IMG/VR virus record: IMGVR_UViG_3300037067_014938 | Coordinates: 17,435-81,434 of that record | Strand: one strand, 5' to 3' | DNA length: 64,000 nt | Source of the DNA: a virus | Taxonomy: Duplodnaviria; Heunggongvirae; Uroviricota; Caudoviricetes | Part shown: positions 1-64,000 of the stretch, piece after piece | Layout of the letters: every line of letters starts with the position of its first letter | How positions within the stretch are numbered: position 1 is the first letter of the stretch | Position numbers and translations under genes: made by a program | The notes under the pieces: generated by a model | Databases searched by the model: none | The model's input: the letters and a program-made list of their open reading frames with translations, nothing else | What the model was told of the DNA's origin: nothing

Positions 1-81
1 AAGATATATGATATCCATATTAAATCGTACACCGGTATACAAAAAACTTTAGATAATCTCAGAGGATTAAGAGATATTTAT

Positions 82-552
82 GTGATCCTTACTACATCAA
101 ATATGAAATTACGAACTCAATTGTATGATCAATGCACTTCTTATGGATTTCATATCCTTAATATTTTTGAAGAAGAACTATCCAATTTAAAAATTGGAAA
201 CGGTAATTTTATTTTTAAAAGTTCTATAAGCAGATTAGCAACTATAGGAAATAATAACGTTGTCTCTACTGGGTGCATAATTAACCATCATAATGAAATA
301 GGAAATAACAATCTTTTTGGCCCCGGCTGCTTATTGTCCGGTACGGTAAAAATAGGAAGTAACTGTTTGATTGGTTCTGGTGTTGTCTTTGAACCACATG
401 TAGTTATAGGAGATTCCGTAAAAATTTGTTCAAATGTCACGATAAAGGGGAACATTTCAGCCAATTTTTCTGTTAAATCTACTATGGACATGCGATGGCC
501 AGAGGTGTATCAAGGTGCGTTAATAAGAGTAGAAAATCACAAAAAGGAGTAA
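82..552 (+). CDS. Hexapeptide-repeat (left-handed beta-helix) acyl/acetyltransferase, NeuD/PglD-like
   Basis: Repeated [LIV]-G-x-x-x-x hexapeptide units, e.g. IGNNNVVSTGCIINHHNEIGNNNLFGPGCLLSGTVKIGSNCLIGSGVVFEPHVVIGDSVKI. Confidence 0.55.
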   Translation: MILTTSNMKLRTQLYDQCTSYGFHILNIFEEELSNLKIGNGNFIFKSSISRLATIGNNNVVSTGCIINHHNEIGNNNLFGPGCLLSGTVKIGSNCLIGSGVVFEPHVVIGDSVKICSNVTIKGNISANFSVKSTMDMRWPEVYQGALIRVENHKKE

Positions 553-556
553 TATA

Positions 557-958
557 ATGGAACGTTTGAATCAAGTAACATTAATCGGAAACATTGGAAT
601 GGTATCCAAGAAAGATACCCATACTTACTTTTCTTTAGCTCTTGATGATTCGTATAAGAAGAAAGATTCAAATGAATGGGTTAATAGAGTAATTTGGGTT
701 AACTGTTCTACTTTCTTCAAGGGTACAATTGAAAAAATTGAAAAAGTAGGATTAGCTGTTGGTGATGCTGTTTTAGTAACTGGAAGACTCGCACAGATGA
801 AGAGTAAAGAAGGACAGTTATCTTTGTCTGTCACTGTTGACAAGGTAGTTGTTTTAAAGAAGAAAGTATCTTCTGAAACTAAGCCTTCAGATGAAGCAGA
901 AGAACAACTGGAACCTGAGACAACTGTTACACCCGATCCCGATGAGTTGCCATTCTAA
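557..958 (+). CDS. ssb: Single-stranded DNA-binding protein
   Basis: OB-fold N-terminus (QVTLIGNIG...RVIWVNCSTF) and an acidic C-terminal tail ending DPDELPF, like the canonical SSB DDDIPF tail. An RBS (AAAGGAG) lies upstream. Confidence 0.8.
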   Translation: MERLNQVTLIGNIGMVSKKDTHTYFSLALDDSYKKKDSNEWVNRVIWVNCSTFFKGTIEKIEKVGLAVGDAVLVTGRLAQMKSKEGQLSLSVTVDKVVVLKKKVSSETKPSDEAEEQLEPETTVTPDPDELPF

Positions 959-2814
959 TGTTTATATGGAAACAACCGACATATATTATTGTTGATTCTA
1001 TAGATAAATTGGAACAACTTAGACTTGTTCTAAAAAAAGCTATAGATAACAATGAACCTATTGCTATTGATTTAGAAACTACGGGTCCAACTAGGGCAAC
1101 TTGGTTGGACCCGTATAATGGGTCTATATTAGGTATTTCATTAGCATTTAATCCTAATGAAGGATATTATATCCCAATAGAACATGTTGGATATAAAACA
1201 ATTAGTCTTGAAGTAGTAAAAAAATATCTTCAATATTTATTAGAATTGGGTGGTTTATATTTAGGACATAATATTAAATTTGATTATAAGTTTTTATGTC
1301 AATCTGGAATAAATTTATACCCTAGATTTTGGGATACTATGTTGGCTCTTAGATTATTAAATGGGGATAGAAGAAAACCGTCTGGTTTGAAAGCAGTGAT
1401 TCAGCAATATGTTGAATTACCCACGGCTGCAGTTTCATTTGAAGAAGCGGCTGGTGAAAATCCAGCTGAAGAAGACCCAGCAAAATTTGGCATTTATGCC
1501 ATAAATGACGTTATATATACTTTGTATCTTTACAAATCTTTAAAACCCAGAATTGATAAAGAGTATATGAAGTTATTTTATGAAGCAGAAATGCCATTGA
1601 TTCCTATACTGGCACATATGGAGCTACTGGGTATCCTAATTGATGTTGAATACTATGGTAAAATACAGATTCCATTAGAAAAATGTAGAGATAAAATTGA
1701 AAGTTATTTTCAAATATCTTATAACACAAATATAAATTCCCCGTTACAATTAGGGGCTTTATTGGATAAAATGAGACATGGTTCTGGAATAACTTTGGGT
1801 AAAACAGCAAAGGAAAATATTACCACTGATGAAGAAGCCTTAAAAACAATTGAACGAACAGTAGATAAAAAACATCCTTTATACAAATTAGTAAAACATA
1901 TATTAACCTACAGAGCAATAAATAAAACACTTAATACATATGTAACTAAATTTCCTAAACTGTGCCATATAAAATATTTTCCAGATGGTTCTAATCAAAG
2001 TGTTTTACATACTGAGTTTGATCAAATGGTTAATAGTGGACGATTATCTTCTTCACCAAATGTACAAAATATAACAAAAGACGGCGGAATATTTAGTGTT
2101 CGCAAAGGATTTATTGCAAGACCCGGATATGCACTTGTTGAAGCTGACTGGTCTGGTTGTGAGTTACGTTTAGTAGCTATAGATTCCAAAGAACCTAAAA
2201 TGTTGCAAGCGTTTAAAGATAATCCCCGTGATGCAGACTTGCATCAAATTACAGCAGATGCTATAAAAACAGATAGATTTACGGGGAAAACTATTAACTT
2301 CTCCATCTTATACGGTGCTACTAAGTACAGTATATCAAGAACATTAAATCGTTCAAAAGAAGAAGCACAAACGTATTTAGATCTTTTTAATCAAATTTAT
2401 CCGGGTATAGCAGAATGGAAAAAGACTATACAAGAACAAATCTGTATGTCAAGATGCACCAACACCTTATATGGTAGAAAACGCTATCTTCCAGACGATA
2501 TTTCTATTAAACCAAAAACTTATTATGAACAGAGGATGCTTGAAGCAAAAGTACGTGAATTAACAAATCATATAATTCAGGGGACATCGGCAGACTTATT
2601 AAAACTTAGTATGGTAAAAATTGTAAAAGAGTTTGCAAAACGTAAACTTAATGCACATATATTAAGTACTACACATGATTCAATAGTAGTTGAATGTAAA
2701 AAAGGACTTGAAAAAGAGATTTCTGAAATATTAAAGGATATCATGGAAGTCACAATAGACGATATATTACTTCCAATAGATATCTCTATTAAAAGTAGTT
2801 TTGCAAAAGGATAA
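958..2814 (+). CDS. Family A DNA polymerase with N-terminal 3'-5' proofreading exonuclease and no 5'-3' exonuclease domain
   Basis: Exo I motif IAIDLETTG. Pol motif A EADWSGCELRLVA, motif B RFTGKTINFSILYGATKY, motif C HDSIVVEC. Confidence 0.9.
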   Translation: MFIWKQPTYIIVDSIDKLEQLRLVLKKAIDNNEPIAIDLETTGPTRATWLDPYNGSILGISLAFNPNEGYYIPIEHVGYKTISLEVVKKYLQYLLELGGLYLGHNIKFDYKFLCQSGINLYPRFWDTMLALRLLNGDRRKPSGLKAVIQQYVELPTAAVSFEEAAGENPAEEDPAKFGIYAINDVIYTLYLYKSLKPRIDKEYMKLFYEAEMPLIPILAHMELLGILIDVEYYGKIQIPLEKCRDKIESYFQISYNTNINSPLQLGALLDKMRHGSGITLGKTAKENITTDEEALKTIERTVDKKHPLYKLVKHILTYRAINKTLNTYVTKFPKLCHIKYFPDGSNQSVLHTEFDQMVNSGRLSSSPNVQNITKDGGIFSVRKGFIARPGYALVEADWSGCELRLVAIDSKEPKMLQAFKDNPRDADLHQITADAIKTDRFTGKTINFSILYGATKYSISRTLNRSKEEAQTYLDLFNQIYPGIAEWKKTIQEQICMSRCTNTLYGRKRYLPDDISIKPKTYYEQRMLEAKVRELTNHIIQGTSADLLKLSMVKIVKEFAKRKLNAHILSTTHDSIVVECKKGLEKEISEILKDIMEVTIDDILLPIDISIKSSFAKG

Positions 2815-2816
2815 TT

Positions 2817-3362
2817 ATGCCAATGTGTATCATATATGTTTCAGGTGCAATGTCTAATAATTTTAGAAACTCTGATAAAACTAGGCAGAATAATATTAGA
2901 TATGCTCAAAAAATTGCATCAAAATTATGGAAAATTAAAAATGTATACATTATTTGTCCACATCTTAATTCACCTTGGGCCACTAAAAAACAATTCTTTA
3001 ATACAGGAATGACCTATAATGAATTGATATCCAAAGACTTAGAATTAATTGAAAAATGTGACTGCATATTTATGTTACGAAATTGGAAAGACTCTAAGGG
3101 AGCTATTTTAGAACATGATTATGCAGGAGTTATTGGAATACCTATTTTCTATTTTGACCAGATAGATAAATTGGAAGAATTTGTTTCTAAAAGAAAAACT
3201 GTTAAATGTCATTTATGCCTCACTGTAGGTAAAATTAAAACTTTCAAAGTAGGTCCAAAAAAGCATAAATTATGCGATAAATGTATAGGAATACTTAATA
3301 CAGTAAAGGAATCAGGTGTTAAAGAAACATTTGAAAAATATTTAATTTTACCAAAACTGTGA
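2817..3362 (+). CDS. Nucleoside 2-deoxyribosyltransferase-like / DUF4406-like protein with C-terminal zinc ribbon
   Basis: N-terminus CIIYVSGAMS followed by CDCIFMLRNWKDSKGAILEHDYAGVIGIPIFY, resembling the DUF4406/NDT fold. A C-terminal CxxC...CxxC cluster is present. Assignment by pattern memory only. Confidence 0.4.
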   Translation: MPMCIIYVSGAMSNNFRNSDKTRQNNIRYAQKIASKLWKIKNVYIICPHLNSPWATKKQFFNTGMTYNELISKDLELIEKCDCIFMLRNWKDSKGAILEHDYAGVIGIPIFYFDQIDKLEEFVSKRKTVKCHLCLTVGKIKTFKVGPKKHKLCDKCIGILNTVKESGVKETFEKYLILPKL

Positions 3363-3643
3363 GGTTAGCAATGGATAAAGTATTAAAAAAAGTATTTAAA
3401 TTCAATATCCGTGACCCACTTATACAAGAATTACTTATTAGTTTTACACGTTATCAAAATATGGAAAAAACATTAAAGTTAATTAATGGTCAAGTTTCAG
3501 CAACAAGAAATGAGCTACAACAAAAATTAACAGCATTTCTTTTAACAAAAGGAATAAATATAGAACTTTCCGATGAAGTAGTGTTTATTCCACAGTACAA
3601 AGAAATAAAAGTATATAAACATGACACAAGAACAACGCAATAA
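3359..3643 (+). CDS. Hypothetical protein
   Basis: ORF lying between neighbouring genes. Confidence 0.4.
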   Translation: MRLAMDKVLKKVFKFNIRDPLIQELLISFTRYQNMEKTLKLINGQVSATRNELQQKLTAFLLTKGINIELSDEVVFIPQYKEIKVYKHDTRTTQ

Positions 3644-4274
3644 GTTAGTTATTAACGGTATAGAAGTAGTAAATAAGATTTATAGTTGGTTTATTTATAG
3701 ATATAACCTATACTCTTATATGTCTAAAGAAGACTTAGAAGATATGAAACAAGATGCAATAGTAGAAATGCTATACGTTGTTGATAACAAGTTTGATGAG
3801 ACCAAAAAGAATAAATTATCTACTTATTTGACGCCAAGAATAACAGGATTTTTTAAAGATCACATAAAGAAACTTTTGCAACGAAAAGATATAGATATAT
3901 CATTAGTATTGATTAATGATGCTGTGCCAGATCAGTTAACTGATAACTTATGTTCTTTTATTAATATAGATAATTTAAAAATTGAGCAATTACAAAATAT
4001 GCTATCTTGTTTAGGTATATCCGATCCCGATATAATAAATGATATACTTAATGAGTCATGCAAATATCCAGAATTAAATGAGATACTACAGGCTATGACC
4101 TGTATAACACATAATACAAAAGTTATTATTTTATCCTACTATTTACTTGATAAATCAATTGTAGAGATAGCCAGACTTTTAGATCTGAATCCGGATACGG
4201 GGTTTATTTACAGGGTAAAACGACAGGGGATACAACAACTCAAAGAAGAGTTAAAATTAAGAGGCATCTTATGA
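3621..4274 (+). CDS. Sigma-70/ECF-like RNA polymerase sigma factor
   Basis: Region-2-like segment (TYLTPRITGFFKDHIKK) and a C-terminal region-4 helix-turn-helix (SYYLLDKSIVEIARLLDLNPDTGFIYRVKRQGIQQLKE). Confidence 0.55.
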   Translation: MTQEQRNKLVINGIEVVNKIYSWFIYRYNLYSYMSKEDLEDMKQDAIVEMLYVVDNKFDETKKNKLSTYLTPRITGFFKDHIKKLLQRKDIDISLVLINDAVPDQLTDNLCSFINIDNLKIEQLQNMLSCLGISDPDIINDILNESCKYPELNEILQAMTCITHNTKVIILSYYLLDKSIVEIARLLDLNPDTGFIYRVKRQGIQQLKEELKLRGIL

Positions 4275-4636
4275 TAGTTACTAAAAAAGGCATAAAAACC
4301 ACGGAATTTTGGATGACTATTGGAACAATAGTTATCCCTCTAATAGCAAAACTAACGGGAGTAAATATATCCAATGAAGCCCTCGTTGCTATAATTGCGT
4401 GGGTGGCTGCTAGGTCAACCCAAAAATATTTTGGAGTCGTCGATCAACAGTTAGGAACTCCAGCATGGCAAACAAGTGAATTTTGGGTAACCATGATTTT
4501 TGCTATCGCGAAGTCAGTATTTCCAGATTTACCAGAAGAAGCTTTCTATGGTGTATTAACAGGTGTTGGGTTACGTTCTGCTGTAAAGATTAAAGATAAC
4601 AAGATAGTTGATAAACTTCCAGAAAATATAAAATAA
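4271..4636 (+). CDS. Small membrane protein (2 TM segments; holin-like candidate)
   Basis: Two hydrophobic segments with internally repeated TEFWMTIG / TSEFWVTMIF. Confidence 0.35.
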   Translation: MIVTKKGIKTTEFWMTIGTIVIPLIAKLTGVNISNEALVAIIAWVAARSTQKYFGVVDQQLGTPAWQTSEFWVTMIFAIAKSVFPDLPEEAFYGVLTGVGLRSAVKIKDNKIVDKLPENIK

Positions 4637-4650
4637 AAAAGAAAGGTAAT

Positions 4651-4971
4651 ATGAAAAAGGGGAAAAAGGAATCTGCTGAAACGGAGATTAAAAAATTGAA
4701 AGAAATAGTTGTAGCTCTTAAGGAAGATAGGGACTATTTCAAAAAAAGAGCAGAAAGATTAGAAGGAGAACATGTAATGGGTTGGGAAGAGGGTTACTAT
4801 AAGACTTTTGGTGTTAGCAATTCCGCTGAATTAGGATTAGGATTAAAACTTGGAGATCGAGTTAGAATTATTGGAAAAGTAACAGCCACTAAAACTAAAG
4901 TAGACCATGAAACAAAAAGGCAAAGTTCCGAAATTGAAGTAGAGTTAATGGGTATTAAAAAGGAGGGATAA
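4651..4971 (+). CDS. Hypothetical protein
   Basis: ORF with an RBS. It is charged and may form a coiled coil. Confidence 0.4.
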   Translation: MKKGKKESAETEIKKLKEIVVALKEDRDYFKKRAERLEGEHVMGWEEGYYKTFGVSNSAELGLGLKLGDRVRIIGKVTATKTKVDHETKRQSSEIEVELMGIKKEG

Positions 4972-4972
4972 T

Positions 4973-5248
4973 ATGCCATATATTAAGGAAGAATCTCGGA
5001 AAGGCTATAATGATCTAGTTGATCAAATAGTTAAAATCCTAAGTAAAGATGACTTTGTCAATGGGGCTGGAGATATTAATTATGTTATCACCAGACTCAT
5101 ATGGAAAGTGTTTGAATCAGATAAGTGTTATAATATGGCAAATAGTTTAACAGGTGTATTAAGTTGTGTTCAGGCTGAGTTCTATCGCAGAATAGTTGCT
5201 CCATATGAAGATAAGAAGAAAGAGGAAAATGGGGATATAAAGCTATGA
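4973..5248 (+). CDS. Hypothetical protein
   Basis: ORF with RBS AAGGAGGG upstream. Confidence 0.4.
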   Translation: MPYIKEESRKGYNDLVDQIVKILSKDDFVNGAGDINYVITRLIWKVFESDKCYNMANSLTGVLSCVQAEFYRRIVAPYEDKKKEENGDIKL

Positions 5249-5433
5249 TTACATCATTTTGGTCATTCATGGTTGGGTGTATATGCATCTTATTTGGTCT
5301 TGTTATACTATTATATTGCGGATGTACCATTGCTTACTGGATTTTGGAAAATGCTACAGGAGATAGAGAATTATCTTTAAAAGAGATAATTCAATCACAA
5401 TGGACCACAATAAAACAACTAAGGATTTTCTAA

Positions 5434-6129
5434 ATGGAACTTAAAATTCTTTCTGGTAAAAAAGCAAAAGAATTAGCAATACAGCATTGTCCTGTGATAA
5501 TTCAAGAATGGAAGTCCATAAAAGATTTTCCTACTCAGTTTGTTGTTGATACTCCGGAGAATATGGAACGAAATTTACCTTGGCTTATTTCTCAGCCTGA
5601 GTTACTTTTCAAAGTATCAGAAAATGATGAGTACTACTTTATTTATTATATTATTTTCCATCCTTTTGACTGGAGTGATTCAGGAATTCCTTTAATAAAA
5701 AAATTAGATTCTCATACCTTTGATACAGAGTCAATTTTATTGAGAATAAGTAAACATTCCGGATATAACTATATAGCGACAAGATATCATAATCAGCTAC
5801 TTTTTTCAGATGCCGGTGTATCACCAGTAGTGTATGTTGAAGCTGAAGGGCATGGAATTATTCCAGAGGAAAATTATGATGACCAAGAGGATATAAATCT
5901 TGCTGTATACAGGGCGGAGTGTATTATATTCACAGACATAACGCAGTTAAAAACGTCACAATTGACATTTATAAAAGATGCTTTGATGAAAGCCGGGGTA
6001 GACACCCCAGAAGAGCAGGGTGACGGCTTATGGTTATTGTCACCATTTGGTACACAACATAAAAGAGATGATATGTTCAATCATCCGGATAAACTATTTC
6101 AAAAAGCATTAGAAACAGGAAGAATATAA
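5434..6129 (+). CDS. Hypothetical protein
   Basis: 231-aa ORF on the same strand as its neighbours with no recognisable motif. Confidence 0.45.
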   Translation: MELKILSGKKAKELAIQHCPVIIQEWKSIKDFPTQFVVDTPENMERNLPWLISQPELLFKVSENDEYYFIYYIIFHPFDWSDSGIPLIKKLDSHTFDTESILLRISKHSGYNYIATRYHNQLLFSDAGVSPVVYVEAEGHGIIPEENYDDQEDINLAVYRAECIIFTDITQLKTSQLTFIKDALMKAGVDTPEEQGDGLWLLSPFGTQHKRDDMFNHPDKLFQKALETGRI

Positions 6130-6130
6130 T

Positions 6131-6442
6131 ATGGCATTTAAAAAAACAAATGGCGAAATTGGGGTAGATCCACCAGATCTTCCTACAGTAAAAGTTAATC
6201 TCAATCCAAATAAAAGAATAATAGAGGTATATTTGGATAATGGAGTCATATTTTCATATGAGGTTGATTCACCAGGGAAAGTAAGGGAACATACCTCTGC
6301 AATAATTAAAACCGGATATCGTCACAATGATGGTTTAATATTTGAGCACTATCCCCCACATAGAATATTAAAAGTAAAGAGTAACAATATACCCACTAAG
6401 TATCCCGATACTATAAGTATCCCGAAAGTGGAACTTAATTAA
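6131..6442 (+). CDS. Hypothetical protein
   Basis: ORF immediately downstream of the previous gene. Confidence 0.4.
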   Translation: MAFKKTNGEIGVDPPDLPTVKVNLNPNKRIIEVYLDNGVIFSYEVDSPGKVREHTSAIIKTGYRHNDGLIFEHYPPHRILKVKSNNIPTKYPDTISIPKVELN

Positions 6443-6462
6443 TAATCAAAAAGGAGTAGTTT

Positions 6463-6996
6463 ATGTTTTTAAGGGTAGTTTCATTAATTATTTGTGCATT
6501 AATGTTAGTTGGTCCAGTAATGGCAATTGATAATGTTGCCGGTGGAGCAGGTGCTTTTATGATTATGCAAAAAGGATTTAATCCTACATTTGCGTATGCT
6601 GTGAAAACCTCTATACCAACATATACTTTCAAGTACAGTAATCCAACGTCCGATTCCTTAGTTAATAAACCAGACCCAACTTTGTTTGCTGTAACAGAAG
6701 TAAGTTATGTCTATAGCGAATTTGATGTAGAGGAACGTGGTGAAATGGAAGCTCAACTAATGGTGGAAAAACTGCGTAAAACTTTAGGGTTTGCAGAAAT
6801 GTACCTTGATTTTGGTGCTTCTGTATGGAGATTTGTTTCAACGGACATGCCAAATGTTATCCGAACAGGCTATTGTACCGGATTTGGTATTGAACCAATT
6901 TCAGGTCTCAATGTCGATGCAGTCGGGCATGTAATCCCAATTACAGACGCCCCGGATATGTTTATGACGGGCGTTGCTGTTTACTACCACTTCTAA
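6463..6996 (+). CDS. Secreted protein with N-terminal signal peptide
   Basis: Signal-like N-terminus MFLRVVSLIICALMLVGPVMA. RBS AAAGGAG upstream. A hairpin terminator follows. Confidence 0.5.
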   Translation: MFLRVVSLIICALMLVGPVMAIDNVAGGAGAFMIMQKGFNPTFAYAVKTSIPTYTFKYSNPTSDSLVNKPDPTLFAVTEVSYVYSEFDVEERGEMEAQLMVEKLRKTLGFAEMYLDFGASVWRFVSTDMPNVIRTGYCTGFGIEPISGLNVDAVGHVIPITDAPDMFMTGVAVYYHF

Positions 6997-6998
6997 TT

Positions 6999-7021
6999 TA
7001 GGGGGGATTTTCCCCCCTAAT
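6999..7021 (+). terminator. Rho-independent terminator hairpin
   Basis: Perfect inverted repeat AGGGGGG-ATTTT-CCCCCCT directly after the stop of the 6463..6996 gene. Confidence 0.6.
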
Positions 7022-7187
7022 AACCATAGGGAAACGCAGAGGATACCATGAAATACAGACTCAAACTAGCCCTTTCGACCATTGCCGTCACATCTTTGAT
7101 TCCACTACTTTCAGGTGCGTTAACGGTAATAATCATTTCATTCTTGAAGTGACCAAAGTGAGACAGGGCAATGCAGCCACGACAATC

Positions 7188-7502
7188 ATGCCAGAATCTA
7201 ATCAAATAAGCTATGAATCAATAATAGCTGAAATAGCCCATATTTCAGGTGTTAAAAAAGACACTGTAAGAGAAGTTATGTCCGCTTCAGTGGACATAAT
7301 AACTACTGCTGTATTAATGGGTAAGAAAGTGCATATTCCAGGTCTTGGAACGTTCTTTACTATTATAAAAAAAGAAAGAGTGTCTCATAATGCGTATACA
7401 CGTGGACAAACATACGAGCCAGAAGTAACTTTCCCAAAATTTAGATATGCACAAAATTTTAAAAAAAGTGTAATAAGTATCAAACCAGAAAGAAAAGTAT
7501 AA
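7188..7502 (+). CDS. HU/IHF-family DNA-binding protein
   Basis: ISYESIIAEIA...GKKVHIPGLGTFFTIIKKERVSHNAYTRGQTYEPEVTFPKFRYAQNFK matches the HU fold signature (arm with GxG...R.NP.TG....P.F). Start chosen at the internal Met (track ORF 7149..7502). Confidence 0.7.
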   Translation: MPESNQISYESIIAEIAHISGVKKDTVREVMSASVDIITTAVLMGKKVHIPGLGTFFTIIKKERVSHNAYTRGQTYEPEVTFPKFRYAQNFKKSVISIKPERKV

Positions 7503-8014
7503 TGTATATAGGAATAGACCCAGGATTATCAACAACCTGTGTTGTTGTATTAGATAACAATGGAAATACTCTTCATAAAGATTCTTGGGGTTCAGAGGCT
7601 AAAAGAAACTGGAAAGGGACACAAAGAGACCATCCAGCCAAACGTTATTTAGCCTACCATAATGCTCTATATAGATTTGTAACTCGGAATAAAATAACTA
7701 CAGCTACTATTATTATGGAAGAATCTATTGCTGGTTTGATGGGTAATGGAAGAAAATTAGTAGAATTAAAGGGGGTGTATCTTATTGCTTTAGCTCGTAG
7801 AGTAGATGTTAATAAAATATTTATTATCTCCCCCACTGCAATCAAAAAATATTTTACTGGTTATGGGGCAGCAAGTAAAGAAGAAATGATTGAACGATGT
7901 AATCAATTAGGTTATCAAGTTTCTACCGAGCACGAGGCTGATGCAACCGCAATGGCTTATTGTGGCCTTCACTTCCCACAAATGCTACTTCCGAAAAATC
8001 TTCAAAGTCGATAA
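7502..8014 (+). CDS. ruvC: RuvC-like Holliday junction resolvase
   Basis: N-terminus YIGIDPGLSTTCVVVLD (RuvC catalytic Asp motif) and C-terminal EHEADATAMAY. Confidence 0.75.
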   Translation: MYIGIDPGLSTTCVVVLDNNGNTLHKDSWGSEAKRNWKGTQRDHPAKRYLAYHNALYRFVTRNKITTATIIMEESIAGLMGNGRKLVELKGVYLIALARRVDVNKIFIISPTAIKKYFTGYGAASKEEMIERCNQLGYQVSTEHEADATAMAYCGLHFPQMLLPKNLQSR

Positions 8015-8550
8015 TTCTATTATCCAAAGTCTTATATTTCATTTTTCCACTTAAAATTTGTCCTAAGTCTCTCTGGAATTTTGGAGTAGACAAAATTATT
8101 AATTTATAAATATTAGTCATTTCTTTTTTATTGCACATATTTTTCAAACCTTTCCATAGTCCAGGAATAAACAATTTCCACTTGATTTTGTTTTTCAAAA
8201 TCATTCGTGCCTGTTATAAATTGTACCTTACTATTTTCATCAAATAAAACTACAGTTGCATCTTGTGGTAACTTCTTTAATTGTGAAATCAAATCTTTAA
8301 CTATCATTTGTCCTCCTTTATTCTAAGGAATACAGGAAACATTAAATCCCCATCTGGAGATTTTTCCCGATATTGGATTTCAGCCATTTTACCTAACAGA
8401 TTAGTTTTGTCCTTCCAAAATGCCTTTCTTTGAGCTATGGTAAAACCCTCGCTAACAGAAAAAGCAGTCTTATTGGACAAGAAAAATAAAAATGCACCAA
8501 GCGTTCCTTTCATAACTCCCAAACCTTCTGCATAACCCACAATTTTAAAA

Positions 8551-9090
8551 CTATCCGACATGTTGCACTCCACATAATATTTCAAGTTCATCCAGGTTAG
8601 AAAATTTTTCTAATTTATCCAAACCATAAAATCCGGCCTTTGTTCCTCTCATTCTTGCACGGTAATCCACAACTAAATCTAAATTAGAGTATTTTTTTAA
8701 TATGGCTATTGAAGCCAGACCACAAACAATGACTCTGTCGGGTCCATCCTTGATGCAGATTATTTGTGCTGTTTTAGGCTTAACACTCACCAATGGATAA
8801 AGTCCTTTTTCTACCGTCTTAACTCCTATACCCAAATGTGGTATATCCGGAGTGTTATAACTCCGAGAATTTCCAATTGTCCAGTTTATTATTGGAGTAC
8901 CCAACATAATCTCCAATGCCCGTTCTCCAATTAAACCAGTAGTTAGCCGCTTAACTAACTTATTTCCGTCAATTGCGTAATGCCATTCTTTTATCTTAGC
9001 ATCAGCTAAGGCTATAACAAATCCATTAATTTTGTCTATGCTACTTTTGTCTATCAAAACTACTTTAGATATAACAAAGTTATAACTCAT
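8551..9090 (-). CDS. Hypothetical protein
   Basis: 179-aa ORF with no recognised motif. Confidence 0.4.
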   Translation of the reverse strand: MSYNFVISKVVLIDKSSIDKINGFVIALADAKIKEWHYAIDGNKLVKRLTTGLIGERALEIMLGTPIINWTIGNSRSYNTPDIPHLGIGVKTVEKGLYPLVSVKPKTAQIICIKDGPDRVIVCGLASIAILKKYSNLDLVVDYRARMRGTKAGFYGLDKLEKFSNLDELEILCGVQHVG

Positions 9091-9544
9091 TTTTTATCCA
9101 TTCTTCCACAGATTCTTTAGTCCAGCCATATCTCTTATGAAATAAGACCTCAATAATTACCATTTCTTTTGTATCCAAATCCAAGTATGCCCCTACCACT
9201 ATTTCTGGGTCATTATCCAATTTTATATAGTGTTCTGTGTTAGCTAGACTATTTGGCATTTTTTCAAATGAAAGTCGGAATAACTCTATTTCATTAATCT
9301 CAGCCAATTTATAACTAGCATCTTCTGGTAAAGATAAAATACTGCCGTCACTTGCTTTCTTATGGTGCTTTTTCCACATACTTAAGCATATAGCATAACG
9401 TTGATCAGTTGGATATTTTTGCATATCTGGATAATTCATACATCTACCCATATATTCTTTCTTTGTTTCATTTCTTTTTGGTTTTGGCATCTTTAATTTC
9501 CTTTTTGGAAGATGGAATAACACTAATACCTTTTTTACGTTCAA
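9080..9544 (-). CDS. Hypothetical protein
   Basis: 154-aa ORF. Confidence 0.4.
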   Translation of the reverse strand: MNVKKVLVLFHLPKRKLKMPKPKRNETKKEYMGRCMNYPDMQKYPTDQRYAICLSMWKKHHKKASDGSILSLPEDASYKLAEINEIELFRLSFEKMPNSLANTEHYIKLDNDPEIVVGAYLDLDTKEMVIIEVLFHKRYGWTKESVEEWIKNEL

Positions 9545-9559
9545 CTATCTTAGCCATGA

Positions 9560-9865
9560 CTACCTCCCAATATGATAAAATACTTTAAAACATGGATCAT
9601 GTATAGGAATTGTAATTGATTCACCATCTAACGTCATTCTAACTGAATCTAAAACTTTATTATCTTTAACATCACAACTCAACATACCTTCAAGGTATCC
9701 TTCAGCACGGCCTTGCATATATGCTCGCATGGTCCCGTGCTGGAAATCAACTGCATCATCAGCAGTTTTAATTAAATTAAAAAATATAATCGACAGCATC
9801 ACCATAGTTATAATACAAATTATAGTTATAGTTACTCCAACTAATAATGATATTGTTAACTTCAT
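9560..9865 (-). CDS. Small membrane protein
   Basis: N-terminal TM segment MKLTISLLVGVTITIICIITMVMLSIIFF. RBS AGGAGGAAGCT upstream. Confidence 0.45.
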   Translation of the reverse strand: MKLTISLLVGVTITIICIITMVMLSIIFFNLIKTADDAVDFQHGTMRAYMQGRAEGYLEGMLSCDVKDNKVLDSVRMTLDGESITIPIHDPCFKVFYHIGR

Positions 9866-9932
9866 AGCTTCCTCCTGTACGTTGAATTCCCCGCGACGCT
9901 GGGAGCGGCCAGCAGACAGAGTAAAAGCGTTT

Positions 9933-10199
9933 TCATTTGGCCTCCTTCACGTCCAACGAAAAGTCAAAATGGGCATCGGGATATTGGTTATATAAAGCAC
10001 TCTGCACATCATAGACTTTGCTATGCTGTTCAAAAGATTCTGTATTGACCACCGTTCGGACATGGGTAATGACAATGACCTCGACAATGCAGTCCACCAC
10101 CCCCGGTACTTGCATCATCTGATTGTGAATATCCGCCAATTCCTTTTTCGTCATCACCCCTCCTTCATCTTTTCGATGAGATTGAAGACGGCACGCCAA
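9933..10199 (-). CDS. Hypothetical protein in GC-rich moron (likely start at MTKKELADIHNQ, about 73 aa)
   Basis: Local GC is about 50% against about 30% background. The internal Met is preceded by an RBS. Confidence 0.4.
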   Translation of the reverse strand: MACRLQSHRKDEGGVMTKKELADIHNQMMQVPGVVDCIVEVIVITHVRTVVNTESFEQHSKVYDVQSALYNQYPDAHFDFSLDVKEAK

Positions 10200-10522
10200 G
10201 GGTCTTTGTGGTGCCTTCCGTATATCGTAGGATATTTGATTGTCGTTTCACCATAAACACCGGATGATGCCGCATATCCCACATTTGGTTTGATGGAAAC
10301 AAAGCTTAGATTGATCCAGAACCGCAACCCCGGCCACCGCTTTTCCGCCAACGACTCGGCGAAGGTGAGTAATGTACCGACATGGGGATTACTAAATCCA
10401 TCATCATCGAATATGTAAGGGCCAGGGATGCCCCATTTCATCAACGATTCCATTGCTTCGGTACACATTTCTGATTTCGTCATGACTTGGCCCCCTTCTC
10501 CCAGCACTTCTTGCAGAGCCAT
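10154..10522 (-). CDS. Hypothetical protein in GC-rich moron (likely start at MTKSEMCTEAME)
   Basis: GC-rich ORF. It has the same MTK(K/S)E start context as its neighbour. Confidence 0.4.
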   Translation of the reverse strand: MALQEVLGEGGQVMTKSEMCTEAMESLMKWGIPGPYIFDDDGFSNPHVGTLLTFAESLAEKRWPGLRFWINLSFVSIKPNVGYAASSGVYGETTIKYPTIYGRHHKDPWRAVFNLIEKMKEG

Positions 10523-11152
10523 ATCCCGGCTATTTTGATATAGCCCGGCTCCCCGCAGGCACAGTTACTTGACATCGGAATCCTCCTTTTTCAGGTCGGC
10601 GATACTTGTCATCTGTTCTTCAATCGAGAATGCAAATATGCAAAAGCCGAACAGGATCACCGCGTACACTTTCTCCCGTCTGTCCATCATTCCCTTCTTT
10701 CTTATCTCGGCGGATCAACCACAATAACCACAAGCAGATCAATAGTAATAACCCGCTGCATATAAACAAATCATCTTCCATCTCCGCCTCCCACTTGGGT
10801 GTCTTTGACCTCGGTGAATTTTGACATCTCTTAAGCCCTAAATCTTCGTTTTTGAATCGCGACAGTTTGTCGGGAAAAATGTCACGATTTTTATTCTCCA
10901 AAAAATTCTTTCCATGCTAACCACATCCAAAACAACACATACAACGGTCATGAAAATAGCTTTAAAATTAACACTTTTTGCTTTAAACCTGTCTACTAAA
11001 TTTTTAATAAATCTCATGGCTTATACCTTCTTGGTAGTCTACGCTTCCCACATACGGAACATCTTTGTCCATACCCCACACGATGACGATCACAAGAGGG
11101 GCACCAAAGTAACCCGGATTTAGGGTCCCGTTTTTTATCTCTATTTGTTGTT

Positions 11153-11461
11153 TCATACTTTAGGTATTGAAATAGTTGCCATACCAAATTTTAAACCGGC
11201 AAATCCATATGTTATGGAATTATTTGCAACCCTTAATTTATAATCTGCTGTATTAATAGAGTAATGAGGTTTAGAAACAAGATATGAAGTATATACAGTT
11301 TCTAGATCTTCTTGCAAAATGGACACCTTAATGGATGTCTTATTACTTGATATTAAGACATGGTCTTTCTTAGCCCACTTAGGCAATGGTACGACTATGA
11401 CAAAGTCATTTCCTACTTCAGTGACCATAACATCTTGACCCATTCTTCCTGTCATTTTCAT
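11153..11461 (-). CDS. Hypothetical protein
   Basis: 102-aa ORF upstream of the tRNA pair. Confidence 0.4.
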   Translation of the reverse strand: MKMTGRMGQDVMVTEVGNDFVIVVPLPKWAKKDHVLISSNKTSIKVSILQEDLETVYTSYLVSKPHYSINTADYKLRVANNSITYGFAGLKFGMATISIPKV

Positions 11462-11483
11462 TTTATCCCCTTCGTTATTTTAA

Positions 11484-11556
11484 AGCTCTCGGCAGGAATC
11501 GAACCCGCGACCAATTGCTTACAGGGCAATTGCTCTACCAACTGAGCTACGAGAGC
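11484..11556 (-). tRNA. tRNA-Thr (anticodon UGU), anticodon loop CCTGTAA with C at position 33
   Basis: Cloverleaf folded by hand: acceptor GCTCTCG/CGAGAGC, D-arm GCTCAGTTGGTAGAGC, anticodon stem ATTGC/GCAAT, T-arm GCGGG-TTCGATT-CCTGC. No CCA is encoded. Confidence 0.6.
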
Positions 11557-11557
11557 A

Positions 11558-11628
11558 CTGCTCCCGAACGAGTCGAACGTTCATAAATGGATTCAAAGTC
11601 CACTGCACTGCCATTGTGCTAGAGAGCA
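11558..11628 (-). tRNA. tRNA-Gln (anticodon UUG)
   Basis: Acceptor TGCTCTC/GGGAGCA, D-arm GCAC-AATGGCA-GTGC, anticodon stem GTGGA/TCCAT with loop CTTTGAA, T-arm GAACG-TTCGACT-CGTTC. Confidence 0.6.
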
Positions 11629-12167
11629 ATAATTTTATCTATTATATGTTCATGATTTTTTATTACTTTTCTTATTCTATTTATAACTTCAGCCTTTGCT
11701 TCTTCTTCTGTCCAAAAAGAAGATTTACCAAATGCACCACCAGTAAGAATTTCATTTTTATAATGGATTGTAGTATCACAACCAAATGAGGATCTAGGAT
11801 AGCCATTATCAATTTTCTTATTAAGTATAATAGGATAAAATTTATTATCCATAAATACTATCCCATTACATAATGCTCTATATACACCTGGATCATCAGT
11901 ATCATTGCCATACTCCCATGATTCTAGCACACGCCAAATATATCTGGGAAATAAATTTATAATCTTAGGTTCTGGAGATTTCGAAGCCGCTAATAATTTG
12001 TCTGCATCAACTTTTTGTATGCTATCACGCACATATTTTACAATCTTCTGCTGTACACCAATTTTATACTTTTTTTCAAAATTTCTTGAAGAAACTTGAT
12101 AAGTTCCATAATAGCCAATAGAAGTAACTACAATTATTAAAACTAACACGATATTAAATTTTTTCAT
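11619..12167 (-). CDS. Membrane-anchored hypothetical protein
   Basis: N-terminal TM segment MKKFNIVLVLIIVVTSIGYYG. Confidence 0.4.
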   Translation of the reverse strand: MKKFNIVLVLIIVVTSIGYYGTYQVSSRNFEKKYKIGVQQKIVKYVRDSIQKVDADKLLAASKSPEPKIINLFPRYIWRVLESWEYGNDTDDPGVYRALCNGIVFMDNKFYPIILNKKIDNGYPRSSFGCDTTIHYKNEILTGGAFGKSSFWTEEEAKAEVINRIRKVIKNHEHIIDKIIAL

Positions 12168-12394
12168 AATTTGAATCCTGCCAATTTAATCTTATCTTCT
12201 TCAGTCTCATCATTATATTCTATATTACACTTTTGACAAGACCTTCCACCATCCACCCACTTATATGGGATAGCTTTTTCTCTAATTTTGCCACAAAAGT
12301 TGCAAAAATACTTTTTCTTTGGTTTTATATATCCTGAGTGCCACGGACCTGTTAATCCTCTTGGCCGATTTAAACCTGTAATAAATATGCACAT
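12164..12394 (-). CDS. Small zinc-ribbon protein
   Basis: CNFCGK...CQKC arrangement. Confidence 0.4.
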   Translation of the reverse strand: MCIFITGLNRPRGLTGPWHSGYIKPKKKYFCNFCGKIREKAIPYKWVDGGRSCQKCNIEYNDETEEDKIKLAGFKL

Positions 12395-12637
12395 AAAATT
12401 TTTGGACCGCTCGGTGGGTGTATCCGATGCCCATACTCATTGAGTCCGAACGGCCCTCTCCTTCAATATCCCAATTGTTTAATTTCTTTCATTCTAGCTG
12501 CTAATTCAAGAGCCTTCATAACTTCAGCTGCTTCCATCAATGTTGAAGCACGCATTACACAAATTTCTTTTTGTGTTGCAATCTCAGTAATTACAAGCCA
12601 ACCTTCGGTATTACTTGTGAGAGTATAATGATACATT

Positions 12638-12757
12638 TTACCATCCTTTTTGTTTCAGAGGAACAGCTGATTGTGTTTTATCACGCCGACCTTTTTTCTT
12701 CGTTTTTTCTTTAACGGGTTGTTTCTTTTTTTCTTTTTTTGGTGACTTATCTCCCAT
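12638..12757 (-). CDS. Small lysine-rich basic peptide (MGDKSPKKEKKKQPVKEKTKKKGRRDK...)
   Basis: Read by hand (below the track's 60-aa cut-off). Resembles a second peptide at 13972..14040 (MGKATPKTKKQKPTNKTKKSGK). Confidence 0.3.
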   Translation of the reverse strand: MGDKSPKKEKKKQPVKEKTKKKGRRDKTQSAVPLKQKGW

Positions 12758-12781
12758 TATTTTTTCACCTTCTTTCTTTTA

Positions 12782-12854
12782 TGGAGGTGATCGGAATCGA
12801 ACCGATAACCTTCGACTTGCAAAGCCGATGCTCTCCCAATTGAGCTACACCCCC
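12782..12854 (-). tRNA. tRNA-Ala (anticodon UGC) with G3:U70 identity pair
   Basis: Acceptor GGGGGTG/CACCTCC (G3-U70), D-arm GCTC-AATTGGGA-GAGC, anticodon stem TCGGC/GTCGA with loop TTTGCAA, T-arm ATCGG-TTCGATT-CCGAT. Confidence 0.7.
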
Positions 12855-12862
12855 AAATTTAG

Positions 12863-12953
12863 TGCCCCCGGAGGGAGTTGAACCACTCATAAGGACTCTC
12901 CGTTTCCTATAATGGATGTGCACGTCTCGTCCTTCCAATTAGACGACAGGGGC
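12863..12953 (-). tRNA. tRNA-like element (type II length, 91 nt); anticodon arm does not fold canonically by hand
   Basis: Acceptor GCCCCTG/CGGGGGC, D-arm GTCT-AATTGGAA-GGAC and T-loop GGTTCAACTCC are present, but the central 46 nt form no canonical anticodon stem. Could be a pseudogene or an unusual tRNA. Confidence 0.35.
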
Positions 12954-13333
12954 ATTATTCATAATCAAAACAAACTAATTGTCCATTTAAAAAACCAAAG
13001 TTATGTGGATTTTTTTCTATCACATCTGGAATAGCACTTAATGCCATATGAGCTATTTTAATACTCAATTTAAAATCAGTGTCTAATATTTCAGTACATC
13101 TTGGCATTACATTTAATAAACCAAAAGGTAGATGAAATATAATAGGACAAAGAAAAGGACATTCTTTTTTATAATGTTTCCATACATTATATTCAACTAT
13201 ATTTGCAATTAGACTCTTTAAAATGCAACAAAACCATCCCCAATAATAATTTCTATTATCCAAACGTGGAAACTTAAAAGCATAATTTTTAGTTAAAATT
13301 GCATAGCGTGTGCAGCCTAAAGATGTAGTCATA

Positions 13334-13879
13334 CTAACAACCCAAATTTTTAATCTGACCCTTTGTTTGTCTTGCGGATAACTTTGCAATATTGTAATCA
13401 AGTACATCAGACAGGGTACTATTGCAGTATGTGGCAGTTACTGTTGCTACTGCAAGTACAGAAATAATAACATTCTTAATTATTTCTTTCTGTCCTACTC
13501 CCATAGCCATATGAAGAATCCCAAGTAAATTAATCCACGCTATTACAATAGCTTCCGTTGATTTACGTTCAGATGGTAATGCCACTCCTTCAATACTTGG
13601 TACATCTGTCACATCAATTTTTCCATCAGTTAACATCCAATATTCTTTTTCATAGCCTAATGCACCAATATACCAAAGTACATCACCTAATTCATTTTTA
13701 ATTGCTTCTGCCAATTCAGGAGTTGGTTCAGATAAATCAGCTCGCATAAGTTTTTTCAATTTATTTAATAATTCACCCATCTCACCAAATAAACCCGTTA
13801 CTGCGTATAACTCATTGGAACCTACGTTAGGATATTCAGCTGTAGTTCTACTTTTCTCTAAAAATTCTTTAAATTCCAT
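13334..13879 (-). CDS. MazG-like nucleoside triphosphate pyrophosphohydrolase
   Basis: LYAVTGLFGEMGELLNKL ... ELGDVLWYIGALG matches the MazG EExxE / ELGDxLW signature. Confidence 0.65.
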   Translation of the reverse strand: MEFKEFLEKSRTTAEYPNVGSNELYAVTGLFGEMGELLNKLKKLMRADLSEPTPELAEAIKNELGDVLWYIGALGYEKEYWMLTDGKIDVTDVPSIEGVALPSERKSTEAIVIAWINLLGILHMAMGVGQKEIIKNVIISVLAVATVTATYCNSTLSDVLDYNIAKLSARQTKGQIKNLGC

Positions 13880-14096
13880 TAATCTCTCCTTTTAAGAAAT
13901 TAAGGTTGGTAGTGTGTAACCATACTTGCACTTTCGATTCATTATGGCCACTCTTGCCAACCGAAATTTAGCTACTTACCAGACTTCTTCGTCTTATTAG
14001 TCGGTTTCTGTTTCTTCGTCTTCGGAGTTGCCTTACCCATTGTCTATCACCACCTTAGAGTTTAGTTTAAATGTTCCTAAAAATTATAACAAGAAA

Positions 14097-14399
14097 TCAC
14101 TGAAATTGTTCCTCAAAATCTGAAATTAATGGCAATAAATCATTAAATTTTTTCTTATGCACCCGGCATAAGGTCCTTAACGTGCTACATGGCTTGAGAT
14201 TAAAACCAAAAGTTATATCCTCAATTGGAAAAAACCGCCAACCATCCGAATGCTTTGTAAGTATATAACCATTCTCTTCAGTTCTCCAGTACCTAACAAT
14301 CTCCGCTGTTTCCAATAAATAATGTCTTGAATCGCTATCACTTAGTTTGTGGGACTTCCCCTTCGCGTGGGACGGTTGGTGGTACTGTTTTATTGGCAT
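14097..14399 (-). CDS. Hypothetical protein
   Basis: 100-aa ORF. Confidence 0.35.
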   Translation of the reverse strand: MPIKQYHQPSHAKGKSHKLSDSDSRHYLLETAEIVRYWRTEENGYILTKHSDGWRFFPIEDITFGFNLKPCSTLRTLCRVHKKKFNDLLPLISDFEEQFQ

Positions 14400-15918
14400 G
14401 TAGAATAGCCCTTCTAATAAGCATTACTGTTTTCTGTGTAGTTTGTTCCAAATTAGAACTATCCTTTATCTCTCCCCCATATATTATAAAAGAATCCAAT
14501 GGGATATATCGGGAAAACATTCCAAAATATACATCTTTATCAATTAACACATTAATATTATTTCTAGCAAAATAAGCATAAACAGAGTCTTTATTATGCA
14601 TTTGATACAACCGTGCTATATCCGTATTCATTAAACCATCTAAGTTTACAATATGGTGTTTTCCATTGTCCAAATAAGAAAATTCACCGGAATTAAATGC
14701 TCCAATTTTCCAATCAAGTGGGTATTCCTTTTCATCCAAAAGCTTAACTGCCTTAATTTGGTCTAAAGATCTATCAGATGCGTCCCATGAATTAAACGCG
14801 GGATTATAAACATGGTTTGTTTGACCAGTAGGAACCACCCATAATAAAGACAATGTTAACATGCCTATTAATGTTACCATTAATACACGTTTTCCTCTAG
14901 AAGAAAGAGAGGTATACAACAACACTATTATGTAACCAAATATTAAACAATACTGGGCTAAATACCAAGTGGCAAAATGAAATCTTAGCAACACATGAAA
15001 AAATGCATGAATAATTAATCCAATAAGTAACAAAAGCATCACACGATTAAACCTATTAAGGCACATTCCAAGCATGACTAACAAAACTGCAGAGAAACCA
15101 CCCGCATAAAGAATAAAAGAGTTAAAATAATCAAAAGATTCTCCAAACTTCAATATAAACGTCTGGAAACTAATAACCTCTTCCCATCTGATATCGGGAT
15201 AAATAAACGCGGAAGTCTGAAACCACATTCCTCCAGTTAGTTTAAAGAAAATTAGGGTTAGAGGTATGGGTAAAATACATCCGGCTAACCATGTAAGATT
15301 AAGTTTGGACCATCCATTAGCATACGGTTTTTCAACAAAAAAGAGCCAAACAAAAAATGGGATTACTAACAATGCCATGTCTGTTCGGGACAACAGGACT
15401 AAAGCAGTTGTTATTGCTAACCATCCTGCATTTTTTATAGTACCTTCAGAAGTATACTTTATAAACGCAAGGGTGAACAAACCTAATAATCCAATTGTTA
15501 ACCCAGTTTCCATTCCAGATAGCATGATTAAAAACATTGTAGGAATAAAATGAGCTATAAATGAAGCAATAAATCCATATTTCTCATTTTCAAAAATCCG
15601 AGATAAAGTAATTCCCCATATGTAGAAACTACCAATAAATAAAACCATACAAAACAGATATACCTGCAGTAATGTAATTGTTCCACCAGTAAATATTGAC
15701 ATTATCTCAAGTAACCAATACCATAACGGGTGGTATCCAGTTGTAGGAATATTATCTCCTACAGATGGAGAAAAAATAGACCCATTATTGACCATACTTA
15801 TATAGTAGAAGGTATCATCATAAAATATACGTGTAAATTTTTCCCCTGGTATGGTAAATATACCAAAGATTGTCGTAACTAAAACAGTTACAATTAATAA
15901 CTTAAATTTCAGACTCAT
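14338..15918 (-). CDS. Polytopic integral membrane protein, possible GT-C-type glycosyltransferase / polymerase-like
   Basis: 526 aa with at least 10 predicted TM helices and a DD pair in the first loop (RIFYDDTFYY). The functional assignment is speculative. Confidence 0.35.
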   Translation of the reverse strand: MSLKFKLLIVTVLVTTIFGIFTIPGEKFTRIFYDDTFYYISMVNNGSIFSPSVGDNIPTTGYHPLWYWLLEIMSIFTGGTITLLQVYLFCMVLFIGSFYIWGITLSRIFENEKYGFIASFIAHFIPTMFLIMLSGMETGLTIGLLGLFTLAFIKYTSEGTIKNAGWLAITTALVLLSRTDMALLVIPFFVWLFFVEKPYANGWSKLNLTWLAGCILPIPLTLIFFKLTGGMWFQTSAFIYPDIRWEEVISFQTFILKFGESFDYFNSFILYAGGFSAVLLVMLGMCLNRFNRVMLLLLIGLIIHAFFHVLLRFHFATWYLAQYCLIFGYIIVLLYTSLSSRGKRVLMVTLIGMLTLSLLWVVPTGQTNHVYNPAFNSWDASDRSLDQIKAVKLLDEKEYPLDWKIGAFNSGEFSYLDNGKHHIVNLDGLMNTDIARLYQMHNKDSVYAYFARNNINVLIDKDVYFGMFSRYIPLDSFIIYGGEIKDSSNLEQTTQKTVMLIRRAILHANKTVPPTVPREGEVPQTK

Positions 15919-16433
15919 TACTCAACTCCTTTTTCCAAAATAAAAACTAACTTCTTTTGCCGTCCCCATTCCACGGCTTGTTGCATAGTTTGAAAGCAAA
16001 TATCCATATCAAGTCCTTTAATTGCTTTGCCCGTGTCCATACATAATCCTATTCCTAAACCAGGAATATAAACTTTAGAACCAAGGGGTATTAAAGCGGG
16101 GTCAACGGCTACAGAAAATACACCTATATTGTCTACTTGTATATATCCTACAGACATTACAGGATCACCACTTTTAGTTATACTTGAATATGGTTTACCA
16201 ATAGCATAACCTGTAGTAGTTAATTCAATTGCCTGAAAAGACTGAATTTCCACTTGCATGGTTTCAACATTTACTATAGGCCTTGTCATGAATATTATAA
16301 GTAAGCATAAAGTCACTATACTACATAACAAAGCTATGTGAGATATCCAATGCCACGTTGTTTTTGATCTATCATGCATCATTACACCCCATATAAGTTC
16401 CTTCTTCAAATGAGACATAAAAGTGTCCATCAA
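15918..16433 (-). CDS. 3D-domain protein (MltA/YuiC-like peptidoglycan-acting enzyme) with N-terminal TM anchor
   Basis: VAVDPALIPLGSKVYIPGLGIGLCMDTGKAIKGLDMDICF carries the three conserved Asp residues of the 3D domain. Confidence 0.6.
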   Translation of the reverse strand: MMDTFMSHLKKELIWGVMMHDRSKTTWHWISHIALLCSIVTLCLLIIFMTRPIVNVETMQVEIQSFQAIELTTTGYAIGKPYSSITKSGDPVMSVGYIQVDNIGVFSVAVDPALIPLGSKVYIPGLGIGLCMDTGKAIKGLDMDICFQTMQQAVEWGRQKKLVFILEKGVE

Positions 16434-16924
16434 TAGATTTAAATACTTGTGAATGTCTAATTGAAGAATTAGAATAATAAATTAATGAATTTTTTATATT
16501 ATCTATACTACGAGTATTTGTAACTTTTAATAGTGATCTAAAGAAATCAACGCTGTCTACTAGTAAACCTCCCGTTCCCTGCAACTTAGTATTATCCTGA
16601 TTTATGAATAAGATTGTACAAAAAAACTCACCTTTATTGCTTAAATAAAAATTAATATCTTTAATAGTCATTAATTCAAACTGTTCATTATTATTCATTC
16701 ACTTTTTTCCTTTAATAAATTCCAGGTACAATCCCATAAAAGCCAGTCAAGAACTGACATTGCTAATACTTCATGGGGTAAATATTCAAGATCCTGAATT
16801 GCACATTCCAAACAATCTTTCTTAGCTAAGATACAAAATCCGCATGAAAAATAAACGTCATTGTATAATACATTTGTCCATTTTTTAATGGATTCTTTTC
16901 GTGCTTGTTCAAACTTTTTCTTGT

Positions 16925-17245
16925 TCATGGTTTGATCTCCGGTAGGGTATATGGCACCGAACTTGTGCAAGCATCATTCCAAGTCTGAATAACAATACCA
17001 TCCTCACGCAACGTCGGATATGGCCCTTCCCGTTTCACCGCCGGCAGGGTATCGGCCTGTATGAACGTCTTGAAACTATCGACCTGGGCTTCCACGGCCT
17101 TGAGGCGACGGTCGAGGGCGATAATTCTTTTTTCATAGAGTTTGGCTCCGGCACCAACCAAAAGTACAATCAGTACACCCGCTACTACGATAACCGTATC
17201 CGCCCACGCTCGTTTCATGGCCTCCTCCTGTAAACCGTATCGCAC
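16925..17245 (-). CDS. Membrane protein in GC-rich moron (likely start MKRAWADTVIVVAG)
   Basis: TM segment followed by a coiled-coil-like region (RLKAVEAQVDSFK). GC-rich. Confidence 0.4.
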   Translation of the reverse strand: MRYGLQEEAMKRAWADTVIVVAGVLIVLLVGAGAKLYEKRIIALDRRLKAVEAQVDSFKTFIQADTLPAVKREGPYPTLREDGIVIQTWNDACTSSVPYTLPEIKP

Positions 17246-17559
17246 TTTTGGTAATCATCATAAACAGTATCTACCCCTATGGTATCTAACTTGTCGCCCT
17301 CACTCCACAATTCTATCCACAACAGAGTATCTACCACCGTCGTACATTTGACAATGGTATCGACCACGACGGGGAATATCCAGGTCGTGTCATATACTAT
17401 ACTATCAGCCGGGTAAACGCCGCGATCTTGATCGGGTCGCTCATCAGGGTAATGCTTCCAAACCTGCACCGTATCGCACTTGACGAAGTAGTGAGTGGGG
17501 AGCAATTCCCCCGCTCCCAGCGACGCGGCCAGCAGACAGAGTATAATAAGCGTTTTCAT
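17215..17559 (-). CDS. Lipoprotein with internal (C/V)DT(V/I) repeats, GC-rich moron
   Basis: Signal peptide MKTLIILCLLAASLGAG. Repeats CDTVQVW, VDTIVKC, VDTLLW, VDTIGVDTVYDD, CDTVYRR. Confidence 0.5.
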   Translation of the reverse strand: MKTLIILCLLAASLGAGELLPTHYFVKCDTVQVWKHYPDERPDQDRGVYPADSIVYDTTWIFPVVVDTIVKCTTVVDTLLWIELWSEGDKLDTIGVDTVYDDYQKCDTVYRRRP

Positions 17560-17582
17560 GGCTTGGACTCCTTTTTATCAAA

Positions 17583-17654
17583 TGGTCTTGCAGGGAATTG
17601 AACCCTGATTTTCGGGTTGAAAACCCAATATCCTATCCATTAGATGACAAGACC
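17583..17654 (-). tRNA. tRNA-Glu (anticodon UUC)
   Basis: Acceptor GGTCTTG/CAAGACC, D-arm ATCT-AATGGATA-GGAT, anticodon stem TTGGG/CCCGA with loop TTTTCAA, T-arm CAGGG-TTCAATT-CCCTG. Confidence 0.7.
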
Positions 17655-18210
17655 CTGTTTTTGGAATCGCTGGGCCGGTGCCCCATAACTCTCCGGCATC
17701 CTTACGATGGGTACGTTATACGATATTTGCAAATAGCGTCCAAGCGATCCCACTTAGACATCATCTTCTTTTTTATCAAAGTTTGATACGCAAATTAAAT
17801 ATATAAAACCAAATATACATATTAATGAAAAAGAAATAATGAACAAAGTTAATAAGCCAAAAATAATGGCTAAAATCCATAAAATAATAGAAATAGTTAT
17901 TAGCCATTCAAAATAATTATAAACTGAATCGAATATTTTACCCATTTAATCACTCTGGTTCCTTAAATCCGGGTCGTTTATACAATACTTTAAATCCAGC
18001 TGCTTTATATAGATCTATTGTCGTTTTTGCTTTGTCAAAATCTTTTTCTTTCATAGTCAGCCATTCAGCAGCACAAGGACTTCTCATTCCTTCTTTTTTA
18101 CACTCTGGGCATAAGTTGTTCCAAGATACATTCTTCTGCATCTTTTTCTGAATCACAGATGAAGACTTTATAAGAATCACTTGGAAGACAAACAGCAACC
18201 CATTTATCCA

Positions 18211-18483
18211 TTATACACGACCTATGGAGGGGTTGGCCCCTCCAATCTCAAAATTAGGTGCAAAAATTCTTCTATCTGCCACATAAGTCCATTCAGTATC
18301 AGTGCTCTCTCTAACTATTAAAGCCCCAAGTTCTATTAGTCGTAAACAAATCTCTGCTCTTAAAGTTCTAATTTTTTTAGAACCTGCATATAAAGTAAAA
18401 TCATCCGCCTGTCTCCGAATAACCATATTTGTTTTCTGCAAAGAATTTAATAAATTTCTTTCTTCCTTACTTAAGTCTAACAT
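18211..18483 (-). CDS. Small protein with C-terminal GGANPSIGRV motif (member of the minus-strand paralog cluster)
   Basis: Carries the GxxSPS-type motif encoded by the recurring GGTTGGCCCCTCCAAT DNA element. Confidence 0.4.
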   Translation of the reverse strand: MLDLSKEERNLLNSLQKTNMVIRRQADDFTLYAGSKKIRTLRAEICLRLIELGALIVRESTDTEWTYVADRRIFAPNFEIGGANPSIGRV

Positions 18484-18714
18484 TTAGTCCTCCTCATCCC
18501 TGTATCCAAAGCTTTCATCTGTGATAGAATCAAATATTTTATTAAATAATTCCGGATGACCCGCTCTGGTAACTAAACAATTTACAAACATTTCATACCT
18601 GCGTCTGAGTATAGTCATACAATTTGAACTACAGAAGTCATATTCTGAATAACCATCACCGCCACAGCTTGAACAATGAGGGAATTGTTTACCACAAACT
18701 CTACATTTTGGCAC
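18484..18714 (-). CDS. Small zinc-ribbon protein
   Basis: CRVCGK...CSSCGG...CSSNC arrangement. Confidence 0.4.
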   Translation of the reverse strand: MPKCRVCGKQFPHCSSCGGDGYSEYDFCSSNCMTILRRRYEMFVNCLVTRAGHPELFNKIFDSITDESFGYRDEED

Positions 18715-19066
18715 TATAATCTCCTGCCATAATATAAAGCATTAATGTAATCATTGCTAACTGTTTAGTTAATTTCCTATTAAAATATTTTCGGATATTT
18801 ATTATTTTAGGAACCCATGCTATAAAACGAACATGTCGGGGTACATCTAAACCTAAACCAAAATAACAAATTTTTTTACTTTTTCTTTCCATACAAAAGG
18901 CATAACCTTGAGAATAGGTAAATTGTGGATGTTCTGCATACCAGTAAACAACAAAAGAGTACTTATTCTGAAATTCCACAATGGGAAACTCAAACTCCTT
19001 ATCTGCCCAAGTTTTCCACGGACCGGAAAGACGCACTATAACCGAATGCTTAGCCATAAAAACCAC
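18701..19066 (-). CDS. Hypothetical protein
   Basis: 121-aa ORF. Confidence 0.35.
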   Translation of the reverse strand: MVFMAKHSVIVRLSGPWKTWADKEFEFPIVEFQNKYSFVVYWYAEHPQFTYSQGYAFCMERKSKKICYFGLGLDVPRHVRFIAWVPKIINIRKYFNRKLTKQLAMITLMLYIMAGDYSAKM

Positions 19067-19099
19067 AACAGAAATTTTCCAAAAAGGTTCCCAATTTCT

Positions 19100-19387
19100 T
19101 CAATTTTTGTTAAGTAACCTCAAAATAAATGCCACCTGGGTCAACTTTCTCAAAAGAGGTTCCGATGAATCAATATAGCATCGAATAAACTCATCAATTT
19201 TAAAGTCATGATACCAAACAATTCCTTGATTAGACCTTACAATAAGAGAACAATAATCCGTAGTTAATTTCCAACTAAATGAATAGTCCGTTGAATGAGA
19301 TATTTCCTGCGTAATATCAATATTGTCCTTATCAACTATTATTTTCATTGTAGGGACTGGCCCCTCACACACTGTAAAAGGATACAA
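19100..19387 (-). CDS. Small paralog-family protein (C-terminus AFILRLLNKN)
   Basis: Belongs to the tandem small-ORF array. Confidence 0.4.
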   Translation of the reverse strand: MYPFTVCEGPVPTMKIIVDKDNIDITQEISHSTDYSFSWKLTTDYCSLIVRSNQGIVWYHDFKIDEFIRCYIDSSEPLLRKLTQVAFILRLLNKN

Positions 19388-19647
19388 ATCAACACACCTT
19401 TGGAGAATGCATCAAAAGTATTAAAAAAATCCCTCATATCCCGGATATTAAAAAAAGTTTTTCTTATTAATGTTCCTACTCTATAAATAGACAATATTGC
19501 CATATTTGTTTCTGGATAATAGACTATCTTATCCGATGGGGAATAATCTTCAAACGGCCCATCAGTTGGGCGGATGTCAATATACTTATGGGAGGGCTGG
19601 CCCTTCCAATCTTGCCCTTGTGTCGTAACTAGTATTGCAATTCCCAC
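19345..19647 (-). CDS. Small paralog-family protein (WKGQPS motif)
   Basis: Contains QGQDWKGQPSH encoded by the GGGCTGGCCCTTCCAAT element. Confidence 0.4.
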   Translation of the reverse strand: MGIAILVTTQGQDWKGQPSHKYIDIRPTDGPFEDYSPSDKIVYYPETNMAILSIYRVGTLIRKTFFNIRDMRDFFNTFDAFSKGVLICILLQCVRGQSLQ

Positions 19648-19839
19648 TTAACCCCTCCCACTCAGTATACAAAGAAATATTTTAACTAAAATCATATCAA
19701 TAGCCCACCTAGCGTCTTCATGTTTATTTAAATAATCCATATATAATTTGAGATCATACTCATATCTAACCCACGAGGCATTTCCTTCTTTATCGTAAAT
19801 TATTATATCATCATTTTCCACCACTATTTCTATTTGCAT
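19648..19839 (-). CDS. Small paralog-family protein (C-terminus ILVKIFLCILSGRG)
   Basis: N-terminus MQIEIVV and a C-terminal hydrophobic ILxxR-type tail. Confidence 0.4.
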   Translation of the reverse strand: MQIEIVVENDDIIIYDKEGNASWVRYEYDLKLYMDYLNKHEDARWAIDMILVKIFLCILSGRG

Positions 19840-20099
19840 AGTGCCCTCATCAGAATATAGATTATAAACTGATCAAAATAATTATCATGTTTCGCGGAAT
19901 AAAGTAATTCTTTCATTGATTTAGGCCATAATGGTTTAGCTCTTTTAGTATATAAACATACTCTATCTTTTTTTGGATAATATGTCAAATAACAAGGAGT
20001 TCGACCATATCCATATTTTATGAAAGGGCTGACCCTTCCAAAAGAAATCTCATTTTTAATAATATTAATATGGCTATTTTTTGTTTCTATTGTAATCAT
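19830..20099 (-). CDS. Small paralog-family protein (FGRVSPF motif)
   Basis: N-terminus MITIETK. Contains the GRVSPF motif. Confidence 0.4.
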   Translation of the reverse strand: MITIETKNSHINIIKNEISFGRVSPFIKYGYGRTPCYLTYYPKKDRVCLYTKRAKPLWPKSMKELLYSAKHDNYFDQFIIYILMRALCK

Positions 20100-20310
20100 C
20101 TCTATTCGCCAGTATCAATAATAAGGTTCTAAAAATCGAAGCTTTATTGAAGGAACTGACCCTTCCATAAAGTAACCTTATATGCTCTTTATTAATAAAA
20201 GTATAACTTGCATGATATGCAATATCAACCCTTTGATCATGTACTTCTATATTTAAGGAGGGGGACCACCATTGTACAGTTGTTGCTGTTACACTTGTAT
20301 TATTTGTCAT
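20074..20310 (-). CDS. Small paralog-family protein (C-terminus TLLLILANRDD)
   Basis: Contains the C-terminal LLxILAxR motif plus WWSPSL and YGRVSSF motifs. Confidence 0.45.
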   Translation of the reverse strand: MTNNTSVTATTVQWWSPSLNIEVHDQRVDIAYHASYTFINKEHIRLLYGRVSSFNKASIFRTLLLILANRDDYNRNKK

Positions 20311-20552
20311 TCCGTTCTATCCGCTAAAATCTCTAATAAAGTTATAATAACTCCAGCCGAGTTTTTATTTCTGTAATTCAGCCGACTGCGACCATACAAA
20401 TATTCTATATACACATTGTCATGGTTTACGTTTATTATTAATTCCCTGCTGTACCCATAGACACCATAGGTATCGGTATCAGTACCTATGGAGGTACTCA
20501 TTGTTCCAAATGCCGGGCAGCGAGTATTTGTAACAAAGTGTTTATTAACCAT
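20307..20552 (-). CDS. Small paralog-family protein (C-terminus ITLLEILADRTE)
   Basis: C-terminal LLxILAxR motif. Confidence 0.45.
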   Translation of the reverse strand: MVNKHFVTNTRCPAFGTMSTSIGTDTDTYGVYGYSRELIINVNHDNVYIEYLYGRSRLNYRNKNSAGVIITLLEILADRTE

Positions 20553-20683
20553 ACTTTTGGGTATAACTCCTTTGGAAAGGGTGAACCATACAAAAAATGT
20601 ATCCCTCTATCAACAATCTCTATGGAAGGGCCAGTATTAATTCGTAATTGCTGAATTATTCTTTTTCTTCGTAAATTTTTCAA
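20498..20683 (-). CDS. Small paralog-family protein (C-terminus TLLQILAARHLEQ)
   Basis: C-terminal LLxILAxR motif and YGSPFP motif. Confidence 0.45.
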   Translation of the reverse strand: MKNLRRKRIIQQLRINTGPSIEIVDRGIHFLYGSPFPKELYPKVWLINTLLQILAARHLEQ

Positions 20684-20924
20684 TTAACTTCCTGATTTCC
20701 CAAAATCTTATTAGTTTTTATTTTCATGGCACACTTGCATAATTAAAATCTAGCAACAAATGGTGGGGCTGGAGAATATTTCCAGGAGTCCAACCATAAA
20801 CGCCGCATACTTTTGGGAACTTCCTTCACGCAATAAGATAAATCTATTGAACATTGCGTTATGGAATTTATTTCTTTAATAATTAATCTGGCGGAGGAGC
20901 CAGAATCTTTTAATACTAACTTAA

Positions 20925-21332
20925 TCATACTCCTCCAAGATTATTAGTAATAATCGCACAATATATCCCATAAAATGGGTTATCAAACCCTAATGCATAA
21001 TGTTCATGAATCTGAATCATACTGGCCCACCCAATGGACGGGCTGGCCCGTCCAATATCCGTAAAACAAACAAATATGGAATAATTGACATAATATTTCG
21101 TATGCCTACAAAAATGCTTAAAAAACCCTTTTCCTCCACACGTAAACAGAGTATCCTCATAAACACCCGAAATTGCCTTAAAGGTTATTTTTTTGGTCTT
21201 TAACGAATATTGCAAAATATAACCAGTTTTATAACAACTATTCTCCTGATAATACGTCATTTGCTTAAGATCTAAATCAGTTTCTGTATTAATTCTGAAT
21301 ATAATCATTAATTTCTTTTTCCATTTTTTCAA
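20925..21332 (-). CDS. Paralog-family protein with duplicated DIGRASPSIGWAS motif
   Basis: Motif encoded by the doubled GGGCTGGCCCGTCCAAT element. Confidence 0.4.
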   Translation of the reverse strand: MKKWKKKLMIIFRINTETDLDLKQMTYYQENSCYKTGYILQYSLKTKKITFKAISGVYEDTLFTCGGKGFFKHFCRHTKYYVNYSIFVCFTDIGRASPSIGWASMIQIHEHYALGFDNPFYGIYCAIITNNLGGV

Positions 21333-21630
21333 TCACTACTTTTCTACGTCGAGTCATTATTATCAATCTACGTGAATACAGCATATTTCGTAAACTATTT
21401 GATGTATTAATAAATACACGTTTTAATTTCTTAAAAAAATTCATACATTGGGCGGCTGGCTCTTCCATTGGATGGGCCTGCCCACCCATAGCTATCACAA
21501 CACCAATTGGCCAATTTTGTTCCGCACCAAATAAAAAATAGTGAAAGTGGGAACAATTGTTAATAAAACCTACAGTTTTTAGGGTCAAGTGGGAAGAAAA
21601 AAGTATAGACCACGAAGCAATTTTAGCCAA
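21289..21630 (-). CDS. Paralog-family protein (GGQAHPMEEPAAQ motif)
   Basis: Contains the doubled GGCTGGCTCTTCCATTGGATGGGCCTGCCCACCC element. Confidence 0.35.
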   Translation of the reverse strand: MAKIASWSILFSSHLTLKTVGFINNCSHFHYFLFGAEQNWPIGVVIAMGGQAHPMEEPAAQCMNFFKKLKRVFINTSNSLRNMLYSRRLIIMTRRRKVVIEKMEKEINDYIQN

Positions 21631-21940
21631 AGTGGGAGGATCAGAAGGTAAAATGGAGATGACACTACAGGTTGTGGTTTATTGTCACGGTGAGTCATAC
21701 AGATAGTGGTCGTGCGGAGTCGGCTAAGTTGTTGTGGGACAGGAAGTTGGAGGGGCGAAAATGCAAGAAAGCTAACGCTATAGACCAAAGCCTTTGTTAA
21801 ATCATTGTCCTACAATAACATACGCCCCACTGTTCAGATGGTGGACACCTCATTGTACGGAAACTGAACAGTTTGATAATGGTCATTCTCACATAAAGTG
21901 AAGGTTTATATATTTGCTATAACCTGTTGCTATTCAATGA

Positions 21941-21966
21941 CTTATACGGCTCTCACACGCCCAAAA
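21941..21966. repeat. Direct repeat CTTATACGGCTCTCACACGCCCAAAA (copy 1) in a 1.1-kb ORF-free region
   Basis: An exact 26-bp copy is found at 22135..22160. A degenerate third copy (TATTCAATAGGTTATACGAT) lies at 22701..22720. Confidence 0.6.
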
Positions 21967-22134
21967 TAAGCTAAACTCCCATATAACCTTTTAACCTCTC
22001 TTATTATACTCATAATATAGTATATCAGAATAGAATGTGAAGGAGATAGTTATATTTATTTTATTTTTTTATACAGAAAGAAAGTCATTAAAGAAGCAGT
22101 TAATAAATTTATTATAACTTATTATGGTTCAAGC

Positions 22135-22160
22135 ACTTATACGGCTCTCACACGCCCAAA
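22135..22160. repeat. Direct repeat CTTATACGGCTCTCACACGCCCAAAA (copy 2)
   Basis: Identical to 21941..21966, with similar upstream context TATTCAATGA / TTCAAGCA. Confidence 0.6.
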
Positions 22161-22446
22161 AACAGATAAACCAATACGTCATATCCCTATATCACACAAT
22201 GACTTAAATATATAACCAATCAAGCCATAAACCAAAAAAGCAATTCAATTTCCATACTCCTGTTAGTTAGTCCTTCCTTATTAAAAGAGTATAATTTTAT
22301 CTCTTTTATACAGTATAAAAGCGGAATAGTCATATTAATACAGTTAATAAAGGCTAACTAACAATAGTATTCCAATTTACTTCTTTTATTTTGATTGTGG
22401 GTTGGCAAGTCCATAGTCGAGTTAATGACTATTCACTAACATCGGT

Positions 22447-22482
22447 CAAAACCGGATAAAAAAGGTCTTGTTTCCAGGTTGG
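22447..22482. repeat. Left flanking imperfect direct repeat of the GC-rich island (AAAAAAGGTCTTGTTTCC core)
   Basis: Similar to 24190..24225 (CGAAAACAGGACAAAAAAGGTCTTATTTCCGGTTAG). Both are followed by TATATAAG / TAATATAA boxes. Confidence 0.5.
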
Positions 22483-22939
22483 CCGATGCCATATATAAGG
22501 AGAGGATAGTACGATAATCGAATCGGCAAGGTTATATTCTTTTTTATCTTTTTGTTATACATAGACTTAAGCTATAACTAATCCAATGTATAGAGTAATA
22601 AAAGAAGCAAGTTAATATATATTTTACCTATTGTGCCATATAGACTTAAGTATTGATAGTGATAATCATACCTTTCAAGTTAAGAATTTTATTCTTTTGT
22701 TATTCAATAGGTTATACGATTTTTTGATCTTTTTAGTGTATGTCGGATTGAGATTTTGATTTTTCTTAATCCTATGTAGGGCAATGACTTATGGCAATTC
22801 AATCAACTATATGGATTCGATTATCTATGATTAACTTGTTGATTGACAATAGGTTACGAAGGCTTGACATTTCGTTCCGACCTGCCGTTCTTGTTGATGT
22901 CGGCGGGACGGTTCCGCCAAAAGGAAAAACGGCTTATAC

Positions 22940-23065
22940 GCGGGGAGATATTATGACAGCGAAGCAATTGGACGAGATGCTGCGGTTCGAGGAAAATTAC
23001 GAATTTTATATCGACAAGGGTTACATTGTGGGTTACTACGCTGACGACAATATAATCGACTATAT
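22940..23065 (+). CDS. Small peptide (MTAKQLDEMLRFEENYEFYIDKGYIVGYYADDNIIDYIVR) in GC-rich island
   Basis: RBS GGGGAGATATT upstream. Internal-Met start within track ORF 22791..23075. Confidence 0.35.
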
Positions 23066-23231
23066 TGTGAGGTGATAACATGACACTACAAAAGCAACTA
23101 CGGATTAACGCTACAATCCGACTACATGGGCAAAAAGGCTATACAAAAGACTGTATCTATTGTGGCGGTATATGTCCGATTTACGGAAATGTGTCAAAAG
23201 GCTTTTGCTTTTCCTTTTGTGAGCTGTTATA

Positions 23232-23534
23232 ATGTCAAGACATAGACTGAACATAGAACGGAGAAAAGCCTTTTTCGGTCTTTTGGATTATCAGACATAT
23301 ACAAGGTTGAATAAACCGAAAAGACACACCGAAAAGGATAACGATATACGACAAGGCAAAAGGGCCGATTGTATCACGTATCGACCTTATATGACGTACC
23401 GAAAAGGCAAAAAGATAAGATACTTGACAAGGCCGTCCAAAACGGTATTAGACCGTATAGAAGTCGAAAAAAGAGGATTAAACATAGAAGCAAAAGCAAA
23501 AGCCGACAAACAAAAGGCAATTGCGGAGTTTTAA
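23232..23534 (+). CDS. Highly basic small protein in GC-rich island
   Basis: GC about 50%. Arg/Lys-rich 100-aa ORF. Confidence 0.4.
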   Translation: MSRHRLNIERRKAFFGLLDYQTYTRLNKPKRHTEKDNDIRQGKRADCITYRPYMTYRKGKKIRYLTRPSKTVLDRIEVEKRGLNIEAKAKADKQKAIAEF

Positions 23535-23556
23535 CCTTTTTAACAGGAGTAATACC

Positions 23557-24141
23557 ATGCAAAATGAAACGAAAAACACTTATGGACTTGCCAAAGGTCA
23601 AGCGGCTTTCGGCGATATTGTGACCGACGGCAAGGTCATTTGGAAGTCGGAACGGCAAGCGGCTTTTTCGTTCATTGCCGACGCGAAAAGCTTGACGGTT
23701 TACAAGGTTAAACCGGCAGGCGATGTCAAACAAGCCAAGTCATCCGGCCTGATTTTTATGGCCGCAGGCTTAACGGAAGCGGTTTTGCCCTTCCGGGGTA
23801 CGGTCGCCGATACGGTGAAAGCCCTCGAATTGCTCAAGACTGATTCCGTCAAGTCGTATGACATTACCAAAAAAGACGGGAGTTTGAAGACGGCAGTAGT
23901 TCGGACGTTCGACGCGAAATCGGGCGAATTTACGTTTGATATTCGCAACATCGGCAAGGCGATGGCGTTCAGGTGGGCGATCAAAAAAGCCGACCTTATC
24001 GACGGGCTTAACAAGTCAAAAACCGATGACGCATGGACGGTCGAAAGTCTCTCCGCCCGGTACGCTGAAGTCGAACCGAAAGGTGGAGCCGTGACCAAAG
24101 CCGTCAATACGGCAATGGCCGAGGCAATGTCCGAGTTTTAA
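23557..24141 (+). CDS. Hypothetical protein (194 aa) in GC-rich island
   Basis: RBS AGGAG upstream of the MQNETKNTYG start. A GC-rich hairpin terminator follows. Confidence 0.5.
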   Translation: MQNETKNTYGLAKGQAAFGDIVTDGKVIWKSERQAAFSFIADAKSLTVYKVKPAGDVKQAKSSGLIFMAAGLTEAVLPFRGTVADTVKALELLKTDSVKSYDITKKDGSLKTAVVRTFDAKSGEFTFDIRNIGKAMAFRWAIKKADLIDGLNKSKTDDAWTVESLSARYAEVEPKGGAVTKAVNTAMAEAMSEF

Positions 24142-24151
24142 CCGATTTTAG

Positions 24152-24180
24152 GCCGCCAACTAATTCCGGTTGGCGGCCTA
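24152..24180 (+). terminator. Rho-independent terminator hairpin GGCCGCCAAC-TAATTCCG-GTTGGCGGCC
   Basis: Perfect 10-bp GC-rich stem followed by TACCTTTTGG. Confidence 0.6.
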
Positions 24181-24189
24181 CCTTTTGGT

Positions 24190-24225
24190 CGAAAACAGGA
24201 CAAAAAAGGTCTTATTTCCGGTTAG
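24190..24225. repeat. Right flanking imperfect direct repeat of the GC-rich island
   Basis: Matches 22447..22482. A second shared segment is GTGATTATTCACTAA versus ATGACTATTCACTAA. Confidence 0.5.
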
Positions 24226-24646
24226 TTAGTGATTATTCACTAATCTACTAATATAACCATTTTGGTTATAGTAGATTCAAGTGAGTGAATACTAACTAAC
24301 CCTAATCCGGGCCTCGCGTATATAAGAATTGGCGTTTAGAAAGTTTGCCAGGATTTTATGGGAGAATTTTTCTTTTTTTGATACAGAACAGAAGAGATGG
24401 GGTGATTTATGAGCAATGGCAAAGTAATGAGATTTATACTAACCGACCCCGATACAGGGGAAGTTACGTATAATGAGGCTTCTTTTTCCGAAGAAGATGC
24501 ACAAGTGCAATATCGGTACTATGTGGATGAAGTAAAACTTCAGTGTAAACAGCCAATGAGTTACGAGGAATATAAGAAGATGTTACTTGGATGATTACGA
24601 GGGATTTTATGGGAGAATTTTTCTTTTTTCATACAAGGAGTAAAGT

Positions 24647-25039
24647 ATGATAACACGAGAATTTATCAGGCGGAATCGCCATATCCTATTTGTATTTGGT
24701 GACAACGATACAAGAACAGGGTTTGGTGGTATGGCCAAGGATTTTAGAGGGGAAGTTAATGCAATAGGCATTAGAACCAAAAAATATCCCGGAATGGATA
24801 AATCTCATTTTTATACAGATGATGAATTATCAGCAAATCAATCAAAAATCACTAATGATATCAAGAATGTACTTAATTCATCAATAAATTACTCTTATAT
24901 TTATTTGCCATCACTAATAGGTTTAGGTAAAGCAAATATGGCCACTCGTTGTCCCAAAACGCATACATTTTTACGCCAAGAAATGTTGCGTATTGAGGTT
25001 ATATTGAAAAACTCAGGCAAGAAAGTGGTTTGGTTCTAA
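24647..25039 (+). CDS. Hypothetical protein with Rossmann-like FVFGDNDTRTGFGGMA motif (SLOG/LOG-like fold possible)
   Basis: ILFVFGDNDTRTGFGGMAKDFRGEVNAIGIRTKK. Fold assignment is uncertain. Confidence 0.35.
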   Translation: MITREFIRRNRHILFVFGDNDTRTGFGGMAKDFRGEVNAIGIRTKKYPGMDKSHFYTDDELSANQSKITNDIKNVLNSSINYSYIYLPSLIGLGKANMATRCPKTHTFLRQEMLRIEVILKNSGKKVVWF

Positions 25040-25479
25040 CAAGGAGTAAAACATGGGCATTGTGAGAATCGAGATTGAATTTATGCGTTCGGAAGAAAGT
25101 ATAATTGAAACAATCGAACAAGGATCACTTGAAGAATCCGATTGGGGTTATTTGTGCCAAGATTTTCTACATGAATTGAGGACTGAGCCAAAAAATCGGG
25201 AAGCTTTGCTCAAAAAGCATTTCTCCTATGTTCTAAAACATGAAATGTCCACTACTATGGGATATAGCGTCTTGTATTAATATGTCCAGTTTTTTAATTC
25301 TTACATTAATTGGTGTAGTAATAGGTTCATCAATTAAGGCAATAATGAATCTCAATACACCAGTTTTGGTTCCTGTAAAGAAGAATTTTGAGAAAGTTGC
25401 CAAGAAAAAATTGGAGAAAAATCAGGTTATTCAACCTGCTGATATACAAGACGCAATAGAGAACTTCTAATTTGTTGAA

Positions 25480-25791
25480 TTGGACAATGTAACAATGATT
25501 TGTGTAAAATGTGGGAATGATAAATGTGATGAAACACATTTGCTTTGTGAAAATTGTTCCGAAGTTGAACTTCCTACGGAATTAGAAAGAAAACAAATCA
25601 TTAAAACTCTCAAAAAATATCAGAAGAAACTATCAAGAAATGGCGAATCATCATTTTATACAGACTATTTATTAAATCATTTACAAAGCAATGAAGGGAA
25701 TAACGATAGAATAATTATATATAATATTCTTTTTGCTAAGGAATTTATAGCAACATGTGAAATACCTATGGAAACTGATGAGGAATTCTAA
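25480..25791 (+). CDS. Zinc-ribbon protein
   Basis: CVKCGNDKCDETHLLCENC arrangement. Confidence 0.4.
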   Translation: MDNVTMICVKCGNDKCDETHLLCENCSEVELPTELERKQIIKTLKKYQKKLSRNGESSFYTDYLLNHLQSNEGNNDRIIIYNILFAKEFIATCEIPMETDEEF

Positions 25792-26392
25792 TAGATGTGC
25801 AGAAAAGAAATTCACCAATAAAATAAAAAAGAGGTAACTATGACAAACGAAGCTTGGCTGCAACTCGAAAAGCGGATGTCAAAATTTTCGTGAAAAATTA
25901 CGAAAAGATGGAATTCTTTCCTACGTCTGCTCGGAAGCAAAGATTCTGGGATATAAGGGACTTCGGCATTATTGGAAAACTATGAAGAATCCCGGATATC
26001 ACATGGAGGAGACAGAATGAATCTGATGTCGGGCAAATTCGGGGACAGATTTGGATGGGCGATTATAATTATCACAGTTGCTTATCTAATCTGGCAACTT
26101 TTTTGGAGGCAAATATGACACAACATACAATAAAGGGGAAAGATATGAGACCAAATGGTGCCAGAAATTTGACGGCTGAAGAATCTGTTGAAGGACATTA
26201 CATTAAAGTCGTCAAAAAGATTTGTGAAACTTGTGGGCATGGACAATTCACAATTTCTCCAGAAAATGGAAAATGTCACAGATTTCCAAAGACAGAAGAT
26301 GTTGAAAGAACCCATTTTTGTGGAGAATGGAAAAAACGGCCGCGTTGAACACCATTTCAACGTGCATAATAGTAATAATAAAGGAGCGGGCT

Positions 26393-26587
26393 ATGAAAAT
26401 CAAAATGAAAGTTGCCAAAAAATCCTCTTGGTACACTCCCGTTAAAAAAGCTCCAAGTGGGGTTGACCATTCCATAATAGGGTCGTTACAAGGTCATACC
26501 TACGCCGCTGGCCCTGAAAGTGACCGGGGGAAATATGCTTGCTTTGTGTTTAGCAGGCACAATCGTAAGTTTTTTGAGAGAGTATAA
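26393..26587 (+). CDS. Small basic hypothetical protein
   Basis: RBS AAAGGAG upstream of MKIKMKVAKK. Internal-Met start of track ORF 26318..26587. Confidence 0.35.
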   Translation: MKIKMKVAKKSSWYTPVKKAPSGVDHSIIGSLQGHTYAAGPESDRGKYACFVFSRHNRKFFERV

Positions 26588-26593
26588 AGCAAC

Positions 26594-26767
26594 GCCGTCT
26601 AATTGCCAATAACGGTGCTAATCTGGGGCAAACGCCATCAAGTGTAACACATAGGGAGCGGGAACTGCCTGTCTCAGAGCTGTAGGTTCCTAATTAGACG
26701 GCACTAAAAATTCCGCTCGAAACGGGTGAGGGGAAATAGGAAACAGACCGACTATTCTCCTCACCCA
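26594..26767 (+). ncRNA. Candidate structured noncoding RNA in intergenic region
   Basis: Long-range inverted repeat GCCGTCTAATTG...CTAATTAGACGGC encloses about 80 nt. A hairpin GGTGAGGGGAAAT...TCTCCTCACC follows. No ORF is present. Confidence 0.3.
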
Positions 26768-26786
26768 AAAATAATGGGAAAAAATC

Positions 26787-27158
26787 GTGAAAGGTATCTT
26801 TGACAAGATTTCAAAAGAATGGTTTTTTATATGCTGTATTGTCTTCTTTATTATAGGGTTGACCCAAAGTGATAAAACTTGTTATATTTGCTCTGTTATA
26901 TGCTTCTGTACTGGTATAATTCTTAGGGAAATAAGAAAAAAAGATATTAATGCTTTAATCTCAATACAAACTATAAGTGAAGAATCATTAAAAATTCTCA
27001 AGAAAATGGGTCATGATGGAATTGACCGGGAAATACGACCTAATGATGAGTTAAAAGAACTTGTGGGGAGTATTCGCCGTCAAATGTCCATTGCAAAAGC
27101 TAAAAATACTCCGATAAATCCTCAGCATATTATTGAAAAAATTGATGGAGTAATATAA
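26787..27158 (+). CDS. Membrane protein
   Basis: N-terminal TM segment FFICCIVFFIIGL. Confidence 0.4.
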   Translation: MKGIFDKISKEWFFICCIVFFIIGLTQSDKTCYICSVICFCTGIILREIRKKDINALISIQTISEESLKILKKMGHDGIDREIRPNDELKELVGSIRRQMSIAKAKNTPINPQHIIEKIDGVI

Positions 27159-27341
27159 AATGAAGTATTTAAAATTACATAAAGGTGATTATGATAAGGG
27201 CGGTACGTGGCATTTCCATCTTGGAAATGACTGGGTTTATTTTTCGGCCCAGATTCTTACTCCGGTATATGGATATACTTGGTGGCATCTTGATTTTAGC
27301 ATAAATTTGGTCTTTTTGAATATAAACTTTGACCTCCCAAT

Positions 27342-27746
27342 TTGGAAAGGGGCAACAAAATGATATATTTAACAATTAAACGGGATTATATCAAGCACAT
27401 TGATGGTAATACTTCTGGTGATGGCTTTGTTCGGGTAGAAAAATCTTCAGATGGCCGTGAATGTGCAATGTTCCAAGGCGTTTTACGCACAATAGAGGAA
27501 ATTGCAATTTTAGGTTTAGCCGAAAAACTTGGTGGATTTTTATGGGCCGAAGAAAACGGTTATATTGTTCTTGAATTTGAAGATTCCGCAAAAGCTGCTA
27601 AGTTTGTAGGAAGATTAGGCGGAATTATAGATTCTGAATATGACTTTACCTATATTAAGGCCCCTATTCCAAAAGGTACAAAATTATCTGTTTCTTTTAT
27701 TTCTGCGGACTTGGATGAAGAAGATGACCCTACTTTCTGTAGTTAG
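27342..27746 (+). CDS. Hypothetical protein
   Basis: 134-aa ORF. Confidence 0.4.
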   Translation: MERGNKMIYLTIKRDYIKHIDGNTSGDGFVRVEKSSDGRECAMFQGVLRTIEEIAILGLAEKLGGFLWAEENGYIVLEFEDSAKAAKFVGRLGGIIDSEYDFTYIKAPIPKGTKLSVSFISADLDEEDDPTFCS

Positions 27747-27937
27747 TGCGAAAGATTTCGAAAAAGAGTAATTAAAAAACTACTTCAACTTTATGAAAAT
27801 GATTTCTGAAAATGGTCTAAGAATTTTGCGAGGAAAACGTAGGTATAGCTGTACCATTTGGATGCCTCAAGGTGTTTCTGAAATGCAAACAGATTGCATT
27901 GCACCAGTTGTAGATAAAGATGGATTTCCACATCAAT

Positions 27938-28011
27938 GCCCCCGTAGCTCAATTGGATAGAGCAGATGCCTTCTAAGCAAAAGGTAGCAAGTTCGAATCT
28001 TGCCGGGGGTA
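27938..28011 (+). tRNA. tRNA-Arg (anticodon UCU); weak anticodon stem
   Basis: Acceptor GCCCCCG/CGGGGGT, D-arm GCTC-AATTGGATA-GAGC, loop CTTCTAA, T-arm GCAAG-TTCGAAT-CTTGC. The anticodon stem has only 3 clean pairs. Confidence 0.55.
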
Positions 28012-28015
28012 TTTT

Positions 28016-28076
28016 GAATATAGCATAATTGGTAATGCAGCAGTCTGTAGAAAGGTTCGAGTCCTTCCTCAACCAT
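28016..28076 (+). pseudogene. tRNA-like fragment (D-arm GCAT-AATTGGTA-ATGC plus T-loop GGTTCGAGTCC) without an acceptor stem
   Basis: No complementary 5'/3' acceptor strands and no anticodon arm could be formed by hand. Confidence 0.3.
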
Positions 28077-28991
28077 TTAAACTATGAATAAATATTTAAC
28101 TTTATTACTTCTTTACTATGCTTGTTGGCCAGAAGGTGAAATCCCTCCTTATTATATAAGGGATAATTTACTTGTATATGTTGCACAATATACAAAAACA
28201 GCAATTTATTATCAAGATCAATTGTTTAATTGCAAAGAAAATAGGCTGTTTTGTAGGTTGTTGAATAAAAAAGATTAAAATGTGTATATTTCATAAATGG
28301 TGCAATCTCATAAGATTTGGTTTATACCGGCCGAATTCCCTGGAAAACACGGCCCGTTATAAAGTATGCAACAAGTGTTATAAATTAAAATGGAAAAGAA
28401 GAAAATATTATCCTAAGGAAATGCTATGATTAGAGGGTTTGCGGCATCACGAGAAGTTGTAATAAATGGTATTAGACTATCTCCTAAAAAGAGTTAAGAT
28501 ATTATTAATCATTCTCCCGATGGTTTTAATTGGGGTTATCACGGTTTCGGCCTGCCCAGTTAGCCCTTGCATTATTATTGGAATTTCGCGATGAAGCATT
28601 TGCCAGAAAATATTATATGAGAATAAATAATATTAATATAATTTACAATTATGCAGGTTATAAATTAGATATATTTGCACGTCATGCTGATCTTCCTTAT
28701 TTACCTTTAAAAATAGCTATAAGTAAGAAATCTTCTATTATTACTACATATGAAGATATAGTTTTTTCAAATTGAATTGGATATAATCAAATTACTTCTT
28801 TTAATGTTAGCATCATATGAATAACTTATTACTCTTATACTTTTTTGGAGATGCTACGGGTCTTTTAGACACAATAAAATTTAATCAATTCAAAAAAGAA
28901 AGATGGAAAGATATGCTTTTTGAACATATGGGACATCCAGTATACTGGAAAGAAGTAAAAAATTGGGTTTATATATTTAACAAATTGACAA

Positions 28992-29870
28992 ATGAACAGT
29001 TATCCTAAAGTATATGCTCTTGGGCATAGAGCAGTAACTGGCTTAAATGGTTCTCAAGTTATAATTGAAGAAAAGGTAGACGGAAGTCAATTCTCTTTTG
29101 GTCGTTATAATAATACTTTACGTGTAAAGTCTCATAATAAAGAAATGGTTCCTGATGCTCCAGAAAAAATGTTTAAAAAAGCCGTTGATTTTGTAGCAAC
29201 GCTGGATTTAATGAATGGTTGGACATATCGGGGGGAAGTTTTAGATAAACCTAAACACCATCTCTTAACTTACAGCCGAGTTCCAAATGGCAATGTAATT
29301 TTATTTGATATAAATGTTGCACCAGAAAATTATTTATCGTATAATGACAAAGATATAGAAGCAATACGACTTGGTTTAGAAATTGTGCCTCGATTATATG
29401 AGGGAATTTTTGCTTTTGATATTCCTTCTTTAATGGCTTTTCTTGAGAGAGAATCTATATTAGGTGGGACGAAAATTGAAGGAATTGTAATTAAAAATTA
29501 TAATTTATTTGGTCCGGATGGAAAACCCTTGATGGGAAAATTTGTATCTGAGAAATTCAAAGAAGATGCAAAAAAACAGTGGAAAAATAATAATCCAGGG
29601 GGGAAAGACGTAATTGATAATTTAATTCAGGTATTTAAAACCGAAATAAGATGGGAAAAAGCTATACTTCATCTTCGCGAAGAGGGTAAAGTAACTGACG
29701 ATCCGAAAGATATTGGTCTAATTATAAAAACAGTCATGCAAGATATTAAAGACGAATGTCGGGATGATATTGAGGGGATGTTATATTCTTGGGCGATAGA
29801 TAAAGTTCTTCGCGGATGTATAAGAGGGTTGCCTGAATGGTACAAGAAGAAATTGATAGAAAAACAATAA
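28992..29870 (+). CDS. ATP-dependent RNA ligase, Rnl2-like nucleotidyltransferase
   Basis: Motif I EEKVDGSQFSFG (KxDG), followed by RGEVL, ILFDI, EGIVIK and GKFVSEKFK, in the order of RNA/DNA ligase motifs I-V. Confidence 0.6.
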   Translation: MNSYPKVYALGHRAVTGLNGSQVIIEEKVDGSQFSFGRYNNTLRVKSHNKEMVPDAPEKMFKKAVDFVATLDLMNGWTYRGEVLDKPKHHLLTYSRVPNGNVILFDINVAPENYLSYNDKDIEAIRLGLEIVPRLYEGIFAFDIPSLMAFLERESILGGTKIEGIVIKNYNLFGPDGKPLMGKFVSEKFKEDAKKQWKNNNPGGKDVIDNLIQVFKTEIRWEKAILHLREEGKVTDDPKDIGLIIKTVMQDIKDECRDDIEGMLYSWAIDKVLRGCIRGLPEWYKKKLIEKQ

Positions 29871-30018
29871 TAATTTTATTTTTATTTCAAATAGCTAAAT
29901 ATTTACGGTCGGGAAAACATATGGTAGGAATAATGAATGACAGAGGTATAGAAAATTGTTTTTCTAATTGTCGTGAAAATGCAACGCTGAATAATTTTAC
30001 GGATAACAGAATAAAAAG

Positions 30019-30306
30019 ATGTATTCAACAATTGTTGAAATAAATGATTTGTTACTTATATATTTACTTATGGGGTACTTTAGGTGGTATAATGAAGAAA
30101 AAAGTTTTAATATAGATATAGATTATCTTAAAGCATTTCATGGAGCAACGCCTCCCAAAGCTATAGAAGAAATTTTTGAAGCTTTTGATTGGCTTTTAAA
30201 GGCTGTAAAAATATATCCGTGGCATGAATTCTCAATGGCGGGTCGTGTAGTATTAAAACTTGCCGGAGTGGTGGAATTGGTAGACACCAGGGACTTAGTA
30301 CAATGA
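30019..30306 (+). CDS. Hypothetical protein; shares an exact 42-bp segment with ORF 40154..40618
   Basis: IDIDYLKAFHGATP is encoded by identical DNA at 30112..30153 and 40346..40387. The 3' end overlaps the tRNA-Leu 5' exon. Confidence 0.35.
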   Translation: MYSTIVEINDLLLIYLLMGYFRWYNEEKSFNIDIDYLKAFHGATPPKAIEEIFEAFDWLLKAVKIYPWHEFSMAGRVVLKLAGVVELVDTRDLVQ

Positions 30307-30566
30307 GCACTTAGATTGGAAACTTCTAAGTGAATAGGGCCTAATTCGGTGAATCCTGTAAAGTGGTAACGCCGAGCTAAATTTCAAGTAAATAATTTTA
30401 CTTGAATAAATGTGTAGAGACTATACAGCCCTTACCTAAACCAAAAGGCATGGTAAAGACATAGTCCAGACCACAAACTTGTTTGCTATCAAGGTGATGA
30501 AAATCATAGTGGTAAGAAAATCCCTTGCCTAAATTAGGCGTGCCGGTTCAAGTCCGGCCTCCGGCA
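30262..30566 (+). tRNA. tRNA-Leu (anticodon UAA), type II, interrupted by a group I intron in the anticodon loop
   Basis: Exon 1 (30262..30296): GCCGGAG-TG-GTG-GAATTGGTAGA-CAC-C-AGGGA-CTT. Exon 2 (30517..30566): AAAA-TCCCT-TGCCTAAATTAGGCG-T-GCCGG-TTCAAGT-CCGGC-CTCCGGC-A. The spliced tRNA is 85 nt and resembles bacterial tRNA-Leu. Confidence 0.75.
30297..30516 (+). ncRNA. Group I intron (IC3-like, 220 nt) inserted between U34 and A35 of tRNA-Leu(UAA)
   Basis: Starts after exon U and ends with omega G (GGTAAG|AAAA). Core segments AACGCCGAGC and GTGTAGAGACTATACAGCCCTTACCTAAACCAAAAGGCATGG match the P7/P3/P8 core of Azoarcus/Anabaena tRNA introns. No internal ORF. Confidence 0.7.
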
Positions 30567-30960
30567 TTAAAATTCTGGTGGAGAGATAAATGTGGATGAT
30601 GCTACATACTCGTGATAGTACTTATTTATTTACTGCAACAATTACGGATAAAGAGTATATACTAAATATGCGTAGATATTGGCACCCCAAAGCTATACTT
30701 ATTTTGGTGGATAAATGACTATAATTGATATAGATCGTCGTATGATAAGAGTATATGTTGAAGGTAAAACTTTAACATATTCTATAATGTACCATCCAGA
30801 TGCTAATCAATTTTCTTTTTACCCTGGTGCTACTCCACAAGAGTTTTTTAGAATATGTAGAAATGCAAGTGATGTATTCCATATATTTGGTGTTCAGTTA
30901 ATCGTTGCTTTACTATTAAGTATATATGCAAATTATTAGGGTGTTTGATAAGGAGGAAAA

Positions 30961-31170
30961 ATGAAAAGGGAAGAATTGAAAGCTGGAGAAATTTATCAAG
31001 TAAATCAAGAAGGACATAAACTTCATGGTAAACCCGTGATTGCTTCTTGTTATTCCGTGTGGCTCGACAATCCCAATGATACGTTAGTCATGTGCCACGA
31101 AATTGACAAAAATGGGTTCTTTGATAGGGAACCAGTGAATATAAACAATTTAGTAAGAGTAGGAGTCTAA
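30961..31170 (+). CDS. Hypothetical protein
   Basis: RBS AAGGAGG upstream. Confidence 0.4.
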   Translation: MKREELKAGEIYQVNQEGHKLHGKPVIASCYSVWLDNPNDTLVMCHEIDKNGFFDREPVNINNLVRVGV

Positions 31171-31171
31171 G

Positions 31172-31612
31172 ATGAAAATCGAGTATTTTCGTCACGATGA
31201 TAACAACAATATCCTGGCTACGATGGTTATTGTTGAAGAAGGTCCAGATAAGGGAAAATATGGACTTTGTTTTACAAAACCAAGAGAAAATGGTGATAAA
31301 AAGATGGGCAGAGAAACTGCTAAAGAGAGATTAATTTCTGCCCCTGGAAATATTTTATCAGGTACACAACTTGGTAAATTATTATATAAAATGTTGGTTA
31401 AGCAAAAAGAAATTTTTCTACCCTTAGCTGAATACACTGGTGGTAACTTTTTTGTTACCGTTAAAGAAGTTAAAGGGATTATCTTCAATCATTCACGAAA
31501 ATCCGTTGATTTGGTTTCCAATGGAGATAATGGTGAGGAAATTAGAAGTTGGATTGGAACAGTTTTATCTATGAGCGTATTAGATTTCAAGGTCGGAATT
31601 AAACAATATTAA
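31172..31612 (+). CDS. Hypothetical protein
   Basis: 146-aa ORF. Confidence 0.4.
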   Translation: MKIEYFRHDDNNNILATMVIVEEGPDKGKYGLCFTKPRENGDKKMGRETAKERLISAPGNILSGTQLGKLLYKMLVKQKEIFLPLAEYTGGNFFVTVKEVKGIIFNHSRKSVDLVSNGDNGEEIRSWIGTVLSMSVLDFKVGIKQY

Positions 31613-31622
31613 GGAGGAACAA

Positions 31623-32420
31623 GTGAAGAGAATTTTGATTTCGTTTGTGGCCATTTTTTCATTCGTAATGGCCGGGTGCGGAACCCAAATTGACTCTGGT
31701 TACAAAGGAGTCAAATATTACAAATTTGGAGATGGCACCCAAATGGGAAAAGTTTACAATGAAGGGTTTCAATGGCATCTACCTTGGAACAGTTTTTATA
31801 CGTACAAAGTCCAAGTGAACGAAGCCAAAGAAAAACTTCATATTCTGGCTGTAAATGGAGTCTCTTTGGATATTGATATGGGGGTTTGGTTTTATCCCGA
31901 TGTTAGCAAATTAGACTCCTTACAAATTACGGTCGGCCCGGATTATGCCAATTCGGTTGTTCTTCCAGCTTTGCGAGAAGAATCCCGCAAAAAGGTAGGA
32001 AAATACACACCGGAAGATACATATTCCGCCAAACGAGATTTAATTGGTGAAGAAATTTTGGCCGGGATGCGGGAACTTTGTGGAAAAAAGTTTATTATTG
32101 TTGACAAAATTCTCATCCGGGACGTAAATCTTCCCGAAAAAATCAAAGCGGCTATTGATGCCAAAATCACCGCCGATCAAGAGCAGCAACAAATGGAGTT
32201 TACACTGTTGAAAGAAGCGAAGGAAGCCGAACGTAAACGAATCGAAGCCGGTGGTATTGCTGATTTTCAGCGAATCGTTTCGCAAGGAATTACGCCGTCG
32301 TTGCTCGAATGGAAGGGGATTGAAGCTACGGAAAAGTTAGTTGCTTCGCCAAACGCCAAGATTATTGTAATTGGCAACGGCAAAGACAATCTCCCGGTGC
32401 TTTTGAACGGTGGCAATTAG
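31623..32420 (+). CDS. SPFH/Band-7 (prohibitin/HflC-like) lipoprotein in GC-rich moron
   Basis: Lipobox FVMAGCG. C-terminal region EAKEAERKRIEAGGIADFQRIVSQGI...AKIIVIGNG is typical of the SPFH domain. Local GC about 45%. Confidence 0.55.
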   Translation: MKRILISFVAIFSFVMAGCGTQIDSGYKGVKYYKFGDGTQMGKVYNEGFQWHLPWNSFYTYKVQVNEAKEKLHILAVNGVSLDIDMGVWFYPDVSKLDSLQITVGPDYANSVVLPALREESRKKVGKYTPEDTYSAKRDLIGEEILAGMRELCGKKFIIVDKILIRDVNLPEKIKAAIDAKITADQEQQQMEFTLLKEAKEAERKRIEAGGIADFQRIVSQGITPSLLEWKGIEATEKLVASPNAKIIVIGNGKDNLPVLLNGGN

Positions 32421-32435
32421 GGCCATTTTGGGATT

Positions 32436-32915
32436 TTGGAGGATAGGATAATGCACTATTTACTGATAGTATTTACCAACAAGCCGACGGATTTGAATAT
32501 CACGAACATCATGGAACCATTCTGCGAACATGATGGGGATAATCCCGACGGAAAATGGGACTTCTGGCAAATCGGTGGACGTTGGACGGGCCTGTTTGAT
32601 GGATACGAACCGGATAAAGACCCCGACAATTCCGAACCATGTTGGCTTTGTGGTGCGACTGGAAAGCGTACCGACATGGAAGTTGTAAACGGGTGCAACA
32701 GATGTAACGGAACCGGGACGGCAATCAAATGGCCGACGAAATGGAAACGGCACGACGGCGACATTATGAAGGCCAGTACGGTTAAGACGTGGCCGGAATA
32801 CATCGGTGAAACACCATATATTGACGGCCAGGGTGGATGGCACGATAATGGCGTGGTCGAATATGCCAAGGCCAATCCTAATCTTTTTGCCGTCGTCGTG
32901 GATTTTCATACATGA
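32436..32915 (+). CDS. Hypothetical Cys-rich protein in GC-rich moron
   Basis: GC about 50%. Contains CWLCGATGKR...CNRCNGTG. The overlapping antisense ORFs are judged spurious. Confidence 0.4.
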   Translation: MEDRIMHYLLIVFTNKPTDLNITNIMEPFCEHDGDNPDGKWDFWQIGGRWTGLFDGYEPDKDPDNSEPCWLCGATGKRTDMEVVNGCNRCNGTGTAIKWPTKWKRHDGDIMKASTVKTWPEYIGETPYIDGQGGWHDNGVVEYAKANPNLFAVVVDFHT

Positions 32916-33005
32916 AAAATTAAAGGGGAAAATGATATGTAGAACATCCGGTGATGGTTATCTATTTTAACCCCCGACCGACCCGTGACTTTCCCCTATA
33001 AAAAT

Positions 33006-33078
33006 GGGACTGTAGCTCAATTGGTAGAGCAATTGCCCTTTAAGCAATAGGTCGATGGTTCGACTCCATCCAGTATAC
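33006..33078 (+). tRNA. tRNA-Lys (anticodon UUU), loop CCTTTAA with C33; acceptor stem has mismatches
   Basis: D-arm GCTC-AATTGGTA-GAGC, anticodon stem ATTGC/GCAAT, T-arm GATGG-TTCGACT-CCATC. Acceptor GGGACTG/CAGTATA has 5 of 7 pairs. Confidence 0.5.
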
Positions 33079-33602
33079 ACGCAACCTATCCTCTTGTGAC
33101 TTAAAATTATTTATTATAACAGCACGAGAAGCTGCTCTTTTTTATAGATTCCCTGGTATAACAATTGGAAAACTATTACTCCTGATTTTGGCAGAAAAAT
33201 GAACGAAATTGGTCTGATATTTATAATCCTTTTTTTGATTACTTTGTATGTTAACTCCTTATATTTCGCGAGAAAAATAATACTGTGAAAAAGATTCAAA
33301 GAGAGAATGTAACAATTTACTGACTTACTCAAAGACGGCAAGTAGGTGTCAATGTGGTCGCCCTAATGTGGCTTACAATCAAAAATGCTTCTCATGTGGA
33401 AAAATTAATAATAATAGTTATATTGTGGGAAAAAGATGAACATGGATTTTATAGACTTTATTAGATTTACAGCTTGGGTATATGCCATACTGATACCACT
33501 ATGGGCTATAGCTGGATGTGCGGTCCAACATTTTGACGAACAAAGAGAACTTGCAACTGAACAAATAAAGAATCTGTGAGAAAGAAAACGCCGAAGAATT
33601 AA

Positions 33603-33675
33603 AAGGGCCATAGCTCAATCGGCAGAGCATCTTCCTTACACGGAGACGGTTAGTGGTTCAAATCCACTTGGCCCT
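33603..33675 (+). tRNA. tRNA-Val (anticodon UAC)
   Basis: Acceptor AGGGCCA/TGGCCCT, D-arm GCTC-AATCGGCA-GAGC, anticodon stem TCTTC/GGAGA with loop CTTACAC, T-arm AGTGG-TTCAAAT-CCACT. Confidence 0.65.
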
Positions 33676-34097
33676 ATTACATTTCTTTTATTTCTGCTTG
33701 CTGTTGCATTTACTCTTGGTATGTGGGTGATAATACTCTTCCTTCCCATTGATAAAATACCCATACCTATAAACGCATATACAAAAATTGGGATATTCTG
33801 TATATTTATGTTTACAATAATTGGAATAGATGTCTCACTTTTTAGAATCACGAGAATGAACTTTAATGAAAGATGAATTAATTTTTATACTTATTACTTA
33901 TTGTATTCATATAAAATATGGTTTCACAACTAATATACATTATCATATAAAATGGTTACCCACTCATATTGAGGCATGTGATTTGTATGACTCATATATT
34001 TATAATACTCGTGCATTCCACAAAGAATTGTATAAGTTTAAAATGAAGCTATTGAGGAATGTTAGTTGATTTGCATGCAATCGGCTAATCAAAAAAT

Positions 34098-34171
34098 GGC
34101 CTCGTAACTCAGTTGGTTAGAGTACATGCCTTATAAGCATGAAGTCGTTGGTTCAAGTCCAACCGGGGCTA
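34098..34171 (+). tRNA. tRNA-Ile (anticodon UAU)
   Basis: Acceptor GGCCTCG/CGGGGCT, D-arm ACTC-AGTTGGTTA-GAGT, anticodon stem CATGC/GCATG with loop CTTATAA, T-arm GTTGG-TTCAAGT-CCAAC. Confidence 0.6.
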
Positions 34172-34175
34172 TTTT

Positions 34176-34436
34176 ATGATATATATTAGAATAGCACATA
34201 AAGCAGTTGATATTAGTGAAAATAAAGATTTTTGTGTTGATCTATATTGTCAAGATGATACAAAAACGTTATACGACATTGGTACAAAAGGTAGAATTAG
34301 TTGTGATATACCTCGTGTTATAAAATATGGCAATGAATTATTAGCTTCAAGAAAAACATTCTTTAATGAATTTCCAACTTTATATAGTGTTAAATTATTA
34401 CTTTTAATACTGGCAGAATTTCCTCTTATTCAATAA
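34176..34436 (+). CDS. Small paralog-family protein (C-terminus VKLLLLILAEFPLIQ)
   Basis: N-terminus MIYIRIA and the C-terminal LLxILAE motif. Confidence 0.45.
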   Translation: MIYIRIAHKAVDISENKDFCVDLYCQDDTKTLYDIGTKGRISCDIPRVIKYGNELLASRKTFFNEFPTLYSVKLLLLILAEFPLIQ

Positions 34437-34833
34437 TCGGAGCTTCAAATGAGAATGTTCTTATTACGATACTTTGATAATTTTATGCCTTGGGTAACTG
34501 CTGGAATATTCATAAATTATGGAAATGCTTTATGGAATAATTTTTCTTATTCTTTATTAGCCATTTGGTTTATTGCAATCGGAAGTGGATTACTTGGTTT
34601 TAGTCTAGCTATTATATTAATTTCAAATGATTTAAAGCTTGTTTACTTCATTTATAAAAAACAAAAAAAGTTACAAAAATGAAAATTCAAATCATTTTTA
34701 ATAATATAAGAATAACTGGAAACGAAGGGCCGGGTTGGGTAGAACTCCCTGGAAATATTGCTTTTGGCACATCTCTTAGTCAATATATAGAATATTTGAT
34801 GAGTTCACATCAGGAGGAAATTTTGCCTGCACA

Positions 34834-36153
34834 ATGTATAAAAGTTCTTTTATGGATATTAGGAGAAAAATAATGCCACATGTTTTATATAAGAATAATC
34901 CAACTGCCTATAGAAAAAGCAACCAAGTGTTCATTAATAAAGTACCTATTGCCTATATTTGGGCAGATTTTAACACCCTCGAACAATCGGCAAAGAATCA
35001 AATTTATGAAATGATAAAGCATCCCAGACTTTGGCCTCATTTAGCCATAATGCCTGATGTCCATGCGGGAATAGGTGCTACAATTGGTTCTGTAATTCCC
35101 TTACGTAATGCAATTATTCCATCTGCCGTTGGAACTGACATTGGTTGTGGAGTAATGGCTCTTAAAACAAATCTTACGGTAAACGAAGTAACTCCTAAAT
35201 TTAAAGAAATTCATATGGGGATTAAGAGAAGTATTCCGCTTGGATTTAATGATCGAAATATGAATCCAAGAAATCAAAAATTAATGAAAGAATTAGTTCC
35301 AGATGTTTTACACGCTCAGATTTTTGATTACGAGCAAAATAAGGAACTTTGGAATAGCCATAAGGGAATCGCTCCGCAAATGGGAACATTAGGTAGTGGA
35401 AATCATTTTATAGAGTTGTGCAAAGATAAAGATAATGTGGTATGGGCTGTTGTTCATTCCGGTTCTAGAAATATTGGTTATAAGATTGCAGAAAGATATA
35501 CTAAATTAGCAAAAGAAGAAGGTCATTCTTTTGGTGATTTGTCATATTTTGATGCTGACTCGGAAAGAGGCGAAGAATATTTAAAGCATATGCGATTTGC
35601 GGTGGATTTTGCTTATTATAATAGAAAATTTATGATTCATGAAATAACTTTAATGTTTAAGTCCTTATTTCCAAATCTCATAGGTCAGATAGAATTAAAT
35701 ATTCCGCATAATTTTGTAGCAGAAGAGTTTCATTATGGAGAATGGCTTTGGATTCATAGAAAAGGTGCTGTAAAAGTGCCTAATCTTTTAGTTCCACATT
35801 GGTTTACGAGAGGAATTATCCCAGGGTCAATGGGTTCTTCAACTTATATTGTAGAGGGTAGAGGAAATGAAGAGTCCTTTAATTCTTGCTCTCATGGTGC
35901 TGGTAGAGTTATGTCTCGTTCTATGGCCAAAGGGAAAGTCAATAGGAAAACAGGGGAGCAAAAAACCGAAGGTGTATTAAAACTGGAAGATTTTAAAGCA
36001 AAAATGGCAGGAATTTATTCTGAGGATATTGATTCGCAACATATAGATGAATCTCCAGATGCGTATAAGGATATAGATAAGGTAATGGAAAATCAGAAAG
36101 AATTAGTCGTAATTCTGGAAAAATTAGAACCTATATTTAATATTAAGGGATGA
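34834..36153 (+). CDS. rtcB: RtcB-family 3'-phosphate RNA ligase
   Basis: DIGCGVMA, GSGNHFIEL, HSGSRNIG, PHNFV and SCSHGAGR motifs in RtcB order. 439 aa. Confidence 0.8.
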   Translation: MYKSSFMDIRRKIMPHVLYKNNPTAYRKSNQVFINKVPIAYIWADFNTLEQSAKNQIYEMIKHPRLWPHLAIMPDVHAGIGATIGSVIPLRNAIIPSAVGTDIGCGVMALKTNLTVNEVTPKFKEIHMGIKRSIPLGFNDRNMNPRNQKLMKELVPDVLHAQIFDYEQNKELWNSHKGIAPQMGTLGSGNHFIELCKDKDNVVWAVVHSGSRNIGYKIAERYTKLAKEEGHSFGDLSYFDADSERGEEYLKHMRFAVDFAYYNRKFMIHEITLMFKSLFPNLIGQIELNIPHNFVAEEFHYGEWLWIHRKGAVKVPNLLVPHWFTRGIIPGSMGSSTYIVEGRGNEESFNSCSHGAGRVMSRSMAKGKVNRKTGEQKTEGVLKLEDFKAKMAGIYSEDIDSQHIDESPDAYKDIDKVMENQKELVVILEKLEPIFNIKG

Positions 36154-36154
36154 T

Positions 36155-36799
36155 ATGTTTCATTTAACAAGTTATAATCTTCATCATGCTGGAGTAGATA
36201 TTATTTATAATGATGATAATTCTGACTGTGATTGTGAGGATATTTGTCGTTGTAGCAGAATAGTAAATGAACAAGTTGAATCTGTAGATTTGAATGAAAT
36301 TGTTCAAAATCTTTGTGAGAAAGATCCTGTTATTATCAAATATTGTGTTGATAGAATATTAAGAATATTTAAAGCGTACAATCCTGAAAATTACGATATT
36401 TCTATAGAAGGGGGATATTACGGGCAAGAAATAGGTAAGGTAACTCTTACAAATGAAGCGGCTAAATTAATAGATTGTGCGTTTGATAATTTATTGGCAT
36501 TAAATACGGATAAAGAAAAGTTACTTTTCGTGCTTGGTTTAGAATATGCATTTATTACTTCCTTATTAAGGAGGGGAAAATTTGAAGTTAAAGAAATTTC
36601 ATTAAAAGAGATATCTGAAAAAAGTAACAAATTAGTTATTAAAAAAGTTGAAAAATACGATTTAATACCAGATATCCCCATAGGCATTGTAACACAAAGA
36701 AATAATGAGTATATTATCATAGATGGGCATCATAGGATTATCTCTTTGCAACAGATGAAAAATCCTCCTAAAATAATAAAGGTATATTATGTCAAATGA
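36155..36799 (+). CDS. Hypothetical protein with C-terminal ParB/sulfiredoxin-like DGHHR motif
   Basis: C-terminal segment IIIDGHHRIISLQQ. Confidence 0.35.
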   Translation: MFHLTSYNLHHAGVDIIYNDDNSDCDCEDICRCSRIVNEQVESVDLNEIVQNLCEKDPVIIKYCVDRILRIFKAYNPENYDISIEGGYYGQEIGKVTLTNEAAKLIDCAFDNLLALNTDKEKLLFVLGLEYAFITSLLRRGKFEVKEISLKEISEKSNKLVIKKVEKYDLIPDIPIGIVTQRNNEYIIIDGHHRIISLQQMKNPPKIIKVYYVK

Positions 36800-37133
36800 A
36801 ATCAAGAGTATTATTGATGAAATTGCTAAAAAAGCTGGTGAATCTATAAGAGCAGGAATGGCTTTGCCTCAAGATGAGTTTTATGAAGAAGAAGAAAAAC
36901 AATTAACCGAAGCAGTAAAACCATTTATAGAAGAAGCTTTTAATACCGGACGAAATATTACGGATTTATGTTCAGAAGTAACTGTTAGGGGTGGAGTAGC
37001 TTATGTAGAAAAAGTAGCCGTTGGAACTGAAGTTAAATTAACTGACTACGACGGGGAACAAATTGGAGAACCAACTGTTACATATGTGTATGGAAATAAA
37101 AATGATGAAGTAGTTTTATTGAGAGAAGAATGA
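36789..37133 (+). CDS. Hypothetical acidic protein
   Basis: 114-aa ORF overlapping its neighbours by a few nt. Confidence 0.4.
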   Translation: MSNEIKSIIDEIAKKAGESIRAGMALPQDEFYEEEEKQLTEAVKPFIEEAFNTGRNITDLCSEVTVRGGVAYVEKVAVGTEVKLTDYDGEQIGEPTVTYVYGNKNDEVVLLREE

Positions 37134-37310
37134 CTATTCAAGTTAAAAATGCCCATTTATATATGAGTGGGTTAGATCAATCTACGGAATATGTTATTCG
37201 TAATGAGGACCATTGTATCGGCGTAGCAAGGATAAATTATTCTTATGAAGTTACCATAGTTTATATATCAGCATTATTAATATTTATTTTGAGTAATAGA
37301 AAGGAAAAAA

Positions 37311-37571
37311 ATGTCATCATTTAATACTCCAGTTTATGTATCATGCTCTGTTTGTGGACCAAAATTATTCGTCTTTACTTCTAACGGAAAAAGAAAAATT
37401 AATTATACTTTTATGGCAACTGTAAAGGAATGGGATTTTGGAATTCCAGAATGTCCACATTGTAGAGGAACTAAAAATAATATAACTTTAATAGAACGTA
37501 ACAATAATGGTGTTATAACAAAAGAAATAGTTTCAACACCACGTTTAAAATTGGAGGCAATAGAATGTTAA
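37311..37571 (+). CDS. Zinc-ribbon protein
   Basis: CSVCGP...CPHCRG. Confidence 0.4.
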   Translation: MSSFNTPVYVSCSVCGPKLFVFTSNGKRKINYTFMATVKEWDFGIPECPHCRGTKNNITLIERNNNGVITKEIVSTPRLKLEAIEC

Positions 37572-37834
37572 TAGAAAGTTTTTTTGATTTAGTCAATAAG
37601 CATAAAGGCAAAGAAGTTAATATCCATTACAAAAATGGAACAAAAGACACGGGGAAATTAGTCCTTGATAAGTCCTCCGACGGTCAAGATATCGACATTA
37701 CCGTTAATGGTGGAACATATCCTAAAACATTGTATAGAAAAACTTATGATACTTGTTTAGGTGAGACGGAAATAACAGTTAGAAGATACCTTCAAATCAC
37801 TAAAATAATACCACGTAAAACAAAAAAGGAGAAA

Positions 37835-37978
37835 TGATGGAAGAGAACGAAGTAAAAACTTCCAGCATTAATGTCTCAGGTTTCACCGAAAAGGAGAAAC
37901 AAGACATTAAGATCGCGGCAGTAAAGGCCAATAAAACTCTTGGCCAGTATTGTCACGACATGCTGGTAAAGGTCTAAA
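37835..37978 (+). CDS. Small ribbon-helix-helix-like protein (47 aa)
   Basis: Read by hand as MMEENEVKTSSINVSGFTEKEKQDIKIAAVKANKTLGQYCHDMLVKV, which resembles a CopG/Arc-type strand-helix-helix. RBS AAGGAG upstream. Confidence 0.3.
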
Positions 37979-37990
37979 CAATCGCCGTCT

Positions 37991-38021
37991 CCCGTCCTTT
38001 TTAGGGGCCTTAACTGGCCCC
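37991..38021 (+). terminator. Hairpin TTTTT-AGGGGCC-TTAACT-GGCCCCT-AAAAA (possible bidirectional terminator)
   Basis: Perfect 7-bp GC stem flanked by T-run and A-run. Confidence 0.4.
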
Positions 38022-38030
38022 TAAAAATAT

Positions 38031-38219
38031 ATGCAAATTATTGTTTTATTTAATTCAATTAATATTATTGAAGATGGATTTTATGTTTCTTGTACTAAAT
38101 CAACCTGTAACTTATTAACAGAATTACCTTGGTACAAGGTACATTGGGATAGATTAAATTCAGAACGTATAACAGTAGTTAAAATTTTACTTTTGATATT
38201 AAGCGATCGAAATGATTAA
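38031..38219 (+). CDS. Small paralog-family protein (C-terminus VKILLLILSDRND)
   Basis: N-terminus MQIIVLF and the C-terminal motif. Its stop overlaps the next gene's start (ATGA). Confidence 0.45.
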   Translation: MQIIVLFNSINIIEDGFYVSCTKSTCNLLTELPWYKVHWDRLNSERITVVKILLLILSDRND

Positions 38220-38595
38220 AGCAATAAAATTAAAAGGAATCCAAGTTACTTCGGAGTTATTTGTTTCTAATTCTTCTCAGATTAAACCTTGTATACAAGA
38301 AGTGGTTTATGCTGATGACTCAAAAATAAAATCATTCAATAATTTAAAAATTATTTCATTCAAAGATAAACGATTCATTGCATTATTTTCGGATATTACA
38401 CCCAATGGCATATGGATTTATCTTGATAAAGATTATAAACGTACTACAAATTTATGGACATTACTTTGTTTTAAAAGAAAAGAATATCACAAAATATACA
38501 TCTTTTTTAGTTTGGCTTTTAGACAGATGGTTTACAAAGAAACTGAATCTCTTAATAAGATTCCAGTTCAAATTACACTATCATTTAAATTATGA
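38212..38595 (+). CDS. Hypothetical protein
   Basis: 127-aa ORF. Confidence 0.4.
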   Translation: MIKAIKLKGIQVTSELFVSNSSQIKPCIQEVVYADDSKIKSFNNLKIISFKDKRFIALFSDITPNGIWIYLDKDYKRTTNLWTLLCFKRKEYHKIYIFFSLAFRQMVYKETESLNKIPVQITLSFKL

Positions 38596-38795
38596 TATAT
38601 TATACTACTGATAGACCTGAAGGATTATACATTAAACATAAAAAATATAAATATTTTTATACTAGCATAAAGGATACAAAATATTGGATTAAACGTTATA
38701 TTAAATTTTCTGGCATCTCTTCAATTGATATACAAACTAATATTAATTCAGCTGTAATTGCATTATTAGTATTTATATTATTAGAAAGGAAATAA
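38592..38795 (+). CDS. Small paralog-family protein (C-terminus IALLVFILLERK)
   Basis: C-terminal motif. Confidence 0.45.
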   Translation: MIYYTTDRPEGLYIKHKKYKYFYTSIKDTKYWIKRYIKFSGISSIDIQTNINSAVIALLVFILLERK

Positions 38796-38796
38796 A

Positions 38797-39150
38797 ATGA
38801 TTGCTAAAGAAAATATTTGTCCACGATGCGGTTCTGAGAATACAGGACTTAGAGAACACGGGGCAAATAAATATGCTGTTTCATCGTCTACAATAGACAT
38901 TGATAGATATCAGGAAGAGTGGTTCTGTTATGATTGTAATGAACCATTCTTTCAATTATTTGCAGCTATATTCGTAGGACAATCTTTAATCTCTTATACA
39001 GGAAAAGATATCATTTGGAGTGACTCTGTTCAAGAAAAACAAAATATATGTTTATCTTTATTGAACAGAATTAAAATGGGAGATTCTAAAGAAGCAGAAG
39101 AATTACTTGTAAAGTTACAGAAGATTTTTGAAAAAGAAGTTAAAGTTTGA
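38797..39150 (+). CDS. Zinc-ribbon protein
   Basis: CPRCGSEN...CYDCNEPF. Confidence 0.4.
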   Translation: MIAKENICPRCGSENTGLREHGANKYAVSSSTIDIDRYQEEWFCYDCNEPFFQLFAAIFVGQSLISYTGKDIIWSDSVQEKQNICLSLLNRIKMGDSKEAEELLVKLQKIFEKEVKV

Positions 39151-39173
39151 ACCATGGTGCTTTACTCCTATAA

Positions 39174-39458
39174 ATGGGTGGTAATAAGAAATTATTGCCA
39201 CCCCCTATAAATATGCATCTTGAAGTTATAAAATATTATAGATTTCACAGTAAACTAGAAGCTAGTAAGTACTGTTTAGTAATAAGTACTCCTTTTTTAT
39301 GTTATAGTCGTGTAATATTTCATATTTTAACAGGAAATGGAAGAGAATCAAGTCCGAGTAGAAATCCTTTTAATTATATGCGGAAACGACCCAATGAGAA
39401 AGAACGTAATACTGTTTCTATAATAGCTTGTTTACTTTTTGTGTTGGCAGAGAGATAA
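39174..39458 (+). CDS. Small paralog-family protein (C-terminus IIACLLFVLAER)
   Basis: C-terminal motif. Confidence 0.4.
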   Translation: MGGNKKLLPPPINMHLEVIKYYRFHSKLEASKYCLVISTPFLCYSRVIFHILTGNGRESSPSRNPFNYMRKRPNEKERNTVSIIACLLFVLAER

Positions 39459-39653
39459 GTTTATGTTAGACAGAATATCCAAAAAACTCGACTTCTTCAT
39501 AATTATAAAATACTTTAATTTATTAACAGGTTTTACATTTATTGGATTTTTTGCATACTATTTATGGATTTTTAATCCAAAAGATGGTATAACTTGTATT
39601 AAAATATTATTTATACTTCCTTTATTTTTATTTGCAGCATACTTTGCTTTTAA

Positions 39654-39935
39654 ATGGTACTTTCATTTGAGGAAAAGATGTTAGTAGTATATCATGAAGT
39701 ACCAGGATGTTTTACCGTAGATGACCGGTTAGTTTTTGATACTAATATAGGTAATAGGTGTGACCATAAAATACCTCTGGGTAAAATGCTTTCTCCAATA
39801 GAATATCTTCACAAGTTTAAGACAAGTTACCCAAGAGATTTTATATGTGTAAAAGCAATACTTTTATTTATTTTATATAATCGGCGTGTAGCTCAGTTGG
39901 TTCAGAGCACTCGGCCTGGGACCGAGAGGTCGTAA
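39654..39935 (+). CDS. Small paralog-family protein (C-terminus AILLFILYNRR); runs into tRNA-Pro
   Basis: C-terminal motif is immediately followed by the tRNA-Pro 5' end. The ORF tail past the motif is probably not real coding. Confidence 0.4.
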   Translation: MVLSFEEKMLVVYHEVPGCFTVDDRLVFDTNIGNRCDHKIPLGKMLSPIEYLHKFKTSYPRDFICVKAILLFILYNRRVAQLVQSTRPGTERS

Positions 39936-39956
39936 GTTCGAATCTTACCACGCCGA
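39882..39956 (+). tRNA. tRNA-Pro (anticodon UGG), loop CCTGGGA with C33
   Basis: Acceptor CGGCGTG/CACGCCG, D-arm GCTC-AGTTGGTTCA-GAGC, anticodon stem CTCGG/CCGAG, T-arm GTAAG-TTCGAAT-CTTAC. Confidence 0.65.
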
Positions 39957-39957
39957 T

Positions 39958-40176
39958 ATGAGAATAACAATTTATACACGTTTATTAGAAATAAATTTAG
40001 ATGGTCAACTTGTATTTTATATTCCAACTGGAAATGGAACAGAATTAAATGATAGTTGTAATCCAATAAATTTTCTTAGGGCATCTTCTGAATGTTCAGG
40101 AGAGCACATTTCAAGAGCAATTGTAGCATTCTTATTGTTTCTTTTAGCAGAGGATGATTATGTTGGGAAAAAATAA
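39958..40176 (+). CDS. Small paralog-family protein (C-terminus AIVAFLLFLLAEDDYVGKK)
   Basis: N-terminus MRITIY and the C-terminal motif. Confidence 0.45.
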   Translation: MRITIYTRLLEINLDGQLVFYIPTGNGTELNDSCNPINFLRASSECSGEHISRAIVAFLLFLLAEDDYVGKK

Positions 40177-40618
40177 TAAAATGAGTTTGCAAGAAATTTT
40201 AGCAAAGGCTAAGGAATTTAATCCTCTTTGTGAATTTGACACTTCATATTATATCTTATTATATCTAATATTAAGGAAGATGGATTGTTCAGTAAAAGAT
40301 GCCATACATCTTACATTGGGAGAGGCTCGAAGATCAGAAACACCAATAGATATAGATTATCTTAAAGCATTTCATGGAGCAACGCCTATTTTTATAAAAG
40401 AATCTATGGAAGCAGGTATAACTTTCATAAGTTCTTGTCCTTTACCCGATCCCAAAGCTATAGAAAATTTAATTAAAAAGTATGGAAAACCTAAAAGTGC
40501 CATATTGAATTTAGTATGGCTTGAAGTAGGTTTGAATCTATCACATAATGGTAGAATTGATCCACAAAAAGAATATATTAAATTAATGTCAACTATAATC
40601 AAGAAATCCGGAGGTTAA
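40154..40618 (+). CDS. Hypothetical protein sharing the exact 42-bp IDIDYLKAFHGATP segment with 30019..30306
   Basis: Identical DNA at 40346..40387. Confidence 0.4.
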   Translation: MIMLGKNNKMSLQEILAKAKEFNPLCEFDTSYYILLYLILRKMDCSVKDAIHLTLGEARRSETPIDIDYLKAFHGATPIFIKESMEAGITFISSCPLPDPKAIENLIKKYGKPKSAILNLVWLEVGLNLSHNGRIDPQKEYIKLMSTIIKKSGG

Positions 40619-40622
40619 AGTA

Positions 40623-41105
40623 ATGCCATTTTTTGAAGTTAAAAAGAACGATGATGGAAGAATAGGTATTAATGATGAGTATCAAAGTCTTATAGTTTTA
40701 AGTTATAGCGACTTTTTGGATACTAATGGGGAAACTATGAAAGTTACCTCAAGAAAGGATTTTCTTATTTTATTCTCACTTGTAAAGCAAATGGCAGAAA
40801 AATGTAAAGAAGAAATCTATTCTAATTATCGTAAGTTATCCGGAAAGTCACTTTTAAATGAAGTTACTGAAATAAATTTCAAAACTTCAAATCGAGAAGA
40901 TGCCGGAAATTACAGTGTTACTATAGCAGAAAAAAATAAAAGTGAGATTATAGGAGATATAATAGTTTATTTTATGGTGGGGAAAGATGGAAAATTAAAA
41001 TGGGGGGTATTTTCGGACGATCCTAAACGAAGTTTAATAATTGTTAACACAATGCTTTCTGCAGTATTAATGAAATATGTTTCAGTGTTAACCGGCTCAA
41101 GATAA
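40623..41105 (+). CDS. Hypothetical protein
   Basis: 160-aa ORF. Confidence 0.4.
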   Translation: MPFFEVKKNDDGRIGINDEYQSLIVLSYSDFLDTNGETMKVTSRKDFLILFSLVKQMAEKCKEEIYSNYRKLSGKSLLNEVTEINFKTSNREDAGNYSVTIAEKNKSEIIGDIIVYFMVGKDGKLKWGVFSDDPKRSLIIVNTMLSAVLMKYVSVLTGSR

Positions 41106-41239
41106 GGAAAAAATAATGGACTTTATAGGGGAAATGTTAGACGCTTTTTCAGATAAATTGGATACACCTGTCGAAAATCTCGATGCAACTTTGCGTATTC
41201 AATTTAGGATAACGTTAAATGGTGCTTTGATGTCGTTGT

Positions 41240-41620
41240 GTGCACACTCTAAAAAGGACGAAAGTGATGAAAGTCTTAGTAACTGATACTAAAATAGAAG
41301 TTGATTTAACTGATGCAACTGACCTTCAAAAGCAATATTGGTCATTAATGAGTCAGTTAATAGAAAATGGATTGGGTAATCCAACTATTATTTTAAATCT
41401 TTTATGTACTATGAGTACGGGTCTAACACTTAATGAAGTAACTAATCCGTCGGAAGTGACTATTTCAACCATTTTAGCAAGTATACACTTCTTGTTACAT
41501 TTAGGTGGTGGACCAAAATTAGACGAAAATAATTTGCCGGGTTCCATTGGGCCAGAATCTTCTGGTGGAACTCTGGATGACTTCTTTAAAGATTTGGGAG
41601 ATCCAGATGGAAACAAATAA
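41240..41620 (+). CDS. Hypothetical protein
   Basis: 126-aa ORF. Confidence 0.4.
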   Translation: MHTLKRTKVMKVLVTDTKIEVDLTDATDLQKQYWSLMSQLIENGLGNPTIILNLLCTMSTGLTLNEVTNPSEVTISTILASIHFLLHLGGGPKLDENNLPGSIGPESSGGTLDDFFKDLGDPDGNK

Positions 41621-42758
41621 TGCTTTTAATTATTTATTTATTCTTTTTTCATTTTATGTCCAACGTTATTATGAAAGAACGAGAGCAAATCAACAACCCT
41701 CTATATGGAATAATTATTCTCAATATATGGCAGAAAGGAGACTATTTGAAAAACGCTTAGTGAACATATGTGATAGTTTATCTTTAAATTTATTTGATTT
41801 ATCCATGGCCATTCCAACAAATATTATAGACAAGGCAGTTTTTTATAAACTCAAAAGTGGCCCATGTATGTCAATGTATCAAATTTTAAGACAAAGAAGA
41901 GGATTTGGACTTAGCACTATAATAAAAGATTATACAATTCCTGATCTTATAATTAATAATGAGATTAATCCTCAAATAATTGAATTACTTATTAGCCTAC
42001 AAGATACACGCGTAATTCATTGGGAAACATTTCGAACATTATTATTTAATAAAGAAGATTTTAATCTTTTAAGAAAAACATGGGAGACCACTCATCCGAA
42101 CAAAAATTTAGAACAAGAATTATTTGATTTGACAGGAAATCCGATATGGTTAGGTAATTTTGAACAAAAGCATTTTACTATAAGTGTTGATGAAATAAAT
42201 AAACTATTATCTTTTATTTTGAGCAAGAAATTCTTATTTACATCTAACGCTTATACTGAAACCAAGATATTGGTTCAATTATTAAATAAATTAGAAATAA
42301 AAGATGAAAAAGATTTTTTAAAATTAAATGAATTATATAAACTAACAATATCTTTATCGGGATATACAATTTCTTTACGAGAGATGCTTTGTTCAAAAAT
42401 TCTTGATGCATATTACCAGATTTACTTTTCAACAGAAAGAATGAAAAAGTTTAATCTGGTTTTAAAATTCCTTCGAAAAGAAAAAACATCTGATATTTGG
42501 ACAATGGTATTATCCACTATATTCAATGTGTATTACAAAGATGTGCAGGTACAAATAAAACGCACTAGTTATAGTGGAAAAACTCCTATAGAAATCCCAG
42601 CAAAAATTTTTGTAGAGAAAAAGTCTAATTTAGATGAATTATTGGATTTTTATAAGAATTTAGACCCATTGAAATATGTTAAAGCACTTCCTTATAGGGC
42701 AAGCATTTTTAAAGAAGCAATAGACAATCCAAACACAGTAATTGAGGAGAAAAAGTAA
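41607..42758 (+). CDS. Hypothetical protein upstream of and co-oriented with the MoxR-VWA pair
   Basis: Start chosen at METNNAFNY. Its stop overlaps the MoxR start (TAATG). Confidence 0.4.
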   Translation: METNNAFNYLFILFSFYVQRYYERTRANQQPSIWNNYSQYMAERRLFEKRLVNICDSLSLNLFDLSMAIPTNIIDKAVFYKLKSGPCMSMYQILRQRRGFGLSTIIKDYTIPDLIINNEINPQIIELLISLQDTRVIHWETFRTLLFNKEDFNLLRKTWETTHPNKNLEQELFDLTGNPIWLGNFEQKHFTISVDEINKLLSFILSKKFLFTSNAYTETKILVQLLNKLEIKDEKDFLKLNELYKLTISLSGYTISLREMLCSKILDAYYQIYFSTERMKKFNLVLKFLRKEKTSDIWTMVLSTIFNVYYKDVQVQIKRTSYSGKTPIEIPAKIFVEKKSNLDELLDFYKNLDPLKYVKALPYRASIFKEAIDNPNTVIEEKK

Positions 42759-44089
42759 TGAACATTAACCAGGTCCCAGAGATAATCAACATCTGTTATA
42801 AAGCCAAGAGAGTACCCTTCTTTTGGGGTATGGCCGGTGTTGGAAAAAGTGAAATGGTTGCTCAAAGCACCCAAGAATTGAGTAAAACTATTGGTCACAA
42901 ATTCGACTTGGTAGATTTACGTTTGGGATGTATGGAAGTTGGTGATCTTATTGGGTTACCAAGAGACAGGGAAGTCAGTCCTGGGATTTGGGCAACAATA
43001 TGGACTCGTCCTCAATGGTTTCCATTTGATCCATTGAAATGTCCGAATTGTGGCCATATTAAAATGGCTACATCTGAGCCTCATCGGGATGGCGAAATAT
43101 GCGAATATAAGGGCTGTAAAGGAAAAATGAAATGGGAACCTTCCTTTGGAATCGTTTTTCTTGATGAGTTTAATAGAGCTGGAACTACAGATGTATTACA
43201 AGCCATGTTCCAATTCGTTTTGGGCAACAAAGAAATAGTAGATGACAAAATGGTAATTAGAAGGCATCTGCATACCCATTTGTTACCTGATGGTTGGAGC
43301 GTTATTTGTGCGGGAAATCCTGATACTGCGGATTATAATGTTCAGGGTTTAGATGCTGCCATGTTAGACAGATTAATTCACATAGTGATAGACTTGGAAC
43401 CCGATCTGGTCTTGAGATGGCAAAAAGAAAACTTAGATTGCAAAGAAATTTATGAATTTTGCAAGACTATGCCAGCAGTTTTAGGAAAGAATATTCCTAT
43501 TAAATTACCTATAACTCCTTCTCCAAGAAGTTGGGATATCATCAACACCCTGATTAGCAACATGACACATGACCAAATAAAATCTTTGGGTGCTGAATTA
43601 TTTGGAGGGATTATTGGTCCCCAAAATGCTAACAGTTTTATTAAATACCTCCAAGATTCTTTGTTAAGACCTCTCGACGCGGAAAGTGTCTTAAATGCAA
43701 AGAATCCGGATGAGATTGAAGAAATGCTTAAGAAGTTCATAAATCCGGATAAGCAACATTTGGAATTGCTTGATCTGACTACTGAAAAAATTGTAGAAAA
43801 GTTGTCGAGTGATACCTTTCATGCAACAAAAAGGCATGCGGCAAACTTTGTTGAATATCTGAGATTCTTGCCACATGATATGACGCTGCAAGCTTTCACA
43901 GAGTTCATGAAAAATTGTAAGATTGAAGACAATTGTATGAAAATTGTTGAAGCCTTGCAAAATATGAAAGAAGACACTCTCATAATGAACATGCTGTTAT
44001 CCGCCGGAGCTAAAAAAGAAGAAATTTTACCAGCGGTAGAAAAGATCAAAGAAATCAAAAAGGCAGCCAGCGTAAGGGAAAAGGAGTAA
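42758..44089 (+). CDS. MoxR-like AAA+ ATPase with a zinc-ribbon insertion
   Basis: Walker A GMAGVGKSE, Walker B IVFLDEFNRAG (the DEFNRA signature of MoxR/CbbQ/RavA). CPNCGH...CEYKGCKG is inserted between them. Confidence 0.75.
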   Translation: MNINQVPEIINICYKAKRVPFFWGMAGVGKSEMVAQSTQELSKTIGHKFDLVDLRLGCMEVGDLIGLPRDREVSPGIWATIWTRPQWFPFDPLKCPNCGHIKMATSEPHRDGEICEYKGCKGKMKWEPSFGIVFLDEFNRAGTTDVLQAMFQFVLGNKEIVDDKMVIRRHLHTHLLPDGWSVICAGNPDTADYNVQGLDAAMLDRLIHIVIDLEPDLVLRWQKENLDCKEIYEFCKTMPAVLGKNIPIKLPITPSPRSWDIINTLISNMTHDQIKSLGAELFGGIIGPQNANSFIKYLQDSLLRPLDAESVLNAKNPDEIEEMLKKFINPDKQHLELLDLTTEKIVEKLSSDTFHATKRHAANFVEYLRFLPHDMTLQAFTEFMKNCKIEDNCMKIVEALQNMKEDTLIMNMLLSAGAKKEEILPAVEKIKEIKKAASVREKE

Positions 44090-44093
44090 TTAT

Positions 44094-45383
44094 ATGAGCT
44101 TTTTAAGAAACCTTTTTAGTAATAAATTCTACAAAGGTTTAACTGAGTTAAGCTCCAAATACCCCTTTTATGGTGCATTGGCCTCACAATGCACCATAGA
44201 ATCAAATGAGCAAATAAAAACAATCTCTGTACAAGAAAAAGAAGGAGAAATAACAATAACTTATTGTTTGAGTTGGTTTGAAAAACTAACTCCTGAACAA
44301 GCAAGTGAAACCATCCGTCATTCTCTTACCCATATACTATTTAATCACTTGGAAATAGCCAATGAAAAAGAGAATGAAAATGTGCGTCTTGAAGTAGCAA
44401 AAGATTTGGCTGTAAATTCTTACATGCAAAAGAATTTACTTCCTCAAGGATTTCTTACTCCAGATGCATTTGGATGGCCAACAGGGCTTTCTACACAAGA
44501 ATATTACCATTTACTTCAAAAAATAAAATTTGGGCAGGATAAAGATAAGGGGAAAGAACAAGGACAGGGTGGAGGGCAAGGACAAGGGCAAGGTGAAAGA
44601 CAGGGCGAAGAACAAGGTGAAGGACAAGGGCAAGGTGAAGGACAGGGCGAAGGACAACAAGGTGATAAACCAGGAGATAACCATGGAAAAATGAGCCGAA
44701 AAAGCTCTCAAGCGGCCATGCAACAAAAAATAAGTGGTATGACTCAACGAGCGGTTCAAAAAGGTGGTAGAACAGGTTCTCCTTCCGGGTCTTTAATGGA
44801 TAAGTTATTTGAATTTCTTTTGGGAACTGGAGAGTTACCTTGGAATATTATTTTAAGAAGATTTGTAGCTAATTCAGCTAAAGCTTTAAGAGAACCAACA
44901 TGGAAACGCCCTAACAGAAGATTTGGGGAATTCCAGAAAGGCAATAAGAAAAAACCTATATTAAGAATTTTCTTAGCTGTTGATGAATCTGGTTCCGTTG
45001 GAGATAGAGAATGGAAAACCTTTTTAGATGAAATAGAAGGAATTCTATTGTCTAAAAAAGGAGAATTAATTGTATGCAAGTTTACCACAAAAGTAGAAGA
45101 TACCTTTATATATGATAAGAGATCAAGTTCTAAAATACGTGTGATGCAACGGTATAATGGAGGAACTTTATTTCAACCATTTCTCGATGAGGCAAAAAAA
45201 CATCGTGTTGACTGCGTAATTTGTTTTACTGATGGTTATAACGCCGACGATAATAATATCTCTTATCCTAATTGGGACAGAGTATTATGGGTATTAACAC
45301 CAAATCACAATAAACCAACTGTTGGAAAATCTATTATTTTAACAGACTTAAGTAAAGAAATGAATAATACGATGCAAATATGA
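44094..45383 (+). CDS. VWA-domain protein (DUF2201-like partner of MoxR) with N-terminal metallopeptidase-like domain and Gly/Gln/Glu-rich linker
   Basis: MIDAS motif FLAVDESGSVGD. N-terminal IRHSLTHILFNH is an HExxH-like motif lacking the Glu. Low-complexity linker GKEQGQGGGQGQGQGERQGEEQGEGQGQGEGQGEGQQ. Confidence 0.7.
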   Translation: MSFLRNLFSNKFYKGLTELSSKYPFYGALASQCTIESNEQIKTISVQEKEGEITITYCLSWFEKLTPEQASETIRHSLTHILFNHLEIANEKENENVRLEVAKDLAVNSYMQKNLLPQGFLTPDAFGWPTGLSTQEYYHLLQKIKFGQDKDKGKEQGQGGGQGQGQGERQGEEQGEGQGQGEGQGEGQQGDKPGDNHGKMSRKSSQAAMQQKISGMTQRAVQKGGRTGSPSGSLMDKLFEFLLGTGELPWNIILRRFVANSAKALREPTWKRPNRRFGEFQKGNKKKPILRIFLAVDESGSVGDREWKTFLDEIEGILLSKKGELIVCKFTTKVEDTFIYDKRSSSKIRVMQRYNGGTLFQPFLDEAKKHRVDCVICFTDGYNADDNNISYPNWDRVLWVLTPNHNKPTVGKSIILTDLSKEMNNTMQI

Positions 45384-45539
45384 AAATTTAGTATATATTT
45401 CAGGAAAGCATTATAGTGGTTGTCCTGTAAAAGAACTTAAAACTTTAATACAAGAAAGATATCCTGATATATATGTAGATGATGATATGGCATATTTTGT
45501 GTGTTTATTATTAGCTATTTTAGGAGAAAGAAAAAAATG
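45364..45539 (+). CDS. Small paralog-family protein (C-terminus MAYFVCLLLAILGERKK); no canonical ATG near the frame start
   Basis: Read by hand. The frame is open from 45364. The C-terminal motif overlaps the RBS/start of the next gene. Confidence 0.3.
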
Positions 45540-45878
45540 AAAATGTTTTATCAGACAGGACAAAAAGTTGAAGATGGTGATCTAACGCGAGTAAAAACTA
45601 TACACAATGTCTTCAATTTACTTTTAGTTAAAGTAATAGATGGAAAATATTTTGTTCATATCCTTTGTGAAAAAGAACTTCTTCCATTAGAAACCTCACC
45701 ATATTTTTCTCCCATTAAAGAAGGTTTTGCAAAGTTAGTTAATATACGGTTGATTTTCAGAAAACAGGAATTAAATATACTGGCTACGACACAAGTGGAG
45801 TTAATTAAAGAAAGGCTTAGTAAACAATTCAGACTTGAACCATCAAAAGAAATATTGAATAAATGGCACAATTCATAA
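45535..45878 (+). CDS. Hypothetical protein
   Basis: Starts at MKMFYQTGQ. Track ORF is 45501..45878. Confidence 0.4.
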
Positions 45879-47038
45879 TTTATATTTCAATTGTTATAAT
45901 AATTTCGGTTGCATTATATTACATATTTCACAATTTTAACAACATTAAATTAGAGGACTTTCATGAGACAAATTTAGTGATTCAATCTGATGAGTATTTA
46001 ATTCCAACTCTTTCTGAACCCTATTTAACTTTAGATAAGTATACAGGACAAGCAAAGACTGTTGAGTATTTAAAAGGGCATATTGAATTAGCTAAGTCCC
46101 AAGGAAAGTCACTACCCCATACGATACTTTGGGGAAGTGGTGGACTTGGAAAATCCACATTAGTTAGAGCTATTGCTAATCATATTGGAGGAAGATTTTT
46201 TGAAATTATTCCTGCAAACCTACGTAACACTAAAGAACTTTTTGCAGTTTTATTCAAAAAGCAGTGTGTTCAATGTGGCAGATTAAATCCATTTAGTGCA
46301 AACAAATGTCTTAATTGTAAGACAGATATTTCTTCAAGATTTACTCCGATACATCAATTTCAAGATTATGATATCTTATTTTTTGAAGAGTGTCACGGAT
46401 TAAAAAGTGAGATTGAAGAAGCAATATATTCATTAATGCAAGATGGATATATAATGATAAGATATCTTGGAGTTGACCAAAAAGTATTTTTTCCTAAGAT
46501 TACTATTATGGGTGCAACCACTCAATTAGGAGATTTAACTAAACCATTTCGAGATAGATTTGGATTACAATTACATTTAATTCCTTATACTCAAGAGGAA
46601 ATGAAAGTAATTATAACTCAATATGTGATGCATAAGAATTATTCAATTATAGATGATGCTTTAGAATTAACTGCTAAAATATCACATGGTGTTCCAAGAA
46701 TAGCTAAAAAATATATTATAGATGCCATGACAATTTTGACAAAAGATGATAAAGTTATTACTTCAGTACAAATCAATAAGATATTAATTTTATTAAACAT
46801 AAATGAAGATGGTTTAAATGAATTACATATAGCTGGAATGAAAATAATATATAAACGAATGTTAGCCTCTAAGAATGGCGGAGCTGGAGTTAGTTCTATC
46901 GCGTCCGCTGTGGGTATTCCGGTTGAAATATGGCAAGAAGTCTATGAACCAGCATTGGTTTATTTGGGTTATTTAGAATACGGCAGTCGAGGAAGAAGAT
47001 TAAGTGGTAACGCAATCACAAAATACTTCTCCAAGTAA
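45863..47038 (+). CDS. ruvB: RuvB-like Holliday junction branch-migration ATPase with zinc-ribbon insertion and N-terminal hydrophobic segment
   Basis: Walker A WGSGGLGKSTL, Walker B YDILFFEECHGL, sensor IMGATTQLGDLTKPFRDRFGL and arginine finger HGVPRIAKKY all match RuvB. CVQCGR...CLNCK is inserted between Walker A and B. Confidence 0.75.
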   Translation: MAQFIIYISIVIIISVALYYIFHNFNNIKLEDFHETNLVIQSDEYLIPTLSEPYLTLDKYTGQAKTVEYLKGHIELAKSQGKSLPHTILWGSGGLGKSTLVRAIANHIGGRFFEIIPANLRNTKELFAVLFKKQCVQCGRLNPFSANKCLNCKTDISSRFTPIHQFQDYDILFFEECHGLKSEIEEAIYSLMQDGYIMIRYLGVDQKVFFPKITIMGATTQLGDLTKPFRDRFGLQLHLIPYTQEEMKVIITQYVMHKNYSIIDDALELTAKISHGVPRIAKKYIIDAMTILTKDDKVITSVQINKILILLNINEDGLNELHIAGMKIIYKRMLASKNGGAGVSSIASAVGIPVEIWQEVYEPALVYLGYLEYGSRGRRLSGNAITKYFSK

Positions 47039-47373
47039 AGAATTAATAATATATTTTATATATTTTTTATACCGTGGTTATTCTGGGTATGTTTATATTA
47101 ATTATAAATATTTGGAATATACAATAAAATATGTTTCTTCCAAAACAGTTCGCCATGATAAACGCAGCGGACATAATCTTATTAATATTCTAATAAAATT
47201 ATGCAAAGATATCTAATTATATTGTTACTTATACAGCTATATTATAATAAAATTAATATAAAATCAGGAATATTAGTGAGAGTAAAATGTTATTTAGAGC
47301 CAAATTGTATAAATTGTCCATGCAGATCACACACAATTATTAGACACATTTTAACTCAAAGGAAGTAATTAGT

Positions 47374-47643
47374 ATGTTGGTAGAACAACGCGTCAATCGT
47401 ACTGAGGCTGTACAAGAAATTTTGGCCTCACATGGAAGAATGTTCACGGTAGTCTGGAAAACCAAAGGTGGTAAAACCAGACGCCTGAACGGAAAGTTGG
47501 CAAAAAGAACTTACCAACGAAAAGTTCAGGACAAAATCTATGGGTATGTCACTCTGATGATTCCTGGAGGACAATTCAGAAGAGTGGATACCCGGACGAT
47601 CAGTAAACTTTCAATCAATCAGAGGGTGCTTCGTGTCGTGTAA
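47374..47643 (+). CDS. Hypothetical basic protein
   Basis: RBS AAAGGAAG upstream. A hairpin terminator follows. Confidence 0.45.
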   Translation: MLVEQRVNRTEAVQEILASHGRMFTVVWKTKGGKTRRLNGKLAKRTYQRKVQDKIYGYVTLMIPGGQFRRVDTRTISKLSINQRVLRVV

Positions 47644-47646
47644 GCC

Positions 47647-47672
47647 AAGGGGGGAAAAATCCCCCCTTATCT
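47647..47672 (+). terminator. Rho-independent terminator GGGGGGA-AAA-TCCCCCC followed by a T-rich tract
   Basis: Perfect G/C hairpin of the same style as 6999..7021. Confidence 0.55.
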
Positions 47673-48023
47673 TAATTTTAGTAGCTTTCACATTAAATTT
47701 TCGTTATTTTGAGGAACCTATTTTTATGGAATTAAAAGAAACAGAGTTATGTCTTATTATTAAATATTATAAATCAATCTTTTTACCAAAAAGCCCAAAG
47801 GGTTGTGATTGTCACAATTGTAGAAAATATAAGGCTAAATTGAAAAAACTATGGACAAAAATATACTAATTTACATTCTTTTAACTCAGATCAGTCAAGG
47901 TGGGTCTTTTAACAATACAATTTTTTACCTAACATATTCTCTTCCAGAAAGATGTTATTATTGTAATGGTGAAAGATGTAAATATTTTCAAATTAAAGAT
48001 GTTGAGAATGAAAAGGAAAAATT

Positions 48024-48599
48024 ATGGCACTTTATTACAAAGCATTAGAAAAAACCATTAGTAACGAGGGTAATTATTCAGACCACCCAAATGACAAAGG
48101 TGGAGAAACTTATAAAGGGATATCCAGAATCTTTAATCCAGATTGGGAAGGTTGGTCAATTGTTGATTCAGAAAAACATAATGCTAACTTCCCCGATTGT
48201 TTGCAGTTTGATGGAGACCTTGAAAGGATGGTTTCAGATTTTTATGAAACTAACTTCTGGGAACCTCTTCACGGAGAAGAAATTGAGGATCAGGATTTGG
48301 CCAATAAATTATTTGATATATCGGTAAATACTGGTTTAACCGATGGGATTGTTATTCTACAACACGCTTTAATGGCGTTAAATACAAACGGAGAATTATA
48401 TCCTGAGATTATAATGGCAGATGGAAAATTTGGACCTAAAACCTTAGCCGCCATTAAGTCTCTTGAAATGAGACGTGAAACTCGATATTTAATCAAAGCA
48501 ATGGGTATTCTGCAAGGATACGGGTACATTATGAATGCTATGCATAATATAAATCAAACTGTTTTTATTCGCGGATGGCTTAATCGTATAAGTCTATGA
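48024..48599 (+). CDS. GH108-family lysozyme with C-terminal peptidoglycan-binding domain (endolysin candidate)
   Basis: N-terminal SNEGNYSDHPNDKGGETYKGI (GH108 EGGY...DxGG.T..GI motif) and C-terminal DGKFGPKTLAAIK (PG_binding_3-like). Confidence 0.65.
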   Translation: MALYYKALEKTISNEGNYSDHPNDKGGETYKGISRIFNPDWEGWSIVDSEKHNANFPDCLQFDGDLERMVSDFYETNFWEPLHGEEIEDQDLANKLFDISVNTGLTDGIVILQHALMALNTNGELYPEIIMADGKFGPKTLAAIKSLEMRRETRYLIKAMGILQGYGYIMNAMHNINQTVFIRGWLNRISL

Positions 48600-48811
48600 C
48601 AATAGGTATTAATAAAAATGGTGTACATTTATTTAATCCACATAGTAGGGGGTTTGATAGTAAAGGATTTATTGGATCACAATTTGATCTTCATAGATAT
48701 ATTTTTTATATTATAAATGAATCAATGGATGCAAAAAATGGAATGTGGTTTAGTCGATATAAAGAAATAGCAGTAACTAAAATATTATTATCTATTTTAG
48801 CAGCAAGATGA
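48596..48811 (+). CDS. Small paralog-family protein (C-terminus VTKILLSILAAR)
   Basis: C-terminal motif. Stop overlaps the next start (ATGA). Confidence 0.45.
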   Translation: MTIGINKNGVHLFNPHSRGFDSKGFIGSQFDLHRYIFYIINESMDAKNGMWFSRYKEIAVTKILLSILAAR

Positions 48812-49050
48812 AAATATTAATAGATCAAAATCAAATTATAATTAAAAACCCTCCTAACCTTTGTATTATAGAGGATGATAGATTTTTACAATCATTAAAT
48901 TTGTATATAAATTTTATAGGTTGTGGACCTTCTTCAATATTTAAAGATCACGAAGAATATCCAGTTGTTATTATAATTAAAATATTATTATTAATAATAG
49001 GACAAAGAAATGAAAAAATACTTCGCAGTAGGAAATCACAAATTAAGTAA
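48808..49050 (+). CDS. Small paralog-family protein (C-terminal region IKILLLIIGQRNEK)
   Basis: N-terminus MKILID and the C-terminal motif. Confidence 0.45.
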   Translation: MKILIDQNQIIIKNPPNLCIIEDDRFLQSLNLYINFIGCGPSSIFKDHEEYPVVIIIKILLLIIGQRNEKILRSRKSQIK

Positions 49051-49609
49051 AAAAATAATGATCTTTAATATGACTCCGGCAGCTACTTGTCCAAGTAGAG
49101 CACTTGGGTTGTGCCAGTTGCACAACCCGGATTTTTGTTATGCTATGAAGGCTGAAAAAATGTATCCGAAATGTCTCCCACATCGTATGGAACAACAAGA
49201 ATTATGGGATTCTTTATCGGCTGAGGATTTTGTTGAATTATTCTTAAGAGAGCGTGGAAAAAAAGATGTTAAATATTTAAGATTTAATGAATCAGGTGAC
49301 TTTGTTAATCAAGATAGCTTAGACAAAGCTGAAAAAGTTGCGGAACTTTTAATAGAAAAAGGAGTTACAGTATATTGTTATACGGCCAGAAAAGACTTAG
49401 ATTATTCTAGTATAAAGCATTTGATAATTAATGGTTCTGGCTGGATGGAAGATAATGAATGTGATGTTGTATATTTTAATAATGATTTATTAGATAAAGG
49501 AAGTTTTGCTTGTCCAAAGAGTATCGGAAAAAGCAAAGAAGAATGTGGTGAGACTTGTACGGCCTGTATGCAAAAAACAGGCAAAAAAATATTATTTTTG
49601 ATTCATTAA
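49010..49609 (+). CDS. Cys-rich hypothetical protein (possible Gp37/Gp68-DUF5131-like)
   Basis: N-terminal TPAATCPSRALGLCQLHNPDFCYA Cys cluster. Assignment is tentative. Confidence 0.35.
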   Translation: MKKYFAVGNHKLSKKIMIFNMTPAATCPSRALGLCQLHNPDFCYAMKAEKMYPKCLPHRMEQQELWDSLSAEDFVELFLRERGKKDVKYLRFNESGDFVNQDSLDKAEKVAELLIEKGVTVYCYTARKDLDYSSIKHLIINGSGWMEDNECDVVYFNNDLLDKGSFACPKSIGKSKEECGETCTACMQKTGKKILFLIH

Positions 49610-49777
49610 AATGAAAACTTGTAAAATAAAAGTTATTCAACCGGGCACAGTTTTATCAGTTACTTATAATAATGAAGTAACAGCTATCAGAATTAGCGAA
49701 GGTATTATTTTCCCTGGTCCCTTAGGTGAAGATTTCAGGAACGATAGATCATGTAATTATTATACGGCACGGGTAAA

Positions 49778-49993
49778 ATGAAAGTAATAATTAATACTCA
49801 AATTTATCACGAAGAAAACACAATAGAAATATGCTATAATATAGAAATATGCTATAATGGTGAAGTATCATATATCGATGAAGAAGAGATAATTCCCAAT
49901 GTAGACTATTGCTTTAATATAGGTGATGAAGTTGATGATTATTTTTATGCAAGAATAATCAGAATATTATTACTAACATTGGCATACAAATGA
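49778..49993 (+). CDS. Small paralog-family protein (C-terminus RIIRILLLTLAYK)
   Basis: N-terminus MKVIIN and the C-terminal motif. Confidence 0.45.
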   Translation: MKVIINTQIYHEENTIEICYNIEICYNGEVSYIDEEEIIPNVDYCFNIGDEVDDYFYARIIRILLLTLAYK

Positions 49994-50349
49994 TAGAAAT
50001 AAAAGCTAAATGCTGTGGAACTTGTAGTAACTGTATCCTTCTCCAAATCCAAGCGGAATCTCCACCCGCTCCTGTTTTAGGAGAATTTAAAATCGGTGCT
50101 TATATTCAAGATTGTTATGCTACTCAAAGTATATGCTATAATTTCAAGAATAAAAGATGGGAATATTATGAACGGGATGAGCATGACGATGATTTTCGTC
50201 CAAAGTTTTATAATACACAATTATTTAATTTAATTCAGAAACTAAAAGGAGCAGAAAAATTTTCTGACACTTATCCTGCTTTACCAACAGGATTAATAGT
50301 CACAATATTATTATTTATCTTAGTAAGGAGGAGTGGTCGAGTGGATTAA
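49990..50349 (+). CDS. Paralog-family protein (C-terminus VTILLFILVRRSG) running into tRNA-Ser
   Basis: N-terminus MIEIKA. The C-terminal motif directly abuts the tRNA-Ser 5' end. Confidence 0.4.
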   Translation: MIEIKAKCCGTCSNCILLQIQAESPPAPVLGEFKIGAYIQDCYATQSICYNFKNKRWEYYERDEHDDDFRPKFYNTQLFNLIQKLKGAEKFSDTYPALPTGLIVTILLFILVRRSGRVD

Positions 50350-50414
50350 GACAACAGTCCTGAAAACTGTTGTGCTGCAAGGCACCATAGGTTCGAATCC
50401 TATCTCCTCCGCCA
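50327..50414 (+). tRNA. tRNA-Ser (anticodon UGA), type II, CCA encoded; loop CCTGAAA with C33
   Basis: Acceptor GGAGGAG/CTCCTCC, discriminator G plus CCA. D-arm GTC-GAGTGGATTAAG-GAC, anticodon stem ACAGT/ACTGT, variable arm TGTGCTGCAAGGCACC, T-arm ATAGG-TTCGAAT-CCTAT. Confidence 0.65.
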
Positions 50415-50420
50415 TATTAT

Positions 50421-50747
50421 ATGATACAAATTAGTGTTGAAAATATTAAAAATTCTGGGCCGGATATGCATGATAAAGAAATTAATACATCTATACAAGA
50501 CAGATACCCTATATCAGCGGGATGGAATGTGTACTACCCCCCTAATTGTACAGAAAATGGCTGGCTTGTTAACTATAATGTTATAACTAAGCAATGGGAA
50601 TTAATAAATATTATAGATGGACAAAAAATAGTACTTTATAGAAAATTTAATTCAATGCATGAATTAATAACTCATGCATGGCCTACCATAGCTGTAGTAG
50701 CAATTTTATTTAAAATTTTTGTATATAGAAATGCTAATACAAATTAA
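50421..50747 (+). CDS. Hypothetical protein
   Basis: 108-aa ORF. Confidence 0.35.
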   Translation: MIQISVENIKNSGPDMHDKEINTSIQDRYPISAGWNVYYPPNCTENGWLVNYNVITKQWELINIIDGQKIVLYRKFNSMHELITHAWPTIAVVAILFKIFVYRNANTN

Positions 50748-51046
50748 ACCATTTCATACGCATACCGATGCATTTGCTTTAGAATGTGAAAGTATACCCG
50801 TACCAGAACATATTTTAAATGATCCCAATACAATAGGCATATGTTGGTATGGAAGGCATAATAAAAATAAAAATTATAAATTTGGAGAAATACTTTGTTT
50901 TAGTCTAAAATTTAAACGATATGAATTTTATAACATCAGCGGCGATGTTACAGAATTGTTAACATTGGGTACTTGGTCAGAAGTAATAAATGGATTGGTC
51001 CACGAATTTATCATAAATTTCTTTTTAGTTAGATTGTTAATACCAC

Positions 51047-52108
51047 TTATTTTAGATAAACAATAATGTTTTCATCCAACCATTTTTCAGCTTCATTTTT
51101 AGTTATTCCAAGATGCCAAGAAACCAAATCAATTACTTTTCCGCCTTTACTGCAACCAAAACAAAAAAACATATTTTTCTCCCCTCCAATCCACAAAGAT
51201 TGTTTATCTTCTTTTCCGTCCTTGTGATGGGGACATTTAATCCACAATCCATTAAGTTTTGTCTTTATACTATACCCCTTAAATAATTCCCGACCTACAA
51301 TCTTAATATCCAGCTGGTTATATGCACACACGTGCGTAATTTTTTTTATTTTTTCCCCCTCTTTACCGAATTTGCGGTTGGAGAATTGCCGGGAATTTTG
51401 TACAAGATTTTTTATTATTTGACTCGCAGATTTTTCCGCCAAGAAAAAAGAATTAACATCAATTTTTAATTTTGTCATTGAAGGAAAATGTAAAATAAAT
51501 GTTTTTTTAGAAATTCCTACAAGCTCTTTAGCCAGCCATAGGGCACCCCTTTGACCAGAGGAGTCGCTATCAAAAAGTATATAGCAATATTTTCCATTAA
51601 ATAATTCTTTTATGGATTCTTTAATTTTTAAACTCATTACTGCACAAGCTTTAAATCCATATTGCTCTAACGTAATAGCATCAAGTGGGCTTTCCACTAT
51701 GAAGATACTATTATTTTTTAATACATCAGCATTAAATAATGTATCCTTTGGTTGATGAGGTAAGGTTTTGTGGGGAACTTCTTCCGAGGTCAAAGACCTT
51801 CCAGCTATATTATGGTATTCACCATTCATTATCACAGGCATTATAATGCAACCCTCAAAATAGTCTGTATTGCGTGAAGTAACTAATCCATATTGAATAG
51901 CATCAGACAACCAACCTTCTTTTGAAGACCGTTCAAAAATTATATTGCCAATAGCAAATCCAAGTTTAAATCTTTCGATAGTCTCTAAATTCAACCCACG
52001 TTTATTTAATAAGTATAAAGTTCCAATAGTGCTCTGCCTGAGTTGTTCCACATAAATTTCACATGTTCTCTGCAATACCAAACTTTTTGTCATTAAGCAT
52101 GACCCCAA
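51047..52108 (-). CDS. DnaG-type DNA primase with TOPRIM domain and C-terminal CHC2 zinc finger (permuted order)
   Basis: TOPRIM motifs IFIVESPLDAITL and YILFDSDSSGQRGA, followed by C-terminal CPHHKDGKEDKQSLWIGGEKNMFFCFGCSKGG, which is the CHC2 Zn-binding motif normally found at the DnaG N-terminus. Confidence 0.65.
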   Translation of the reverse strand: MGSCLMTKSLVLQRTCEIYVEQLRQSTIGTLYLLNKRGLNLETIERFKLGFAIGNIIFERSSKEGWLSDAIQYGLVTSRNTDYFEGCIIMPVIMNGEYHNIAGRSLTSEEVPHKTLPHQPKDTLFNADVLKNNSIFIVESPLDAITLEQYGFKACAVMSLKIKESIKELFNGKYCYILFDSDSSGQRGALWLAKELVGISKKTFILHFPSMTKLKIDVNSFFLAEKSASQIIKNLVQNSRQFSNRKFGKEGEKIKKITHVCAYNQLDIKIVGRELFKGYSIKTKLNGLWIKCPHHKDGKEDKQSLWIGGEKNMFFCFGCSKGGKVIDLVSWHLGITKNEAEKWLDENIIVYLK

Positions 52109-52715
52109 CTAAAAAATCCAAGTCTTTTTTTACTTCCTGCTTCAATTCAACATTTAATATAAATTCAATAGGTCGCCTTGTAACAACACAAGGAAAATAT
52201 TTGTTGTTTATTTTTAAATAATATAGTGGTCTTTCAGAACATTTTAAACCTGAAATTCTGGTAGCTATTGCAGATCCTAAAATTAAAATTATTTTTGGAT
52301 TAACAATAGTAATTTCTTCTTTCAATCTATCCAAACAAGCATGAGTAGAAGCTCCAATATTCAGTTTTGTAGCTCCCGGACAAAGAAGAGCATTGGTATA
52401 GTATACCTCGTTGTACAATGGTATAACACGGTTTATATATGATACTAACCCAAAGACTTTCTTGCCCTGATTATCCATAAATGGCTTACCTGTAATACTA
52501 TCATAATTTGATGGACTTTCTCCGATAATCATCAATCTTGGATTTAATGGGCCACTACCAAAAACCTTTGAATTTTCCTTATCCTTACTTATGTTACCAT
52601 GCAAACTGCATAATGTGCATCCCTTATACCGGGTTATTAAATCAGATAATGGATTATCTTCATTTTCCTCTATATAAGAGGACGGACAATCTACAAACTG
52701 TTTATAAAACAACAT
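52059..52715 (-). CDS. Uracil-DNA glycosylase superfamily protein (family 4/5-like)
   Basis: LMIIGESPSNYDSITGKPFMDNQGKK matches the GE(A/S)PG...G.PF.G..G motif. Confidence 0.55.
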   Translation of the reverse strand: MLFYKQFVDCPSSYIEENEDNPLSDLITRYKGCTLCSLHGNISKDKENSKVFGSGPLNPRLMIIGESPSNYDSITGKPFMDNQGKKVFGLVSYINRVIPLYNEVYYTNALLCPGATKLNIGASTHACLDRLKEEITIVNPKIILILGSAIATRISGLKCSERPLYYLKINNKYFPCVVTRRPIEFILNVELKQEVKKDLDFLVGVMLNDKKFGIAENM

Positions 52716-53539
52716 TAGTTAATTCCTAATTGTTTTAATTTCCCACTAAATGCACTTCGTTCTGATTTACCAAAATTTTTAAATCTTCCCTGCCCCACTG
52801 ACAACTCATATCTTATTCTGTCTTTTACTTTGTTATCTCCAGATAGATATTCATTAAGAATGACAAGTTCCGGCCCTGAAATACTTAAACTCTCAAAAAT
52901 ATAATCATTAAAAGCTTCCCAAGTATAGGGAAAATATTTTTTAACAAACTCTGCAATAACTTTAGCATAAACTCTTATTTCAAATTGAGCATTTGTATCC
53001 AAACGCTGTAATAAAAAATTCATAATATTCCTGAGATCACACTTCCATATCATTTCTGTATAAGTGGACACCGGAAGCACCATACGAGCCTGTTCTCTAA
53101 CAATTTCTTCATGCAGCATCCCTTCATAATCAAGAGAAGTTAATTCATATGAATCATCAATATTATAACCTATAACACCACCATCGTTCTTTCGGAAAAC
53201 CTCTGGACGATAAAATTCAGTTTCAAGTTTTGAATATCTTCCTGATATCTCTGAAATATTCGCTGTCCGATGTCTATGCCATTGCCTAAAAACAAAAATT
53301 GGGGCTTTAACGTGAAATTTCATTTCAGCCATTTCAAATGGAGACAAATGCCCTTGACGTATTAAATATCTTATAAGCTTGCGAGTTTCTTGTTTATTAG
53401 GGGCTTTTTTCAATTTATTAGATGCATAAGAAACTCTAGCGGCATTTACAATATCTAAATCCGTCCCCATTACATCTAATAATGTAATGCTTCCGTGATC
53501 GAGAACATCTATCAACTTACCCAATTTTAAGTTTTTCAT
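52715..53539 (-). CDS. thyX: Flavin-dependent thymidylate synthase ThyX
   Basis: ThyX signature FRQWHRHRTANISEISGRYS (RHRxxxxxxxS). Confidence 0.8.
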   Translation of the reverse strand: MKNLKLGKLIDVLDHGSITLLDVMGTDLDIVNAARVSYASNKLKKAPNKQETRKLIRYLIRQGHLSPFEMAEMKFHVKAPIFVFRQWHRHRTANISEISGRYSKLETEFYRPEVFRKNDGGVIGYNIDDSYELTSLDYEGMLHEEIVREQARMVLPVSTYTEMIWKCDLRNIMNFLLQRLDTNAQFEIRVYAKVIAEFVKKYFPYTWEAFNDYIFESLSISGPELVILNEYLSGDNKVKDRIRYELSVGQGRFKNFGKSERSAFSGKLKQLGIN

Positions 53540-54515
53540 AAATCTCTTTCCTTAATACTTCATTATCTGATAAAAATCTAATTACATTATCTACACCTTG
53601 GCCTAATCTCGTTTCATTATAGTTATACCATGCACCTTTTTTAGCAATAATTCCTTGTTCAACAGCAATATCAAAAATTTCGTGAGTGCGGTTAATACCC
53701 TTCCCAAAAGAGATATGAAAAATTGCTTCCTCAAATGGTTTATATGTTCTATTCTTAACTACTCTAGCCTTTACTTCAATAGACTCTGCCTCAATACTTT
53801 CCTTTTGAGAAGATGTTTTTCTAACATCTATTCGAGAACCACAAAAGTATTTAAAACCTGTTCCACCAGTAGTAGTTTCAGGACTACCCCATTTTATAGC
53901 AAGCTTATATGTAATCTGATTAATGTATAGAACTACCACTTTGGTTCTACCAACAACTGGACGAAGTTTTCTAAGATGCTGTCTGTTTAATTTAGCCATT
54001 AATCCCATCTGAGCATCCCCAGGATCACCCTCCATTTCTGACCTTGGTACTAACCCTGCTACTGAATCCACAACTATAATAGATACATCGGGCATTTCCG
54101 CGAGATTTTCAATTATATCGAATGCCTGTTCGGCACAATCTGGTTGTGCAACTATTAGTTTAGAAAGATCAACACCACATGCTTTAGCATATTTGGGATC
54201 AAATGAATTCTCTAAATCAACCAAAACTGCTGTGCCTAACTTTTGAGCGGAAGCAATTGCGTGTAAAGCTACTGTACTTTTACCAGAACTTTCAGGACCA
54301 AAGATTTCATTAAATGAACCACGTACAAAACCACCACCAAGAGCCTTATCCAAAGTTAAAGATCCGGTAGACAAACGTTCCCTTATCACAAATAAATCTG
54401 ATGAACTAGAATCCAATTGACAAATTAAAATATCCGGATGAACTCCTCTTAAAATCTCAACTGCTTCAACAACACTTTCCGGTTTTTTATCCTTTTCTGT
54501 CATTTTTTGCCTCAA
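53517..54515 (-). CDS. recA: RecA/UvsX-family recombinase
   Basis: Walker A FGPESSGKST, IVVDSVAGLVPRSEMEG, and loop 2 GDAQMGLMAKLNRQ. Confidence 0.85.
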   Translation of the reverse strand: MRQKMTEKDKKPESVVEAVEILRGVHPDILICQLDSSSSDLFVIRERLSTGSLTLDKALGGGFVRGSFNEIFGPESSGKSTVALHAIASAQKLGTAVLVDLENSFDPKYAKACGVDLSKLIVAQPDCAEQAFDIIENLAEMPDVSIIVVDSVAGLVPRSEMEGDPGDAQMGLMAKLNRQHLRKLRPVVGRTKVVVLYINQITYKLAIKWGSPETTTGGTGFKYFCGSRIDVRKTSSQKESIEAESIEVKARVVKNRTYKPFEEAIFHISFGKGINRTHEIFDIAVEQGIIAKKGAWYNYNETRLGQGVDNVIRFLSDNEVLRKEIYEKLKIG

Positions 54516-54608
54516 TAATAGTTGTAGTAGCTGTTAATTTATCCCCTGAGACAAGTTCAACTCTTACTTCTTTTCCACCAAATCTATCAACATCTCTTTC
54601 TCTCATAT

Positions 54609-57600
54609 TTATGACTCCTTTATTTTTGAAATAAGCCCATCATTGTAAACTTCTAACGTGCTCTGAGCAATACCTTTCAACTCTGGTATATGGGTTATTA
54701 ACAATATTTTTTGAAAAATTGTTCCCAGTTGGTTGAAAATGGACTTGATTATTGACAAATATTGGTCGTCAAAAACCCCCATTCCCTCATCAACAATGAA
54801 CAGCTCCACATGAGTCCCAGTGCGAAAAGACAGAAGATTGGCTAGTGCGGCCCTCAAAACCAAGGAAACTATCGCCAGCTCAGCCCCAGACGCCTCCAAT
54901 ATGTCCCGTCGACCTTTCTCGTCTACAAGATATATCATTACATCATCTACTTTATGATTATTAGACATTACTTTAAAAGGCTCAATAGATATAGTGAAAG
55001 GATTTTTGGATTCAGATAAAGAGTTATTTATAAACTTTTCAACAAATGGAATTACAATATTCTCAATTAATGAAAATACAATTCCAGTTGAACCAACAAT
55101 ATCTTCATATTTATCATATACGCTTATACAACCTTTTACATAAGTAAGGGCTTTTGAAGTTTCTTTAAAGTTATCAGATGCCTCTTTTATAGAGTTTAAA
55201 ATATTAATAGTCTTGTTATACTTGCTGGTTTCTTGCTGTAATTCAACTTCTAATTCAGATGCTTGCGTTTGCAACAGAGTTAAGTCTTGTTTTTTAAGAT
55301 AAGTATCCACTAATATGGTGTTAATAGCTTCCTTTTTAGTCTGGAGAATTTTTTTATCCTCTAACTTGTTTAGAATTATTTTTTCATATACAGCTATAAG
55401 AGATTCAGTATCTTGCTTGATTTTATCAAAGGATTCAAGTCTACTTTTTATTGACACAAGCTCTCTTTCATCTTCTTGTTCCTTCGCTAGTTTTTTAGCT
55501 AATGATATATGTGCATCTGGATTATATTCTAATAATGCAATATCCATTTCAAATTTAGAAATGACTTTTTGTGTCTCTACTCCATCTTTTTGAGAAGTCT
55601 TTTTTACTTCATCTAGATTATTTTTGAGTTTTAAGAAAGTATCTCTAAGTCCTTGTTTATTAGTTTTAATAGCAGTATTTAACGGACAATCAGGTTTGGG
55701 ACAATCTAATAATTTTACACCATCAAATTGTGCTCTAATCATGTTCATTTGATCAACAATAGTTTTAATTCGTTCCTTGTATAGAAATTGTTGGTTTCTC
55801 TGATCTCGTGTAACATTTCTTAATGCTTCGGTTAATGTAATAAATTTTTCTTTTTTCTGCAAAAAGACTTGTAATTCTTTTTGATGTGTATCTATCTCCG
55901 CAAGTTTAAGCTCTATCTCTTGTATAACTCCTTTATAAGAAGAAAGTTCATTTAATTCTTTGGTCTTTTCATTTATCTTTGTTTTAAGTCCTTCAACATC
56001 AAGATTGCACATTTCAATTTGTTTTGAGGTATTTCTCATCTCATCTACAAGATTATCTACTTGTGCAATGTTTCCTATTAATTTTGTTAATTTTTTATTG
56101 GCTACATCTTTTCTTCTTGTAAGTTCGTTTATATTTGATTCTATAATACTTTTATCAGAGTGCAATTGCTCTTCATCTACAGTTTTCTTTTTTTGTTCAT
56201 ATACAGATAGTTTTCCATTCAATTGTTGCACTCTATCTTTTAATAATTTCTTTCTAGTTGAAACAATTTCTCTGCGTAAAGTTAGAGCATTAATATTTAA
56301 ACAATCAATTATAACTTGTTTTCTTTCATTAGGTCTTTTCTTTAATAATAAGTCAACGCCATTTTGCGGCGAGTAAACAGTGCTAGAAAAAACATCATAA
56401 GAACCCACTAAATTATCAACTAATTTTTGTGTATGCTTTGTATCCTCCCCAGAAATATCAATCCAATCATTCTGGTCCTTGTAAAATAAGGATAATTTCC
56501 CTTGTTTCAAATTTCTAATTCGAACAAGCTTATATTGTTTTTTATTTGATATAAATTCAATAGTCACAGTAGTACTATTTTCACCATTACGAATTACCGA
56601 TTGTATATCCTTGTTTCTAAACGTCTGACCAAATAACCCCCAAACTATTGCTTCAACTAAAGAACTTTTTCCAGTTCGATTCTTTCCAAAAATACCTACA
56701 AGAGTATTAAGTTTTTCAAAATCAATAATAATATTTTTAAAACATTTAAAATTTTCAGCATCTAATTTTTTAAGTTGTAAATGTATATTTCCTGGGATAA
56801 CAATATCTTTATTATTTAATATTTCTATTTCTATACCAGATGCAACTGTTTTGACCCTATTCGAAAGTTTATGTTCCTTAATATATTCATCAATGATGTC
56901 TTTAATTGTGTCATGTTTGAAATCATCAATAGACAATGCTGAAGTTGATTTAATCTCTGATTGAAGATACTCAGGAATTATTTGAACATTTGTTGCTGTC
57001 TTTAAACATTCAATTATTTCTTCACTACTAATAACCGTATATTTATCTTTTTGTATAGCATATTTTATTCTAACATAACTATCTGTATAATTTTTTCTTG
57101 CAAGAAAATCTTTTATATACTGGAGAGGATTGACAATGTTTGATATATCACCAAAGTCTTCAGTTATAAATTGAAACCTCTTGTGCACATTAATAAATTT
57201 GGGGGCTAACTTTCCAGAAGAATCTTCCCATAAAACCCATCCGGTATCCTGGGTATCAATATACGTCAAAGGAACAGGACAACCACTGTAAACTACATTT
57301 TCTATTATACTCTGGCGATTATGCAAATGTCCAGCGAATACATAGTCAAATTTGTCCCAAATATGTTTTGGGATATAAACGTCATAATTTACCAATAAAT
57401 GATTTATATCAACTGGTTTATTATCAATAATCCTTGCACCTTCTAAAATAGTATGACAAATTAAAATATTTTTTTTCTCATTAGAAAGTGTAAAGACCGT
57501 GTCAATACTAAGATTATCAAATATAGTAACTGTACTATTTAGTTTATATTTTGACATTTCCTTTTTAGAGGGATAAGGGAAAAAATGGAGTCTATACTGT

Positions 57601-57941
57601 CCTATATCTAAGAAACTTCCGAGAGATGTATATACATCCACTAAATTATCCTGCTCAAACACTGCCGACAATGAATCCGGTTTTAATTCAGACATACTTG
57701 CATCGTGATTTCCAGGTATAGCAATTATTTTATTACTACTTTTTATTCCAGAAAATAATTTTCTAGCTAACAATACTTGTTGTGGGGATAGTCTACCTCT
57801 ATGGACAAACATATCCCCACAAAAAATTACATAGTCAACATTATTTTCATTAACTGATTTAATAATGTCATCAATTATAACTTCAAATTCTTCTGCTCTA
57901 TTTTCAGATATATGCAAATCTGCTATTTGACAAATTCTCAT
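54609..57941 (-). CDS. Fused SbcD(Mre11)-SbcC(Rad50)-like nuclease-ATPase, single 1110-aa polypeptide
   Basis: N-terminal calcineurin-like phosphoesterase (ICQIADLHI...VIFCGDMFVHR...IPGNHD). Rad50 Walker A GKNRTGKSSLVEAI. Long coiled coils with a central CPKPDCP hook-like motif. C-terminal signature/Walker B ELAIVSLVLRAA...LFIVDEGMGVFD. Confidence 0.75.
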   Translation of the reverse strand: MRICQIADLHISENRAEEFEVIIDDIIKSVNENNVDYVIFCGDMFVHRGRLSPQQVLLARKLFSGIKSSNKIIAIPGNHDASMSELKPDSLSAVFEQDNLVDVYTSLGSFLDIGQYRLHFFPYPSKKEMSKYKLNSTVTIFDNLSIDTVFTLSNEKKNILICHTILEGARIIDNKPVDINHLLVNYDVYIPKHIWDKFDYVFAGHLHNRQSIIENVVYSGCPVPLTYIDTQDTGWVLWEDSSGKLAPKFINVHKRFQFITEDFGDISNIVNPLQYIKDFLARKNYTDSYVRIKYAIQKDKYTVISSEEIIECLKTATNVQIIPEYLQSEIKSTSALSIDDFKHDTIKDIIDEYIKEHKLSNRVKTVASGIEIEILNNKDIVIPGNIHLQLKKLDAENFKCFKNIIIDFEKLNTLVGIFGKNRTGKSSLVEAIVWGLFGQTFRNKDIQSVIRNGENSTTVTIEFISNKKQYKLVRIRNLKQGKLSLFYKDQNDWIDISGEDTKHTQKLVDNLVGSYDVFSSTVYSPQNGVDLLLKKRPNERKQVIIDCLNINALTLRREIVSTRKKLLKDRVQQLNGKLSVYEQKKKTVDEEQLHSDKSIIESNINELTRRKDVANKKLTKLIGNIAQVDNLVDEMRNTSKQIEMCNLDVEGLKTKINEKTKELNELSSYKGVIQEIELKLAEIDTHQKELQVFLQKKEKFITLTEALRNVTRDQRNQQFLYKERIKTIVDQMNMIRAQFDGVKLLDCPKPDCPLNTAIKTNKQGLRDTFLKLKNNLDEVKKTSQKDGVETQKVISKFEMDIALLEYNPDAHISLAKKLAKEQEDERELVSIKSRLESFDKIKQDTESLIAVYEKIILNKLEDKKILQTKKEAINTILVDTYLKKQDLTLLQTQASELEVELQQETSKYNKTINILNSIKEASDNFKETSKALTYVKGCISVYDKYEDIVGSTGIVFSLIENIVIPFVEKFINNSLSESKNPFTISIEPFKVMSNNHKVDDVMIYLVDEKGRRDILEASGAELAIVSLVLRAALANLLSFRTGTHVELFIVDEGMGVFDDQYLSIIKSIFNQLGTIFQKILLITHIPELKGIAQSTLEVYNDGLISKIKES

Positions 57942-57943
57942 TA

Positions 57944-58531
57944 TTAAATAACCTTAGTTACCAAGTTATACTTTAATGCCTCTTTAGGAGTTACATACCA
58001 GTCAGTTGTTAAAAATTTCCCAGTAAATTCTTTAAAGGATAACGTTGTCTGAGAAGCTACATCAGTAAGTAATCTATCGTATAAATCTTTAGTCCGTCTA
58101 ACAATATCCCCATGTTCCTTCATTCCGATATCAAAAGGAACTGCCCATACCGGATAATGGTACATCAACTCACCATATTTGCTAACTATGCGTTCATCTC
58201 CTACTGATGCAAGTAAAGCACCCGCTGAATAAGCTATACCTGTTATTTCTGTTATGATAGGACAAGAAAGTTTATTAAACTCGTATATTAAAGATAATAA
58301 ATCATTTACATCTCCCCCAATGGTAGAAATTTTGATTGTAATAGGTTCCGATTCAGATTCATCTATCAAAAAAGGAAGAAAAGAAATAATTCCAGAAGAG
58401 ATATAGCTATCAATTATATCATAAATATGTATTATTCTATGTGTTACATCAATCCTACTTGAAGCAGGGTGACCGGACCTTTTTGTAATTAATATAATAT
58501 TGGGCGTGTTGTCTTCCTGGTTGTAAGGCAT
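57944..58531 (-). CDS. ClpP-family serine protease (possible prohead protease)
   Basis: GIAYSAGALLASVGD and MYHYP resemble the ClpP GxASMG / MIHQP motifs. Start moved to MPYNQ (track ORF 57944..58690) to avoid the overlap with dnaB. Confidence 0.5.
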   Translation of the reverse strand: MPYNQEDNTPNIILITKRSGHPASSRIDVTHRIIHIYDIIDSYISSGIISFLPFLIDESESEPITIKISTIGGDVNDLLSLIYEFNKLSCPIITEITGIAYSAGALLASVGDERIVSKYGELMYHYPVWAVPFDIGMKEHGDIVRRTKDLYDRLLTDVASQTTLSFKEFTGKFLTTDWYVTPKEALKYNLVTKVI

Positions 58532-58550
58532 GGTATCTCCATTTTTTAGT

Positions 58551-59867
58551 TTATTTTTCAGCGTGTCCTTCAATAAATTTACCCACATTTGCATGATTCG
58601 TAAATGATAAAATTTTATTTGTTTCCCCATACCTATTTTTAGCCACAATAATTTGGGTATATACTTTACTGAAACCCTTTTCAGCATCATATTTGTCGGG
58701 ACAATGCAACAAAAGAGTTACAGCAGCGTCCTGTCCCGTAGATTTGCAATCTCGCAAATCATTAACAGTAACCGGTAGCCCAGACTTCCTTTCATCCGGA
58801 TTAGTATTTAACTGTTGCAAAACTAAAATAGCCACATCAAATTGTTTTGCTGCACGTATTAATTTCTTAGAAGAAAGACCAATTTCCTGTTCTCTATTGG
58901 TAGCCCGTGAAACTCTATCCGTTATAAGATTGATATGATCTATTACAATTAAACCTAAATCACTAAACTTCGCTTTAGCAAATTGAATAAACATAACAAT
59001 ATCATTTATATCGTTTGTTTCTGCTTCAACTAATAATTTATCCTCCTGTTTTAATAATGTTCCAACATCTTGTATCTTTTTCATTTGTACGTCAGTAATA
59101 TTTCCTATCAAAATACTGTGAATTGGTACTCCAGATTTCAGAGAGATTAATCTGGCGAATAACTTATCATCGGAATCCTCCAACATAAAATACAAAATTC
59201 GTTTGCCAGTTCCCATTATTGAGTTCGAAATCTGAATAGCCAATTGTGTTTTACCATCTGAGGTGCTGCCGCCCAAAACCCATATATTTTTTCTTTCAAG
59301 TCCTAATGTAAGTTCATCCAAACTTCTAAATCCAGTAGGCATTTCAATAGACTTAGAAATATTTGATTTAGCCTCTTTAAATCGTGTTACTCTCTCAACC
59401 AGAGAAGTTATAAAGGAAGATTCTATATCCGCTGTATTTTTTATTGACTGTTGCTCTTTTAATCCTACTTTATTAATTCCTTTTGTAAGTTCATCTATGA
59501 TTCTAATTGATGAGGTCTTATTATTTAAATAAACTCCGATTGTATCAAGTAATTTTTGGATTCGACGGAGTCTTGCTTGTTCTATAAGTTCTTCATAGAC
59601 TAGTGAAATATTATCAACTGGCTTTAAAGATTCAATCCATTCAATTAAACCAAGAGCATTTTTATCCTCTTTATATTTAAATTTTAAATCATTCCAAGTG
59701 ACTATATCTTCTTCTATAACTGAAGAGGCAATTATGGCATAAAATTCAAAATATATGGGATAGATAAAATCATCAGGAATTATATGATTTTCTATTTCAG
59801 TTAACTGTTTTGGATTAACCATTAAACTAACCAAGAATATTCCGTCCAAATCAGATTTCAAATACAT
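58551..59867 (-). CDS. DnaB-family replicative helicase
   Basis: PTGFRSLDELTLG, Walker A GGSTSDGKTQLA, Walker B LIVIDHINLI, LVLQQLNTNPDER and DLRDCKSTGQDAAV match DnaB helicase motifs. Confidence 0.8.
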   Translation of the reverse strand: MYLKSDLDGIFLVSLMVNPKQLTEIENHIIPDDFIYPIYFEFYAIIASSVIEEDIVTWNDLKFKYKEDKNALGLIEWIESLKPVDNISLVYEELIEQARLRRIQKLLDTIGVYLNNKTSSIRIIDELTKGINKVGLKEQQSIKNTADIESSFITSLVERVTRFKEAKSNISKSIEMPTGFRSLDELTLGLERKNIWVLGGSTSDGKTQLAIQISNSIMGTGKRILYFMLEDSDDKLFARLISLKSGVPIHSILIGNITDVQMKKIQDVGTLLKQEDKLLVEAETNDINDIVMFIQFAKAKFSDLGLIVIDHINLITDRVSRATNREQEIGLSSKKLIRAAKQFDVAILVLQQLNTNPDERKSGLPVTVNDLRDCKSTGQDAAVTLLLHCPDKYDAEKGFSKVYTQIIVAKNRYGETNKILSFTNHANVGKFIEGHAEK

Positions 59868-59876
59868 AAATATCCT

Positions 59877-61730
59877 CTACCTAATTTCACATGCCCCACC
59901 ACCACAAGCCACAGTTTCTATATGGGTTGTAGTGTCTATTTCTTCTTTTAACAAAGATAAGTCTAATTTCTTTACTTTAGAAATCAATTCATCATATTTT
60001 TCCTTCGTTATTTCTTCAAAAGGTGGCTGAATATATAACTTATTATCATATGGTAAAACTGTAATAGATGTATAACAATCTTTATTATCCCACATCCATT
60101 TTCCTACTTCATCCCATTCATTTTCTTTTATACTGACAGTACAAGACACATTATTATTATTATGCCCTTTTCTATGACCTCCTTGAATCCATTTTTTATA
60201 GACTATTTTAACTCTTGTTAATAAATCCAATGCTTTTTCCGTTCTAAAGACAGCTCCAAAAGGTGCTTCTATGGGTAAAGAAATAACCGCTTGCATTGTT
60301 GGATTAAAATAATCATCCTCTAAAATCTCAGGATTATCCTTTAATAAATAACTATATAATGGTTCAATTTTATTAATTCGTATTCGTCTAATATAATATG
60401 GAGAATGCCAAGCGTGTATTCCACTTGAGCATCCAAGAACTAACGATGATGTGCCTTCTGGCTTTACCGTAGTTGTTCTACTCGCTTTTTTTATACCTAA
60501 AATTTTTGCTACACGTTCATTTTCCTGCTTTACTACTTCTGCCGCTTTTTTTATGTCCAATGGAAAAATTTTGTTAGATGCTATTCCACTTAAACTCACT
60601 CCTATTAAGGCATCTTTTTCTGTAGTTTCTTTCCATGTTTCTCTAAGATAGTGGAAGTTTGTATACGCTGCTTGCAATGTTGCAATAAACGCCGCTGCTT
60701 TTGCACGAGATTCAAATTCAACTTGTGATTCAAGATCAGTAGCATTAACTGTCACTAAGTTACAAAATTGAAAAGACTTTAATGAAATTTCCCCGCAGGG
60801 ATTACAACCAATTTCAGAATCGTTTGTAAAAAATATACCTGGTTCACCAGTACCCGAATTTCTTATAACGTCCCAAAATACTTTAAACTCATCCTCAGTT
60901 ATTTCATGTCTTAATATGACAGCCGAATTATTCGCTCTGGCTCTTTGGGGATTTTCTTCAGCCCAATTTTGAAATTTACAGGTTCTCATTTGTTCGTCAT
61001 CAAATGAAAATAATGCTATCATAGCAGAACGTCGTATTCCACCTGATAAAACTGCATCAGCTAAAAGACAGTTGATATCATGCACCTCTAAAGTAGTTAA
61101 TTTTTCGCCGTCTTTTTTTCTGTCTAACAACGTCTGTATTCTATGTAGACATGTTTTCAATGGTTCAGGACCAGGAGCAACCCCACCACTTGTTTTTAGT
61201 AGTGTGCCTCTTGATCGTATATCCGAAAAGTCAAACTCTGGACTTGACTTTCTGACACCCATATAAGAATTGATTAAAACTTTGACTGAATCCGCCCAAC
61301 CTTCAACTGAATCGGTTATTAAAAATCTTCTGGATTTTTTTGGTTTAATTATTTCTGGAAGTTCCCGAACATGATGCTTTTGTATAGAGTATCCAACTCC
61401 ACAACCACACATTAATAAAAACATTATCTCACCAAAAGCATCCGGGCTATCCATTTTTACAAATGAGCAATTATACAACCTTGTTGGATTAAGTTCAATA
61501 GCTCTACCGCCAAATTGTAAACTTCTCATAGACGGCAAAACTTTTTTTTCAAAAACATATGCATATGCTCGCTGTATTTCATCTTCTAAAGATGGAAATT
61601 TTTTTATATGCATTTGCATGTTACGAGTGACTAATTCTTCCCATGTTTCTCTTCTATTTAATTCAGGTATATACCTGCTATATTTCATATATATTGCTAG
61701 TGCACTTAAATTTCTAAGTGATTCAGTCAT
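59877..61730 (-). CDS. Class II (adenosylcobalamin-dependent) ribonucleotide reductase, NrdJ-like
   Basis: Active-site EIGCNPCGEISL motif and a C-terminal Cys pair VACGGGACEIR. 617 aa. Confidence 0.75.
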   Translation of the reverse strand: MTESLRNLSALAIYMKYSRYIPELNRRETWEELVTRNMQMHIKKFPSLEDEIQRAYAYVFEKKVLPSMRSLQFGGRAIELNPTRLYNCSFVKMDSPDAFGEIMFLLMCGCGVGYSIQKHHVRELPEIIKPKKSRRFLITDSVEGWADSVKVLINSYMGVRKSSPEFDFSDIRSRGTLLKTSGGVAPGPEPLKTCLHRIQTLLDRKKDGEKLTTLEVHDINCLLADAVLSGGIRRSAMIALFSFDDEQMRTCKFQNWAEENPQRARANNSAVILRHEITEDEFKVFWDVIRNSGTGEPGIFFTNDSEIGCNPCGEISLKSFQFCNLVTVNATDLESQVEFESRAKAAAFIATLQAAYTNFHYLRETWKETTEKDALIGVSLSGIASNKIFPLDIKKAAEVVKQENERVAKILGIKKASRTTTVKPEGTSSLVLGCSSGIHAWHSPYYIRRIRINKIEPLYSYLLKDNPEILEDDYFNPTMQAVISLPIEAPFGAVFRTEKALDLLTRVKIVYKKWIQGGHRKGHNNNNVSCTVSIKENEWDEVGKWMWDNKDCYTSITVLPYDNKLYIQPPFEEITKEKYDELISKVKKLDLSLLKEEIDTTTHIETVACGGGACEIR

Positions 61731-61998
61731 TTATGTCCCTTTCTAAGTTGAAACTGAGTTAAGTCAATTGTATTTTTTAATTGCCTTTTACCCACTCTAT
61801 AATCTGAATCCATAGCATTCTTTTTACAGATACCATATAAGTACTTTGATTTTTGAATTGGATCAGAAATTGTTTCAGGCATCAATAAAATACATTTGCA
61901 TAAAAAATCATAGGTATACTGTTTAGTCATTTTACCAAATAGGGGCCAGAAAAACTGACCCCTGTTTTGTACAGTAAAAGATATAAGTTCTTTATAAG

Positions 61999-62142
61999 TC
62001 ATTTTGTAGAAAAATGTTCCACATTTAATCTGATTTCGTTAATATCAGAAAAATTTGCTTCTGATATCCCCAATTTTTCTAACATCTCGTTAAATGATGA
62101 GTCTGATTCAAAGTCAACTCGGTATAAAGATATAGTAGGCAT
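61999..62142 (-). CDS. Small hypothetical protein (47 aa; start at MPTISLY)
   Basis: RBS GGAGAT upstream. The longer track ORF (61999..62241) would read through the tRNA-like element. Confidence 0.35.
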   Translation of the reverse strand: MPTISLYRVDFESDSSFNEMLEKLGISEANFSDINEIRLNVEHFSTK

Positions 62143-62159
62143 ACAGGATCTCCATAAAA

Positions 62160-62269
62160 TGGAGGTGGGTGGATTTGAACCACCGTGTGAGTAAAACTGC
62201 ATTGAAAATGATCTTCCCGATGGGAAGCATATCAATGCCATGATCTACTCGTCAATGCCTGTCACCCCC
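62160..62269 (-). ncRNA. tRNA-like element (110 nt) with tRNA-Ala-type acceptor GGGGGTG/CACCTCC and T-arm GGTGG-TTCAAAT-CCACC but non-canonical body; 5' end resembles a tmRNA tRNA-like domain
   Basis: The 5' sequence GGGGGTGACAGGCATTGACGAG is like tmRNA GGGGCUGAUUCUGGAUUCGACGGG. No D or anticodon arm could be folded by hand. The element overlaps the def stop. Confidence 0.35.
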
Positions 62270-62775
62270 ATATAGTCAAATGTTGATATAGTTAATGGTT
62301 TAACTCTATATTCTCTTTCTATTTTTCTACGCATTTCCCTATTTTGTCCTCTATCAATAAATAGAATACCATACAAATGGTCATATTCATGCAAAAATAC
62401 AGATGCATCAATACCTTCAAATGTTAATTCCTCAGATTCACCCTTTTCGTTTAAAAATGAGACAGATACATATAGAGGTCGTTCAATTCTTAAATGTGCT
62501 CCTGGAAAAGATAAGCATCCCTCCACAGCAGAAACTATTTTAGTACTCTTAAATGATTTTACACATGGGTTCATTATAACTTGTGTTTTACCTGCATATT
62601 TTAAAACAATTATTTGTTGAGATATACCCAGTTGTGGAGCGGCAATTCCAGCAACATCAGGAAAAAGATTTACTTTATTTTCCATTTCAAATATAATTGA
62701 ACCGGGCATATCCCCCGGCGATACAGGTACAGAGACACCCCGTAATATTGGATTATTACTTTGAAGCAGTTTCAT
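62245..62775 (-). CDS. def: Peptide deformylase
   Basis: GIAAPQLG, EGCLSFPG and HEYDHL (HExxH) motifs in PDF order. Confidence 0.85.
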   Translation of the reverse strand: MKLLQSNNPILRGVSVPVSPGDMPGSIIFEMENKVNLFPDVAGIAAPQLGISQQIIVLKYAGKTQVIMNPCVKSFKSTKIVSAVEGCLSFPGAHLRIERPLYVSVSFLNEKGESEELTFEGIDASVFLHEYDHLYGILFIDRGQNREMRRKIEREYRVKPLTISTFDYMGVTGIDE

Positions 62776-63394
62776 TTTTTGTAAACTCCCTGAATTTTTT
62801 TATCATAGGATGATCCATATAATCAGACCGATAAATAGGAAATCTTCCAGTAGGAACTAAATAGGCTATAGCTTTTCTAATAGCATTAGAAGTAGGTATT
62901 TCTATATTACCAAATATAGCGTTCCCTTCTTTATCAAGACTCACGACTTCCTTTTTTGTATTAGTGTCATAATACGTTTCTAATGGAACTTCAGCTAGCC
63001 CCTCTACATAACTACTGCCAAATTTAATGGTCGCTTTTACCCACAATTTGTGTAACAATTGCTCTGAAACTACTTCCGTTGTTATTGTAACATCCCCTTT
63101 CATGTCCGATAAGATAGTTAAATATCCATCTAAACTAAGATAAGGACTTTCAATGGTAAAGAAAATACCTTTATTAAAAGAAGCAACTTTATTCCACCCA
63201 TATTTCTTTTGGAGAGCTTTCAATTCTTCTTCTGATGCTTCTTTATGCCACACCTTTACTTTTTGCGGGATACCCTGAATATACCCGGCATATCTTTCAT
63301 CCAAATGAGCATAAGCAATGGCAAATCGTCTGGCTTCTTCTTTTTGCCATCCTTCAATTATATCATCTATCTTATTTAATTCCCATTGCTCCAT
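62756..63394 (-). CDS. Hypothetical protein
   Basis: 212-aa ORF. Confidence 0.45.
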   Translation of the reverse strand: MEQWELNKIDDIIEGWQKEEARRFAIAYAHLDERYAGYIQGIPQKVKVWHKEASEEELKALQKKYGWNKVASFNKGIFFTIESPYLSLDGYLTILSDMKGDVTITTEVVSEQLLHKLWVKATIKFGSSYVEGLAEVPLETYYDTNTKKEVVSLDKEGNAIFGNIEIPTSNAIRKAIAYLVPTGRFPIYRSDYMDHPMIKKFREFTKNETASK

Positions 63395-63667
63395 TACATC
63401 CTCACTCGTTTAAATTTTTCTATTCCACATTTTTGATTTGCCCATTTATGAAACCATAAAAAGCACATATTAAAGTCCTATTTCCTCTTGTAAGATAACG
63501 CTTAATCCCATATCTTCAATAAGCATATTTAACTCACCTCCCAATATAATAATGCCACATGGGTATAAGAATACACCAAAATATTACTACTGATAAAATC
63601 ACATATGCAAACTCATATCTTTTTAAGTGTGAAAAAATTTTTTTAAATGTCATATAAACCTATATAA

Positions 63668-63738
63668 TGGCAGGGGCGGGAATCGAACCCGCCTATCTTG
63701 CTTATGAGACAAGAGAGCATCCACTGCTCCACCCTGCT
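63668..63738 (-). tRNA. tRNA-Met/Ile2 (anticodon CAU) with unpaired A1-C72
   Basis: Acceptor AGCAGGG/CCCTGCC, D-arm GAGC-AGTGGAT-GCTC, anticodon stem CTTGT/GCAAG with loop CTCATAA, T-arm GCGGG-TTCGATT-CCCGC. Confidence 0.6.
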
Positions 63739-63779
63739 AAAATTTATAGGAGCCATCAGTAGGACTTATGAGATGCCAT

Positions 63780-64000
63780 TACGCTGTGTTTTTCAGGGAT
63801 ACTCTACGTCCTACACTACTACTATCCCTTATTCGGTCTGATAGCTCCCGAAACAAAATTTTTACGGGCTGGCAGCTTATCTTATGATAAGCCAATCTCC
63901 CACGGGGGTTCCCATATACTTTCTCAAGGTTAGCTGGAACCCTAGTATCTCCCGTGGAAATCCCCAGCCCACAGCGACTTACCGCAATTCTGAATCCGTG
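63780..64000 (-). ncRNA. Possible structured RNA at window edge, truncated
   Basis: Nested inverted repeats CACGGGGGTTCC...GGAACCCT...CTCCCGTG with no ORF. The window ends inside it. Confidence 0.2.

What the first reader, a model, noticed from the sequence alone, without database searches (positions are those of the whole stretch)
34176..50349. Expanded family of small proteins sharing a C-terminal (I/L)LL(F/L)ILA(E/D)R tail, arranged in tandem arrays on the plus strand
At least 11 plus-strand ORFs of 60-120 aa (34176, 38031, 38592, 39174, 39654, 39958, 45364, 48596, 48808, 49778, 49990) end in a near-identical hydrophobic tail, e.g. KILLLILSDR, ALLVFILLER, CLLFVLAER, AILLFILYNRR, FLLFLLAEDD, LLLAILGER, KILLSILAAR, KILLLIIGQR, RILLLTLAYK, TILLFILVRR, KLLLLILAEF. 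Most begin with a short beta-strand-like M(K/R/Q)I(I/V)I... and their middles are unrelated. Codons for the motif differ between copies (tta/ctt/ttg, gca/gct), so conservation is at the peptide level. The motif always sits at the very 3' end and overlaps the RBS/start of the next gene, and twice it overlaps the 5' end of a tRNA (Pro, Ser). This is a hypervariable multigene family with conserved termini. Possibilities include a packaging/targeting or protease-recognition signal (the tail ends in L-A-E, like the LxE-type prohead-protease sites of T4) or diversified small effectors. No such family is known to me.
Basis: seen in the sequence. Interest (0 to 1): 0.85.

Follow-up and report, generated by a model that had tools for sequence, protein, structure and literature searches.

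The report
Phage small-protein family, shared hydrophobic end-helix
An uncultivated phage carries about 25 copies of a previously undescribed family of small proteins whose shared "tail" is the buried last helix of a common mini-fold, not a DNA signal or a known targeting tag; the family is real but is an ordinary kind of phage accessory-gene expansion.

Summary
A hydrophobic peptide of the form (K/R)-x-L-L-x-I-L-(A/S/G)-(E/D)-(R/K) closes many 60-120 aa ORFs. I count 14 strict plus-strand sites, against 0.76 expected by chance. The family is larger than reported, about 25 copies. It includes a minus-strand tandem array at 18.7-20.7 kb and three or four disrupted copies.

The conservation is at the peptide level:
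- T is invariant at codon position 2, and third positions vary most.
- No DNA match occurs out of frame or between genes.
- In strain orthologs the tail has dN 0.08 against dS 0.36.

The middles are not unrelated. The copies share an N-terminal MxIxI strand, a central LxxYIxYL block and the tail. AlphaFold gives the same three-strand, two-helix topology for two members at modest confidence, and the tail is helix 2. The final A/G-E-R codons also serve as the Shine-Dalgarno site of the next gene.

The apolar stretch is 7-13 residues, too short for a membrane span. Pfam, PHROGs, NCBIfam, PDB and 1.84 billion representative proteins give no relative outside this phage lineage.

Best reading: a lineage-specific, birth-and-death family of small accessory proteins built on one scaffold. 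Its function is unknown and is probably host takeover or counter-defence. Interest is moderate to low.

The parts
34176..34436 (+). Family member B, 86 aa, tail SVKLLLLILAEFPLIQ*
   Evidence: Orthologs in L086 and L087 keep the tail; L087 ends ILAEK*.
34679..34873 (+). Family member C, 64 aa, tail CIKVLLWILGEK*. Not in the finding's list.
   Evidence: AF2 model: strands at 2-6, 9-13 and 20-23, helices at 29-42 and 45-62, pLDDT 68. Ortholog P0061/L086.
37130..37324 (+). Family member D, 64 aa, tail ISALLIFILSNRKEKNVII*. Not in the finding's list.
38031..38219 (+). Family member E, 62 aa, tail VVKILLLILSDRND*
38592..38795 (+). Family member F, 67 aa, tail NSAVIALLVFILLERK*
39174..39458 (+). Family member G, 94 aa, tail SIIACLLFVLAER*. 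Paralog of I.
   Evidence: blastp G against I: 43% over 49 aa, E 1.5e-9. No homolog outside this phage among 5.8e9 proteins.
39654..39935 (+). Family member H. Tail CVKAILLFILYNR abuts tRNA-Pro (39881-39957), and the ORF's stop codon lies inside the tRNA.
39958..40176 (+). Family member I, 72 aa, tail AIVAFLLFLLAEDDYVGKK*
45385..45540 (+). Disrupted member J, tail AYFVCLLLAILGERKK*. It has no in-frame start. ATG AAA ATT TAG at 45380 is in another frame.
   Evidence: The intact 56-aa ortholog in L010 (450-620) ends AYYVCILLNILAKRK*. The window copy has a 19-bp deletion.
48596..48811 (+). Family member K, 71 aa, tail AVTKILLSILAAR*
48808..49050 (+). Family member L, 80 aa, tail IIIKILLLIIGQRNEK.... 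The ORF runs 40 nt into the GP88-like gene, which starts at 49010.
49778..49993 (+). Family member M, 71 aa, tail RIIRILLLTLAYK*
49990..50349 (+). Family member N, 119 aa. Tail LIVTILLFILVRR abuts tRNA-Ser (50327-50414), and the stop codon lies inside the tRNA.
50421..50747 (+). Weaker member O, 108 aa, tail TIAVVAILFKIFVYRNANTN*
   Evidence: (PWM 16.4).
30715..30939 (+). Weaker member P, 74 aa, tail QLIVALLLSIYANY*
33095..33202 (+). Remnant A: tail GKLLLLILAEK* in a 35-codon TTG ORF just after tRNA-Lys
   Evidence: PWM 27.3.
28530..28824 (+). Frameshifted member. The body is ORF 28530-28775. The tail FFQIELDIIKLLLLMLASYE* (28762-28824) is in another frame, and removing one T from a T run restores a single ORF.
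19648..19839 (-). Minus-strand member, 63 aa, tail MILVKIFLCILSGRG*
   Evidence: AF2 model: strands at 4-8, 11-15 and 21-24, helices at 29-39 and 41-60, pLDDT 75. Orthologs P0059 and P0064.
20074..20310 (-). Minus-strand member, 78 aa, tail NKASIFRTLLLILANRDDYNRNKK*
   Evidence: Against the L088 ortholog, FRTLLLILA is kept across 6 synonymous changes in 13 codons.
20307..20552 (-). Minus-strand member, 81 aa, tail NSAGVIITLLEILADRTE*
   Evidence: P0066.
20498..20683 (-). Minus-strand member, 61 aa, tail VWLINTLLQILAARHLEQ*
18701..20099 (-). Four weaker tandem members: 19830-20099 (FIIYILMRALCK*), 19345-19647 (GVLICILLQCVRGQSLQ*), 19100-19387 (QVAFILRLLNKN*) and 18701-19066 (LAMITLMLYIMAGDYSAKM*)
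   Evidence: Orthologs in L088 and L089.
20921..21332 (-). Probable frameshifted member. The tail GYIVRLLLIILEEYD* (20989-20921) is out of frame with ORF 21332-20925.

Best explanation
These are real, translated genes of one lineage-specific paralogous family. Each encodes a small protein, most likely soluble, that folds as three N-terminal beta-strands followed by two alpha-helices.

The conserved 'tail' is the second helix. It has a basic residue, then 7-8 consecutive aliphatic residues (LLxIL core), then polar or charged capping residues. Together with the conserved LxxYIxYL helix 1 it forms the hydrophobic core of the mini-domain, and by inference a self-association surface. The strands and loops are free to vary.

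In this phage the protein stops right after helix 2. The genome is tightly packed, so the last two or three codons (GCA/GGA GAR AGR) also serve as the Shine-Dalgarno site of the next gene. That explains the A/G-E-R/K ending.

The family grew by tandem duplication in the variable slots between conserved replication, RNA-repair and tRNA genes. It turns over by birth and death: some copies are frameshifted and some are strain-specific.

Shown: the reality of the family, peptide-level selection, the secondary-structure topology at modest confidence, and the SD overlap. Inferred: the core or oligomer role of the helix, and an accessory role (host takeover or counter-defence) in which the variable sheet is the binding surface.
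For: Enrichment:
- 14 terminal sites are observed against 0.76 expected.

Peptide-level conservation:
- T is invariant at codon position 2 of six successive codons, and third positions are the least conserved.
- DNA identity at first and second codon positions is reproduced by resampling codons from the amino-acid sequences and the phage's codon usage. Third-position identity is slightly above that expectation (see evidence against).
- A PWM scan of both strands finds no out-of-frame or intergenic match above shuffle noise. It does recover more in-frame C-terminal copies on the minus strand.
- In orthologs from strain variants (L086-L089), the tail has dN 0.082, dS 0.364 and dN/dS 0.22. The rest has dN 0.217, dS 0.588 and dN/dS 0.37. 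Indels are in frame.
- Counting differing codons, the tail has 19 synonymous and 19 non-synonymous, and the rest 77 and 196 (Fisher p = 0.009).

Common fold:
- The 22-member alignment has three conserved blocks.
- Two AF2 models give the same three-strand, two-helix topology. The tail region is among the most confident parts, with pLDDT block means of 78-82.

Not a membrane span:
- Apolar runs are 7-13 residues.
- The maximum 19-residue Kyte-Doolittle mean (KD19) is below 1.6 in 14 of 22 members.
- Genuine small membrane proteins in the same window reach 1.85-2.36.

SD overlap:
- The next start codon lies between 5 nt inside and 27 nt after the core. In most copies the start or tRNA lies from 5 nt inside the core to 13 nt after it, even where the ORF runs on.

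Turnover:
- Three frameshifted copies and strain-specific extra copies are present.
Against: - No experiment or expression data exist.
- Third-position identity among copies is slightly above the codon-usage expectation (0.43 against 0.36, p about 0.01). Synonymous divergence in the tail is somewhat lower than in the rest (pS 0.29 against 0.41). A minor DNA- or RNA-level contribution is therefore not excluded.
- Three copies keep a recognisable tail although it is out of frame with its body.
- A helix with two fully aliphatic turns in a 60-aa protein could also be a membrane-interacting element.
- The function is pure inference from context.
Confidence: 0.6

Rival explanations
1. The proteins are tail-anchored or membrane-associated small effectors. 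The C-terminal hydrophobic helix inserts into, or lies on, the host membrane and tethers a variable cytoplasmic N-terminal domain, for example for superinfection exclusion or envelope remodelling.
For: - The hydrophobic helix sits at the extreme C-terminus and is followed by a few charged residues, which is the tail-anchor topology.
- A few members reach a KD19 of 1.6 or more: P30715 2.17, N49990 2.03 and O50421 1.81.
- Neighbouring genes include several genuine small membrane proteins.
- pTM is low, so packing of the helix onto the sheet is not established.
Against: - In most members the uninterrupted apolar run is only 7-13 residues and is bounded by K/R and E/D.
- KD19 is below 1.6 in 14 of 22 members, whereas true membrane proteins of the same phage score 1.85-2.36.
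- Helix 1 and the N-terminal strands are co-conserved with the tail, as expected for a folded core.
Confidence: 0.2
2. The tail is a shared recognition signal. It could be a docking peptide for a common partner (chaperone, protease or degron, virion packaging, or an LxE-type maturation site), making the family a set of diversified cargoes with one address label.
For: - The tail is the most conserved segment across very divergent paralogs.
- Many copies carry L-(A/G/S)-E near the end, which resembles (L/I)xE prohead-protease sites (resemblance recalled from knowledge of T4, not tested).
- The bodies evolve faster than the tail.
Against: - The E is absent in many copies: ILSNR, ILYNR, ILAAR, IIGQR, TLAYK, ILVRR and ILANR.
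- The E-R/K codons are accounted for by the downstream SD.
- The T4 capsid-targeting signals are N-terminal.
- The genes lie among replication, RNA-repair and tRNA genes, not head genes.
- The tails end in charged residues, not apolar ones, unlike SsrA-type degrons.
- A second block (LxxYIxYL) and the N-terminal strands are also conserved, which a simple tag does not need.
Confidence: 0.1
3. The motif is a DNA- or RNA-level element for the downstream gene or for genome plasticity: a promoter, a U-rich translational enhancer or coupling signal, an RNA-processing site, or a recombination hotspot. On this reading the peptide similarity is a by-product.
For: - The motif sits at a nearly fixed distance upstream of the next start codon or tRNA, even where the ORF continues past it.
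- Upstream T content is 0.48 after tails against 0.31 for other genes.
- Third-position identity is slightly in excess.
- Tails persist in three frameshifted copies.
Against: - The information content has period 3, with position 2 invariant and position 3 least conserved.
- Every match above noise is in frame at an ORF end, and none is intergenic or out of frame with its own short reading frame.
- Orthologs accumulate synonymous changes in the tail (pS 0.29) while amino acids are kept, for example 6 synonymous changes in 13 codons with FRTLLLILA intact.
- Sigma-70-like promoter matches are not enriched (107 against 98 +/- 9) and do not coincide with the sites.
- Other genes of the same operons lack such an upstream tract.
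Confidence: 0.05

Closest known systems
Small-ORF arrays at syntenic positions in related uncultivated phages (L003/L006 = Ga0272443_10000191, L005 = SRR26786782 contig, L012 = SDBT01003348.1)
   Same: - These contigs share the backbone: RtcB, RNA ligase, AAA/VWA pair, RuvB-like, GP88, primase.
- The same variable slots are filled with 55-100 aa ORFs.
- Those ORFs start MKIxI and contain one short, fully hydrophobic helix. Examples are KNNLFLLFLVIL and NSTFVLFLLCGL in L003, INNPAFTLLLLL in L005, and PYxxxLxxxxxRxxLFLxxL in about 40 tandem copies in L012.
   Different: - In those phages the helix is internal and is followed by 15-40 more residues.
- No sequence-level homology to the window family could be shown. 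hhalign gave probability 0.2%, and HMM searches in both directions found nothing at E up to 1-10.
- The relationship is an inference from synteny and resemblance only.
T4 internal proteins with a capsid-targeting sequence (hypervariable IP loci); from general knowledge of T4
   Same: Small, fast-evolving phage proteins share only a short conserved terminal peptide that contains an L-x-E-like element.
   Different: - The T4 signal is N-terminal. It is cleaved by the prohead protease, and the genes belong to the head-assembly programme.
- Here the peptide is a C-terminal helix, other blocks are conserved as well, and E is often absent.
- The context is replication and RNA repair, and neither cleavage nor packaging was tested.
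PeSL (promoter-early stem-loop) cassettes and hyperplastic regions of T4-type phages (Arbiol et al. 2010; recalled, not re-read)
   Same: Variable slots between conserved core genes are filled with small ORFs, and a repeated short motif sits at gene boundaries.
   Different: - PeSL is an intergenic DNA element made of promoter hexamers and a hairpin.
- Here the repeat is translated and shows codon-periodic conservation and amino-acid-level purifying selection.
- No promoter or hairpin signature is present.
Tail-anchored membrane proteins
   Same: A hydrophobic helix at the extreme C-terminus is followed by a few polar residues.
   Different: The apolar stretch is 7-13 residues and KD19 is mostly below 1.6, too short for a bilayer span.

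Membership tests
Any curated protein family (Pfam-A, PHROGs v4, NCBIfam, PDB sequences) | Significant profile match | tested here: not met
   There is no hit below E about 0.04 for any member, and none reaches a curated cut-off. The PDB profile search found 0 hits at E up to 10. The L003 and L012 look-alikes also have no hits.
Known structural folds (PDB, BFVD) | Significant structural neighbour of the AF2 model | tested here: not met
Tail-anchored membrane proteins | A single C-terminal transmembrane segment of about 18-20 or more apolar residues | tested here: not met
   The longest apolar run is 5-15 residues, typically 7-13. KD19 is below 1.6 in 14 of 22 members. Control membrane proteins of the window score 1.85-2.36.
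Tail-anchored membrane proteins | Membrane localisation that depends on the tail | not testable with these tools
   This needs fractionation or imaging.
T4-type capsid-targeted internal proteins / prohead-protease substrates | An N-terminal targeting peptide ending in (L/I)xE, cleaved by the prohead protease | tested here: not met
   The conserved peptide is C-terminal, and the N-termini (MxIxI) have no LxE. The E of the tail is missing in at least 7 copies.
T4-type capsid-targeted internal proteins / prohead-protease substrates | Presence in virions and proteolytic processing | not testable with these tools
   The phage is uncultivated and no proteome is available. The window holds no head or protease genes.
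DNA-level repeated regulatory cassettes (PeSL-like promoters, terminators) | Conservation at the DNA level independent of reading frame, in intergenic positions | tested here: not met
   Conservation has period 3. All PWM hits are in frame inside ORF ends. Synonymous divergence in the tail is pS 0.29.
DNA-level repeated regulatory cassettes (PeSL-like promoters, terminators) | Promoter hexamers and/or a stem-loop at the repeat | tested here: not met
   Sigma-70-like sites are not enriched (107 against 97.9 +/- 9.2). One of the listed sites overlaps a motif (34410-34437); 47 weaker sites were not shown. Terminator-like hairpins do not fall at the motif. Phage-specific promoters were not modelled.
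Superfamily with the L003/L005/L012 small-ORF arrays | Statistically supported sequence or profile similarity | tested here: not met
   hhalign of A2 against A3 gave probability 0.2%. hmmsearch of the window family against 4018 ORFs of 80 loci gave no hit at E up to 1. The reverse HMMs gave no hit at E up to 10.
Superfamily with the L003/L005/L012 small-ORF arrays | Same genomic slots and the same architecture (N-terminal strands plus one short all-hydrophobic helix) | tested here: met
   The gene order is syntenic, and the look-alike ORFs lie after VWA, after RuvB-like and around GP88. Structures of those proteins could not be predicted because of tool restrictions.

The most novel reading that the evidence does not exclude
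The shared C-terminal helix is a common address or assembly module. All of the roughly 25 diversified N-terminal domains would dock through it onto one partner: each other as hetero-oligomers, a host membrane or complex, or a phage delivery or packaging machine. The family would then be a combinatorial effector library with a single targeting helix. The syntenic arrays in related phages (up to about 40 copies in L012) would be divergent versions of the same system, a widespread but unrecognised phage effector scaffold.
Probability: 0.12. Interest if true: 0.7.

Novelty: new member of a known kind. Interest (0 to 1): 0.35.

Why it matters
The family has no relative in Pfam, PHROGs, NCBIfam or PDB. 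Outside its own phage lineage it has no relative among 1.84 billion representative proteins. It is therefore a new sequence family and possibly a new small fold.

Expanded, fast-evolving families of small early or accessory proteins are where phage anti-defence and host-takeover functions have repeatedly been found. This set of about 25 copies on one scaffold, with strain-level gain and loss, is a reasonable candidate pool for such screens.

It is also a clean worked example of how to separate a translated motif from a DNA signal when the motif overlaps the next gene's ribosome-binding site.

Lineage-specific orphan (ORFan) paralog expansions are nonetheless common in large phage genomes. Nothing here challenges current understanding.

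Tried and rejected
1. A DNA search of the phage collection with 4.3 kb of the region gave only a 116-bp weak hit to an unannotated 462-kb phage.
2. A viral-contig scan with the RuvB-like protein gave no relative.
3. A concatenated 1125-aa query of 14 members to the search for homologous proteins returned nothing, although the members are in the collection. That search was wasted.
4. A profile of paralogs G and I against 5.8e9 proteins gave only self hits.
5. The family profile against 1.84e9 representatives gave only own-lineage proteins and two repeat-protein false positives, P0058 and P0069.
6. hhalign and HMM cross-searches between the window family and the look-alike arrays of L003, L005 and L012 gave no signal. 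I therefore do not claim homology.
8. The sigma-70 promoter and terminator scan showed no enrichment and no coincidence with the motif.
9. The idea of a U-rich enhancer needed by all genes is rejected, because other genes lack the tract.
10. The transmembrane interpretation is rejected for most members on segment length.
11. One literature search for comparable families found nothing relevant.

Full report
CONTEXT

The window has about 32% G+C. It is the replication, nucleotide-metabolism and RNA-repair part of a large uncultivated phage.
- Its genes include family-A DNA polymerase, a sigma-70-like factor, DnaB, primase, RecA, an SbcC-like ATPase, ThyX, UDG and RNR.
- They also include RtcB, an RNA ligase, a MoxR-like AAA/DUF2201-VWA pair, a RuvB-like ATPase, a GH108 lysozyme and a GP88-like protein.
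- There are 11 intact tRNA genes.
- The same sequence occurs in ENA assembly ERZ27247358 and run SRR6484325. The longest public contig is 117 kb.
- The closest annotated phage record gives only a 116-bp weak match.

A six-frame peptide search finds 14 plus-strand matches between 33173 and 50305. Each lies 26 codons or fewer from a stop, in a frame open for at least 44 codons. Markov-2 simulated sequences give 0.76 on average, with a maximum of 5 in 200.

A DNA weight matrix built from these sites was scanned over both strands.
- It recovers them and adds a minus-strand tandem array: 19648-19839, 20074-20310, 20307-20552 and 20498-20683.
- Weaker neighbours extend that array down to 18701.
- It also adds two tails that are out of frame with their upstream bodies, at 28762-28824 and 20989-20921.

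The listed '45364' copy has no start codon. An intact 56-aa ortholog exists in a related contig (L010, RuvB-like 83% identical), and the window copy has a 19-bp deletion.

The family has about 25 copies in 64 kb, on both strands, and three or four of them are disrupted.

PEPTIDE OR DNA?

Four independent tests favour the peptide.
1. Information content along the aligned DNA has period 3. T is invariant at the second position of six successive codons, and third positions are the least conserved.
2. Every weight-matrix hit above shuffle noise is read in the LLxIL frame at the end of a reading frame. None is intergenic.
3. Codons were resampled from the amino-acid sequences with the phage's own codon usage. 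This reproduces the observed identity at positions 1 and 2 and nearly at position 3 (0.36 expected, 0.43 observed, p about 0.01).
4. Orthologs from strain variants (L086-L089) show the tail's 13 codons with dN 0.082 and dS 0.364. The rest of the proteins have dN 0.217 and dS 0.588. Counting differing codons gives 19 synonymous and 19 non-synonymous in the tail against 77 and 196 in the rest (Fisher p = 0.009). Indels are in frame.

One pair keeps FRTLLLILA through six synonymous changes. Sigma-70-like promoter matches are not enriched and do not coincide with the sites. Other plus-strand genes lack a comparable U-rich tract upstream.

A small DNA-level residue remains possible. Third-position identity is slightly in excess, and pS is somewhat lower in the tail.

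WHAT THE TAIL IS

A 22-member alignment shows three conserved blocks:
- N-terminal MxIxI followed by a second xIxI strand;
- a central LxxYIxYL block, with variants NPINFL, SPIEYL and RYIKF;
- the terminal hydrophobic stretch.

G39174 and I39958 are unambiguous paralogs. AlphaFold2 with the paralog alignment gives the same topology for two members.
- For 34679-34873 the strands are at 2-6, 9-13 and 20-23 and the helices at 29-42 and 45-62, with pLDDT 68.
- For 19648-19839 the strands are at 4-8, 11-15 and 21-24 and the helices at 29-39 and 41-60, with pLDDT 75.
- The central block forms helix 1 and the tail forms helix 2. The tail region is among the most confident parts.

The uninterrupted apolar run is 7-13 residues and is bounded by K/R and E/D. 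The best 19-residue Kyte-Doolittle mean (KD19) is below 1.6 in 14 of 22 members. Genuine small membrane proteins of the same window score 1.85-2.36. I therefore read the tail as the buried core helix of a small fold, and perhaps an oligomer interface, rather than a membrane span or a tag.

THE A/G-E-R/K ENDING

The next start codon or tRNA begins between 5 nt inside and 27 nt after the nine-codon core. In most copies the start or tRNA lies from 5 nt inside the core to 13 nt after it, even where the ORF runs on (L48808, I39958, D37130, 20074-20310). The purine-rich codons (GCAGAAAGA, GGAGAAAAA, GTAAGGAGG) are Shine-Dalgarno sequences. This part of the 'motif' is shaped jointly by helix capping and by the downstream ribosome-binding site.

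DISTRIBUTION

No member matches Pfam, PHROGs, NCBIfam or PDB sequences. Each member is a singleton cluster in the 15-billion-protein collection.

The family profile was searched against 1.84 billion representatives. It finds only proteins of this phage and close strain variants (P0059, P0061, P0064, P0066, P0068) plus two repeat-protein false positives.

Strain variants carry extra members absent from the window (L087 836-1051; L088 3-116 and 212-379), which shows gain and loss.

More distant phages share the backbone (RuvB-like 52-58% identical; L003, L005, L012) and fill the same slots with small ORFs.
- These ORFs start MKIxI and contain one short all-hydrophobic helix.
- There the helix is internal, and L012 has about 40 tandem copies.
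- Profile comparisons in both directions find no significant similarity.
- A common origin is therefore plausible from synteny but not demonstrated.

One RuvB-like relative is labelled Candidatus Dojkabacteria in NCBI. This is at most a hint about the host.

MECHANISM AND FUNCTION

Shown:
- The genes are translated and under purifying selection.
- The secondary-structure plan is shared.
- The last helix is conserved, and its end overlaps the next gene's RBS.
- The family turns over by birth and death.

Inferred: helix 2, with helix 1, forms the hydrophobic core or a self-association surface, and the variable sheet provides binding specificity. The location is in variable slots among replication, RNA-repair and tRNA genes. 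Together with the rapid turnover, this suggests accessory roles such as host takeover or counter-defence.

Rivals are a membrane anchor (0.2), a shared address, degron or protease signal (0.1) and a DNA or RNA element (0.05).

VERDICT

The finding is a genuine new sequence family with a neat explanation for its striking tail. It belongs to a familiar category, lineage-specific expansions of small phage accessory proteins, and its function remains unknown. Interest is 0.35.

Noticed in passing
window 30261-30567 (+): A tRNA-Leu(UAA) gene is interrupted by a 220-nt group I intron (30297-30516) at the U34/A35 position of the anticodon. The intron scores 62.7 bits against Rfam RF00028 (E 1.4e-15). 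In-silico splicing yields a tRNA-Leu(taa) that ARAGORN accepts. Both ARAGORN and the Rfam gathering run miss it on the intact window. Relatives L003 and L005 have an intron-less tRNA-Leu(taa).
   Followed up: yes
window 39654-39935 and 49990-50349 (+): Family ORFs H and N have their stop codons inside tRNA-Pro and tRNA-Ser. RNase P cleavage of a polycistronic transcript would leave these mRNAs without a stop codon, possibly leading to tmRNA tagging or processing-dependent expression.
   Followed up: no
window 28530-28824 (+), 20921-21332 (-), 45380-45540 (+): Three family copies have tails out of frame with their bodies. One is fixed by removing a single T from a T run, and one has a 19-bp deletion relative to L010. 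They are either pseudogenes from rapid turnover or homopolymer assembly errors.
   Followed up: partly
L012 6231-17490 (SDBT01003348.1): This stretch holds about 40 consecutive 70-100 aa ORFs of look-alike families, for example PYxxxLxxxxxRxxLFLxxL and YMDSYTxxGNILxNFRLGM. It flanks the RuvB-like and GP88 genes in a phage contig of 28% GC and is a far larger expansion than in the window. No Pfam or PHROG hits were found.
   Followed up: partly
window 45863-47038 (+) and alignment A1: The RuvB-like AAA+ protein has a hydrophobic N-terminal segment and four invariant cysteines (C135, C138, C149, C152). These suggest a zinc-ribbon insertion, conserved across 19 aligned relatives from uncultivated phage contigs. 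One relative is labelled Candidatus Dojkabacteria.
   Followed up: no
window 27937-36153 (+): RtcB (34834-36153), a T4-Rnl-like RNA ligase (28992-29870; annotated by analogy with the RNA_ligase Pfam hit of its L003/L005 counterparts) and six tRNA genes, including the intron-containing one, are clustered together. This may be a tRNA-repair or anti-anticodon-nuclease module.
   Followed up: no
window 39174-39458 (+): JGI names family member G 'acyl-ACP thioesterase'. No profile supports this, and it is probably a spurious annotation.
   Followed up: partly
window 47647-47668 (+): A strong terminator-like hairpin, AAGGGGGGAAAAATCCCCCCTT followed by a T-rich tail, lies just after the conserved 89-aa ORF 47374-47643.
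   Followed up: no
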